From Pavona decussata (Eukaryota), in NCBI GenBank assembly GCA_977016875.1, contig CDRNST010000091.1, positions 1,984,001-2,048,000 on the forward strand: a stretch of 64,000 nt of DNA. Direction: 5' to 3'. Position 1 is the first letter of the stretch. Every line of letters begins with the position of its first letter. Shown one piece after another: positions 1 through 64,000 of the stretch. The notes under the pieces are model-generated. The model had not been told where the DNA came from, did not search any database, and saw nothing but the letters and a program-made list of their open reading frames with translations. The position numbers and the translations under genes are program-made.

Positions 1-1190
1 ATTGCACTGTATAGACTAAAGTTTTACATGTGTTATTTTTATCCGTATTTATATTGTTCATTTAATAAAGATTGGTCAAAATAGAATGTCCTTAACTGAC
101 TCTCATCCTGGGTAATGTTCTTCGTATGTTTTTAAATTTTAGTTAATTTCGGCCTCAACGTTCTTATAAAAGGGGTTCTTATAAAAAAAAAAAAGAATGT
201 ATACCTGTTTCACTGACTTAATAATACATTACACTTTTATGAACAGTGTAGTTTCAAATTGGAAACCAGCGAACTCCTGTGCCGTCTATTTGTGTGGAGC
301 TTTGGATGCCGTATGGCATTAAACCTTTTGGTTTTAAGATTCGCAAAAAAAAAAACTCGAGCCCCCACAAATTCATCCCCAGAAAATGGGTCTTCCACCA
401 AAATATTCTTTACTATGGAAACTGCGATAAATTACCGCATCAATTTTCAAAGTAGAATTAATAGTTATTAAATACTGTTAAAGAGAAGACATCATTTTGC
501 ATATGAAACTAAAGGAGATGTAAATTTCATCTAACGCAAATAAATTGGATTTTGTTTCTTTTACAACTGCTGTATGTACAGTCCACATCGTGAAGAGTTT
601 GTCTATAGTAACAAGCGCTGGGATGGCAAAATTTTCTTATGTTATGGTATATACCTTGTAGAATTACAGAAAAGGAAAAGGCGAGAGAGAATGCTAATCT
701 ATACTCGCCAGGCAAACAAATGTTGGTTCGAGAAAGCCGTAGCTTGTGATGCACAGAAAACAGAGAAACATGTTTCTACTTAAGATAGCTTTTATTTGAG
801 ATCGTGGGCCTGGTGGAGTTCATAATTAATGAAAAGAAGGTGACGTGAAGAGGTAGCTGCAAAGAGCTGTTTGTCCTCAGTCCATTAATACAAACGAAAT
901 GTGGGTGGGGGGGGGGGGGGGGGAAGAGGAGCGCTGAAGAAAAATGTTATTCGTAATCTGTGTTCAAATAGGAGAAACTCTGCACGATTTTTCATTATTA
1001 AAAACTGGATAATTCAACAATTCTATTCTAGTGTGTTGATTGGCTTAGCAGCCAAGGGATATCAGTTATTATACCATGCCCGAGAAATAGAGGCCAATAA
1101 GCAAGGCTGATTTCATGGTCAGGGAAGAATATTTTTTCAATATTTCGGGCCTTTATCCTTCAGGATATGTTTTGAGACTGACCCTGTGTG
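1..1190 (+). repeat. Direct segmental duplication, copy 1 (copy 2 at 8970-9985); runs off the window start
   Basis: 1-100 matches 8970-9070, and 290-1185 aligns collinearly with ~9071-9980 with scattered substitutions and small indels. Copy 1 keeps ~190 bp (101-289) that copy 2 lacks. Confidence 0.9.
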
Positions 1191-2473
1191 ACTAAATTAA
1201 GTCGCCGAATGCCACGCTTCAGGAGAAGCTGCTGAACGTCCAGTTGGCTTGGAGTTGTTACTGGTTATTGATTGTTTTCAACACTTTTTGTGTATTTATT
1301 TCACCGAAGGCAGAAGTCAAAATAAAGACCTTTTGACTTCTCAGCAGGTGTTAATATATCAAGTTCTATTCTTTCACTACTTACTTAAAAGAAGGTTTTT
1401 GTATGAGTCTTCCTTTTAATAACTTGGATTGACTTTTATTTACAATGAGTGTTTGAAGATTTAGGGAGGGTGTACCGGATTAAGGAAATAAGGTTTTCAT
1501 TTCCATAGCTTTAATCTTTGACCATTCCACCTGCGTATTTTTGAAATTCAATTTCGTTTGAATAAAATAATTATAGAGTAATCTTAATTTCCTGATATCT
1601 AAACAAAACGTTTATTTATCAATCTTAGTGATCAATCTGTGAGAAAATTGACTTCTGCTGCTGCTTTACAGGCACAAACGGAAATTCTCCTCGTGGAGTG
1701 CTATTTTATCTTTGTCTTTACTCAAGTAAAGTTCGATTATTTTAGTTTAGTGTTTACTGCATTGCATTCAGAGCCAGTAGCCTCATAGCGTATTTGTTCA
1801 AGAATTTCTTAAGGATCATTCTCTAAGCTTAAGTTCAGTTTTGAATAGATCGAGAAAGTGTTAAATATTTATAAGTTTTCTCAAATAATTTTTACAGGAT
1901 ATATGTTTTGTTGAATATAGCTAGAAGTTTGATCCCACGTTACATCACAGCATCTTTCTTCATAAATCATAAAGCTAGAAAATACTTATTATCTTACATT
2001 ATCTGTAAACGCGTACTGTACTTTCTTATTTACAATAGACTTGATCAGTCCTAAATTTCGCTGAGAAAAAGGCAAGTTCTTCAGATCCCAGGCTCGCAAG
2101 GATTATAGATACAGCGAACAGTACTCTTTCAAGCAGATATTTGCACCAAAATGTGGTGTCAACGATGTTTGCTCACGAAACGTTTTCTGGCTACAGATAT
2201 AATATTACCGTTTTGGATCAAAAAAGATAAACTTGAGACGTCGTGAACTCTCACCCACTCTGTAGCGTATCTTAAGTGGAATTTCTCATAGTGAAAGACT
2301 CATTGGGATAAACAATTGCTCATGACAAAATGATAACTGAATTTCTCGGCTGCGTAGTGTCATGGGTCTTCAAAGAAGATATTCCAGTCACGCTAATATT
2401 ATCACATACAGGAATTTCTTACAACTTCATTCCATCGAGATCAAAGTGAAATTATTGCTTTTCGCTAACCGCT

Positions 2474-3427
2474 TCAGCAGAATAATTGTTTCACTGCGTT
2501 GCGAACATCATTCATTCTCCAAACGTAAAGGCATGGATTGAGTGAGGAAGATAAAAATAAGAGGGCTACGGACAAACTGTTTGCAAGCCATAGTTCTTGA
2601 AAGCCGTTATCCATTACATGGACATACAGCCCTAGACAAACAGCATAAGGCATGAAACAAATATAAAACAAGCCGAGAATATACAAGATTGTATTCACAG
2701 ATTTCTTGTAATTGGCCAAGTTTATCGCCTGTTGACCAAAATTAGCAGATCGTTCGTTTGCTTTCACTTGTTGTTGATGGTGACGAATGATTCGTAGGAC
2801 GCTGAAATAGGCAATGGATGTTGTAATTAAAAAAATCAGTGATAGTGTTAGAAGCGCGATATGTAACACAAGTGCAGGAGTTAATTTTATGGCCTCTAAT
2901 GCATGAAGAGCTGCCAAAGGAGAAGGCATGAGTAATATCATGGCAACGACAATACCTCGACGACGCGATGTCACCAAGGATCGCCGCGTCATATGCAGCC
3001 ATCGTTCAACAGACATGAATGTTATAAGAAGAGTCGTGGCACAAATAAAGTAGGTTGAACTGGAATCTCCAATGGCGCCTATCGTAATAGAAATCTGTGG
3101 CTTCTTATTACAACCAGACGTTGAGAACAGCAAAGTATGTACGGCAACAATAGGTTGAGCAATAAGTCCTGTGCATAAATCAGTGAACGCTAATCCACTC
3201 AGAAGGACATGAAAAGTTGTTCTCTGAGACATCTTCTTCCAAATTGCGGCCAAAATCAGTGCATTTGCCGCCACTGCCACCGGCGACAAAATCGCAATAA
3301 CGACGAAACATAAGAAGGTAGCCGTATGGATGTAATAACCGCCGTTTTTTCTTTCCTCAGCTAACAAGACGCAAGCAGGAAGGGAAACATTATGTGAAGA
3401 ACTTGGAAATGTCTTGTTGTTGGACAT
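2474..3427 (-). CDS. Class A (rhodopsin-like) 7TM GPCR, intronless CDS, melanocortin/adenosine-receptor-like orphan family
   Basis: 317-aa ORF with seven hydrophobic segments, TM1 ANALIL, TM2 LAFTDL, ERW at the DRY position, TM6 FMPY and TM7 SSSLNPCLY. Confidence 0.93.
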   Translation of the reverse strand: MSNNKTFPSSSHNVSLPACVLLAEERKNGGYYIHTATFLCFVVIAILSPVAVAANALILAAIWKKMSQRTTFHVLLSGLAFTDLCTGLIAQPIVAVHTLLFSTSGCNKKPQISITIGAIGDSSSTYFICATTLLITFMSVERWLHMTRRSLVTSRRRGIVVAMILLMPSPLAALHALEAIKLTPALVLHIALLTLSLIFLITTSIAYFSVLRIIRHHQQQVKANERSANFGQQAINLANYKKSVNTILYILGLFYICFMPYAVCLGLYVHVMDNGFQELWLANSLSVALLFLSSSLNPCLYVWRMNDVRNAVKQLFC

Positions 3428-4449
3428 GGTATTGATCTATCATGAACGTTGGCAACCAAATTGAATAGGTGATTTTAGTAAATGTATTGATGATTTCACC
3501 AGGTTCAGGTTCATCTTATTTACTGGCAAATGTATTTTCATCACCAGTAGCCAGATGATATGATTTCTAACCTTGATGTTGTGTTCCCTACAACGAAAAT
3601 TCGCGTATTGTCTATCGTTTGTGGCAATTGTCGAGAAAACTAATAAATTCCATGTTTCACCGTTGTTATTTCTGTTTGGACTGAATGAAGTGTGATTTGG
3701 AGTGCCTTGCTCATTAAATACCTTCTTGGGATCAAGAGAGTGTCACGTAACTTAATTAAAATAGACCTTTGTTTGTATTTGTAGTCTTTTTATTATTTTT
3801 TTATTGATTAAAGGAGGTTTCCTTATTAGAAATTTTTAGGGGAAATTAGTTTTGCTGGGTGCAGATCATCATTTGGATTGATAGTAAAATAGAGGCTACC
3901 TAAAAAACGGAACTTCATTAAACTTAGAAAGCAAACATTGGCAGGATTTTAATATAGATGGTAACAACGTATTCCTAGCTCGTTTTTAATTTCCTGAAAA
4001 ATCGACATGAAAAAAATAATCCTTGCAGGTACGTAGATATAGTCATTATTAACGGCTACTGCGAAAAAAGTCGCAATAAGAGTTTAGTTATTACTGTTAT
4101 TAAACAGTAGTTTAATGGCCATTTGAGTATTTTCTTTTTTTCAGCAAGTATAAGATGGTAGAACATTGGTTTAGATAAAAGCATTTTAAATTAATGGACT
4201 AATTATTTTTCTAACCAAAGAAGTGGTGCTGCCCTTAAGGTATACTCCGCTCCGGTAGCAGTTGAGAATCGTGTCATAAGGGAACGTGGTGGAAATACAA
4301 ATTTATTGAAATTTCAGTCATTCACTCCTCGGCATGTCTTTTTTTAACATGAAAGCTTCCATTTAGGATGATCGTTCTTACTTACCATGCCAAGAGACAG
4401 TATTGCTCGAGAAGCAGGATAGCAAGGGGGTGCACTGGTGATACGAGCT

Positions 4450-4940
4450 GACCTCCTGCCAAGATCTAAGATGATGACGAGCAGTAGATAACGAAAAGAA
4501 CAAGGATGACACGTGAAAGAGGATGAGGAACGGGATAAAAAGATTAGGATGAGATTATGCATGGGGATGAGGGTGAGGAGGAGGAGGAAAGGAGGAGGAG
4601 TAGGAGAAGAAGGAGGAGGAGCAGTAACAGGACAAAAATGAGATGTAAATAAGGAAGAGAAAAATCAGGATGGGAATGAAGATGATTATGAGGATTATGG
4701 GGATGAGTATAGGAATGAGAATAGAGATGACGATGCTTATGCGGCTAAACATGAGGATGGGGATACAGATGACAGTAAAGATGAGAATGAGGATGGTGAA
4801 TGGGATGAAGATGAGACTTTGGATGAGGATGGGGTTGAGGCTATGGTTGAGGTTGAGGTTGAGCATGAGGATAAAGCTGAGGATGCGAATTAGGTTAACA
4901 GTGAGGATTATGATTATGTTTCGTTGCTGGTTGTGGTGAT
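4450..4940. repeat. Purine-rich degenerate (GATGAG/GAG)n low-complexity tract
   Basis: Runs of gaggag/gatgag/gttgag. These generate spurious Met/Arg- and Ile/Leu-rich ORFs. Confidence 0.8.
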
Positions 4941-6358
4941 TGTTATGAAGGACATTTTACATAGAAGAAAAGAGTAATTATCCTGGATTAACGTGGTTCT
5001 TCAAGGACTTTTCTGTACAGCTAACTTAAATGATGGCTTCTCATTATCATCAGCAGGCTTGAATATTAGAATCCAGCCTTTTATGGATCGATCTGTGTGA
5101 CAGAAATAGCAAGTTTATAGCTTTTCTTGTTGAACGATTTGAAGGGAAATATGATCTTAACTCTAATTCTGGATCTAAGTCTGGAACAAATAATGGAGAA
5201 GGAACTGAAAGTCGCTTGCCCGGAAATAACATTTTTAAATGTTCTTTCCGGCCAAGCGACTTTAAAAAGTCACGGCAACTGCTGTTCAACTTGATGAACC
5301 GAATAGTTAAAGGAAAGGCAAGTAATGAAAAATTCGAAATCGTGTGTGGTAACTTCAAGGAATGGAGGATAGATCAAACATCAAAGAGACAATTAAAAAA
5401 AAAGAGAGAGTAGCTTTGATTGTCGCTGAGGGTCATTTGAGCACATAATGGTAAGAGTTCAGTTTCTATTTTCCCTGCAAAGCGTTCGAGAAATATAGAC
5501 ATTAATACAGAATCAATCGAAAACCTCTCCAATTTTTCTCATTCTTATATTAATTCTCCTTTCCAGTCCCCCTGGAAAGGCTAAAAAATAAAAGGCTCTG
5601 TAAAATAGCATGAAATACTTAAAGGGAATCAACTGAAAAAGAAATCACCAAAGGAGAAAGGCAATTTACCTGAATGCCTGCATTTCTTTACCTATCATGC
5701 TTAAAAAAAAGTTTAGCAAGTTTAATGTGATTTGAGTCTGCAAACTGTCGGTGACTTCAAAAAGATTTGATGGCAATTTCACTGTACCGTGAGAATAGGG
5801 CACATGCACTGTCGCAACATAAAAATTCACACTGCCGTGATATCGTCGTATAATCATGCCAAAAATGGCAGGTTATTTACACAGACAATTTTAGACTGCA
5901 CTTAAAGCCGACAAAATGGTTGGCAAAATCACATCAAAACTTGGCTGTGCAAACACAGAGTTGACGTTTTATTTTACTACATCTTAAAATCTTTTTAATT
6001 GGCTCTAAAAATTATTTTGCAGGGACACCTTTTGGTCATAGATATTATATATTATTACTTATTAATATCATCTGAAGCAATTCAACAGCTACTGAGAGAA
6101 AATTCTAGATTGTCAACACTATTGAGGTTTCATATGTCACTGATAATATATTTCGATAATTAATTACTGTTGTGGTAGGGTTTCGTGGGAAAAACAGCTG
6201 GATCACTAGTTCTTTTAGCATATCAATGTTATTCAAATTTTGGAGTCGTGAATGGGTAGATCACAACGGAAGTGTCGGCAATCGGTTAGCGTTCCTCTCA
6301 CGGTACAAATAGGAACATGCAGTTTTAAGATTTTCTGTCTCTGTTAGCTTGGTTGCCA

Positions 6359-7294
6359 ATGAATAGCAACGAGACTCAGTTTCCGCGCCTTTGTTTCTTC
6401 GACGGAATTGCAAGGAATCAACGTTCTCTTTCCCCGGTAATCACAAGCTCGGCTTCTGCTGTCATCGTTCTTTTGTCGCCCATTACAGTGGCGGGAAATG
6501 GATTGGTCTTGGCGGCAATTTGGAAGAATCCGACACTCCGAACACCTCCTTATATTCTTTTGTGTTGTTTGGCTTTTACTGATCTGTGCACAGGACTCAT
6601 CACTCAACATTTTTATGTTGCAACCGAACTGATGTGTCTGCAGGAACCCCAGAATATTCAAGACCGGTTATCGCTACACCGTTTCGTCAAGGTTGTTTCA
6701 GAAGGATGTGGCACGTACTTCAGCAGCTTGACTGTATTTCTTATTACACTGATGTCAGTTGAAAGGTGGCTGTACATGGCTCGCCGGTCTTTGGTCACCA
6801 AGCGCGTGGCATACTTCATTGTGGCAATAGTACTAATCTGTCCTATTCCAATTGCTGTATTACGCACATTCCAAGTGTTATATGGAGTTTATGAACTGGC
6901 ACTGAACACTGTTTCTTTCACTATTTTGTTTCTTTGTTTCCTTACCACGTCAATAGCTTATTTTAAAGTTTTTCGTATCATAAAACAGCATCAGCAACAG
7001 GTTCAAGCCAATTTAGCTCAACCAGCGATAAACTTGGCGAAGTACAAAAAGTCCGTATTTTCAATCCTGCTGATTGTGGCATTGTTCTATATAAGCTACT
7101 TACCGTTTCTTGTCTTTGTTGGTCTTCATCTTTCCCGTCTAAAACACTCTGAAGTTGCGTTGGCGTTTTCATTTTCGGTGATTTTTATGGTTCTGTCATC
7201 CTCCCTAAACCCTATTCTTTACGTTTGGAGAATGAGTGAAATCCGCAATGCGGTAAAACAATTGTTAAAACAGCTACTCTGTCGGCAAAGTTAG
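6359..7294 (+). CDS. Class A 7TM GPCR, paralog of 2474-3427
   Basis: First ATG at 6359 (the ORF track starts at TTG 6353). Motifs GNGLVL, LAFTDL, SVERW, INLAKYKKSV, SSSLNPILY. A probable splice acceptor (ttttctgtctctgttag) just upstream suggests a 5' UTR intron. Confidence 0.93.
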   Translation: MNSNETQFPRLCFFDGIARNQRSLSPVITSSASAVIVLLSPITVAGNGLVLAAIWKNPTLRTPPYILLCCLAFTDLCTGLITQHFYVATELMCLQEPQNIQDRLSLHRFVKVVSEGCGTYFSSLTVFLITLMSVERWLYMARRSLVTKRVAYFIVAIVLICPIPIAVLRTFQVLYGVYELALNTVSFTILFLCFLTTSIAYFKVFRIIKQHQQQVQANLAQPAINLAKYKKSVFSILLIVALFYISYLPFLVFVGLHLSRLKHSEVALAFSFSVIFMVLSSSLNPILYVWRMSEIRNAVKQLLKQLLCRQS

Positions 7295-8969
7295 AGGACA
7301 CTCTGGTGTAGAAAGAGTTCAGTCTTAAGGTTATGAAGTGAATGGATGATAATCGTTGTGTTGAGATGTGGTAACGTACACAAAAAAACGTAACAACTTA
7401 AGCAGAAGCTTGCAAACTTGAAGCAACACCACCAACTTCCTCATTATCGTAGTCTTCATCATCAGCGGTGCTGCAAGCTGCAAGCTTTCTATAAGATTAG
7501 CGCCTGTTTTTTTCTAAGAAATGTTCGTTTTCTCCTATTGGCTCCTATAATTTCTTTTTTATATTGTCAGTCATCGGCATAAAAGAAAATTCTCGGAACT
7601 CAGTTCAAACCCTGGAAAGAAATTTGATAGTAAGCGCGGTCTCCCAGAACCCACGTTGAATTGTGTACGTTATTACTCCTCAATAAATTAATCCCATTCC
7701 ACAAGATGCTTAGCAATAACCACTACATAACAACCCAACAGACGTATAAAAATATATGTTCAAAATATATGTTTCATATATTTAAAGACAAATCTATGCT
7801 AGGATAAAATTTATTCTTTTTTCGTGCCAATATGAGGAATCCGCGTTTCCTGGCATGAGTTTTCTTTAAAATGTGTCGCTTGTGTTAAGTGTCTGATCAT
7901 CCGTATTGAACAGTGAAAACGTCCCACTAGTCAATGGAAAAGATTTTGCTGCGTTTGTCAAGTTTTTTTTTTTTTTTTTTTTTTTTTGGATTCAGTTGTG
8001 GCGTGTGAATAAAATACCTTGAAAACCCAAAGCCAAAGCGCATTCACAGTGATGATAACTATCTAAAAGATAATTCTAAATCCATCTGAAAGCCAATGCA
8101 AATATTTAAGTGTTGGAGTATTGTGTGTTTTGGAATAATTTGCATATTTTTCTTCGATATCGTCGAAATCTGCTCTTTTACAGAACAACACAACGACAGC
8201 AACATAAAAATAACAAGGAACATTATGTTATATTGTACTGAAAATGTGACATGTTCATCAGGTGCAGAGGTAAAATTACGGGTTAGAAGTTGATACACAA
8301 CAGTTCACCCAGGCAGGAAAACAAACAAAGAAGCTAGCGTCGAGGTTCTAAAACCAACCTTTATTTCCGCTCCATGAAGGCTCGTCTTCTCATAAAATTA
8401 AACTGAACTAATTGAGGTTACAATTTGGCCACATGTTCCAGAATTGCAAATTATTCCCCTGATCAACACTTGCTGCTATTCAACTGAACATTAATTTTCT
8501 TAATACCATCGGAAAATTCCAAAACCAGCAACTCCCCTTATTTTACTGGTGATCGTCGAGATCGTTTGTTTCGATCCAGTGGCCGCCGTCTTGCTTTGTA
8601 TAGTAATGCAAGATCATAGGTTCGGGACTCCAGTTGGGAGGACTCGGACTCTCTTTTTCCGAGTGCACTCTTTTTTTATATATAAGAACGTCTATTTATT
8701 TCCCTCTTTATTTAATTTTTTATTTATTTGTTAGTTTATTTTTTTGCAAATTTGAGCCTGACAAGTTCTTAAGATGTTCTTAAGTGTCGATAAGTTACCT
8801 GTTATGGTATTTCAATAAATATATGCGGACATGACCAAGACACCTATCAAAGGGCAATATGTGCCGAAATGTGGTGTCCGACCCAAAATGACATCTTCAA
8901 ATATGTACCAGGCATGCAAAAAGGAATCCGTTGTTAATATTAAAATATGTCCCTTTCTCATTTGGGTTC

Positions 8970-9985
8970 ATTGGACTGTATAGACTAAAGTTTTACATGT
9001 GTTATTTTTATCCGTATTTATACTGTTCATTTAATAAAAATTGGTCAAAATAGAATGTTCTTAACTGACTTTGTGTGGAGCTTTGGATCCCATATGGCAT
9101 TAAATCTTTTGGTTTTAAGATTCGCAAAAAAAAACTCGAACTCCCACAAATTTATCGCCAGAAAATGGGTCTTCCACCAAAATATTCTTTACTATGGAAA
9201 CTGCGATAAATTACCGTAACATGTTTTAGGTGCCGCCGCATCAATTTTTAAAGTAGAATTAATAGTTATTAAATACTGTTAAAGCAAACACTAAGAAGAC
9301 ATCATTTTGCATATGACACTAAAGGAGATTTAAATTTCTTCTAACGCAAATAAATTGGATTTTGTTTCTTTTACAAATGCTGTATGTACATTCCACATCG
9401 TGAAGAGTTTGTCTATAGTAACAAGCGCTGGGATAGCGTTATCTATCAGCAGAATTTTCTTATGTTATGGTATATACCTTGTAGAATTAAAGAAAAGGAA
9501 AAGGGGAGAGAGAATGCTAATCTATACTCGCCAAACAACTGTTGGTTCGAGAAAGCCGTATTTGCACAGAAAACAGAGGAAAATGTTTCTACTCAAGATA
9601 GCTAATGTTTGAGATCGTTGTCCTGGTGGAGTTCATAACAAATAAAATAAGGTCACGTCACGAGGTAGCTGCAAAGAGCTGTTTGTCCTTAGTCTATTAA
9701 TACAAGTGAAAGGTGGGAGTACTAAAGAAAAACGTTATTTGTAATCTGTGTTCAAATAGGAGAAACTGCACGATTTTTCATTATTAAAAACTGGATAATT
9801 GAACAATGCAATTCCAGTGTGTTGATTGGCTTAGCAGCCAAGAGATATCAGTCATTAAACCATGCGCGGGAATTGGAGGCCAATAAGCAAGGCTGATTTC
9901 ACGGTCAGGGAAGTATATTTTTCCAATATTTCGAAAGGCACGGCCTTTCTTCTTCAGGATATGTTTGAGACTGACCCACCCTGTG
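8970..9985 (+). repeat. Direct segmental duplication, copy 2
   Basis: Collinear match to 1-1190. It is preceded by a SINE-like stub (~8610-8663) and a MITE left end (cactctttttttatatataagaac) whose right end survives only in copy 1 (~170-200). Confidence 0.9.
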
Positions 9986-10517
9986 GCAAGTGACGTTACA
10001 ATTTAAAGCCAATAAATCGCCTTCTCGTTTATCTTGCAAGATGAAAACAATTATTCCTGCACTGGCGCTTGTTCAGAGGACGTAAGATCATTAAACCGCT
10101 TGGTGCAACGCGGGGCGTTGGTTTTCTATCATCTTATATCCAACGCAAGCTCGTGGAATAATCACTTAATTGTTGTATAGTTTAAGAGTAGTGAAATCGT
10201 TCAAAATAGTTGACGAAAAAGTCCTTCTTTTAATTAAGAGTACCGGGAACAAAGGGATGGAAAGAGGGAAATTCACAGCCAGCCGCCTCCCCCGGAGAAA
10301 TGTTGACATCTCATGAGTGTAAACGTTCATCAAAAATGTGATAATAACTTAATATGCTCACCCATTAGTGGAAATCATTGGCAAGCAATTGAGAGGAACA
10401 CAAAGTCGTCGCCTTCGCCTTAATTGTTTTTCAGTCTGATCTGGGTCACTGAATTTCCATTCCATTTAAGAGTTGAAAGGACGCGAATAGCTTTCGTTCC
10501 ACTGCAGCAAGAGGGAG

Positions 10518-10541
10518 ATGTTATATTTCCAAAAGCAGTTT
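10518..10541 (+). CDS. Possible alternative first coding exon (MLYFQKQF) of the DUF229 gene
   Basis: ATG plus 7 codons followed by a GTGAGT donor in phase 0, compatible with the exon at 13602. Confidence 0.35.
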
Positions 10542-12849
10542 GTGAGTAGTCTCATCTTTGTTCATTTTATTTTGATCTGAGACGGTAGAAAAATTCAGTT
10601 AAGCAAAACCTTGGGTATCTCCTCAAGGCAATTTTCATTTTCTCGTTTCATACGACCCTTGCCATGTGTCTTCACACTTGATATTTGTCAGATTTTTGGG
10701 ACAGTTTTTTTTCCGAAATCGAGAATTTTTTTGTTTTTTCCGTTAGGAGACAATAGGACGAAGACCAGATTATGTCGTTTTTTCACCCAATTATTGTGGT
10801 ATCCAATTCAAACTGCTGTGTTATTTGAATACAACGAAGCGAGGGTCTGCGAAAAACTGTCGAGAAAACGAATGTAGGCACGGTAACTCAATCATGGGAA
10901 GTTATTTAACTTGTAATCTTAAGTTGACTATGTTTACAAACTATGAGGGAAGAAAAGTATAACCATTATGTTTGGTTCGCTTTCGCAATTAACGCACAAA
11001 CCATTTTCTAAGTGTGGCTATGGCCCTGGTCGATCGCCGGTGACCTTAATTCCACTCTTAAGCTATATTCTCGGCTACATGTTAAAGTCCACTTTGGAGC
11101 CAAGATCTGTGTGTTCTATTCGCCTCGAAGATCTTATCGTTGTAACAGAACTCGGCTTCTCTCCGCAGCCAACAAGTGCGTCTCCCCCAGAGTTTGGAAT
11201 ACGTTGTAACAGGTCATTCCTCGTAGCACAGATTACAACCTTAATTGAAATAAGGAAAACAGAGTAGCTTTATCAAAACCTCGCACTGATTATCTAAAGC
11301 GTAGTTTTGGTGTGGGCTCTGCTGTGGAATAATATTAAACACAAAACAAGAGCCATAATTCCCATCCGGGCATTTAAATCGGGACGGTGGTAAACATGTA
11401 AAACAGTTAATTCCTATTTGTGTATATCACAAAAAGGCCTTTCACTGTGTTAGGAATAAAGTTCAGTTTTAAGCTTGGTTTATTTCCTCGAGTGCGATTG
11501 GGGCACGTTGCCCCGTTGCTGTGTTAGACTACAAAACATCTTAAAAATTTATCAATTGTTCACACAAATTGACACTGAAATTAAAAAAGTTTCATTTGCA
11601 CAAAGACCTGTTTTAGTACATCACTGGTGTTTTCTCTGACAATAGGAGATCGGAACAAAACGGTTCAAGGTTTTTATTTGCCTCCGGTCTGATGTAGCTT
11701 AACGAAAGGCAAACTTGGAAACTTTAATTAGTTCAGGCGGTGTAACTAATCAAACCAAAACGTTTTTCATTTTTCGCCACATTCGGACGTACGAAATGCA
11801 CAAAACCCTCCGCTAAACATAGGCTCAGTCATTTTCGGTCCTATAACCGAATTTTATTGCCGAGAGAGACCGGGAAAGTTCGGCTCGGTAAGAAAACGTG
11901 GAGGGGAAAACAGTACTACTGAGGTTAGGAATATAACGCAAAAAGCTTCAATAGTCAGAGAAACGCAGAGCTGAAATTTAAACGAGATGCTTAAAATGTC
12001 GTTTTCAAGCGAGTTTTCTAGATTGTTTTAGGGGTTTGTTACAGGGGCTTTTTGGAAAAACTAACACAGTTTGGTATTTTCGGGTTTTGTGAGTCGTAGG
12101 AGAATTCAACCAAAACCGATTCTTATTTGTGCCTCCCGCTCGTAGCCTTTGCCGAAAATTTAAATCGAGAACATTTTAGTGAATTTCCGAGCTGTGGTAA
12201 GTTTGCTTTCATAACATGCTAGTTGAATTGTTTTCCCCACTTTGAAACTACACCGTTTGCCCCTCTGATAGCGAATTAAACGCGTTTTTCCAGTGTGGCG
12301 AACGTTTGTGGTGATATTTCGCGAAAAAGAAAATGCCCGTTTATCTTCATAATTTGATTCGGATTTGTGAGGCGGGTGATGCATTCCCAGCAGATGTTCC
12401 ACCAAACAATCTTTGGGTAACTATGAAATTTGAGAAATAAAAAAAATTGCCGTGGTCACACCTACGTCTTTAACTAAATACAAAGAAGAGTTCTAATTGT
12501 TGGTTACAAGGCGTCAAAACTGGCAATGGGCCCTACTGCAGCTGTTTCATGGTACAAAATCCACCATGCTGGAGGGCAAGCTACGTACTGGGACATTCAA
12601 ACCAAAGAAAATTCTAGTTTCACTGGATGAAGTTGCTTTGTTTTGGATGTCCCAGTGCTTAGCTTGCTCTCCAGTATGGTGGACTAGTTTGCATCATGTG
12701 ACCGATAGCTGCAAAATGCTGGATGGGGGAATGCTTTATCTGATTATTTTCTTTTCCCTCTCGTGACAAAATGCGAGGCTTACCCTGCTGGCTAAACAGT
12801 CGGCAATTTTCAAAGTTTATGAAAGTTAAGGATCGTCGGCAAACCTTCA

Positions 12850-14954
12850 ATGGCAAGGAACGCTCCGGGAAGACTTGAAATTCAAGTGAGTCAGAGCAAA
12901 AACTGTGTTTAATCGTTCAAGTTCTTTGGCATTTTATTGTTACGTAATTCTTGCGTAGAAATACAATGCAAACATTTACCAAAGTCATAGAAAAGAGCGA
13001 ATTTTGATTGGCTCTCTTCGTTTCAAATAACAATGCTAGTTTTTTGGCAGCCCTACCTAATAATAGTAGTGCTTTATTTGATCACCTTTGGAATAAGAAA
13101 TACAGCACCTTGAAACCTTAAAAAATTCAAAAAAAGAATAAGCTGACATTTGCAAAGAAGATGCAGTTGAACCACTATTATAGCGCAGATGATGGGCGTG
13201 AGCGCATCTAAACAGGTTCTTTTAAAAATTTCTGGAGGAGCATTAACGCCGAAATACGGCCTACCTGGCATGTACAAGGTTGCATTTAAAAAGAACCACA
13301 CGCCTTGACAATCCTTTTACGCATACCAAGCAAATCGAAGCTTGGACAACGGCGAAAGCTTTCAGTTCTGCCAAAGCCAAAGTGAATCATCATGTTTTTC
13401 TGATCTTATCTGATCTCATCTCAGCTCATATTATCTTGAATTGTCTTGTGTTATCTCATGTGATTTTATATCTTATTTTACCTTATCTGTATCTGCCTTG
13501 CATATCTTATCATACCTTATCTCATCCAATATCATCCTATCTCGTCCTTATCTCATCTCATCTTATGTTTTTAATGACACGTTCTTTTGTCTTCTTAACA
13601 GATCTTTGTTACTGTCATCGTATTGGTGTTGGTCACTGTAACTATTCTTCAGTTACATTTTCTACCTCGTTTTCTTTCAGGTAAGAGTCTTCTTGTTCCT
13701 CTTCGATTGCTCTGCGGTTTCGGTAAAAGTTGAGAAATCTCAAGCAGAATAAATCCTTTTTCTTTTTTTTTTTTTTTTGATATTTACAAATATATGACTT
13801 CGGTGACCACCCTAAGTTAAATTACAAGCGTCACTCGTGAATGAATACCCTTATCCAAAGGCCTAATTTATGCTGTTCTGGAGCAGATTCAAAAAGTTCT
13901 CCGAAGTTAAGAAGTATGCTAAGTATCGTTTCTACATGAGCAATAGTACTTTGTTATAATGACAGAAGAATATTGTTAAGAAAAAAATACTTAGGGTGCA
14001 TTTTAACTTAACAGAGTTTCGTGAATGTGGCCCCTATGCTAGTGGCGTTGATTACAATTCAAGCAGATTAAATCGAGCCTGACTTGTTGACTTTAGGTCA
14101 TACACCTGACTAACCAAACTGCATTGCTTGTTAATTGCACAAATGTGTCTATTTTTAATGGATTTTCGTAGAAAGCGATTGTTGCGGTCATGCGCGTAAA
14201 TTATTCGAACGATGGGTCATGGATTACATCCGACTGAAACTGGCCACTCTGGGAACGAGCGTTTTATAAACGGACGCTATCTTGCTTCTCCATATGGAAG
14301 CGAAGCCGACTGAACTACTAGTATAATTACTTCATGACTGAAAGCCATATAGTCGCTTATGTATATTTTTCTGTAAAAGAAATACAGTATACCTGATCCG
14401 TACTTGTCCATCCTTAGCCGTCCTTAGCTCTACTTGTCCATCCTTAACCATTACGGTCTATCCTTTGCCCTACTTGTCATCCTTAGCCGTCCTTCTATAT
14501 CTAAAAGTTTTTTAAGCGCCTTTTCAATAAAAAAATGTAACAGAAGTAGTCACCTAGCGAAATTATTAATTCAATTCATAGTCTTCAAAAAACGGAATAA
14601 GATATGACTTTTGATGAATCATACGCTGGCCCAAGATAGTTTTTTTTTGTTAGTGAATTGTTTTTTCCACTTTCTATTAGTTAAAGTATCCATTAACCGA
14701 CAACAAGTTAGAAAGATTGGAAGCAGTTATGCTTTATACGACTTATAACCCTTTACCCCTGTCCACGATCTTTCGCTCGCTGTTCCAAGCAAGTCAAAAT
14801 TCAATTTCGTTCCCTATTTTGCTTTTTTTGCTGTATGGCAGGTTTACCTTCACCTTTTCTGGGATAATGTCTTGTGTATTTGGGTTTTCCCAGCTTACAA
14901 CACTTGATTTTAGTATATACCACACAAGTGAATTAAGTGCCTTTCGCGCGCGCT

Positions 14955-14991
<37 letters not shown>

Positions 14992-17900
14992 CACCTCCGA
15001 GCAACCGAAGGGAAACAAGATGGCTTCCCGTTTCGCCGCGGTCACTAAAGAGGAATTTATTTAGATAAACGAGCCAGCTGTTACCAAAAATACAAAAATG
15101 GCAACAAAGTTTAGATTGACGGCATTAAATAGTAAGTTATGTAGTCTTTCCAACCTCATATTCTAAGGCGAAAAATGAAACTACGATGCCTTGTTGAAAA
15201 CTGCCTAATGTTTTGCAGTATGGTTTCTAAATCAAGACAAATTTCACACAACAATTGAAGATATGACACCTTAGCAACTAAATCAGTGCCTCGAAAAGTT
15301 TTAATTGTTCGCAAGCGAGACCGAACTTTCTTCAACAAGAAATCGCTTACCGCGCGGAGCGCGAGATTTTAAAATTCCCCACACGGCACCATTTGTCGGT
15401 ATACTGTCAAAAATAAAGGAATTTTTTGGCCCGCTAGTTATCCAGCTTGTGCGGTATACTCCCGGCTAAAACAATAATTCACCTCAGTGTCGGTGAAAGT
15501 GGTGGATATTTGCCTCGCCGCAATATCCACCACTATTCATCTCCACTTCGGTGAATAACTGTTAATTAATAAAGATCACGCCCGTGGCCAAAATGTACCT
15601 CAAACAGATGTTCATCCATACATAATTTATCCCAAATCAACATCTTGTCCACAGAGATTTCAGAAAAGAAACACTTTGTCCTTTTGGCTAACCATTTGAT
15701 GTTTTTTCCATTTTCTTTTAGCTAAACTACCACCGAGATCAACCGTTGAACCCTTCAACCAACAATCAGGTTTGACTTAAATTTCTCTCATAGCATTACC
15801 GGAAATAATTATCTTGAATGCTAAACGAATGCAATTGATTGGAAATTCTAAACGTACATATTTCACAATTAATGATAGGAGAAGATAACTCCCCATGAAA
15901 CCACTTAGTGAGGTTTATGAAACGATTGTAGGAACGTAGTATTTCGCCGAGTCTAGATATCTGTAAACTAACTTAAAGACATTTTACTTTGTAGACGACC
16001 CATGTCCGCGTCTTGGTCTACAAGAGAATAGTCGGGTGGAAAAAACGTGGCCATCTGCACTCAAATGTAAACCTCACAGGTATGCAAGACATCCCTGACA
16101 GTTCCTGTCGACATATAAGCTATTCATTCTTTACTGTGAAGAGGGTTTGGTGAAATGTTATCAACCCAAAATCATTTTACTTGGCCCTTCTATGAATGTT
16201 AGAACATGGTATCAAATATTGGTAGAATCAATAGACAGCTTTAATTTCGTACAGCATTAAGTTGACCAATCAAGGAGAAAATTCACACAGCTCATATTTA
16301 CGCGCGCCCAAAAACTGAATAATAGGAAACTTAAGCACAGACGTTTTTGAGCCACGGAAGGCAACCGGAAATGAAAATTGTTCCTTTTTTGGAGCGTTTT
16401 GACGCCATCGCGTTTGTAAAACGTCTAATTAACCACAGTCATCAACAAGAGCTTTTTCTGTCCGTTGTAAGGAGCGAAACCACACCAAAAAAGGAAACAT
16501 TCAACTTCCTGTTGCCCGTGCGTGGTTCACGAACGTCTGTTCCCTAACACATTTTTAGACATGTCTATCCTACAAGTTGATCATTATAGATCACAGAGCA
16601 ACAAATATTCTTATGTCTAATGAAAACCTTACAATAACCTTCCTTTACTGTATTTTTAAGGGCAAATATTGTAGCTTGTGCAGCGGCTAACGAATTTCAC
16701 GGCTTGCGACGTCCGGGATATGTTGAAGATCGCAAATGTAACGAGACGCACTACCCAGACATCTGCTTGTTTAAAGAAACAAAGCCAGGACATCATGAAA
16801 TAACGTGCAACGCAGAGATTTGTGGGACATCAGACGTCGAAATAGGTTCTACTGATCCATACATGGGAATAATTACTAAATGGTCGCCCTATTCAAGAAA
16901 ATTATTAACTGCAACAGTGCAGAAGGCTGTAGAAACAAACCGGAAAAATGGATTCGGTTATTTGTTTATTAGATGTGGAAATATCCTTCAATCGCTCATC
17001 TTCCCACCAATCTTGAAGAAAGTCAAAGATGGTACCGAGAGAAGCAACATTAACGTAAATGTGATTGTGTTGGACTCTATCGCAAGACCACATTTCTATC
17101 GCATTCTTCCAAGATCTGTTGCCGCTCTTCGCAAGATAGCTCAAGACCAAGAAATCAGGGTCACGGCGCTGGACTTTGAGCTTTATCAGAGTGTTGGTCA
17201 AGCTACGTTTGACAACATGCGGCCATTCTTCTCTGGTATTATCAAAGGTGAGCGCTATGATGACCTATTTACAGCTATCAAAAACCATATGACGGTTGGA
17301 AAGACTTTTCCTGATAATGTTCCCTTAATCTAAGGAAAGGCCAACAAGGACCATAACATTTCTTGACGTCTTTTGGACTCTAAAGAATAGTCTGCTTGAT
17401 GTTCTTCGGAGTTACTTTATCTGCAGCCAAAATGATTGAATTAAAACAAAAGTAGTTCAAACGTGGGGTGCACACAGTGGACTTTCTTCACGATTTACAT
17501 GAAAAATGTCGTTTAGAACTGTTTTTTTTTTTTGTTTGTTTATTTGTTTGTTTGTTTGTCTGTTTTTGTTTTTTTTCGTTTTTTTTCTTTTTTGCTAAAA
17601 TTAAGTTCGGACTAAGGCTTGGAACTAGTCAAAGTGAGCCTTAAACTTTCAATTTTCTGTTGATAGGGATAAGAGCACTCGCCACCAACCAACGAAGCCG
17701 GGTTCCGGACCCAGGACTCGGCTTTATTTGTGCATTGAGGTGCACTGAACTTACAATATCGCAATCAAACCTAATAAAAATGGCAATGGGTCCTTACAGC
17801 ATTATTTTTCATCCTCAACTTTGTTTTACAGATGACAACAAAATCAGTGAAACAGTAAAAAGCGCGAAGGCTCCCTTAGGTGTTGAAGTGTTGTATAAGA

Positions 17901-20900
17901 CCTTCAAGGAATGGGGGTACCAAACCGTCTATCAAGAAGATCTTTGCTGGTTTGACCAATGGGGAATTGGGTTAACAAACCTTGAAGTAAGAAAAATGCC
18001 TAGTACATCTTCGGAATTCAAAAAGAGGTAAGATAACTCTGGCGCGGAATGAAAACTTTTTCACTAAGGGGAACGGAGTGAACTTAAAGTAAAGAATGAC
18101 CATCCACTAAAACTACATTTTTTATAGCTAAACAGCCAGTTGAATCCCAACTCACGAACCAATACGAGAACGTCGTCACTCCGGCCTCTTTAGTTGATTC
18201 TTTTCTTCTACAAAAACACTTAGTCAGCCATTTTCTTTTCCTCGTTGTTTTGATCACAACAATTTTCGGAGGAATAAACTTTTGGAAAAAAAATTGTCCG
18301 AAAATTTTTCTTTCCAAATAAAAACAGTCCGAACATTTTTGATTATGAACATTTAGGCCACTAAACGTAAGGTAAGGATGATAAAAACGTTTGACAATGT
18401 GGCGCCATTGCCTATTATAACAAAATTAAGTACGGTGCCTCTTTCTTCTACTGCGCATACGTTCTGTGCATCTCGAGATGGCACGAGAAACTTGGGTTTC
18501 TACTTAAATAAAAACGAAACTTTTCAAAAACAATGGCCATTGAATTCCACGCCGTGACGTCTTTTTTTTTTTTTTTTTTTCGTATTACTATTTTTTAAAA
18601 AGTTCCGTTTTCAGGTGTCCACAGAAGAAGAACAAAAAAATAGCGTTTTTAAAAGTTCCATTCTGGGGAGCCTTTTTGAAAAGTTGCGTTTTCCGTGACC
18701 GTTTTTTTTACTGAAAACATGAGGACGCAAGGTCAATCCTTAAAGAAATAGTTTGGCGATACGTGTGAACGGGGCCATGGCTTGTCGGAAGACCTATTAT
18801 CTCAGGGTGTTCCGGCAATACAGAACGGATCTCAGCATTTGTTGACCACCTTATTCAGCCAATAGCACAATAACAAGCTTCGTATCTTAGAGATACGACA
18901 GACTTTATTAACTTCATCGAGAAGATGAAACTGCCTAAAAGTGCTATACTTGTTTCAATGGACGTCACAAGCCTATACACGAACATACCACAACAAGAGG
19001 GTATTACCCCTGTATGAAGAATTTCACTAAGGTAACCCTCCAGTTCCTACCAGGTTTTTAAGCGAGATGCTTAGTCTGATCCTACAAGAAAACTCGTTCC
19101 AATTTAACGGGAAAAATTATCTTCAAACCCATGGAACAGCCATGGGCACGAAAATGGCCGTAGCCTTTGCTAACACCTTCATGGCCAAAATAGAAAAAGA
19201 AATACTCAGACAGAGCAGCATTAAGCCTATCTTTTGGAAAAGTTTTATCGATGACGTCATATCAGTATGGGATACAAGCAGAAACAAAATAGAAGAATTC
19301 CTTCCAAAAGCAAACAACTTCCATCCCACAATCAAATTTCCGGCTGAAATCTCAGAAACAGAAACTACATTCTTGGACACGATAGTGTACAAAGGTGTCA
19401 GATTCAACAAGGATTCTATCCTTGACGTGCGAACACACTTCAAGCCTACAGAGACCTTCCAATACACGAATTTCTATTCGTGCCACCCACCAGGCGTCAC
19501 GAAAGGTTTTATCAAAGGAGAAGCGTTAAGGCTTCTAAGAACAAATTCCTCTGAAAACACTTTTCAAGAGAATATGAGGAATTTTGCAACACGCCTCAAG
19601 AATAGAGATTACCCAGCTACAACTGTAGAAAAACATCTCTCGGAGGTCAATTTCACTGACAGAAAGAAAGCACTGGAGCAGAGAAACAAAAATGCACGTA
19701 AGAAAATACTGCCCTTTGTAACGCAATACCACCCTGCGTTGCCCAACCTCAAGAATATACTTATGGGGAAATGGCACCTTATACAGAATCAACCATATCT
19801 GAGAAATATCTTTAAGGAGCCTCCCCTCATTTCATATCTAAAAGGAAAATTCCTAAAAGACACTCTTGTAAGAGCTAAGCTATAAAGGCTTGGAGACCAA
19901 TCTATATGCGAACTGCAGAAGTCGTGCAGGCCCGTCAACACTTTTAAACTCAGAAAGGCTAATAAACTGCATCTAGGATGTATGTGTGACGGTCCTCACA
20001 AACAGATTTCGGTCGATAGACGTTTTTCTGTAGTTTATTATTACATCATTTATTATTGAGTTTTCTTTGTTTACGAATGGTCATGACCATGTGGATTCAG
20101 CCAACTTACGATACGCTTTGGATTCTCACAACCAGCAGCTGTTTCTTAAAGGGGAAGTATCATGGAGTTTTCTTACCTCTTTTGTTAAAAATAGTGAAAT
20201 AGGACCTCCATTTAGCTACAAAATAATTCTAGAACAACGAGAGGAAAGAAGTCAACTCAATTCGTGATCTGTTCTAACGCATTTTAGAAACAAAAATGCC
20301 AGAACTTGAAAAACATTAGCCTAACATTTTTCAAGTTTCAATCCATTCCGACCTAAACTGTTCCTTTTTTTGTAATTTGTTTATTTGTTTCCATCCACAC
20401 ACGTTACAGTACTTACAATAACTTACTCATAATACTGTACTCACAGTATATAGCTAACAATATAACTTACACTTAATTACTTACATTACACTACAAACGT
20501 ACATTTTCTTGAACTTATAATATACAAAAACAGTACAGACAAAAAAAGATACATCACTTAAAGTATATACTGTCCCTGGCCAGAGGCATTAATCGACAGT
20601 TTTATTGCAATGGAGTCATAATTCATGACAAAACTAGACAATTATTTTTTTTGTTTCTGTTGACAGACAAACATTTTTGGGTTTTGAAATGACATCAAAT
20701 TCTTCGTGATACTTCCTCTTTAAACAACTAAATTTTAGTCTTCATAATTCATTTCAGAAACTTTGTCACATTTCTAACAGGTGGAGTGAGTTTCAAAGCA
20801 AGATGGACACAAAATACATTGATGACTTTGGCCTGTTGCATTTTTCCTGCCCAGTGTTAAAGAAATACAACGAGACGACTCACTACGAAAATCCTCCAAA

Positions 20901-22571
20901 AGTTTGCTTAAACGGACAGTTTTTCAGTCAGTACTTCCTGGATTACATTGCAAATATGTACGCCTCGCTAAGAAAAGACAACAAAGCGAAATCGTTGTTT
21001 TCGTTCATGCATTTCAACACTGGACACGAATACACTGGAGTACGAATGATCAACATGGACGCCAACTTGGCGAAGTTCTTACATACAATGGCTGAGAGTG
21101 CCGATACTCTTACTGTGATATTTTCCGACCATGGAAACAAAAATACACAATACAGCTTTACAGAAGAAGGAAGAAGAGAAGCTTTTGATCCGGTGATGTT
21201 TATGCTAGTTCCCGAAGGTGTGAGTAAAAAGCTTGGAAAGCAGAGAATGGCCGCTCTACTCCAAAACCAAAAACGTCTCTTTACCTTATTTGACCTGCAC
21301 AGAGCGCTTATGTCCTTGAACGAACCGAAGAAAATGAATCTTTGGAAGTCTTCGGAAGCTGGTTTATTTGCAGTTTTACCCGCAGATCGCACTTGTGCAG
21401 ACTTGAATCTCATGCCGCTGACTAGGTGTAAGTGTGAAGGATTTGATGATAATAATCAAGCTGAAGATAATTCGGAGAAACACAAATGGCTGGCGGAATT
21501 TGCGCTTGGAACCATAAACGATGCCATACAAACACAACAAATGCAAGGTGAGATATTTTCAAGTAAACAACAAAATGGGAGGTTTCGCCAACGACTCTTA
21601 TTCCCCGTTAAAGTCCCTGCCTCCGTAAAAGTGCTTAATAATAGCCCAGTCTCGATTAGTCTACAAGAGAAAAGGCTCGACTTAATAACAATATAGATTA
21701 AAAGTAAAATCGTTTACAAATATTGTGACACAACAAAATCACGAACGGGAATATGTTACAACCGCCACCCGACCTTACCCCTCCTCTCTCCTACTCCCCC
21801 CCCCCCCCCCCCCCCATCCTCATTCCCCTCTTGAAACAGAGTTATGAACTCTCTAGGATAAATGATTGTTGTATTATTTTTCCTCTAGATAATAGTAGCA
21901 ACCCACATGAAAAGTATGGCTTTGGAAACTGCCAGCGCTTGGTTGGCAAATCTTTTACCAAAATATTTCAACGCTTTCAAGGAGAATACATTATTACCAC
22001 CATGGACCTACACGTTATCCCTCCAACAGGTTATAACGACGATGAGGTGTTTTCGGTTGCGCTTAAACACCATACTCTTCCGAAAGACAATGTTTGGTTG
22101 ACAGCTTTCACACGGCAGACAAAGTATAGCAAGTTTAAGACATGCGCCGACAAAACCGTTGATATCAAGTTGTGCGTGTGCGCCAGCAAACAAACAACTG
22201 GAGGAGAAACAATTGACTTAAAGATTCCAAGTGAAATGTTTGGTTCGAAGACTGTTGTCCAAGATCTGGACTCTGGATGTCTATTAATTTTGAGAAGGGA
22301 TTACGGATCCATTGCTCTGGCACTGGAAATAGCAAATGTATGCGTTGATCGCACCTACAGGTTCGAATTGTCTGGTAAAGCTAAAGAAAGAGTATTTTCA
22401 AAGGAACTGCCCATTAATCTCCAATTATCCCCCAAAACATTTTACTTCTTAACGTCAGTTAACAAGCTTGTCTCCAAAGATAACTTTCCTGTACAGTTCG
22501 ATGCAAGTATATATGTGAAGAGCAATGGGTTAAGAAAGTTTAAAGAGTTGAAGGAAGTGTCAATTATTTGA
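12850..22571 (+). CDS. DUF229-family protein (alkaline phosphatase/sulfatase-like fold), type II membrane protein, ~826 aa, 8 coding exons
   Basis: Phase-consistent GT-AG exons 12850-12885, 13602-13680 (anchor [16 protein letters not shown]), 15722-15769, 15995-16079, 16661-17247, 17832-18027, 20781-21547 and 21889-22571; total 2481 nt. Motifs [48 protein letters not shown] and RTC recalled as typical of DUF229. Confidence 0.82.
13390..13570. repeat. Degenerate (TCTTA/TCTCA)n pentamer repeat in an intron
   Basis: Repeated tcttatc/tcatctc units. Confidence 0.7.
14911..15566 (+). mobile_element. Non-autonomous Crypton-like element relic (intronic)
   Basis: Disrupted peptide at 15020, [30 protein letters not shown], resembles the N-terminus of Crypton/DUF3504 proteins (from recall). 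Inverted termini (tagtatataccacacaag / cttgtgcggtatact) and a 3' hairpin (ggtgaaagtggtggatatt...aatatccaccactattcatc). Confidence 0.5.
16323..16546. mobile_element. MITE with degenerate terminal inverted repeats
   Basis: cagacgtttttgagccacggaaggcaaccggaa pairs with ttcctgttgcccgtgcgtggttcacgaacgtctg. Confidence 0.65.
18781..19950 (+). mobile_element. 5'-truncated, degenerate Penelope-like retroelement reverse transcriptase, in an intron of the DUF229 gene
   Basis: [28 protein letters not shown] (18781-19015, with stop and frameshift), then ORF 19067-19885 with [15 protein letters not shown] and SCHPP. The ORF ends LVRAKL* with no GIY-YIG domain following. Confidence 0.9.
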
Positions 22572-23048
22572 TTATGTTGTCAGTTCTAAACCAAATTATT
22601 GTTGAAATTAAAAACCACTAGCTGAGAAATGTCATTGTTTTTTAGTGAACTGATATTCTGCATTGAGTTATCTTTTCTGACGTTTGTGACCGGTGTGGTT
22701 AATAATTTCCTGAATTTTGATTTGGACACTGTTTACCTTTGGAACATTTGATTTCAACTTAATTAAAGTCCTTTCATTGCAGTACTTCAGTGCAGTCTGT
22801 TACTTTAACACAGAAACTATCGTACCGGAGGCAACTTTTCACCTTTGTCCAAAAAAATTGTCACCTTTGTTGACTGTCATGGGGAGGATATCTTATCAAG
22901 ATTTGCACCTTTAATTAACAGAAACACGGCTAAGTAAGGAATGTTTGCTTCACGATTTATGCAGAACCGCTCCGCGGACGTCTCTCTCGATTGCCCACAA
23001 ACTTGTTTAAGAAAGTAACGAAGCTGCGGCCCAAAGAAAGAAATAGTC

Positions 23049-23966
23049 ATGTATAATAGCACACCTTGTTTTCCTGTTCTAAATCATTTAAATTCGGGTT
23101 TTTCAATTTGTAAAATAATAACTTTCGCCGCCTCGATTATAATCGCCGTCATGTCACCAGTCGCTGTTGTGGGAAATGCTCTGGTTTTGGCGGCAATTTG
23201 GAGGAAATCGCCTCTCCGATCGCCTTCTTACATTCTGCTGGCTGGATTGGCCGTCACTGACTTTGGCACTGGTCTCCTCTCCGCGCCATTTCATGTTGCA
23301 AAAGAATTGATCTCCATGGCCAAGCTTGAGTATACCATAATAAATTGCATAGCAACTGGCTTCACTTCGTCCTTTTTCTTAACGACAGTTCTGATTGTAA
23401 CACTCATGGCCATTGAACGATGGCTACACATGACTCGACGATCGCTGATAACAGCGCGCAGAGCTTCCTACATTGTTGCGGTTATGTTCATCCTCCCCAT
23501 ACCTTATGTTGTACTTCACACTCAGGGAGAAAGAAGTCAGAGAGCTGCCTTAGATATTGCCTCCATTTTACTTCTGCTATTTTCCCTATGTGTCACCACC
23601 CTGGTTTACTTCAAGGTCTTCATAATAATTCGTTACCATCAACAGCGTGTAAATCACGCAGGAGAATCATCCAACAACCAACCCCAGTCATCGATCAACA
23701 TTGCCAAATACAAGAAATCCGTCTACTCGATTATCTACATCCTAGCTGTCTTCTACCTTGGCTATGCCCCCATGCTCATCACCTTTGGAATATATCTGGG
23801 TCTGCCGACTACCTACAGTGACACAAGAAAATCCGCACTAAAAGCAATGCTTGTGTTTCCATTTTTGTCTTCTTTACTTAATCCTATTCTTTACTTGTGG
23901 AGAATGAAAGATATTCGGGATGAAGTAAAAACATTGGTAAAGCGAATACCCTGTAAAAACAACTAG
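23049..23966 (+). CDS. Class A 7TM GPCR, same family
   Basis: 305-aa ORF with GNALVL, LAVTDF, AIERW, INIAKYKKSV and LNPILY. Confidence 0.93.
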   Translation: MYNSTPCFPVLNHLNSGFSICKIITFAASIIIAVMSPVAVVGNALVLAAIWRKSPLRSPSYILLAGLAVTDFGTGLLSAPFHVAKELISMAKLEYTIINCIATGFTSSFFLTTVLIVTLMAIERWLHMTRRSLITARRASYIVAVMFILPIPYVVLHTQGERSQRAALDIASILLLLFSLCVTTLVYFKVFIIIRYHQQRVNHAGESSNNQPQSSINIAKYKKSVYSIIYILAVFYLGYAPMLITFGIYLGLPTTYSDTRKSALKAMLVFPFLSSLLNPILYLWRMKDIRDEVKTLVKRIPCKNN

Positions 23967-24352
23967 AGAAACAGAAGACGTTACGTTGGCCGGGCTGTCA
24001 TCGTTAAAATTGACTGATTCTTGTCTCTTTTTTTTTTTTAATAATAGCTCCAAACCTAGAAATCTTCCTCACTTTCAAAAATGCCTTTAGCCATTTTACT
24101 GAGGTTCATTTTTTTATTTTGATGGAAATTTAGACTTAACAAATCAAAGCTACTGAGACATTGATCCAAGTGTAAATTTACAAAACTCTCTAAAATGGCG
24201 ATCGTTAAGGCAACATTTCCGTCAGTTTATACGTCCTCCTCTTAATTGTTCAAGAATTAATCCAATTTTAATAAAACTTTGAAATAAAAATTGTTCACTT
24301 TATCAAGCATGCGGGGTAAAGGTTTTAAAGACGTCTGCAGAGCCGTTCCACA

Positions 24353-24838
24353 AATAGCCCTTATCACGGTTTTCGACGCTATTTTGACGAGTAGGCAAAC
24401 AGGCTTGAAATATCAGTGTTTGTATGGAAATCCGATGTCAAATAATTTTCATTAATAGGAAAGTTTTGGCACTAGGAAAAGGATTTTAAGAAAAAAAATT
24501 GAGGGATGTAGCTGTGCCAGAAAGCGTCCATACATTTGTCTGCATAGCGAACCAGCCGTGAACTGCTACTAAAAGTAGTTCGCGGGGAAAAAATACAGGG
24601 AAATGTATGGAAAGTTCAAAACACGACTGGACGCTTTCTGGCACTGCTAAATCCCTCCATTGTTCTCTTAAAATACTTTTCCTAGTGCTAAAAGTTTCCA
24701 ATTCATGACTTTTTAAAAAGTGATGTTTTACTGTATGAAAATTATTTGACATTGGATCTCGATACAAGCACTGTAAGTTATTTCAAGCCTGTTTGCCTAC
24801 TCGTCAAAATGGCGCCGAAAACCGTTATAAGGCCTATT
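24353..24838. mobile_element. Foldback MITE with long TIRs, TA-flanked
   Basis: The left arm (atagcccttatcacggttttcgacgctattttgacgagtaggcaaacaggcttgaaata...gtgccagaaagcgtcca, ~175 bp) is the reverse complement of ~24627-24838. Confidence 0.85.
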
Positions 24839-26596
24839 CGAATATTAGAAGAACTTTCTTAGGGGAACGATCTAACAAAAAAAACCTTGTTTAGATCGCA
24901 GCAAACAAAATCAACAAAACTCTCAGAACGTCAAACCATATCAGCAGGACACAATTTCACAACATTTTGAAGTCATTTCATCAAAGCAAACTTTTCGTTG
25001 CATTTCACAAGCTCTATGGTTTGAATTGTCCTTGAATTTTTTTTTTTTAATCCAAGATACCGCATTTTTTTATTCGCCTATGTTTCATTAACCATGTACA
25101 TAGTTTATTCTCAACGAACTCTGGATCGCGTCCGATCGACGTTTTAACGTTCTCGAGCTGTCCATTACGGTAATATCGATTCAATTAAAAAAAAAACGTC
25201 AACTCTGACAAACGTCAACCTCAAGTCAATGGCAGGTACAAGTTTCATGTCATTCTGAGTAAGAAAGCACTGCTTCAAGGCCATCTATAAAACGTTAGGC
25301 ATGGTCGCCAAACTCGGAACACCTTAGAAAGCTTGCAAGGGTGAATCTAGTCTCTCAATGGAGTTAACATACTAAATAAAGGACGATTAAAAGGAGCAGT
25401 ATTTATTTTGAAGCTCGTTATTTCAACCTCGGTGAGGTTTTAACTTTAAACAAGACGTTAATTTTTTTATCGTAGTAAAGCAGTTACATGGTTTCGTCTT
25501 CATCCAATAGTTACAATCTTTAAAAGATAAATTGCGGCAAAAATATAGAAATCAGTTATAAGGGGAAGTATCCTTCAAATAATTCTTTAGAATATTAATT
25601 TCTAGATTGTAAAAATCCAAAATGGCAATTTTAATTACGCTTTGTTTACCGATATATTGGTTTAAGCGAAATCAAGGAGAAGGGATGTTTTATTAAAATT
25701 ACGCTGAACACACCAACACAGGCAAGGTCGCATATATGATAAATTTCAAATAAATGCTTGCTTTAAATAAAAGCACAAAACTGCAAGCCTAATATGTAAG
25801 AAATTTTCAACTGTTTAAAACTTATTTTAAGGTTTTAAAAAGAAGTTAATGTTTTAAAAAGGTACTTTAATTACACATGTATGTTTGGCTTTTTCAATTG
25901 CAATTGATTTCATGCTTGATACGTGTAAGAAATTTAATTTATTTTAAACACGAAGCAAGGAGTCATGTGTAATAATAATTTTGTGAAGAAGTTCAATGCT
26001 AAAATAAGAAAAAGGAAGACATAACAAGCAAATGCTACTACAATTCAAATGTGAAATAAAGATTCTACGCAGAAGAAAGTGAATCCCATGTTTTTAGGAT
26101 GGGGCTGATGCAAATAACACATATCCGATCCGATAATAACAGAAGTGTTTCCTCTGGACAGAATATTTGATTGCTTTTTGCCACGTGTTAATTTTAAATC
26201 ATTGTTGAAATTTTTTCATTAGGTGGGTACACATTGCCTCGTTATTTAAATATATTTAAAATACAAAATACATCATTAGAAGATGTGTTGTTATTTAGAT
26301 GAGTAACACACATGCTGCAAAGAAGTTTCAACCCAATTTTTCTTTTTTCTATTTCAAATAACACCGCTTTCATTTTCATACACCAATGGAAATTGCTTGC
26401 AAAACATCAGTCTTTTAAAACATCAAGCTGTTCACAGTCGTCGTGACAGGTGGTATAGTTTTAACTTGTTTACATCTCCCTGGGGAAAAAAGGTAATAAA
26501 AAAGGAATAGGCTCTTTTAATCCTAGGATGAGACTCTCAGGAGGGGTGTTAGCGAATACGCCTTCAGCTAAAAAGCAACTTTGAGAACTCAACAGG

Positions 26597-27514
26597 ATGA
26601 CAAACAACTCCAGTTACACGGTTCCGACAGAGGAAACAAGTCCCGCTTGCTTAGTGTACATTATTCGTCCCCTAACCAATCACGTCGCTTTGGTAACTGC
26701 TGTCATCAACGCCATCTTGTCGTTTGTGGCAATGGCGGGTAATGCTCTAATTTTGGCGACAATTTGGAGGAGCGCGTCACTCCGAACTCCATCTTACATT
26801 CTCCTCGGTGGATTGGCATTCACGGACTTTTGCACCGGATTAATCACCCAGTCCTCCTATGTGGTTTTCAGAGTGGCTTCAATGACAAACAATGTGCGGC
26901 TCTTTTGCGTTGCTCGTTCAATTGCTCTCAACTCTGGTCTCTTCTTCACTTCTGTTACAACAGCCAACATCGCATTTATGGCGATCGAAAGATGGATACA
27001 CATGAATCGTCACTCCCTTCTAACCAACCGTCGAGTCATTGTGATAGATGGCGTTATTTTAGTTTTTCTACTGGCTCTCGTTCCTGGTAACCATGTTAAC
27101 ATGCGCATAACGTGGATAACGGCTTTATGTCTCGCTCTATTATCGATCTCAGTGACATCAGTAACGTATTTCAAACTCTTTCAGTTAATTAATCGCCACC
27201 GGCACCAGGTTAAAATGAGCGAATTGTCACACAATTTCACTCCACCTCCCGTCAACGCAGCAAGGTACAAAAAATCAGTATTTACAATTTTCTTTATTCT
27301 GGTTGTGTTTCTCTTGACCAACCTTCCTTACGTCTGCTGCGCTGCAGTGGTTTATGCATCAGGAGATGTGAGAGAAAAAACTTTAACAGCCCTTGATGTT
27401 TGTACAACTATATTGCTTGCCTCTTCTTCTGTAAATCCACTTCTCTATTATTGGCGAATGAGGGACATTCGTGAAGGAGTTAAATGCACACTGAACGCCG
27501 TATTGAGACGCTAA
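26597..27514 (+). CDS. Class A 7TM GPCR, same family
   Basis: 305-aa ORF with GNALIL, LAFTDF, TM3 Cys, AIERW, RYKKSV and SSSVNPLLY. Confidence 0.93.
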   Translation: MTNNSSYTVPTEETSPACLVYIIRPLTNHVALVTAVINAILSFVAMAGNALILATIWRSASLRTPSYILLGGLAFTDFCTGLITQSSYVVFRVASMTNNVRLFCVARSIALNSGLFFTSVTTANIAFMAIERWIHMNRHSLLTNRRVIVIDGVILVFLLALVPGNHVNMRITWITALCLALLSISVTSVTYFKLFQLINRHRHQVKMSELSHNFTPPPVNAARYKKSVFTIFFILVVFLLTNLPYVCCAAVVYASGDVREKTLTALDVCTTILLASSSVNPLLYYWRMRDIREGVKCTLNAVLRR

Positions 27515-27896
27515 AATTATTGCCGAGAGCAACGTTTGACAACGGCCAGAGTAGTACATTTAATACTACCATAAAATCACTTGAATCATTTGATTGAAAC
27601 AGTATGTCTGAATGGTTCTTGCTTTCAAGAGGAAGATGCGACCAGAGAACAAGACGTAAAAAAAAACGGGAAAGTTAACCAGAAAGTCCATATCGTACAC
27701 CTGTTCACTTAAAATGACTTAATTAGCATTCAAGTCTCAAGCACCTTAAATAATTTTTTTACCTACCGTTTTTTCTTTCCTTGACTCTAGCTATAGAAGA
27801 TTGCTAGAGGTCAATCATTTAAACAAAGTCTTCATTGAACTTGTGTCTGAAACCCCTTTTTAATGCTGCGTCAGTTAACATTTCTGTTTTTTTGTT

Positions 27897-27927
<31 letters not shown>

Positions 27928-28832
27928 AGTTGTAGTTGTTATTTTGTTTTGTTTTTTAGGGTAAGGGGTCAAAACTATGCTGAATTTATAAACAAAATAT
28001 TTTTCAAAAATCATCACTTGTCAGACTTGTCATCACTTGTCAAAGATTGCAGACTGGCAATCGAAAGCTCATCATAACCTTTTTTAACTTTCAACCAGAG
28101 AACGCTTAAAAAAATTATTTAAAAAAATTATTATTTTTCCTTTCACTGAACCACCAAATGCTTGAGAGGAAGATGTCAAGTGAATTTCATAAGCAGTGCG
28201 TAGTTTCTAGCGATTTTTCCATGACACAGAGAAAGAACAGTTGGAAAATGTAGCCCAATACTTTATAATTAATCCAATAAGTTGCAATCAGATCTATTTC
28301 CATCTTGGCTTTTAGTAGTTAAAGTAATACTAAAGCTAGGTGATCTAGCCCCCTTAAATGTAGAGATAACCTCTGGAGGTGTATAAGCCTAGGGAAACTG
28401 GAACATGTGCCTCATGTCGAATTCTTTGTTCGCAGTAATGTTGATTTGTTTCATGAAATAAATGTGCTACACAGATTATAGGCTTCCTCAGCGAGGTCTG
28501 CAGGTCATTCTTAAACGCGCACACCAACTGCTCAGCAGGTTTTCTGAGTTTATTCTGACCACATTCCTCAGGCATAGTGAAGAACACATACAGCCAGCAG
28601 TCTTCATTGATTTGCTGTCTGACATGTCACTCGTTCATTTTAAGACAACGTAATTGTCGACTTTGAAGCTTTGTCAAGAGCTTTCAACGTTGCCAAATTC
28701 TTCCATTATGTACAGTATATTTATGTCGACTCTGTGCACATATTTAAAAAACGTATACTTGTTTCTTTTAAGTAATTTGTTGTAGGTAAATACATGCCGC
28801 AGATGGCAGGAGGCAATCTTGGTGCACCAACA

Positions 28833-29214
28833 GTCTGCCTGAGTATCACATCCGCCGCTTACTTCAAAGTGTACCAAATAATTCTACGCCATAAGCGACA
28901 AGTCCAAGCTAACGTCCCGGCTCAGATTCTCGGTCAACCAGCGATCGACTTGGCGAAGTATCGATGATCCGTGTGCACCATTTTGTGCATCTTAGCAGTC
29001 TTTTATATCGCGTACATTCGAATGACTGTCGATATTCTTAAATTTTCGAGATGAATTGACCCCAGCATTTTACGAAGTGTTCAATGCCCTTGTAGCCTTG
29101 CATCTAATGTCCTCTTCGTTGAATCCTTTGCTTTACTTTCTCAGGATGAAAGACATTAGAGATGGTGTTAAGCAGATTGTGAAGAAAATTGTATGTAAGA
29201 ATTGTGTACGTTGA
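28833..29214 (+). pseudogene. GPCR pseudogene fragment (TM5 to C-terminus)
   Basis: Manual translation VCLSITSAAYFKVYQIILRHKRQVQAN...QPAIDLAKYR*SVCTILCILAVFY (TGA 28965-28967), a disrupted loop, then MSSSLNPLLYFLRMKDIRDGVKQIVKK. The N-terminal half is missing. Confidence 0.88.
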
Positions 29215-30171
29215 TTCCATCAGACAAAATCAATTAGAATAATCGCTAGTTTTCCCAGGAGAAATTTACTCCTCATCCTTCTAGTGCGACTAAGTAAGAT
29301 TAAGCCATCGCTTATCCTTCGAATGCAAAACTGAGAAAACAGTTCTTTGAAGCATCTACTCTGAAGGACACTAAGCAAAGTGACAATTTGCTGCGGCAGA
29401 TTAGCGTGAGAAGTTTTTTTTCCTTTCGTTAGTTATTTTTCACACATTTTAAGAAAAATGATAACGTTTTGATTTTGAAACATATTTCGACAGCTCTTCT
29501 GTCTTTCTCAGTTTAAATTGTAAAGTACCAAGTGGAATTTATAATTAGTACATACAAATGCTAATGGAAAGAAAAAAGTGTGAATGACCCTTGTAATCTA
29601 TGTACTTCATTGATCTAAGATTCAATAGGAAATGTTAAAAAAATAGAAGAAAAGAAAAAATGAATATCTCAAGAAAAGTTAACGAAAGCTGTAATTTCTC
29701 ATTTTCCCGGCAGTTTAGATTGGCCTCAAGCAACAACTGCTAACTGTAAACAGGGCCACCCAGTGGTTCGCTTATGTGGGATATCTGTTCGGAAAGACAT
29801 AACCTGCCTCAGAAATTCGGGTGAAATTGTGAAGAATTAACAATTGTGAAGTTGAAATTGAATTAGTGAAATTGTGAAGCTTTTTCTTCAGCGACAGATC
29901 ACCTCAACTTTCCGCAACACTGAAGGAGAGGCAAATACGTCGTTAAAAGTACGACAAGGAGGGCAGCTAGCATTTTCGGAAAGCCAACAGCAGCTCGTAC
30001 ATTCGGGTAATAAGATTCCGTTCCCTAAAATTTGTGGCAATTTACAATGAACAGATCGGACACTGTTAGCTTTCACAATTTCGCTATGAAGAAGCCATCA
30101 CATTACTGATGTGGCAATGCAGGAAACAACATTTTTAACGATCTCGTTGGGGCCCCTGTGCAAAGCAACTT

Positions 30172-30404
30172 GGCCCGGTTGTTCGAAAGCCTGATAACGC
30201 CAATCCCCGATTAAAAGTTTACTGAGGTTTTCAACCCGATCAGTAAAGATTATTTTAAAGGTTCATTTTAATCTAACGGTAAAGAAAAGTCTAATGCAAA
30301 ACTGAGGGACAAAAATCTTTTGACGAATCCTTAAGGATTAGCAAATATATTCCAATCACACGTTAACCCAGGATTAGCTTAATCGGGTTTTGAACAACTC
30401 GGCC
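30172..30404. mobile_element. MITE with short TIRs
   Basis: ggcccggttgttcgaaagcctgat / atcgggttttgaacaactcggcc. Confidence 0.7.
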
Positions 30405-31453
30405 TTGATGTCAGTCTTTTTTCTTGGCAATAAAAACGTGCCAAAGACAGCTATGAATGCCATATAGGAATCTGACAGATGTTCTTAAATTCATTGCGAC
30501 CAGTTTCTTTAGCAGAAGGTAAGTAACAGAGAACTTACAAGAAAGTCAGATTAATAAGGAAAAGCAAAAGTTTACTTCACGCTAGTAATTTCCTTTGTTT
30601 TCTCTTCATGATTTAGTAATGTGTTTGAGAAATTTATTTTCCGGCCAAATTTTTAAACCTCGGCATCTCGCTCGATACTGGCAGTTATACAGGAGAAACA
30701 TTTCTCACTTTTTTTTTTCTCAAAAAAATGAAAACAGTCTGCAAGTCAATTCGTGTATAAATAAAACATAACCTTGTTTGTTTCATCGTGTTTCGAAAAC
30801 ACAACAGAACTCCATTTACGGCCACTCCATTAATATCGCCTCCTCAGTATTTTGGCCCGAGCGAAAGACGGTTGATATATGCCAAGATTTTCATGGGGTC
30901 CCTCTGTTCACACTTTTAGTCATAAGTTTAAGAGTATGAAAACCTCAGAGGATTGTATAAAAATGACAACGATTTAAACTTTGTATCATAAATGAAAATA
31001 GCGATATATCTGTAGGCAAACGAACCAACACTATTCAGAAGATACACCGTTTTAGAAGTTTTATCTAAATGACAAAAATGGTTACGTCTATTAGTTGTTT
31101 CAGTGAAAACATCTATACGAACTGTTGTTGTAATGATGACAAAGGGGAGAGAATAGTCAAATGTTCTGGTGTTCCTATAGTCTTAAAATACTTGGGATAA
31201 CAACTAGATGTGAGTATTCCAGGTATTTTCCACTGTAGAAACTATAGGCAGAAAGGGTGTAATCATCTAGTGCGAACACACCACTCAAAATGCTAGACAC
31301 AAGAAACAACAATGTTTTACAATTTATTTATTAATTTCATTTGTCGTGACAGACTCCTACGTGCGAGTAGAGAGAATTAAATATTCAAACTGAAAAATTA
31401 TATGAGGATACATATAATTATCGTGATAAATGTTTTTTTTTAACATTAAAGAA

Positions 31454-31663
31454 ATACACTTTACAGTCGTGTGCTTAGTGACCTGGCCTTTGAGTAGAAG
31501 CGAGGCTGGAGTTGACTCTGATTTGATACAAATGTTAGTGCTTTTCATAAGAAAATCGTGATGTGCATATGCTAGCTAGTTTGTAATTACATATAATAGG
31601 CAGTTTCATCCTTGCTCTTACTGAAAGGACCGGTCAACAAGCACACAGCTGTAAAAAGGGCTA
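31454..31663. mobile_element. MITE with degenerate TIRs
   Basis: tttacagtcgtgtgcttagtgacctggccttt / aaaggaccggtcaacaagcacacagctgtaaa. Confidence 0.65.
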
Positions 31664-31927
31664 CTAAAAGCCTCCTGCCTTACACATTACATCACCAGTA
31701 TAGTGCGCAACCTCGGCGTATCTAAAAAAGCAAGAGTCGGCTGCTCAAACTACTATATATTGACCTAATCCAGACTTAACATCAACTTTAAATTAAGTTG
31801 TATAGCTTCTCAATGAGCAGTTCAAACTTTAATCCTTGATTAGCATACAACCAGACAAAGGTGATAGATCTATACACAGTAACGCTCAGACATTGTTAAG
31901 ACCCAAAATTGTTCCGCTGAAGACTGT

Positions 31928-32075
31928 CCACCGTCAAGAGATTCCAGTGCTGACGTTTCGAGCGTTAACCCTTCTGCTTTGACGAAGTGCTGACGCTCGA
32001 CACGTCACCACTAGAATCCCTTGTCGGTGACCAATTTACAATTTAGTTATCAACTCTGTCGATAATTAAACCAAA
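31928..32075. mobile_element. Inverted pair of Penelope-associated repeat fragments carrying degenerate hammerhead motifs
   Basis: gctgacgtttcgagcgttaacccttc (minus copy) faces ttgacgaagtgctgacgctcgacacgtcacc (plus copy). The flanks are also inverted. Confidence 0.65.
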
Positions 32076-32530
32076 TATAACCTTTTTCAGTTTGGTTACG
32101 ACGTCTTACAAAAGCAAAGACACAAATAGCTCTTGATAAAAACTTTTACTTTAATGGGATAGTGCTGTTGCGAAAGACTACACATTGTGTGGCCGATTTA
32201 ATTTGCTCGATTCACTCAGAGTGTGTATCCAAGATTTATTTATCTTGACTGGCTCAACTTAGATACTTGATGTATAAACTTGAAGCGTTTTGACCGAAAC
32301 CATTTCCTTGGTTGGGTTAGCAGAAATTAAAGAATCAACCGATTTTTAAAGCACCTTAGCAAAACTTGATGATTTTCCAACGTGCTTTCGTGACGGCGAT
32401 CTGTATCCGGAGTAGGGAGGCCTTTGTTCAATTGTACAATATGCACCACTTTAAATCTCTTTATAGGAACCCAACGTTGCCTCTGCAGCCTTTCACAGTT
32501 ATAAGCCACTGACCATGGAGTGGTAGTATG

Positions 32531-35500
32531 TTAATGTTTTCTCCTCAGAAAGTGACGTTTCATCTGTTTCAGACGAGCAATACCACCACGTCGAGAAGGT
32601 GGGTGTCCTAAAAAGACACAGGAAATGTCATACGACAATTAGTTTTAAGAAGTAAGGGAATGACTAGAATGCTGGAATGTTGTAGAGGTTGCATTGTAAG
32701 GTTCACGAAAACTTTCGCTTTGCATTTCAGTTCAGCTGAATACAATTATGTGAAAATAACAATAAAATCTGCACCATGTTCGGCTTTCAGATGATTTATT
32801 ATGATTATTAATGTTATTGGGGATTGCATCACAAATGACAGGACTAAAATGCTACCTATAACTTTGGCCTTTATCCGATAACGACTTACTTCCAGTTCAA
32901 CAGGAAAGCAATTTCCTATGAAAAAAACTGACCTTGAGAGAAACTATGAAATACCGTACCACTTTTAAAGCAAATAAACTAAAGTGACTCGGCGGCTTAC
33001 CAGGGAAATGAACAAAATTAGTCTATACAAATTGCAAAATTGTTTCCGCTTCACAACTCAGTAAATTGTTTCAACTAATGTGTTGTCAACTACAATTTTT
33101 TAGCTGTCTCCAGAGGTTGTGGTAAATGGTTTTCAGCCTATCGCAATGAGTGTATTATCTTGTTTATCTCACAAAAGCTCATGCCACAACTCAGCTATAC
33201 AATAACAGTGCATGTTCAGAACGAACATTCTTTTAAGATAGGATTAACAACCCACTTGTAAACTTGTACACCTCCATGCTCCAGGGACCCCCTCTTCCGT
33301 CTGGTTTGCACGCACCTGAGGACCCGTACATATTGTATACCTGCAGGATATCCTTTCCGCCCAAACACTGGCCACCGTTTTCCAAAGCAAAGGCCGGAAA
33401 TCCTTGAACTTTTGCTATCAGTGAGCATTTCTTTATTGCAAATTTGCGCGCCTTGTAGTCGTTTCCATCTAACATTGGAAATATTCCTTCCAAGCTGGAT
33501 AAGGCCCTTTCAGGCTGGTCTCTCCAGCAACCGATGCTAAAATAATCTGGGAAGGGAAAATCATCAAATGTGAAACGCTACTTGCTTAATTAAAGGCCTT
33601 AGTGGCATTTTTATGCAAGTAGGGAAGTTGCTTTTGCGCGTTTGTGGAGGAATGATGCCACAAAAACCTACGTAGAGTAAACAGGCCACTATCCAATGCT
33701 ACCGGAAAAAGCGACCGCCGCAGTCGTATTTCCTGAGGAAGATATTATAAGCCAAACAACCGAAAACTAGTTATATTTACGTCTACAGTTCGTCCGATCT
33801 CAAAATGTTGCCTACCGAGTTAATGATATCATCATGTATCATCAAGTCGGCTAGAAGGTCTAAGTGTTAATAACTGTTTAAAGGACATTACTCTCTTATA
33901 AGTATTGATGTCTGTGATAGCCTAGTTCAGTGAAGAGGTATTTGACATTTAATTAAACAAGTTGAAATCGAAAGGTCCAAGCTTCATAAAGACAATCTGG
34001 AAGTTTAGTGGATGCCTTTAACCAGCTAAAAATACATTTATTTAATCCATCTCTATTTTGAAATTTTGTCTTTGTTGTTGTTGTTGTTGTTGTTGTTTTT
34101 GATATTCTTATTTTTGTTACTTCTGCTGTTATTATTCCTAACAATTACATACTAAGCACTAACCTGGAGCATGCGCTCTTCTCATTGTTCCATCTAGATA
34201 AAAGAAAAAACTACTGTTGTCACGTTTAATAGTTACAGATGTACATACTTCAATACTTTCGTTAGTTCTCTAAACATTTCCACATTGAAAAACAATCTAT
34301 TCCACAACTGTTAAAGTGAGTACTACCTTTTCTGACGAAAACGATTAGAACCATACATCTACGTCTACCAGGAAAGTACAGGCCCTCTGTGTGAGGCCGT
34401 ATGCGCTCTCAGACCGTGCCTTCTTTATAATTTGTTAATTTTGTTAGTTCCATTCACCGAGCTACCCTTAAAAATATGTACATGTACCCATTATGTTATA
34501 TAATTATGTAGACATCGTTAATTATCTCGCAAAATTATCAAGTCTCTACTTGATAACATGTGGAAAAACATGATGATTCACAGTACGGAAAAAGATGGCT
34601 GCCCATTTACCACAATGCTTTGCGAACCTAACACAGCCAATAGGCACATAGAAAGCCACATTTTTTTGAAAAATTCGCCCCAATACTAACAACATTGTGT
34701 ATGCTAGTTTTGAAGTTCTTGGAATTTTTTTGTGCGTTTTTATGAGCGTTTTTAGGGTTTTCGTACGCTAAGAATTATGGGGAAATGCACCAGTCGCCAT
34801 CTTGTTCGGAACGGTGGATTATGAAGCCCGTTGGTTCGGCCAATAACAAAGCACTAAAATATGACCGTATAAAAGGAACAATCGGTATGAAGAGTTTCCT
34901 TTCATTGTTTCTGCTTTACACTTATCACTAAAGAGTCTTCTTACTTGTTGGTCTAGAAGCCTGGAATTTCCTCTCCCTTGTGTTATCCACCGGTTCTAAA
35001 AGATATTAAAAACACGTCGCAAATTGTTAAAAAGTATTACCTCAAAGTTTTTAGTTGCTATGACTTTTGCTATTTATCCCTTTTGGAAAAGGGGGTTAAT
35101 TACTAAAGAAACTATTGTGTTACGTCGGTGGGAAGACCGTGAAGCGCTCTGACGAAGAGCTAACGCTCGAAACGTCAGCACTTAAATTTCTTTACCGTGC
35201 AAAATTAACTTATCAACTCAGTGGATGTGATAAAACCTTTTAATCTCCGATAGAATTTGAATTAATATGATGTGACTCAATTTCTCAGTCTGCTGATGAG
35301 AATCTTCACCTCTAGAGTGTGACATTTCAAGACAGTTTCTGTTGCTGAGCAACAATTTCTAGTGGTTGGTGATCCGCGCTAAATCCATCGACACTTAAAT
35401 AAAAGTGATTTTGTTTTGGTTTTTTTGGTCACCTTTTTTTTTTTAATCTTCCCCCTCACTCCCTCCTCACTCCACTTCCTTTCTCTTCTAGCAAGGTGAT

Positions 35501-38500
35501 TATAACTCCAACAAAAAAGCATGACAAGACTGAGCCGCAATGAACCATTGGTTAGCCTTCTGGAGTTTTCTCTCTCCAGTCTGCTATAGTTCAGTATTAC
35601 ATATACAGAAAAAGAGTGACAGTCTGAATGGGGAAGGGGTGGGTAGGTCGAGGGTTAGTACCTGGAAGTATTTGTGCCAAGTTGTTAAGCTGAATGGGAT
35701 TCAGCAGGCGCTGGCCTCCGTGTGTTTTTATAACTTGTGGTTTCACGGTCAAGTGTGGATGCGGAGCTAAGGGAAGAGACACTGTTTGTTAACATGAATG
35801 GAACAGTTGTACATGTCTGCCACTCTAATAGGTGGTAACATTTTGTAAAGTTTGTAAAGTGCAATCAATTTTTAAAGTACAATCAAAGGTTTATTCTCAC
35901 ATAGTCAGCTTTTTTTTTGGTTTATATGTTGTTGACATGTTTTGATTTAGTAAGACGAAGATACAACTTTAAGGGCAACAACACCACCAAAGAAACCACC
36001 TATTCTAAGTTCTCCGTCATCTAATTTTCATATGGCTGATTACTAAATTCTTTGAGGTTATCGTTATACTTTAATTTTTTATATTCTAGCTTTTCCCCTT
36101 GAAGCCTTAATTTTAGTAACTTTCGAGATGTTAAAAAGAACTCGAGGATATAAAGTCCATAATTTCGAACAAGGGGTCTGGGTATTTATTTATTTCTTTT
36201 TTTTTTTTTTTTTTTTTTTTTTTGTCTGTGCAGGGATAACAAATCTTTCAAAGTACAGGTCTGTCGATTAAGCGAAATTACGTAACCCCTCAAAAATTTG
36301 CAACGTTTCAAAGAGAATTCCTGGCAAGCCTTAGACAAATTCAGTTAAAACAGCAGAATTCTAACTAGTTACAGTTTATGTCTATTGTTAAGAGCTAATA
36401 CATGTTTCCCTAAACTTCCTAATCAAATTTTCGTTTAAGATAATTGACCAAACTACCTTTCACGTTATAAACGTTTCAATTTAGTGGAGAAAACGTTAAC
36501 CTCCACACTAAATGAATTTGACGTCTTTCGTTTTCCGAAAGTTAACGAGACCTCAAGAGGAAAATCCAATTTACCATGAACAAACCCCACCAGTTAAATA
36601 TTAAGCCTACTTGGACTCATGCGATGTCCAGTCCTTTGCGGTAAATTCTCGGCACCTAGTACATGCATGCGGGTCTGTCCTTTGGCACCTTGGGTTAGGT
36701 TCAGGTAACAATGTTAGGAACAACTCAGTTGATCGCTGGCAACATTGGTCGGCTGATAATTTACATATACGTCGCACCATTCCCGCGGTCTTACGTTTCA
36801 TATTAGATTCAGAAAGATTTCACAAAGAGTACAAGATTGAGTATGAGTACGACTTTTCAAATCTCGTTTGTGTGGATTAGATAACCGCTTGTCAAACCAG
36901 CATTAGTTTTGTAGGCCGGTCTCCTTATCTGCTGGTAAACACCGGGAAGGGGTGAGAGTTTTGGGGATGTGACTGACTTCAAAAATTTGAAAGTCGGCAT
37001 ACTTGTACTCAATCTTGTACTCGTACTCTGATCTGAAGGTCGCTGTCAAAAGTCGTTGCAGGTGTTTTCACTAAAAACCAAGCTAACTGAAGCCGCCGTT
37101 ACACGTTGAAACTTTTAGCTGAAACTTGTGTGCAACGGCGCTGCGAAACAAGTTTCAGCAGGCGTTGCACCGTGTAACATGGTCGGTTTCGTGAAACTTT
37201 TTCGAACTTCCGTTGCGAGACAAGTTTCACGAAAAGTAGAACCGCTTTCTACTTCTGCAACGGCTCGCAACGGCCGCAGTGGTGAAAAAACAAGAGTTTC
37301 ACCGTGTAACACCACTTCGTGAAACTGGTCTCGTTCGCCGTTGCACACAAGTTTCAGCTAAAAGTTTCAACGTGTAACGGCGGCTTGATGTTGTTTTGCA
37401 GTCAAGCTGACGCTCTTTTTTTTGTCATCCTTTCTTAAGTTGTCAGTGAGCAGTACAGCAGTGACAGATTTCGTTAAGATTTTCCATCCCAAATAACCGA
37501 ACGTCTTTAATGTTCGAATGAAAAGAGTAACTTTGACTTCGAATTGTCTCAGGTACGAGTTCAAACGAAAGGACAGTTTTTGTAACATCTTGTGGTTTAA
37601 TTCGTCTCTCGTGTGATTGGTTTTCTCTTTCAAAAAGTTATTTTCTAGGAACAAATTAATCAATTATACTGAGAACAAATTAATCAATTATACTGAGAGT
37701 TTACACTGGTATATACAGTTGTGGCTCTCCATCCACTGTTTCATATGGTTGCAATGGTATTTGGAAAAAATGATATTTTACGGGGGTTGGGGGAGGAAAA
37801 CTGAAGAACCCTGAGGAAACCCTTTGAGCAAGGACGAGAACCAACAAGAAATTCAGCCCACATACGGACGTCAACTTCCGGACTTGATTCCGGGCTACAA
37901 CGGTGGGAGCACAGGGCCCGCACACAAGAATGAGCAGTTGCCCGGCCAACGCCAATAACCCTCCAAATTGCTAAGATTTGCCGCTTTCATCCTCAACGAG
38001 GACAAAATATAGAAACCGAGGTAAGTTTTGAGCTTAGATGTAAATACTCCTTGCGATATTTCGAAACGAGACTTTCGGTATTCCCGTACATTTCCTCGCG
38101 TTTCGAATTGTGTTGGCCCTGTTGTGGAAGGCGAGTGCTCTCACCGTTGCGCTATTCCCACTTCCCTAAATGCCTTAGAGAAACACTTTTTGGAATCACC
38201 TTTCAATGCAAACAACCTGAAGCAGACGCAGAGTGAACTTTTTATGTTAAGTGATAATAGCAACTAAGACAAACACGCGTAATTGCCATGTACTCACCCG
38301 AGCTTCCATTTGATGAGGTAACAGCCACTTCTGGAAAAAAAAGATGCTCAATTAAATCATTTTGTTTACCGGGTTTTAATTATAGCTAACATAAGAAGGA
38401 TACCATTGACCAAGAAAATTTTTTGTTCTCTAAGTGATTCATCTTGGCAAGTCAAGGATTTTTAAGTTTTCATCGACGATTAAACAGCCTCGAATAAACA

Positions 38501-40728
38501 CAAACTGAAATCTATCTGGTGACACAAACAGATGGTGACAATGTGTTATGCCGCCATTATTTCTCATACTAAAATCCTACCAATTTATCCTCGAAAATTT
38601 GCGAACAAAATAACATTTTTTTAGCGTTGGGACGTTGAGTTCCATCCAAACTAGTTGGAGTATTATTTCTAGCTGAAATACTAACTTTACTTTTCTATTG
38701 GAGGTCAGCTTTTAAAGAGATTTTGTTTTGGCAACTCTCGCACGCCCAAAACCGCAATTTTATCCGGGCTAAGCAGTTTAAGGCTTTATTTTTGTTACGA
38801 TTTTCTTTAATGTAAATACATTGGGATTGACTGCATACTGGAATTGTATTAATATTAGTACATTTTCGACAGTATATGCAGAAAGTATAATTATAAAAAT
38901 GCTGTAAAGGTTTGTACTTTGCATTAAAAGTTAAATGTGTTAAAAAGAAAAAAGATTGACAGCATACCTGGAATTTTTATTTTCAGTCCTGGATTAAGTG
39001 CATTCTGTTTAGCTGAAGAATTAAAAAGGGACCTGCTTGTCATTTGACAATTACCTCGAAATATTAAGAGCAGACTTTTGTTACAGTAAAGTAATATTTC
39101 AACTGTTGAATGAGAATGCGTGTAATTGAATTGGTTACTGAATTAAACTTCGAAATTTCAAAGGATTAATTTGTTAACAATCGAATGTACTCCTTGCGAT
39201 CAAAAACTCAAATACAATGTAATAAGAGGAACAATTGAAATATATGACCAATAATCTACGATGTCTCAGGTACCACAGGCTTTAGAAGTTTTCTGCAATC
39301 TGTGATTTTTGTTCATGAAGCGATGTTGATTGGCTTTCGAATGACCAAAAATGTTTACTCGCAGACTCATGAAACTTATGACCTTATTTGCAACTAATTC
39401 TATTTAACATTGATAAAGGTCACTACAAAGAAGCGTTTTTGATCGTTTTTGATCGCATGGACAGCGAAAAAAATAAAAACGACCTAAAACGGATATGTGT
39501 CGACGAATTAAATCTTCGTTTTCTAATTAAAAAATGATCAAAGAAGAAATCCATATGGACGGTGCCAGACGCCATGAGAAGCAGGGTTTCTCGTTTAAGG
39601 AAACAACTTGACGTGACAAAGGGACCAAACTGAAACCACCGACCGTCGAATCTTCCGATTGAAAATCTGATGCCTACCACCTACACAACCGCATCTCTAC
39701 CTGAACTTCGATACTACAGTGCTATTTCTGTGATTGTATTATTATATTTAGTGACAAAACCACACTCTGGAGAAATTCAAAGTTCTCTCAACAGAAGTCA
39801 AAGCTAACATCGCTTTCTTTCCAAACCCCTATCTCTGTTTCAAAAATAACCTATCTCGGTAAGTCGGCCTAAAAGACTCTACCTTTCTCGTTATTCTTGG
39901 TCATAAAATTGACTTCCTGTTCAGCTTGTTTTTCAAGTTCAGTCAATGAGTTTGTGTCATCTTGCACAGGTTGCTTCTTCTGAGCCTTTTGGGTCGTCGG
40001 AGCGGCAGGTGTAAACGCCAGAGGCCTGGTACGGCTTGGTCCATCATGCGCAGGACCAGAAGTAGGTTTTTTTGTGCTTGAGTCTATGAGGGCAAGCAAA
40101 TCAGTTCCCAGATCCTCAAGGCTGTTCGTCTTATCAGACTGTTTGCCACCGTCTGATACAGGAATGTCGTGAATGAAGATAAGTTTCTTGACACCTTCTC
40201 GGTTTGAAAAAAAGATAATAGCATAATAATTCAACCGTCAAATCACGTCGTATTTGAGGATTCTAAAGAGAATAAGCAGGAATGGCCGGGTGGAAGGCAA
40301 CCAATTATTGAGGCTTGAGGAAGAGATGAAAATCACGGGACAGAAAGCCGTTATTCTTTTCTGAACCATCACAGTGTAAATAGGATAGACGTTACTGTCA
40401 AATGCTATTTTGGGACTATGTACGAAGGCTCGCTTCCATAATGAGGTTCAAAGCAACTCAGAAATGGCCTATTAATTAGCGATCCTGCCCAAAGTCCTAA
40501 TCATCTGAGCTGCAACTAGATCTTTATACACACCACTACTAAAGGTCTGCAGCCATGCAAACTCTTGTTCTCACGCTTTCCTGCTGATAATGAACCACTG
40601 ATAAACAACTTTATATTTAATCGGACTGTGGTTAATACCCACCATTTATTATATAGTTACGAGCGTTTTACTGGAAAATACACCACTCTTAAAATTCATA
40701 CGAAACTACATTCAGGACTCGAGTGGCG

Positions 40729-40774
<46 letters not shown>

Positions 40775-43700
40775 AACTTTATTAAAGTTTTAAGCCTTGT
40801 AGCCTGGGACAACACCTATACTAATTAGGGGACACAACTTAAAACTAACTAATAATAATGATAGTAGTAATACTAGTGATACTGTACAAGTGTGCGTAAA
40901 CGTCAGTTACAAAACTAAAATCTAAAATCCAGTCTTTAAAATCTTGGATAAAATCTAATACTTGTAGCTAAAGAAAAAACATTACATGGAACAGAGGGTA
41001 CAGCCCTTGCAGCTGGTGTCCATTATTTTGGTAAGATCTTTTGTCCGGATACGGCTTTTGAAAGCTTTGAGTGTCTTGGCAGATCTATCAGCCGTGGACA
41101 GTTTTCCCCATAGTTTGGGTCCAAAGAACGGCAAAGAGTGCCTACCGTAAGGGACAGTGTTATATCTTACACGGTGGCTTGAAGATATTCATTTTATTTA
41201 AAAACAATATTTTACTCACTCGCGCTGTCTTTACCATTCGAAAATAAAATTCATATCTTCGCGCCGCCGTGTATAATATCCCCCATATCTTGACTACCTA
41301 CTTTGTCAGTAGACTATTCTTACCTTTTCTTTTGTTGGCCTTGACAGCCTCGACTTGCAGTTCCCTGATGGCCTGCTCTGTCGCCTTCTTCAGGTCTTTC
41401 AGAGTGTCCATTTCTGACTTCTCGGTTTCTTCCTCGTCCTCGGAATATTGGTAATCGGATTTCAGTTTCCGCAACTTCTCTCGGAGTCTCCTCAGTTTCA
41501 TTTTCAGTTCCTGGTAAAAAAAAAACAATGAATTAGTTTCTAGAATAAAGGTACTTGTGTCGGTAGGCAAATCGCTTCTCGATAAATCGTACATAATCAG
41601 TTGCCTTTTGAACAAATTTACTCTTTATTTGGAGTCATGTGTATTAGGTTTGCTGCTATTGGTATCAAAATAAATAGAATCAAACTACAATCAAACATGT
41701 GTTCAGATATATGAACGTTACAATGTGAGCTCTTCAATCCGTTAACTTTATTAGAGGATTAAAAAAAATTCCTTGTCGAACAGGGCCTATCCGTGTTTAT
41801 TTCTTTCCATCTAATGTTAATCATGGCCGTATTACTGAACCAAATTTTTACACCCATCACAGGGTCTCAGCTACGTATTACCGAACCGTATTGGAGGATC
41901 TGCATGGAGCTTATTCATGAGAATCGGCAAAAAGTTTAACTGTGAGCTGAGAAATGGCAGATTTTTAACTGATAGCTGAGAAACGTTGAGAAAACTATCA
42001 GGTGAGATGTCTAAACTTTGCCTGAGCATAGAGTGAATTTAACTTGCAATTAACTTCCCAACTGAACTATGTATTTAATTCCTGGAGAATGAGTTGCTAA
42101 TGAAGTTGGCTCAGAGCTCCTCTCAAGCTGTTTCTAGAAGTCGGGAGGTCATCATGATCAGAAGATCATAAGCACTGTTCGCAAATTCTCAAAAGAGATT
42201 GGAATCACTAGCAAGTTCTTTGGAATCTTCGAATGATATTCGACACTGTTCAGCTAATGAGAAGGACACCGTTGATACGATACAAAACCGAAAACACACG
42301 TGGCAAGTTGGAGTTAATTGAGATCCGTCAGTAATTAACTGGCTAAAAATAACCAAAATGTTCGCTGATAGCTGAGAAATGGTTAACATTTGAACTGATC
42401 AGAGCCGAGAATCCAGCATCTCCATACAGACCCTCGTATTACACACCACACTACCACACTAGCCTCCCACGCAGACATTGTTAGGGGACTCGGAGGAGGT
42501 AATACGAGTCCCCTGAAAACGACTTCGTGGGAGGTTGACAGGGGGGGTCTCAATTTTTTTTTTAGTTAGAAGACAGGAGGAGATTTCAGGAACCGGCAAA
42601 CAAGCTAACATGTCCCATAGATAGACTCTTCGACCTCGTCCCAAGATTGACAGACATTCCAACAAGTTATTATTTGTTGTAATAAGACGTTTTAGTTGTA
42701 GGGTCTTATTCACAATTCCTTGGGGGAAAAGCGTTACGATTTCATACCATTGATTTTACTGTAGGAATTATGATGAGCTTTGCATGGACTGAAAATGGAA
42801 GTAAGACTACGTGAATCGATCATTCTTTTTTTCGTTCTATGTATTAAATTTACCTTAAGTTTTACTTGATGTTCTCTGTGAGCCTTCAGTTGAACTTGAA
42901 GCGCCATGTCAGCTGGTGAGATGTCTGCTGTTGAAAACGTTGGTCGCTTCGGCTTGTCACTGGCGTGCGCATGCACCGTCTGACCTGGCACTATGGGGGC
43001 AATGGCCAGTGGACGTTGCATGAGATTTGGGAAGCTTTGCTCGTCGGATGCGTCAGAAGGTTGTGCATCTTCTTCCTGGAGTAACACGTACAGATGACAC
43101 AAACAGTAGTGGTTATAAGACCAAGAGCGACAAGACTGAAAATAACGCATCTTTTGCAGACCTCAACTTCTAGGGATAATAAATTAATCTATCTAGCTTT
43201 TGATCTATCATTTTCATTTATGTCATATTTTTAAACTTTCTAGTATTAAATGCTCCTGCAACGTATTTACCCATTTTATTCCTGTAGCCCCAATGAAGCT
43301 TTTCTTCATCAGTTCATCAGATCAGTTTTCTATTCTAATTTAACATGAGTGTTACTCTTACCTCGGTGTTAAAGTCATCCTGGCTTCCCATGGACCCTGC
43401 AGCATGCCCTCCGTGGTGCATTCCCCCTATTTTCATCCCGTGCCCCATTCCTGCCATTCCCATAGCTAATCCCGCCCCTCCCATCCCTCCTATTCCTCCC
43501 ATGCCTCCAATTCCATTTCCCATCCCTCCCATTCCATTTCCCATGCTATTTCCCATACCTCCCAGTTCTTCTATACTATTCTCCATTCCATTACCCATCC
43601 CATTACCCATTCCATTTCCCATTCCATTTCCCATCCCATTTCCCATTCCATTCCCTATCCCATTTCCCATCCCATTCCCCATTCCATTCCCCATCCCATT

Positions 43701-45919
43701 CCCCATTCCATTCCCCATTCCATTTCCCATCCCATTCCCCATCCCGTTCCCCATTCCATTTCCCATGCCAAGGTTCATCCCGAGCGATGCAAGGTCAAGG
43801 TTCCCCAGGTCTCCACCCAGATTATCGTTGTTGTTGTTGTTGTTATTTATACGACCCCCAACATCTCCCATTCTCCCTCCTCCACCTCCTCCCGCTCCGC
43901 CCATTACTTGTCCTAGGAGCTGCTGCAGGGAACTATCGGACATAGCGTTGCCTCCCAGATCATTAATTCCATCTATGCCCATATCCATTGCTGAAAAAGA
44001 AGTAAACCAGACAAAACGTCCATCAAAATATGATAACATAAAGTTTATGTTTAATTTTTGGTAACTTCCCATTGTTAATTGATCCTTCTCTAAATAGGGA
44101 TACAGACCTTAAGGTTTTGGAAGTTTCCTCTATTTTATAAATCGGGTTGTTTGGTAATGCAACAAATTTGTTGGCACTCCGTTCAAGAAAGGGACTGAGT
44201 GTGATTTGTATTTTAATTTGTTGTCACTTTGTACAGTTGTGCAGTTTGGTCGATTATCCACAAAGGCTTAGTGTATTTGTCCTTCGATATTCTGCCAGTG
44301 AGCTTTTGATATTTGTACGCGTCGTCTAGAAAAATACGATATTGAAGATGTAAAAGGAGCCTCTTGTGTAACTTATTAAGTTATCATTAGAACTTACAGC
44401 CTCCAATCCCCTGCCTACTTCCACCAGCCGCCGTCAGTTTCCCTTCCAAAGAGTTTTCCAGATTACTGTTTCCGGCATATTGCTGATTTTGTGCTGTTCC
44501 ACCTGTGAGTGAGTCAAGCCCATCGAAACCCGTATTTGCTCCCATTGAGGCTGTATTAGCATTGTTACCCAAAATATCCAAATCATTGTTCTGATATCGA
44601 CTTATAGAAGAAGTCAACGAATTTAAGTCAGTCGTCCCTCCTCCTCGTCCTGCAGCATCTAAGTTTGATAGATAGTTTAATCCCGCTTGAGAGGTCAAGG
44701 AGTTCAGCTCTGCTGCAGACAGATCACTCATTGTAGCTGGACTTTGAGTATTACTTGTCGGTGAACTGTCATAGTTTGTACCAAAAGTATGTCTGGTATC
44801 TAAGACCCCATTCCTGTCAGACCCGTAACCCGCTGCAAGCATTGTCCCGAGACCAGTACCATAGCCAGTGGTAAGACCCGTACCTAGACCCGCACCGTAG
44901 CCCGTTCCAAGTGCCGTACCTAGGTTAGCACCATAACTGGCCGTTGGTGTACCAAGTACTAATCCATTTCCTAGACCTACACCTCCCCAATTTGCTACTA
45001 TAAACTGCTTTTTCCGCTTCTTGTGGTCTCCTTGGTTCCTCGCCCATCGAGGGTTATCAGAAAGAATTGTTTTCTTAACGGAAGCTTTAGGTTTCAGCGA
45101 CTTTTGTACGTCCGTTACAACTTGAGGCCGTTTCTTGCCATTTATCCATTTAGATGGCCCTTTCGCCTTGGTCTTTGCTTGCTGCGTCCAATAAGACTTT
45201 ACAGTTACGCTTTTAGCATTGTCAAGTGGTTTTTCCGTAAGAGTGCCAATCTTCCTTGCATTGACTTTAAAATTATAATTACTATGGTAATCTCTATATT
45301 GAGTCCTTGGAGGGACATTGTGGCGAGTCCAAATATTGGTTCTTGGAAATCTTGGTACCAATGAGGTGTATAAATATGGTGCAAACTGGTTTTGGCCCCT
45401 TGAACGTTGAAAAGTTTGGGTTTTGTATGATCCTTGAAGAGATGGTGTTGCTGCAAAGGAAAAAGCGTCATTGAAGTCATTGAACTGAGGTTCACATATT
45501 TCTTTAGAGGCACAAATTTAGCGACCAGGGACTTAAATTCTTATACCTTCCACACTTAAAACCCTTTGATTCCTCACTTGCAATTTTACAAGTACAAAAC
45601 CAATTCAGCCTGATTGATAATTGACATAAACTTCAAGACTAGCTTAGCTTTTAATCGTGCGGTAATTGACCAATTACTTTGTTGACCCCATGGCAACAAA
45701 TGTATACAATTGTTCATTTAAACACGTTTTCAAAGGAATAGACGTATCGTAACTGACTGAAAATCATTTACCATAATTCCCTGGAAACTACTCGCTTTAT
45801 TTTTAAAGAATATTTATTTCCTTCTTCTCATAAGTTTGTGTAAATATTTTTGAGTTACCTGATCCAGTCAGCGACCATTCCACCAGCAACAAGGACAACA
45901 AACCCAGTAAATTATTCAT
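32531..45919 (-). CDS. Secreted modular protein A (~982-997 aa): signal peptide, Gly-zipper and (MGNG)n repeats, coiled coil, microexon linker, WSC-like Cys domain, basic tail
   Basis: Phase-consistent exons 45919-45859 (MNNLLGLLSLLLVEWSLTGS), 45450-44398, 43990-43362, 43075-42854, 41510-41324, 40152-39883, 39012-38968, 38330-38298, [36655-36611 possible], 34995-34945, 34193-34164, 33546-33256 and 32607-32531; 2949 nt without the optional exon, all GT-AG. Confidence 0.75.
33256..33546 (-). CDS. Exon encoding a WSC-like four-Cys extracellular domain (protein A)
   Basis: YFSIGCWRD...IKKCSLIA...AFALENGGQCLGG...GACKPDGRGGPWSMEVY follows the WSC-like pattern GCxxD...C...FA(L/V)ExGxxCxxG...C...GG...VY. 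Symmetric phase 1-1 exon. Confidence 0.75.
35146..35179 (+). ncRNA. Minimal type I hammerhead ribozyme motif in a Penelope-associated repeat (~35085-35240)
   Basis: gct-CTGACGA-a-GAGC taac GCTC-GAAAC-GTC-agc: intact CUGANGA and GAAA cores, stem II, GUC cleavage triplet and a short stem I. Confidence 0.65.
36804..37044. mobile_element. Degenerate MITE
   Basis: gagtacaagattgagtatgagtacgacttttcaaa pairs with tttgaaagtcggcatacttgtactcaatcttgtactc. Confidence 0.65.
37091..37385. mobile_element. Young PIF/Harbinger-like MITE
   Basis: Perfect ~50-bp TIR agccgccgttacacgttgaaacttttagctgaaacttgtgtgcaacggcg with a 3-bp TSD TGA (37088-37090, 37386-37388). Confidence 0.85.
37755..38160 (-). mobile_element. 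tRNA-derived SINE relic, interrupted; related stub at ~17685-17740 (+)
   Basis: The reverse complement reads gggaatagcgcaacggtgagagcactcgccttcc (A-box-like head), then after an interruption a B-box-like segment and body (gtgggctgaatttcttgttggttctcgtccttgctc). Confidence 0.55.
40729..41161 (-). mobile_element. 3' fragment of a CR1/L2-group LINE with an (ATC)n tail
   Basis: Minus strand encodes NTVPYGRHSLPFFGPKLWGKL...LKAFKSRIR...CKGCTLCSM* (ORF2 C-terminus), then a 3' UTR, AATAAA and the (ATC)n tail seen as (GAT)n at 40730-40772. Confidence 0.75.
43582..43767 (-). repeat. Coding 12-bp tandem repeat, (MGNG)x~15, in protein A
   Basis: cccattccattt/cccatcccattc units with synonymous-position variation. 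Confidence 0.9.
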
Positions 45920-47707
45920 TACAAGCGGGGATTTTGAGGTGTTCCTTCACATGGTTTTTGCGCTAAAAATACAAACAGAACGAAGTATTTATATTCTAGA
46001 ATGGCTTACTACTTTTTCGATCAAATAAAATCTATAGAAGAGTCCAAAAACCCTTTTTAAAAGTGTGTGTTTAAGTTTAAGTTCAACGAGTACCTGTTTT
46101 ACCAGATTCGTGTCAACAAGTTGGTTCAAACTAACAGGTGTCAGTTTTCAGGATTTTTAAACAACTCGTAAAGCAAATTCCAACTAAATAACATTGAGTA
46201 ACCCCTCCGTTACCGGAAGTAAACGTAAGGAATAACTAGTTCTGGCCAATTTCGAAATAAACGGAACAAACAAACAAACTCATTTTAGTAACATCGAATG
46301 GTAATAATTGTTGGGAAACAATGGTATTTTTTACAAACTGAATAGTTGTATATTTGTCCGAACGTATTTTCCAGAAATGGAACCTCTTCTATTGCTATTT
46401 AATTCACGATAAAACATTTTTTCAATTTTCTTTTTTCCAAATACGTAGACAAATCATACTCCTTCAAAAAGGAAAGTGAAAGATAAATGCTGAAAGGCGT
46501 TTAAAAAAGTGGGTCATCTCGCAAGTATATTTTCGGTTGGCGGTATATTCTATCACACTTTATAGTGTGCGTTTAGTCAGTGTTTTTAGACCTCAAGAAC
46601 AACGACATAAACATATCGAATGTCCCATGGCAAACCTGGTCCAACGAGGGAATAGTTAGAAGCTGAATACAAAGATAACAACAGATTAATAGATTAAAGT
46701 CCAAACAAATCGGTTAGAATATTGCCTTCGTGTATCAATAAATGTTATTAACCCCTAAATTTCAAGCAAGTTTGAAAGACCATTGCTTCCTTTATTACAA
46801 TCGGAATAAATTAAAATTCGAAAGGAGGAGCATTTAAGAGGTAAGAGAAAAAACTGAGATACAGTCGAGAATTATGACATATCCATTGCAAGCAAAATGT
46901 CGTAATTCGTAAACACAGAGTAGACCACACAAGTGATAAAATGTCGTGCGACAAAACAAGATCGATTATCGCAAATATTTTTCGTATTTTTATACAAATA
47001 CAAGGTTTACCTACCATTTGCATCTTCTTGATAGACAAAACATTTCATCTTTTGATGTGATCCGCCATTATCTCTCAAGACTCGCGATGCATCCAATATC
47101 ACGAGATATGGACTGTGACAATCACTTCCAAATTTGGACTTCCCAAATTATCTGATACTTGAATTTTTTGAATTACCTCAGTAATATATCGACTGAAAGT
47201 CGGCAGGGCGGCCACAAAAATTTGGAATCACTTCTTTGGGTGACAGATTTTTGGGACAGACATTTATGTTGGAACTCCCTCGTGAAACATATAAGGTGAA
47301 AAAGCTTTGAAATTAAACACCAGTTTGTACCAGTTTTAGCCGGTGGCGTTTCTCGCATGAATTAAAAACCATTATTGCTTCTGGCAAAAACGTTTGGGAC
47401 CTTAACTAGCAAACACTGAAGGAACCTGATGATTCTCGTTCCTCTGTGACCGCATTATATTATATTATTTTTGTCCTCTTAGAAACGTTTTAATGATTGC
47501 AAAACACTCCATTAAGAAGGGGTGGGTGTTGTTTGTAAAGGTTCAAGGGTGTAAATGCAATCACTTGTTGTCATGTTTGACCGCCTTTTGTACGACGCAC
47601 TCAAACAGACAACATACTTACACTGTCATACCCAAGTTTCAAGTTTACTGTCTTACGACCAACGTTTTTAAAGCCAGAAACAAATATTAGCCCTCTATCA
47701 TAGCAAA

Positions 47708-47855
47708 TCGCTATGACGCAGGGCTAACGCCCGAAACGTCAGCTTTCGAATATATTTACGGTGGCCAAATTACCTAAACAACTCTGCTGATAAAATCAAC
47801 ATCCATTTCCACTCCCTCATCGAAGCAGCACCACAGTTTCCTTAGAAATTAACCC
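47708..47855 (+). mobile_element. Penelope-associated repeat with a degenerate hammerhead motif
   Basis: cgct-aTGACGc-a-GGGC taac GCCC-GAAAC-GTC-agc, with downstream sequence shared with the copies at 35085-35240 and 31980-32075. Confidence 0.65.
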
Positions 47856-48547
47856 CCCCCCCCCCCCCCCCGCTTTTATCAAAAAGAAGACAGATTTCAC
47901 TAAGCTCGTGATAAATCGTTTCTGACTTTTTGTGCCAAAACTACATCGACTTGTACCTTATATGACGAGTCACAGGGTTCAACAAGAGGAGCTCTGTCTG
48001 ATCGTATACGAAACTTATTTCCTCGGGTGCCTAACCACAAAAATCTTTGACCGTCTGGGACGTTTTACCCTGCACGGCTATTGCGTCCGTTGTCACTGTT
48101 TGCCGAATGTATTTTCAACAATGGCGGTAGCCGTTCGAAGGATGTAGGAGCAGAAAACGGTTACCATTCTCAAGGGTCCGTTTTGAAATTTTTACTGTAC
48201 AAAGCCAAAAATAATGTTTTGTACTTAACAAGTAGAGATGTTCGAAGAGAACAGTGGCTTCTATGGTAGAATAGCAAATCCTTGGACTCTGTGGGGGACT
48301 TGTCTGGGAAAGAAAACCTTCCATCAAACCAAAAAAACACAATGCACTGTACTTTCAGAGAGTACTCTTAAGCAAACTTCAGGTCACACATACATGTATG
48401 GGCAATAAAAAAGGCGTGCCCTCCAAATGGTTGTTTTGACGGGAAAAAGGCCTCAGTCGTCGAATGAGAGTTATTTCTGCAAAAAAAAACATGCAAATCG
48501 CAAATATTAAGTACGGTCACCCAGCAAGCAATTTTACCTCGCTTATT

Positions 48548-48597
<50 letters not shown>

Positions 48598-48645
48598 CAA
48601 TTTATATAGCGCTTTTTATATAATATTCAAAAGCGCTTACAATAT
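48548..48645 (-). repeat. (TAA)n microsatellite with an L2-like 3' stem-loop tail
   Basis: (taa)x~16 followed by tttatatagcgcttttt...aaaagcgcttac. Confidence 0.6.
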
Positions 48646-50295
48646 AAAAACGAAAAATTTAGTCAAAATCACCTCGCTTTTTTTTGTAAATTTGGATATT
48701 TTGCCATTGTGTAAAAAAAATTTAAGTGTGACGTAGAATTTTGTTTTCATTTTTATGCAATTGTAGCGTTTCTTTAGTGTTAGTGTTCTTTTTCATAACT
48801 TTTGAGCAACTTTCAACGGTTTTTTTCAAGATGGCGGATCTAATGAGTGCTGCCTTGCAAAACCGATGACGTAATTACTATGTCATATGACTAGGAGACG
48901 TCAAAAGAAATAGTTTTCGACTTGTTATATACCCTTGGGGATTCACTGACACAGCCTTAAAGCTCTTGAAGTAAATAAGAGTTCCCCATCCAAGCTCACT
49001 TAAATAAAAGGCTCCCGTGAGCCATCTCGTGAATGCAAAAGTGAATAGTGGTAACCATAAAGCAGTGCTCGCAGCAAACTACGCTACAAGGATTCGTGGA
49101 CGCGATGCCGCATTGCGGAATGCATTATCTATAAAGTTATATGCTTTAAAGCGCAAAACAATTACACACGCACTCTGATTCCTCTCGATACAAGAAGCAA
49201 CGCAATGGTAGAAGTGTACGTTCTTCAGCTGGTTTTACGTGGTTGCCAATCGACAAATCCCCCCCCTCCCCCCCCCCCCCCCCGCAGGGCAAAAAAAGCG
49301 TCCAGTTTTATTCCAAGAACATCCATATTTTGTTTTCCTCGCGTCGTGTTCTTGCCGAATGAAACTTGGTACATGTGAACTATTTTGGTTGCCTAGCGCG
49401 TGACCTAAATCTTGCCGGTGTTTTCAGCACGGTAATTCCTTTCTACGTTCAAACGACGGCTTCTGTCAGCGTTTTATAACATTGGAAGAAGTTTTCAATC
49501 TTCCTAAAGTTGCTTTTTTGGCTTTATCCAGGTGAACATAAGTTATAGAAATGCGTCAAGGGTTGCGTTACTCAGTAGACTCTCAAGCAAATTTTCAACG
49601 TTTACGTTTGTTCCAGTGAATCGATCTTATCGCTCAAACTGGACCCCAAATGAAATTTATTGCGAAGGTTTAGTTTCCTTCTTTACCCTTAGCCTTTCAC
49701 CAACGGAACTGCCTTGGATCTTAAAAGTTAATTGAACGTTTACATTTTGCGGCCGGAGATAGAAATGCGTCAAGGCTGTGTTCGACTTTATGTAAATTCA
49801 GTGTTTATATCCTGATCTTATCGATTACGTTTGGCACCGAACAGAGATTTATCGCACTGTGGAATTTCCTATTCGTTCACTCACGTCTTTTTCCCGGATT
49901 TTTAAGGTAAGCTCCTGTAAAGGTTTTCATCTTTTCATTTGATGTTTGCTGAAACGAGCAATCGAAATCGCCTATCGAAGTCGATCTTTTAAAAAAATAT
50001 CCGTCCTGATAAGTTGCCCCTTAGTTTCGGTAAATGGAAGGATTTAGTAGACAACACACCTAGTAGCTGTTTTCTTTTAAGAATAAGTTATTCGTTGCGT
50101 TGATTTTACGACCTTGTTCAGTTTTTGCTCCGTAAGGCGGCTGATGGTAAAGCTGTTTTATGAAAGATTGAGGGAGTGACAATTTCCCCACATTACGTTA
50201 ACTCGTTCATTGCGTATGCGCACATTCACGAGTTAAAAATGCATTCGAAGTCCGCGCTTTGGTTTAATCGTTCGAGAGCTTGTGCAGTCATCATT

Positions 50296-51193
50296 AGCCG
50301 TATTCACATTAGAGACGTCAGACGGGTAACCCGTCTGACGAGTTTCCCGTCCTAGTGTGAATTCGCGATGAAAACGTTATCTGACTTACCGACATGAATT
50401 CACATTAGGACGAGTTTTTAGGACGGGTTAAGATGCCGAGGTACTGGTGCGAGATGTGCGTGGTTACCTAGCCAGCAGAAAACAGAACGCACCTGGCTTT
50501 TTCTAGTATTTTCAAAGTATGCAGGACTATATTTCAAACCAAAACTTGAGGGCCATTGTTTCCAGAACGAGAGCAAAAGGCTTATCTCGTCTTTCAGTTG
50601 ATGACAACACAGCGGCAAAGATGTTTGTCTGTTTGTCAGTCCAGGGTTTGTTTTTCTGCGTTTTAGAATGCTTCACCTTCTTCTTCGGCGCCATTTTGTT
50701 TTCCCAAAGTGCTCTACTCTCATTCTAGTTACAGTCTAATCGGCGCATTTCCTCCTAAAACTCGACCCGGAAACCCGTCTAAGTGTGAATTCGTGATGCA
50801 TTTGGACGAGTTTCTCGTCTAGTCTGGAAAATCGTCTTTAAGGACGGTGCCTAGTAATACCGAAGTATTTTTGTGCGGTGTATGACTATGCGGGAAAAGC
50901 AGATCTTAGCAAGGCCTATTGGAATCCAAAAAGAAAATTGGGGGTAACCGCGCATTTTTCAGAGATAATTAAGCAATAATATCTCTAAAAAGCGCCCAAA
51001 TATAAAGCAATGTATGGGATTTTTTTCCTAAATTGAAGTTTAATTATCTCTGAAAAATGCATGGTTACCCCCAATTTTGTTTTGAGATACCAAAAGCATT
51101 TGCTAAGTTCTGCTTTCTCCGTATAGTTTTAAACCGCGCAAAAATATCCCGGTATAAGTAGGCACCACCCATAGGAAACCAGAGTATCTCGCA

Positions 51194-51239
<46 letters not shown>

Positions 51240-51395
51240 AAACTCGTCGACTCAGACGGATAAGTGGACGGGTAAATTTGGGCGAGTTTCTCGTCTAAAA
51301 CCCGTCCCGACCCGATTTCACACTAAGATGGGAAACTCGTCTCAGACGAGTAACCCGTCCAAGACGGGTTACTCGTCTCTAGTGTGAATTCGGCC
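50296..51395. mobile_element. Harbinger-like MITE (3-bp TSD ATT) hosting a nested element
   Basis: TIRs agccgtattcacattagagacg / cgtctctagtgtgaattcggcc, ATT on both sides, internal gacgggtaacccgtc sub-repeats. Confidence 0.75.
50842..51235. mobile_element. TTAA-targeting non-autonomous DNA transposon (Kolobok-like), nested
   Basis: TTAA TSD (50838-50841, 51236-51239), termini ggacggtgccta / taggcaccgtcc and long internal inverted repeats. A relic of the same end lies at ~18427-18500. Confidence 0.8.
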
Positions 51396-52825
51396 ATTTT
51401 AATTTCCTCAAAATCCCTTTTTTTCCGCGGTCAAGTGATCTTTGGACTATTTTATTTAATTTCGAACTCCAAAAACGTGTATTTTAACTGAAGAAAGAGA
51501 GAGCCGTGAGAGCAATGCATATTTTCCAAACGTTTACGACACATCGAGCGAGTGATATTCCTCCAACATTACGATAACTTGTTCATTGTGCATGCGCGCA
51601 TTCACGAGTTAAGAAGGCCTGGTTCAAATAGGGTTAACACACGAAACCTTGTACAGTTAGGATTAACTCCAACCCTAAGCTTAATCCAGAGATTAGGTTC
51701 GACACTAAATGGAAAGATGCGTAAAGTCAAATAGCTCTTTGTTGAGAGATAAATTTGGTAAAAACAACTGCCAGAGGACCAATATACGATTGCAAAGAAA
51801 GGATCAAAATTTGTCCCCTGTGTGTCTCCTAGCAACATACCGTATGCGCTCGGTTGCTACAATCACGAAATCATATTCCATGTTAATAACCTTGATTATT
51901 TTTTCTTCGCATATGGTCAAATTTAAAATATTAGTGATAAAGACTATAACTGTGACTGCAATTATGAGGTATATCTTTGAAGGAGTTTAAAAATATCTCT
52001 TTTAAGACCCACAACGTGAACTGAAAATGTCCTGACTACCAAACAAAAACAGCGACCATCTTGAATAGCCATCTTATATTTCCGCATTTTTTCAAAACAG
52101 AATCTCCAAAAGGACCCAAAAAGCATTTCTAGTTAATAAAGGAAGACAAAGTGATTAATGTATAAAAAGTTTGTAATTTTCCTTAGAGCCAAGGAAACTT
52201 CATTTTTTTAAACTGCAAATTTGCGGTTGTCATGGTGATATCAACTTACATTAATTTCAAGTTAAGTCGCAAAGTTTGGTGCTTCACTATTCATGTGAAC
52301 ACAGTATACGTAAGATCCCAATTCCCCGGTATTTAAGCAGATTTTTTCAATTCTTTTCTTTTTTCTTTCTTTCTTCCTTTTACAGTCGTTTGTTTGCATT
52401 TTTTTCTAAACGACTGAACACTAAATAAAAAAAGGCCTTAATCATAATGATTAATAAAATAGTTTATAAGTTCCTTATCGCCGCGCACTCTGTTTTTCAA
52501 AAGAAGTCAGTTTCTTATTGTTAAGCAGCGCCTGAATAGAAGTCATCCTTCCGTGTTAAAATATTCGACAGTCTTGCGCAAATAATGGAAGCAAAACTCT
52601 GTCACTAGATAACGCAAACCTTACGCTTGCTCGTTATCTTTAGTATGGACAAAATGTCTTTTCAACAAGCGTTCCTTTTGTTATTTAAATGCACCATCAA
52701 TTCAAAAAACTTTGTTCCAAGAGCCAGTAGACCGTTGATAGGAACACTAACATGAGTAGGTGAGGTCAGCCAAAACACAAGCTGAAACTATCATTTATTT
52801 GTCTTCTGAAGGCCAGTTACCAGCC

Positions 52826-54586
52826 CTAATAATCCTCAGGCTCCTCCTCTTCTGGGGAATCTTCTTCCGCTTGGCTCGCGGGGAATGGTATCGTGTCGTC
52901 CGAGTCCACCTCATGTCCGATGTCTTCCACAACTCGACTTTGATCGTCTGTTACGTGTTGAATCTCGTCTCCTAGTGCAGAGACATCCCGACTCTGTGCG
53001 GTTATCAGAGAGCTTAAATCGTCGCCAAAAGCCTCAGTTTGATGTGATAAATAATTGACGGCTCGTCCACCAGGAAAAGCTGGGCCATAATAGGGGAAGT
53101 AAGGTCCATACGGAATTGGGCGTGCGCTTACTGCAACAAGGAAACAAGGAAAATTGTAAATACAACTCCTGGCATAATTACAGTTACATTATCGAGAATA
53201 ACCTTTACAATGTTTATGGCTATCCCTTATCACGACAGCACAATCAGAAAGACGCTTACGTTATTTCTATATCCTCATACGCAGCTTGCAAAGACGTTTT
53301 ATTTTCATCCATTGCGATGAATTGCTACTCCCTCAATAGGTATCCAAGCATTTTCTAAATTTTTTCTAACTTTTTTTAAATATTTGGATGGGGAGAGTAG
53401 GTGTGGAACAATAGTTTTTAATTGGTTGAGGTAACGATACGAGGGCTGCATCCGAGACTCCGACCGTAACGTTTCTTGAATAGTGTTTTACACGAACGGT
53501 ATGGTGAAGGGGAGTTGGTATAGGATTGTGTCCTGGGAAGTAGTCTCTTAAACGTTAACACAAAGTTTCCCCTGTGATTGACCAGATTTTTTCTGTTTTT
53601 TTGATAGCAAGGCTTTGACCCATGAACAATTTGAGCATGGGCAAGTCTCATGTGACTCGTGAAGACAAGAAGTAGGGATCAAATTTTGGTCGCCACAATA
53701 AAATCTTTGACAAGAAACGATAGTTCACAAAAAGAGATTGTTTTTTTCCCAGAAACAAGTTCTCTTGTGTCTGCCAACTCTACAAACCACAACAGAAAAT
53801 GCGCATTTAGAAAATTTGAGGTCAATTTACCGTTACACTAAAAACAAGCAAACAGTTGCACGGTCTTGCCATGAGATTAATGTTTTTGTGTTTTCATTTT
53901 TGTGTGTGTGCTTTAGCATTTCCCTGTCCGAATTACAGAAGTCGCCGTCTAGAGATGTGCTTCGTCTGGTGGAAAATAGAACACATTTCCCAATATAGGT
54001 CATTTGGAGCCTGCTCACAGGATAGAATTCTGGGAGTAGATCTATAACGAGGAATTGATCGTATGATTGGAGTGTCCGTAAGGAAACGTTTATGTTCGGT
54101 TGACACCAGCCTGCACAAAACTATAGTTCATGCCTGGTTGCACACGAGCAAGTTTTGCTTGACAAGTTTTTTGGCAAATTTGACTTGTTCATTTCAAAGG
54201 GTTGACCAACTTGATGAGAAACTGGAGGGACATATTTTGAACAAAGAGTCTCGTCGAGAAGAAATTCTGCACATTTTGTTGTACACACGAGTATATAAAC
54301 CTTGTCAAATGAAGGCTTGATAAGGAAAGCAGTTTGATGATATGTACAACCAGCCAAAGTCAGGACGGTCTTGCCGTTTACCTAAAACCAGTTACGTTCC
54401 TTAACACCTCTTGAAAATCATTGCGTCAAATCGCCCTCCACTTTGCAATCATATTTAAACTATATGAACATACGTTGCTGGCAGTGGTTCTTTATATCGT
54501 GGGAAAACCAGATCAACTACTGCAGACTCACCTGTGTTAAGACTCAGACTAAACAATAACACCAGAAAAGCAGAATATAAAATCAT
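52826..54586 (-). CDS. Small secreted protein B (119 aa), Tyr/Pro/Gly-rich N-terminus and acidic C-terminus; not in the ORF track
   Basis: Exon 54586-54532 (MILYSAFLVLLFSLSLNT, donor GTGAGT, phase 1) plus exon 53130-52826 (acceptor tttccttgttgcag) give MILYSAFLVLLFSLSLNTVSA|RPIPYGPYFPYYGPAFPGGRAVNYLSHQTEAFGDDLSSLITAQSRDVSALGDEIQHVTDDQSRVVEDIGHEVDSDDTIPFPASQAEEDSPEEEEPEDY*. Confidence 0.78.
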
Positions 54587-55000
54587 CTTCACTCTTCATT
54601 GCTTGCTCCTCGATCATCAACATTGCCTTGGCGGCAGGTGGGATGTCGACCAGTTCCCCACCTGCTTCTCGCTCGAGTGGTTTTCCTCCGGGAATTAAAT
54701 CTTTTCATCAAAAGAACGTCTTTAAGGGATTGAATTCGGAAACTTTTCCAAATCTATAACATTTAAAATCAAAGAGCACCATATGGAAGTATTGAGCAAC
54801 AGGTTGTTATTGAGTGGAAACGTATCACATCTGGATCTGCCACAGGTTAAAACCGATTAGGTCAGTAATCCTATTCCAACACAGGGACAGCGTTTTTCGC
54901 ACGCTTTGATTGGCTACCCAACTGCAAACACTATTTGCTATTCACTTCCCGGCAATTTCCTGACTTTTGCGTCGGCGTTTTCTCACCAATAATCACTAGT

Positions 55001-55308
55001 TTAAAATTGGTAAACAGGGGCTTAAAACTGATCTAAAAGACTTAAAAAGTTTCCCAAATGTTCGAACCGTATCTAAGGTTCTTCTTCGGGGGACAATGAA
55101 TCTAAAATTCAAAATCAGTACTTCATATTTTGACTCCCAAGAGATCTTAACAGCGGCACATAAGATCTCTTTGGAGTCGAAATATGACGCAGTAATTTTG
55201 AATTTCAGATTCACATTTCTCGAAGAAGAACCAGAGATACGGTTCCAAAATTTGGGAAACTTTTTAAGATTTTGAGATTACTTTTAAGCCCCTTTTTACC
55301 AATTTTAA
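55001..55308. repeat. ~310-bp imperfect foldback palindrome within an older repeat relic (~54865-55420)
   Basis: ttaaaattggtaaacaggggcttaaaa / ttttaagccccttttaccaattttaa, pairing continues inward to gactcccaagagatctta / taagatctctttggagtc. Confidence 0.8.
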
Positions 55309-56287
55309 TCATGAACACTGATCACCAAATCGGTAGCTTGATACATACTAATTAAAAACAGTTATGCGGATCGGGAAATGTCCACCACTATTTACCTCCA
55401 CTACGATCAACACTTGTTAAACATTGTACAATTCAAATTTGAAAATGGGGTAACATGCCTGATCTGACAAAACAATGTAATATGCATTTCAAAAGACAAG
55501 GCAAAAATTTTTGTTTCGGTACACGACATTTTATCTCAAAATGCGTGGTAACCGATTATTTTCTACAAAGTGGTTGGTTGTCTTTAATTACAAAGATTGT
55601 ATGGTTTTCAAGCAAAGCATAGGTTTAAAAAAGTCAAAACACGCATTGAAAACTAAATAATGCAAATTTTTGTCTTAACTATAGAATTGACACGGATCAA
55701 TTTCTCATGTCTGTTTAATTATAAAATAGTGGCAGATCACAAGCAGTTACAAATGGCGGGTTCTCGTAAGGAGTGGTAAAGCAGTTGTTTCAAACTGAAA
55801 TAAATTTTGTCTGCTTGGGCAGACAACCTTGAGCCTTGTGCTCTGAGCCCCTCCCTTTGATTAATCACTGTAAAAAAAATGCATCCCTTTTATGGTCAAT
55901 CGCAATTGTGAATCGTGGCCTGACATTAACGTATTCCTTGGACTTGGAATCAAAAGATTCAACTTTACAATATTCATAACAAAATTACTCTATTTTTCTA
56001 ATGTGAGGTCCTTACGCTGAATTAAAGCTAGAAATCAATCACGCTTCTTTGTTTCAGACAAATTACTTTAAAATTCTATCGCTGTCTGTCAGTATGTATC
56101 ATTGACTCTGTTCTTCGTTTTAATGTAAACTGGTTTCAATGCTACTCGCCGCAACAATGATCATGAAAGGTTGAGCAGAAAATACAGTTAGCTGGAAATT
56201 CTATAACCTTCAGGATAAAAGTTAGCACAGCTGGAAGACTGATATGTTCAGAAAGCTATTTTTCATGTCCTCTTACCGCAAATATTT

Positions 56288-59190
56288 CTAGTTTTTTTGT
56301 GCGATCACCGTGACTTTCCTAAGCGACGACAGAAAAGAGCATCTTTTACAAAGTTTTTTCTTAGTTGATAAGAAGGATTTCTTGCTGGTAATTCTCTTTG
56401 ACTTTAAATCTTGCTGTCTGTTAACTAATCCATCTTGAACATTCATCTTGCTTTTCTGGAGTATCTTTTGGTTTACAATGTCTTTGTGTTTTCTTTTATC
56501 AATGGCTTTTGCTGTGTGCCTATTAATCGGTGTTTTCTTTGGATTGTCCTTTACTTTGTGGCTTCTGATCAGTACAACATGACCCATATCTCTGTCATAG
56601 TCATTGACAGGGTTGTACATTAGGGCCCTCTGGCTGGCCCTTTCCTCAAACAAGGGCCTGGGAAGGAGTTGTAACTCATCAAGTCCATTTGTCCCTGATC
56701 TGCTTTGAATTATTTCAGTGGAGTCCTCCATCTTCTGAAATTTTCCTTTATTTTTCTGTAGCAGTTCTTCTGCTAGAGCTGTTCCAAGTCCATCCGAGGG
56801 TCCCAGCAGGGGAGGGCTTTCCTCATCACTCTGAGAAAGAAGCTTCCGATTTTCTCCGCCAAAGAATACCTTTTCCTCTCCTTCCTGAGGCATGACAGCG
56901 TTGTCCTTTAACGCATCCAATTTCTCCAAGAGTCTGGCCTTTTGATCTTGTAACAATCTGGGACTGTGTCGTAAATGTCCTAAACCAACGCCACCATCAC
57001 CAAGAAGTTCTTGTTCTTGAGATTGCCTGTCGAAATGGCTAAGTTGTTCAGGAGGTTCCTCTTGCTTTAGTTCCGGTACAGCTAAGGATTTTCCATCAAA
57101 ACTCTCGTAACCTTCTCCGGGTGGTCTTCCCTCGGATTTTGAATTCATCCAGCTTTTGTCAGTAAATGGGGGCTCTTCGTAGTCTTTTTGGCGCTGATCT
57201 GTTCCTTCGCTTGAGTCGCCGTAAGATCCGTACGAATTCCAACTATCGTAACTTGTTTGACGGTGTTTTGGCAAAGGTGGATTCTCCGAACCTTCGAGTC
57301 CTCCTCCAATGTACCCTTGAGCTTCACTGTCGCTACCCTTGATTGACTTCATGCCGGGGAAAAGCACTGGGTCATCTGGAAATATATTGGACGGAACACG
57401 GGACGGAGACGATGGCTTGAAGTACTTGTGCCATTGAGTGCTGCTTTGGATGAATGACACCTGGGCTGGAGACAAGGTGTCTACTCGAAAATCACCTATT
57501 TCTTTGGATGGAGGCCTGTTAAAGAATCTGTTGGCGTCATGTGTCTCTGGGCTTATCATACTCTGCAGCTTGTACTCCGCTTGGTCGATCCTGTTGGTGT
57601 CCTCACCGAGCAGTTCTTCCTTCTTGGCCACTTGAACCCTTTTTGGAACTTTGTGCCTTGTGTTTTGATTGCTTCCTAAGATAAATAAAGGAAATACTTG
57701 AACACTAGACAAGGTAAAATCTTTTTATATGCCTCACACACCGCCTGTAGCCACACGATTTTGAGGAAAGAAGCGAATTTCGACACTCCTGCTGCATAGA
57801 CTAGATGCTAGCCCATCACCAATATATACTACGGCGTTTTTTTCCGGTATCATTTTTGTACAATTGGGTTAGAACAGAGAATGCAAAGAAAAGTGAAAGT
57901 GAAAGAAATGGTGAGAATATAAGAAAAATTGGAGGTGCTAACCGTTGGAAGTTATTTTCAAGATGAGAAGAGTCTGGACATTTTCTGTTCTTAAATGAAT
58001 AAAATCAAGCATATAGGTGAAAAGACAAATTATGTAGGTCAAACTAAAATCAAACGATTATATTTGTAAAACAAGCTTCTGAATCAGACACACGTAAACT
58101 CATCAACAACTTGTTATATTACAAAAAACTACCATGACACATTGCAGGCATGTTTTATAGAGGAAACAGGGAATTTTGTATATTTTTCTTGTTTGTTTGT
58201 TGTTCTATGATTATTGACAGGCTCGTTAATGAGATAAATCGATACTTTTCTGAAAAAAAATTCGCCCATCTTGCCTACGTTTTTTCTGATCGCATCATGT
58301 CTTCCTATAATGAAAGAAACTCTGACACTGCTATCGCTACGAAAGAATGACATCCATGCGCTCCAATAAAATGAAAGAATGATTGAATATGATACTCGGA
58401 GTCGTGCCGGGTGCACCTGGAGTAGTTGCAACTAAATTGTGATCCTTATCAATAGCTGTAGAGCTAACAAAATGTCTTGTCTAGAGTTTTTATGTTGTCC
58501 CAAGGCTAGTTGCATTGTGCTAACTTCCTAACTTCCAAGAGTTTACTTGACTAACTCAGTGGAACAAAAAAAGTCGCAAATTGGTTCAAATTCTACATTT
58601 TCAACTGTCGATCAGTGCATCATGCCTTGAAAATCACATGTGTACACTCATGTAAATGAATATATCGCTATGTTTGTTACAGTATGGTATTCCAACATCA
58701 CCATTATATCAGTGTGCACGCTCTGGTCGTTTTGATATACTAAAAGAACATTGCTTTCCTTGTTTTGATGCCTTTGTCTTCAGCGATTACTTTTCCCGAA
58801 AGTGCTTGTCACCTTTTAACCTATTTTGAAACGTTTTTCTCAATAATCACATGCGTGTAACCATGATCCCTTTATTAGATTTACCCGCCTATCTGTAATT
58901 GAGAAGACCTAACCATATTCATAGGAATGACAGAATTCTGATGTCTCTAATTGGAAACTAAAGAATTAGAGTACAACGAAACTTTATTGCTTTCGGTAAT
59001 TTGCATTGATGTCCAACATATCATTAAGACTATTTTGATTATTTAATAAAACAACAACGAAAAAAACGGAGAAAGGTTAGGATTTTTACAGCATCGGATA
59101 TAAATACTACAATAAATGGGACTTACCATGTTTATGGGAATCGATCTGAGAAGCTAAACTTTGCAGCAATAAAAATAGTAACAGGTACAT
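56288..59190 (-). CDS. Secreted disordered protein C (~483 aa), acidic/Gly-Ser-rich core and Lys-rich C-terminus
   Basis: Exon 59190-59127 (MYLLLFLLLQSLASQIDSHKH, donor GTAAGT, phase 1) joins in frame to exon 57675-56288. Small internal exons are not excluded. Confidence 0.78.
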
Positions 59191-59994
59191 TTCACAAGGA
59201 AAATAACTTCAAGAAAACGATGCATTTAAAACTTAGGCAAAACCGGTGTTTTTAACGACCATCGATCATTGATACCACAACCGATTAATATTTCACACTT
59301 TATGACGTCAGAGCATCTTGTCTATTTTGTCTAGGCGAATTTGTTCAACTTGTGGAACGATGATTCGACTAAAATCTCACCGGTATGGTATTTTCTGATT
59401 GTGTCTTAGGCGATGCGGTAGACAAGTTGGTTATAAAACCCCAGAGGGTAACCAAATATTGCTATCTTTAACATCTAAGAGTTGTCAGGGTTAGCACGGT
59501 CCAGTGATTGGAACAGGTGACTTTCCTTCGCTTGCTTATCTCCCGGAAAAAATCCTTATTTGTCCTAAACTGTTGACCATCCCAACCATGACATATTTAC
59601 CGCTAAGATTTGCCGAACTTTACCACTGTCAAAGGGAAGTTAAACTAAAGCGAGCCTTTAATAAAACCAACTTGAATGGATTATACTTCTCCTAATGGAG
59701 AAAACTCGATTTATCTTCCAGATTCCATCCAAAAACTATAATAGTAGTCAATTTTGTAAAGCTTTCTAAACTAAATCGTCTCGTCCCTTCTTTTGAGTGT
59801 GCGTAGACCAACCAACTCGTTTAATCGCTGTCTACCCGACGTTCATTTCCCATTTAACTTAGTCACGTGATCCTTTTGTTATTACATCATTCAATTTATT
59901 GTTCGTCTCTCTTCCCACTAAACATGGATGCTTTCATTGAAAAAACCTAATACTCGACATGCGGGAAATAAATCCTCGTATTTAGAGAGATGTT
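59191..59994. promoter_or_regulatory. Putative bidirectional promoter between genes C and D
   Basis: 804 bp between divergent ATGs. Contains a CRE palindrome TGACGTCA (59303-59310) and an E-box GTCACGTGA (59862-59870). Confidence 0.45.
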
Positions 59995-62900
59995 ATGGCG
60001 TCGACAACCACATGGACTTGGATACTGTTTGTTCTATTTACGGCTTTGACAGGTTTGTGTTGTGAATCTTACATGCGATCGTACCGGCAGGTTATATTAA
60101 GTTTTGCCCGTGGTCGCTCACAAAGTAATGCTAGAGAAAAACTATAGATAAACGTGGTTTAAAGAGAAGAATGCTTTGAAAATCAGAAAACCCACTGTCC
60201 AAGCAAAACATCTATAACTATTTCATCAGCTGTCTGCGTCACACATGCATCGCTACTTCTGTGCAACACGACAGGCACTCAACTGTAGTTTGTTGACTAA
60301 CGTACGATGGTACTCCATTTTCAACACTGATTAAGTCGCGCAAACATTTTGTGTGTGTATTTTTCTGTTAGGGTAAGCTAAATTGAATTGCAATTGTTTC
60401 AATAAGACCATCTATTCTGTTTAAACACTTATCTTAAATTGGCGGAACAATTACGAATTGGCACATTTACTAACTTTTCAAAACTGGCCGTCCACCCAAT
60501 CCCTTAAATGAGGCGTAGTAAGCGATAGTAAATTAGTACGAGTGTTATTAGTATAGGTTATTTAAACTGGTTCTAAATTATAAGAGTTGAGTTGTGATAA
60601 ATGTATGTCTTTAGGAGATTACTCTATGACATCCATAAATATGAGCTGAGAAGCAAAATGTACAAAAGTTGATGTTCGCCCATTTACCTTAATTTTAAAG
60701 CCCCAATTACTCCAGACACAGAAGATAAAAGAGTTGTTGTATCACTTTTATTTTTCGTTTCTTCTTTGGTCATCACTTACACAACCACTGAGACCTTTAC
60801 TTATGTCATGGAGTTCTTTGCTGTGGTCTTTGGATGAAATCCTTAAGTGTGACCGGTCAGATGGAAGCCCTTCAGAAGCACGTATCTATGGTGCTGTTTA
60901 TTTTTGTGTGAATTCGTAATCATGGGATTTTTCTTCTCCCTTCTATTTCGTGTACTCCTTGGAGTCCCAAGTTTAAAGTACAATTTTTTACTTTTTTGTA
61001 GATTTCTTAGCAGTCGACTTAAGTTTAATTTGCTCTTTCCTTTGAACGTTTTAGCCACCACACTAGCAAAAGCTGCCATCGGTCAAGTTGGACCATCTCA
61101 TGGCTCTAAGAATGCGACCACTAAGTCCCGCAAAAGGCAGGAAATAATATTCCTCAGGGATGACTCATCACACAAACGAAACAGAGAAGGAGAGACAATG
61201 GCAAATATAGAAAAGCACGGGAAAAGTTTGTCTGCTGAAGGAAACATTTTTAAAGGAGCACCCAAGGTTAATAATTACGATAACTCGTCAGACTATCAAG
61301 GACCTGCACTTAAGGAACAATCAGCCAGTAAAGACAAAGGACCACCTGAAATACAAGAAAATGAGAAAAAGAGCGATGCATATGAGGTAGTCTCTGATAA
61401 CGATCACAATAATTATGCTGCTTCGCCAGCTGAAGACGAAACGCCTAAGATAATAAAAATCAGTCGCCATAAAGGTGATCATGTAAACAGAATATATGCA
61501 AGTGATCAAGATTCAGGTAGTTTTACAGGGCATCATAGGTCTGGACTCCATATTGTCTCAGAAGATGGTGATAATGATGATGATGGTGATGATGATGATG
61601 AAAATGTATTGGGTGACAAAGACGCGAGACTCTATGGCTCTATTGGATCACCTGTTCAAATGCCTATTAGGCGGCATAAATCACACTTCCGAGCTCGACA
61701 ACGCCAGTTATATAATCCAAACGACTACATTCCACCAAACGTTGTATCGGTGTCTCAAGATGCCTTATCTGGTCTCCAGGATGAAGGTCAATCCAGAGAC
61801 GAAATCTTCCCTATTTTCAGAAGACGTGATCCCCTCTCGTTTTCCCAGTTATCACAATTAACGCAACCACAAGAGTTGATGCAACCTTTTCAACCACTCA
61901 GTCCAAAATCTCTCTCTGTAGGCGAACGGCCTAATATGTTTTTACTTCCACTATATAATGGTCGCGTGGGTTCAGATACCGCTGTTGTTCCCATTACAGC
62001 TCAGAACGCTTTTCCTGCGGCTCAAACTCAACTGGGAGCAACTCCAATGCAATATTCTTCCTCTCCAACGCCAGCAACCTTTAACAATGGGTTATTAATG
62101 CAATCAGCACTGCAAGTTCCTCTATTGCAGTCACAATCTGTGAATCCCACTTTCGATTTGCCACCACAATCGGCCGGACAGTTTCTGTTTAATAACCAAC
62201 AACCTGATGTGCGGTCTTTGTACCAGCTTCAGCCACAACCTCAGGTGCAAATCCCTCAAGATACCATGTCACAGATTGCACAGCCGCAACAGTTTATATT
62301 TCCAGCCCAAATGCAGATGACGTCAGATGTGCTCGGCTCAGCAAGGCAACAGGTTACGAGATTACCTAGTCGGTGGGTAGATGAAGATGGGCGTGAACGT
62401 AGTGAAGTATTGGATCGTCAAAGAGACAGATCAGATGATGACGGTTCTCAAGATGACAGAAGTGAGGACAATGATGAATACGATGAAGAAGCAACGCATG
62501 AAAGCAGCAGATACTATGACAAAGAAGACGATTCTCGGAGAGAAGACGAAGACGCTGATGAGTTAGATCAGACGCAAGACTATGCGCCTGAGCGATCATA
62601 TTCTCGAGACGATGGTAGGTCTTCGGAGGAGGAAGGGGAGGACACAGAGGAGCCTGAAGGGGAACCTGCAGAGGATGCTACTGGTCGGTACGGATCCTTT
62701 GGGAGAAATGATGCAGCCACGGACAATGAGGAAGGTCCAGATACTCTTTCCCCAGAAGAAGATGATGACGATGATCAAGACATTCCACCACAGGAAAATG
62801 CCTTTGCCAGACAAGGTAATACACAGCAGTTTGATCGTCACACAATGCAACGTTTCCTGGGAACGAACCGGGGCTTTAACTTCCACAAATTAGAACCGCC

Positions 62901-63492
62901 CTCAACCCAAATGGACGCCCAAACGTTTTCAAGGTATCAACTGACTTCTCCTTCCTCAGCCCTTAAAGAACATATTTTACCTACAAGCCAAGAACCTAGA
63001 CCCACTATAGATACACCCGAAGATACACACCTTAAAGTCTCCCAGATGAGCCAGGCGGAAGCCCAGTTTTTGGAAAATAAGGCAACCATGCAACCAATGT
63101 TTGCACCTCGTATTGCATCTAAAGACAAAATTCCTGGGAAAACTAAAAGACTTCGGTTTGGTCTGGGAAACGTGCTAATTCGTTTGAACGGAAGACCGTT
63201 GGAAGATTCCTCTCAACTGCGAAGTAAGATCATCAATGGTCAGATTATACAAGGAAAAGGAAAACTGGTCAAATCGAAAGGTCCAGTACGAGTGAAACTG
63301 TCACATACTAAGGACGCAAGGCATCTAAAGATAATTGACATAATAGCGCCAAAACAGTCTCATGTATACGATACTAAAAGTAAGATCAGAAAGCCTACAA
63401 ACGTTTCGAATGAAAGTAATAAAACAGATACAAAAATGGATTCATCGCCTGCCAGTAAAAGACTGCAAAAGGCACTTGATACTATCACATAA
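59995..63492 (+). CDS. Secreted disordered protein D (~831 aa) with Asp/Glu-rich and Gln/Pro-rich blocks and a basic C-terminus
   Basis: Exon 59995-60052 (MASTTTWTWILFVLFTALT, phase-1 donor) joins in frame to exon 61055-63492 (ATTLAKAAIG...). Furin-like RKR|Q site; acidic tracts DGDNDDDGDDDDE and ~62380-62785. Confidence 0.8.
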
Positions 63493-64000
63493 ATACTGAG
63501 AGGGATACAACGGCAGTTTGAAAACTAAACCAGAATGAGTCAGCGCAGGGAGTTACGCAAATGTTCCATCGATATAGCGTCCGTATTCAGTGGCGACTAA
63601 TTATTGGCTCGAAAGTAAACGCAACTGTTAGCGTAATGTAATGTAAATACCGTTTTCTTCTAGGTGTACCAAAGCTTTGTGTCAAAAATGAAGATCACTC
63701 CTAACGTACAGAAAAGAACTAACATCTTGAAAGCGATCCAAAAAAGATTAAGTCGAGAACTCTACAGTTTATGTACCATTTGTAAACATTACAGAACAAG
63801 GGTTCAAATTTAAATTAGAAAGAAATGGAAAATAGGAACTTGAAACATATGCAGTACTCGTGGTGTCACTTGCTGACTAGCTACCAAACCTTCCATTGAA
63901 ATAGTCTCGTACATCCCAATTATCATTAATTAAAAATTGTCCACGCTAAGTGCTCTTACGTTTTTATGACCCTTTCTCTCCCAGCGCAATTTCGGATGCC

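Follow-up and report, generated by a model that had tools for sequence, protein, structure and literature searches.

A cluster of secreted-protein genes in the coral Pavona decussata whose core is shared with a sea anemone

The window, a 64,000-nucleotide stretch of a Pavona decussata contig (CDRNST010000091.1), contains four neighbouring secreted-protein genes, g1, g2, g3 and g4, with start codons at 45919 (-), 54586 (-), 59190 (-) and 59995 (+), respectively (Table 1). As read from the sequence, their first coding exons are 61, 55, 64 and 58 nt long. In all four, the GT donor follows the first base of a codon (phase 1), and the second exon, preceded by AG, resumes in the corresponding phase. 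A fifth gene, g5, starts about 1.5 kb past the end of the window and has a signal-peptide exon and phase-1 donor as in g1-g4, both in the same genome and in Stylophora, Oculina and Nematostella. Every product from g1 to g5 starts with a signal peptide. The four starts, the 55-64 nt signal-peptide exons and the phase-1 introns proposed in the initial annotation are therefore borne out by the sequence (GT..AG). Such a layout, with a phase-1 intron behind the signal-peptide exon, is generic for secreted-protein genes. In the other half of the window lie GPCR genes, which are unrelated, and debris of transposons.

RNA contigs support the g2 joint 54532/53130 (GT..AG, minus strand) in three runs, each from a different study. 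Contigs that continue past 57676, also from three studies, go on with letters that match the end of g3 exon 1 in reverse complement. Thus, the g2 intron and the join between g3 exons 1 and 2, both predicted earlier, are matched exactly by RNA. The N-termini of the RefSeq orthologs of g3 and g4 share the signal peptide and the junction residues. None of the RNA contigs joins g3 with g2, and g2 and g3 are therefore separate genes. The RNA runs are bulk contigs, which show transcription and splicing rather than co-regulation.

Table 1. Features of the g1-g4 locus, in window coordinates. L numbers are handles of compared sequences.
Feature	Position	Strand	Description and evidence
g1 exon 1	45859..45919	-	ATG and signal peptide; 61 nt; phase-1 donor G|GTAACT; conserved in L003-L005
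g1 exon 2	44398..45450	-	donor CT|GTAAGT, phase 1
g1 exon 3	43362..43990	-	Gly/Asn/Met-rich; phase 1 in, phase 0 out; tblastn matches in L001, L003-L005
g1 exon 4	42854..43075	-	74 codons, phase 0/0; tblastx identity 74-88% to L003-L005
g1 exon 5	41324..41510	-	charged, coiled-coil-like; 62 codons + 1 base; tblastx conservation, splice sites
g1 exon 6	39883..40197	-	104 codons, phase 1/1; tblastx conservation, splice sites
g1 small conserved coding blocks	34937..39054	-	tblastx conservation with L004/L011; block limits approximate
g1 individual small blocks	about 39054/39012-38968, 36688-36606, 35766-35663, 34995-34946	-	tblastx
g1 WSC-like exon	33256..33546	-	5 Cys; phase 1/1; 93% identical to distant coral
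g1 last exon	32531..32607	-	basic tail; TAA stop 32533-32531
g2 exon 1	54532..54845	-	5'UTR to at least 54845, ATG 54586, 55-nt coding; covered by RNA contigs; donor after 54532
g2 exon 2	52826..53130	-	RNA joint 53130/54532
g3 exon 1	59127..59190	-	signal peptide; 64 nt, phase-1 donor; loose RNA contig ends at 57676 read in
g3 exon 2	55713..57675	-	coding 57675-56288, 3'UTR to about 55713; RNA contigs 55713-57676
g3/g4 divergent intergenic region	59191..59994	.	~800 bp; three-species alignment
g4 exon 1	59995..60052	+	58 nt; signal peptide, donor in phase 1; agrees with RefSeq N-termini from Montipora, Acropora, Oculina and Stylophora
g4 exon 2	61055..63492	+	conserved RKR-Q site; Pro/Gln-rich and acidic stretches with invariant motifs
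g4 C-terminal beta domain	about 63170-63390	+	~75 aa, near-invariant; AlphaFold model pLDDT 72.5

Gene g1 had been described as a signal-peptide exon followed by one larger exon; instead, it has 12 or more coding exons and runs to the stop at 32531, the last two exons being WSC-like and basic-tailed, respectively. Exon 2 encodes a basic N-terminal region, a polybasic site (HKKRKKQ, then FIVANWGG) and a Gly/Thr/Leu/Asn-rich region. It is single copy in its own genome and has 27 coral-type homologs, and an alignment shows invariant K/Q/I/A/N residues around the polybasic site; no usable match to this exon was found in the ESM Atlas. Exon 3 (Gly 33%, Met 15%, Asn 14%) harbors an (MGNG)n array with a 12-nt period and ~22 copies (43506-43770). 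The penultimate exon, which has several Cys, resembles the Pfam WSC profile (PF01822) over positions 2-69 of 82, with E 7.2e-5; its score of 23.4 bits falls short of Pfam's gathering cut-off, 27.8. Known WSC proteins contain nothing comparable to the rest of g1. Searches were run exon by exon and length-filtered, so that full-length named g1 orthologs (~979 aa in Stylophora) lay outside their reach.

The second exon of g2 encodes, in this order, a Tyr/Pro-rich start, a conserved GGR, a conserved helical acidic core and an acidic tail up to the stop. Orthologs are present in five coral loci. The segment before the GGR differs between coral clades whereas the helical acidic part after it is conserved. 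In a set of 6,868 six-frame ORFs, the core of g2 matches only g5 exons beyond the six g2 orthologs themselves. The likeness between g2 and g5 is weak, and g1-g5 appear otherwise unrelated in sequence.

The g3 and g4 genes are arranged head-to-head. Alignment of their intergenic region from three species, covering the complex and robust coral clades, revealed invariant TGACGTCA (59303-59310) and GTCACGTGA (59862-59870) elements; the promoter region has an invariant element of CRE type. A shared divergent region with invariant elements is consistent with co-regulation of g3 and g4, as had been proposed for the whole cluster. For g3, 25 homologs were found and an alignment was made; its composition is only mildly biased, with a pI of 9.0. 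The g4 protein is acidic (pI 5.1), with Asp runs and a long acidic region. A first model of its C-terminus had a pLDDT of 52, which rose with a deeper alignment to the value in Table 1. The predicted beta domain had no structural match using Foldseek against the PDB (E>0.2) or in a VIA-wide comparison (Z<=2.8), and sequence-profile searches of the PDB returned non-significant matches only; two matches to HtrA PDZ domains (E 0.4-0.9) were discounted. Prediction of a complex between the g4 C-terminal domain and the g3 N-terminal region gave a score of 0.00, which is neutral on binding.

The large exons of the cluster encode 0 to 2 Cys each, including none in g4 exon 2 and g1 exon 3 and one in g1 exon 2, hence one in g1 exons 2-3 together. 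Several are compositionally biased, as in the Gly/Met/Asn-rich g1 exon 3 and the S/D/Q/P-rich g4. The description of the products as Cys-poor and biased holds for the large exons, apart from the mild bias of g3; g1 in addition has the 5-Cys WSC-like exon. The products are more than simple low-complexity proteins: they contain strongly conserved domains and motifs, and invariant motifs lie even within the low-complexity parts. Basic sites are conserved in g1, g3 and g4, as is the GGR in g2; the g1, g3 and g4 products are 480-1000 aa long, with conservation spread across long stretches and domains. The five large exons contain 1, 1, 1, 6 and 6 S-x-E motifs, counts that match those expected after composition shuffling (p 0.13-0.70), so that the support drawn from S-x-E as the FAM20C kinase site falls away. 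Profile-profile comparison detected no paralogy among g1, g3 and g4 (hhalign probability <1%), and when all large exons were scanned against Pfam, the sub-threshold WSC match was the only family hit.

We then compared the locus across Cnidaria. The g1-g2-g3-g4 order is kept in five other coral assemblies, in agreement with the expected linkage in related genomes. A search with a profile of the 161 C-terminal residues of g4 against 1.84 billion representative proteins gave 29 matches, among them proteins from Nematostella (E 7e-36), Xenia, Hydractinia and Sanderia. The Nematostella ortholog is full-length and has the whole architecture in common with g4 (hmmsearch E 1e-51), and the g4 gene tree agrees with cnidarian phylogeny. 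In Nematostella, a g3 homolog (E 5.5e-34) lies head-to-head with g4, and g5 is linked to the pair there too; the head-to-head arrangement also occurs in two further non-scleractinian hexacoral assemblies. In a word-seeded, length-filtered search and in the 10-kb flanks of three non-scleractinian loci, no g1 or g2 turned up outside stony-coral-type assemblies; the lineage of several compared assemblies was assigned from the g4 tree alone. By gene content and order, the g3/g4/g5 block predates the split between stony corals and sea anemones, and the g4 family is pan-cnidarian. For g3, g4 and g5, a restriction to calcifying lineages, or an expansion in them, is contradicted by orthologs in Nematostella and other non-calcifiers.

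On balance, we consider it probable that g3-g5 form an ancient secretory set for a cnidarian-wide product, to which g1 and g2 were added later in stony corals. Since g4 is pan-cnidarian and g3/g4/g5 are shared with anemones, the primary job of the block would be this product rather than the aragonite skeleton. The proteins may be largely disordered scaffolds in which short conserved motifs and small end domains bind partners or glycans; the candidate end domains are the g4 C-terminal beta domain of ~75 aa, without known fold, and the WSC-like lectin domain at the C-terminus of g1. Judging from the conserved basic sites, the products could be cut by furin-type convertases, at RKR before Q in g4, KR in g3 and the polybasic run in g1. 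One shared promoter region would drive g3 and g4 divergently, and the two proteins probably act together. Finally, g2 is probably a partial copy of g5, and both g1 and g2 appear to be later additions of the stony-coral lineage.

The five genes might instead be mere neighbours, that is, unrelated secreted-protein genes with generic first exons whose synteny is kept by interleaved regulatory DNA. Phase-1 introns are indeed common after signal peptides, paralogy is undetectable among g1, g3 and g4, and unrelated genes and transposon debris fill the rest of the window. We nevertheless regard this as unlikely, given that g3 and g4 stay head-to-head from anemone to coral, ~800 bp apart and with invariant elements in their promoter region, that g2 resembles g5, and that the products of all five successive genes are secreted, mostly disordered and without a Pfam family.

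The initial annotation had interpreted the cluster as a candidate matrix or biomineralization locus. In its full form this would make the cluster a co-regulated locus of the skeletal organic matrix, in which S-x-E-phosphorylated acidic, Pro/Gln-rich and Gly-rich proteins steer aragonite formation in the manner of the vertebrate SCPP proteins. The acidic, Cys-poor products with signal peptides, the linkage retained in all stony corals examined and the occurrence of g1 and g2 in stony-coral-type assemblies only would fit such a role; with a basic region before a Gly-rich one, and with the (MGNG)n array, g1 also recalls mollusc framework proteins, as a resemblance only. However, g3 and g4 lie side by side in a skeleton-less anemone, which argues for an old cnidarian secretory block and not a coral skeleton locus, and S-x-E is not enriched. 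The Stylophora skeletal proteome comprises 60 proteins, including SAARP1-like and SAARP2-like (PMC7115838), and the Stylophora g3 and g4 orthologs (LOC111338397 for g3; LOC111338389) do not occur in this table, nor do neighbouring LOC numbers. The text and supplement of a Desmophyllum skeletal proteome preprint contain no ortholog accession. RefSeq orthologs from A. millepora, Stylophora and Montipora are named 'uncharacterized' only, with no Swiss-Prot skeletal matrix name, SAARP or SOMP label, and 18 ortholog accession or locus names were not mentioned in the searchable literature. With a pan-cnidarian g4, g3/g4/g5 in Nematostella and orthologs outside the skeletal list, we judge a skeletal matrix locus very unlikely, and a plausible-looking candidate drops off the list of coral calcification loci. 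Being clustered, acidic, Cys-poor and secreted is insufficient to infer a role in the skeleton. That g1 and g2 were detected in stony corals only leaves a residual possibility of a role in calcification. The broader suggestions of the initial annotation, a cnidocyst, mucus or other extracellular structure, may still apply.

The initial annotation drew an analogy to the vertebrate SCPP gene cluster. SCPP genes have phase-0 introns, and S-x-E is the hallmark of the family. Both clusters contain tandem genes with a short early signal-peptide exon, encoding secreted, Cys-poor, acidic or Pro/Gln-rich disordered proteins. In contrast, the introns here are phase 1, S-x-E is at chance level and the core of the coral block is also found in animals without mineral; SCPP genes are paralogs that arose by tandem duplication whereas g1, g3 and g4 are not detectably paralogous. 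The proposed analogy is not supported. CARP4/SAARP1 and the acidic SOMP are secreted coral proteins with Asp/Glu blocks, reminiscent of the Asp runs and long acidic region of g4, but they are defined by recovery from skeleton, and g4 orthologs occur in anemone, soft coral, hydroid and jellyfish.

It is highly improbable that the genes encode prohormones or neuropeptide precursors cut at basic sites, such as an amidated Tyr/Pro-rich g2 peptide ending at GGR: despite the conserved basic sites and GGR and the invariant CRE-type element, repeated peptide copies are absent, g2 varies before the GGR and is conserved after it, and g1, g3 and g4 are long proteins conserved far beyond such sites. Granins (chromogranins, secretogranins), which are stored in dense-core granules of neuroendocrine cells, are acidic, Cys-poor and Gln/Pro/Asp/Glu-rich, are cleaved at basic sites and are conserved at their ends. 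The acidic, Cys-poor g4, with its basic site and a CRE-type element near its promoter, resembles them in kind only, and sequence similarity to the block proteins is absent.

For the ancient secretory set that we prefer, a secretory-organelle matrix, in the cnidocyst or a dense secretory granule, would be favoured over an extracellular matrix; the site is a guess. Tentatively, g3-g5 could be a co-regulated block for a cnidarian-specific organelle matrix, most likely the cnidocyst, with a new-fold beta domain and with the coral additions g1 (WSC tail, elastomer-like) and g2; in this specific form the proposal is possible rather than likely. Cnidoin, a Hydra nematocyst elastomer with Gly 24%, Met 17% and a propeptide ending at a basic pair (PMC4321713), shares with g1 a signal peptide and Gly/Met-rich repetitive disorder. 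Unlike g1, cnidoin has flanking minicollagen Cys-rich domains and Cys within its repeat, QMQGCGQQ as against MGNG, and the likeness is one of composition and layout. By the Cys counts of g4 exon 2 and g1 exons 2 and 3, terminal minicollagen Cys-rich domains are absent. The locus thus draws attention to unstudied, conserved, cnidarian-only secreted proteins, including the pan-cnidarian g4 family, whose C-terminal domain has no match, and a head-to-head partner (g3) kept since before the anemone/coral split. If expressed in cnidocytes or neurosecretory cells, the block would offer a way into how a cnidarian-specific secretory organelle is composed and regulated.

GenBank gene models of the orthologous loci contain errors, with g4 and g5 fused in Desmophyllum and g3 and g2 fused in Stylophora and Oculina. 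The latter models imply that g2 is a 3' exon of g3, an arrangement that we rejected because the RNA contigs show a separate 5' exon for g2 and a separate 3' end for g3; RefSeq also lists g3 alone, as a protein of 506 aa.

Four adjacent genes of the window, g1 to g4, are spliced and transcribed, and each has a signal-peptide-type start. The DNA is AT-rich and of animal type (GC ~0.34-0.44), and its protein matches assign it to a stony coral. All four first exons encode a hydrophobic, signal-peptide-like stretch and end at a GT donor one base into a codon, and the second exons are directly preceded by an AG and open in the matching phase. By sequence reading, the short signal-peptide exon, phase-1 intron and larger exon described in the initial annotation are therefore present in g1 to g4. 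Contigs of four public RNA runs were aligned to window 52750-58749. In three runs, from three studies, a joint skips 53131-54531; read on the minus strand, the skipped stretch is bounded by GT..AG and corresponds to the predicted g2 intron. Over g3 exon 2, contigs of these three runs span 55713-57676, and beyond 57676 they read on into the last letters of g3 exon 1, reverse-complemented, so that both joins are supported by RNA. No contig on 52750-58749 joins g3 to g2, which are thus separate genes; the GenBank models that fuse them (584 aa in Stylophora and 600 aa in Oculina; coral loci L001 and L002) are contradicted by the RNA contigs, and RefSeq gives g3 alone. RefSeq orthologs of g3 and g4 from Montipora, Acropora, Oculina and Stylophora share the signal peptide and junction residues.

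The g2 5'UTR extends at least to 54845. It contains an upstream ATG at 54624 whose 24-codon reading frame (54550-54624, minus strand) overlaps the main ATG in a different frame, a possible translational control element. Between g2 and g3, the metatranscriptome run X9 stacks many short contigs over 54950-55349 (depth 165-262), and loose contig ends are seen at 55290/55329 in other runs. The pattern suggests a short element, repeated or derived from a transposon, that belongs to neither gene.

Coordinates of genes, exons and sites in and beside the window
Feature	Position	Strand	Description
g1 ATG	45919	minus	first coding exon 61 nt
g2 ATG	54586	minus	first coding exon 55 nt
g3 ATG	59190	minus	first coding exon 64 nt
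g4 ATG	59995	plus	first coding exon 58 nt
g1 penultimate exon	33546-33256	minus	5 Cys; WSC-like
TGACGTCA	59303-59310		perfect CRE-type palindrome ~115 bp upstream of g3 ATG; invariant in complex- and robust-clade corals
GTCACGTGA	59862-59870		TCACGTGA E-box ~130 bp upstream of g4 ATG; invariant in complex- and robust-clade corals
g5 first exon	G000:C91:2049478 onward (L010:1478-1535)		~1.5 kb past window end; signal-peptide exon 58 nt, phase-1 donor
g5 further exons	L010:3608-3880, 4192-4371, 5927-6568, 7498-7833
Rhodopsin-type GPCR-like ORFs	2474-3427, 6353-7294, 23049-23966, 26597-27514	minus, plus, plus, plus	intronless, 305-317 aa; translations by eye
Multi-exon gene	16704-22571, 19067-19885	plus, plus	several ORFs of 200-300 aa

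The order and orientation g1-g2-g3-g4 are repeated in Stylophora and Oculina, and the g1-g2(-g3) part in three further coral assemblies. The linkage is thus a conserved microsynteny with an ancient core. The fifth gene, g5, stays beside g4, after it, in Stylophora, Oculina and Nematostella, and there likewise starts with a signal-peptide exon and a phase-1 donor. Its product is large (~2,070 aa in Stylophora), with helical repeats and disorder, and matches no Pfam family. In the Desmophyllum model P0096, helical exons of g5 are wrongly fused to the C-terminal part of g4. A conserved 45-aa helical core of g2 is similar to particular g5 exons in six species; against 6,868 six-frame ORFs from the DNA of all loci examined, its best non-g2 matches were g5 exons in 12 of 12 cases (best E 1e-4). 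This likeness suggests that g2 originated as a partial copy of g5.

We performed sequence searches exon by exon. Word-seeded searches with g4, g3 and g1 exon 2 returned coral-type matches only, the named ones all 'uncharacterized'. With a profile built from the last 161 aa of g4, 29 matches were obtained among 1.84 billion representative proteins, the named ones being from Nematostella vectensis (E 7e-36), the soft coral Xenia, the hydroid Hydractinia and the jellyfish Sanderia. The Nematostella ortholog (912 aa) has the layout of g4 from end to end (full-length profile E 1e-51): signal peptide, a basic site then Q-Q-I-I, a Pro/Gln-rich middle, W-VDE, an acidic region and the C-terminal domain. 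The g4 tree topology matches cnidarian phylogeny, with the 12 stony-coral rows in one clade (support 100) and the window g4 within the complex clade of Scleractinia. In Nematostella, the opposite-strand gene upstream of g4 has the g3 N-terminal domain (E 5.5e-34) and the downstream gene is g5-like; the g3/g4 pair also occurs in two hexacoral assemblies placed outside Scleractinia by the g4 tree. Thus, g3, g4 and g5 were neighbours before stony corals and the skeleton arose. Profiles of g1 exon 2 and g2 found no match within 10 kb at these three loci, and g1 and g2 may be additions in stony corals.

The initial annotation is largely right, with corrections needed on several points. Its S-x-E motifs number 1, 1, 1, 6 and 6 in five large exons, with no enrichment over composition-preserving shuffles (p 0.13-0.70). 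Nor are the proteins plainly low-complexity, as g1, g3 and g4 keep conserved motifs and domains. Across coral clades, the Pro/Gln stretch of g4 includes invariant residues, its W-DE..R-SEVL motif does not vary, and its last ~110 aa are nearly invariant. In g3, conservation covers the first ~110 aa and a number of inner motifs. Exon 2 of g1, which is single-copy in the 602-Mb genome, conserves FIVANWGG with a polybasic site ahead of it, as well as Gly, Asn and Leu at many positions. This gene comprises at least 12 exons, including the 5-Cys one, and ends at 32531. Its exon 2-3 join (CT|GTAAGT donor to cag| acceptor, phase 1 into phase 1) and later exons were deduced from splice signals and conservation. 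Compared with one other coral, the penultimate exon shows 93% identity and the other g1 exons ~60%. The match of this exon to Pfam WSC (E 7e-5) falls short of the curated cut-off.

The g4 C-terminal domain is also single-copy in the 602-Mb genome. It was modelled from a 26-row cnidarian-wide alignment as seven beta strands (mean pLDDT 72.5), and neither Foldseek (best E 0.24) nor VIA-wide (best Z 2.8) finds a PDB match for the model. Protein P0196 (2,269 aa) contains 11 stretches matching part of this domain (E 4e-6) and may be a repeat-expanded relative. Profile-profile comparison detected no paralogy among g1, g3 and g4; their common first-exon layout is therefore a generic secreted-protein gene layout and not a family trait. 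Both g3 (exon 2 ~57470-57500, minus) and g4 (exon 2 ~63025-63060, plus) carry an invariant [LI][KR][VI]..MSPA[EQ]..F (hhalign E 0.07 over 33 columns); a shared motif for docking or processing is one possible explanation, coincidence another.

A role in biomineralization, as first proposed, is not supported: g3, g4 and g5 are linked in Nematostella, g4 is pan-cnidarian, and no link to skeletal proteomes is detectable. The 60-protein Stylophora skeletal table (PMC7115838), which includes SAARP1-like and SAARP2-like proteins, has no XP_0228006xx or LOC1113383xx; the Desmophyllum skeletal proteome preprint and one supplement have no KAJ73537xx entry, and none of 18 ortholog identifiers is mentioned in the literature searched. 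The analysis leaves a conserved, uncharacterised block of cnidarian secretory genes. Its products would be cut at conserved basic sites and might have a scaffold-type role, anchored by motifs and domains. Our guess is that the block serves a cnidarian-wide secretory organelle, cnidocyst or dense granule. Three resemblances speak for it: g4 is pan-cnidarian yet cnidarian-only; the start is propeptide-like and closes with a basic pair, as reported for nematocyst proteins (PMC4321713); and g1 has a Gly/Met-rich stretch.

The ~800-bp g3/g4 intergenic region is alignable across the window, Stylophora and Oculina, and we infer that g3 and g4 are co-regulated via this common promoter region. Elsewhere in the window, the four GPCR-like ORFs resemble one another, as a local tandem family with no relation to the secreted cluster. 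The multi-exon gene at 16704-22571 looks broken by an apparent reverse-transcriptase-type ORF (transposon debris).
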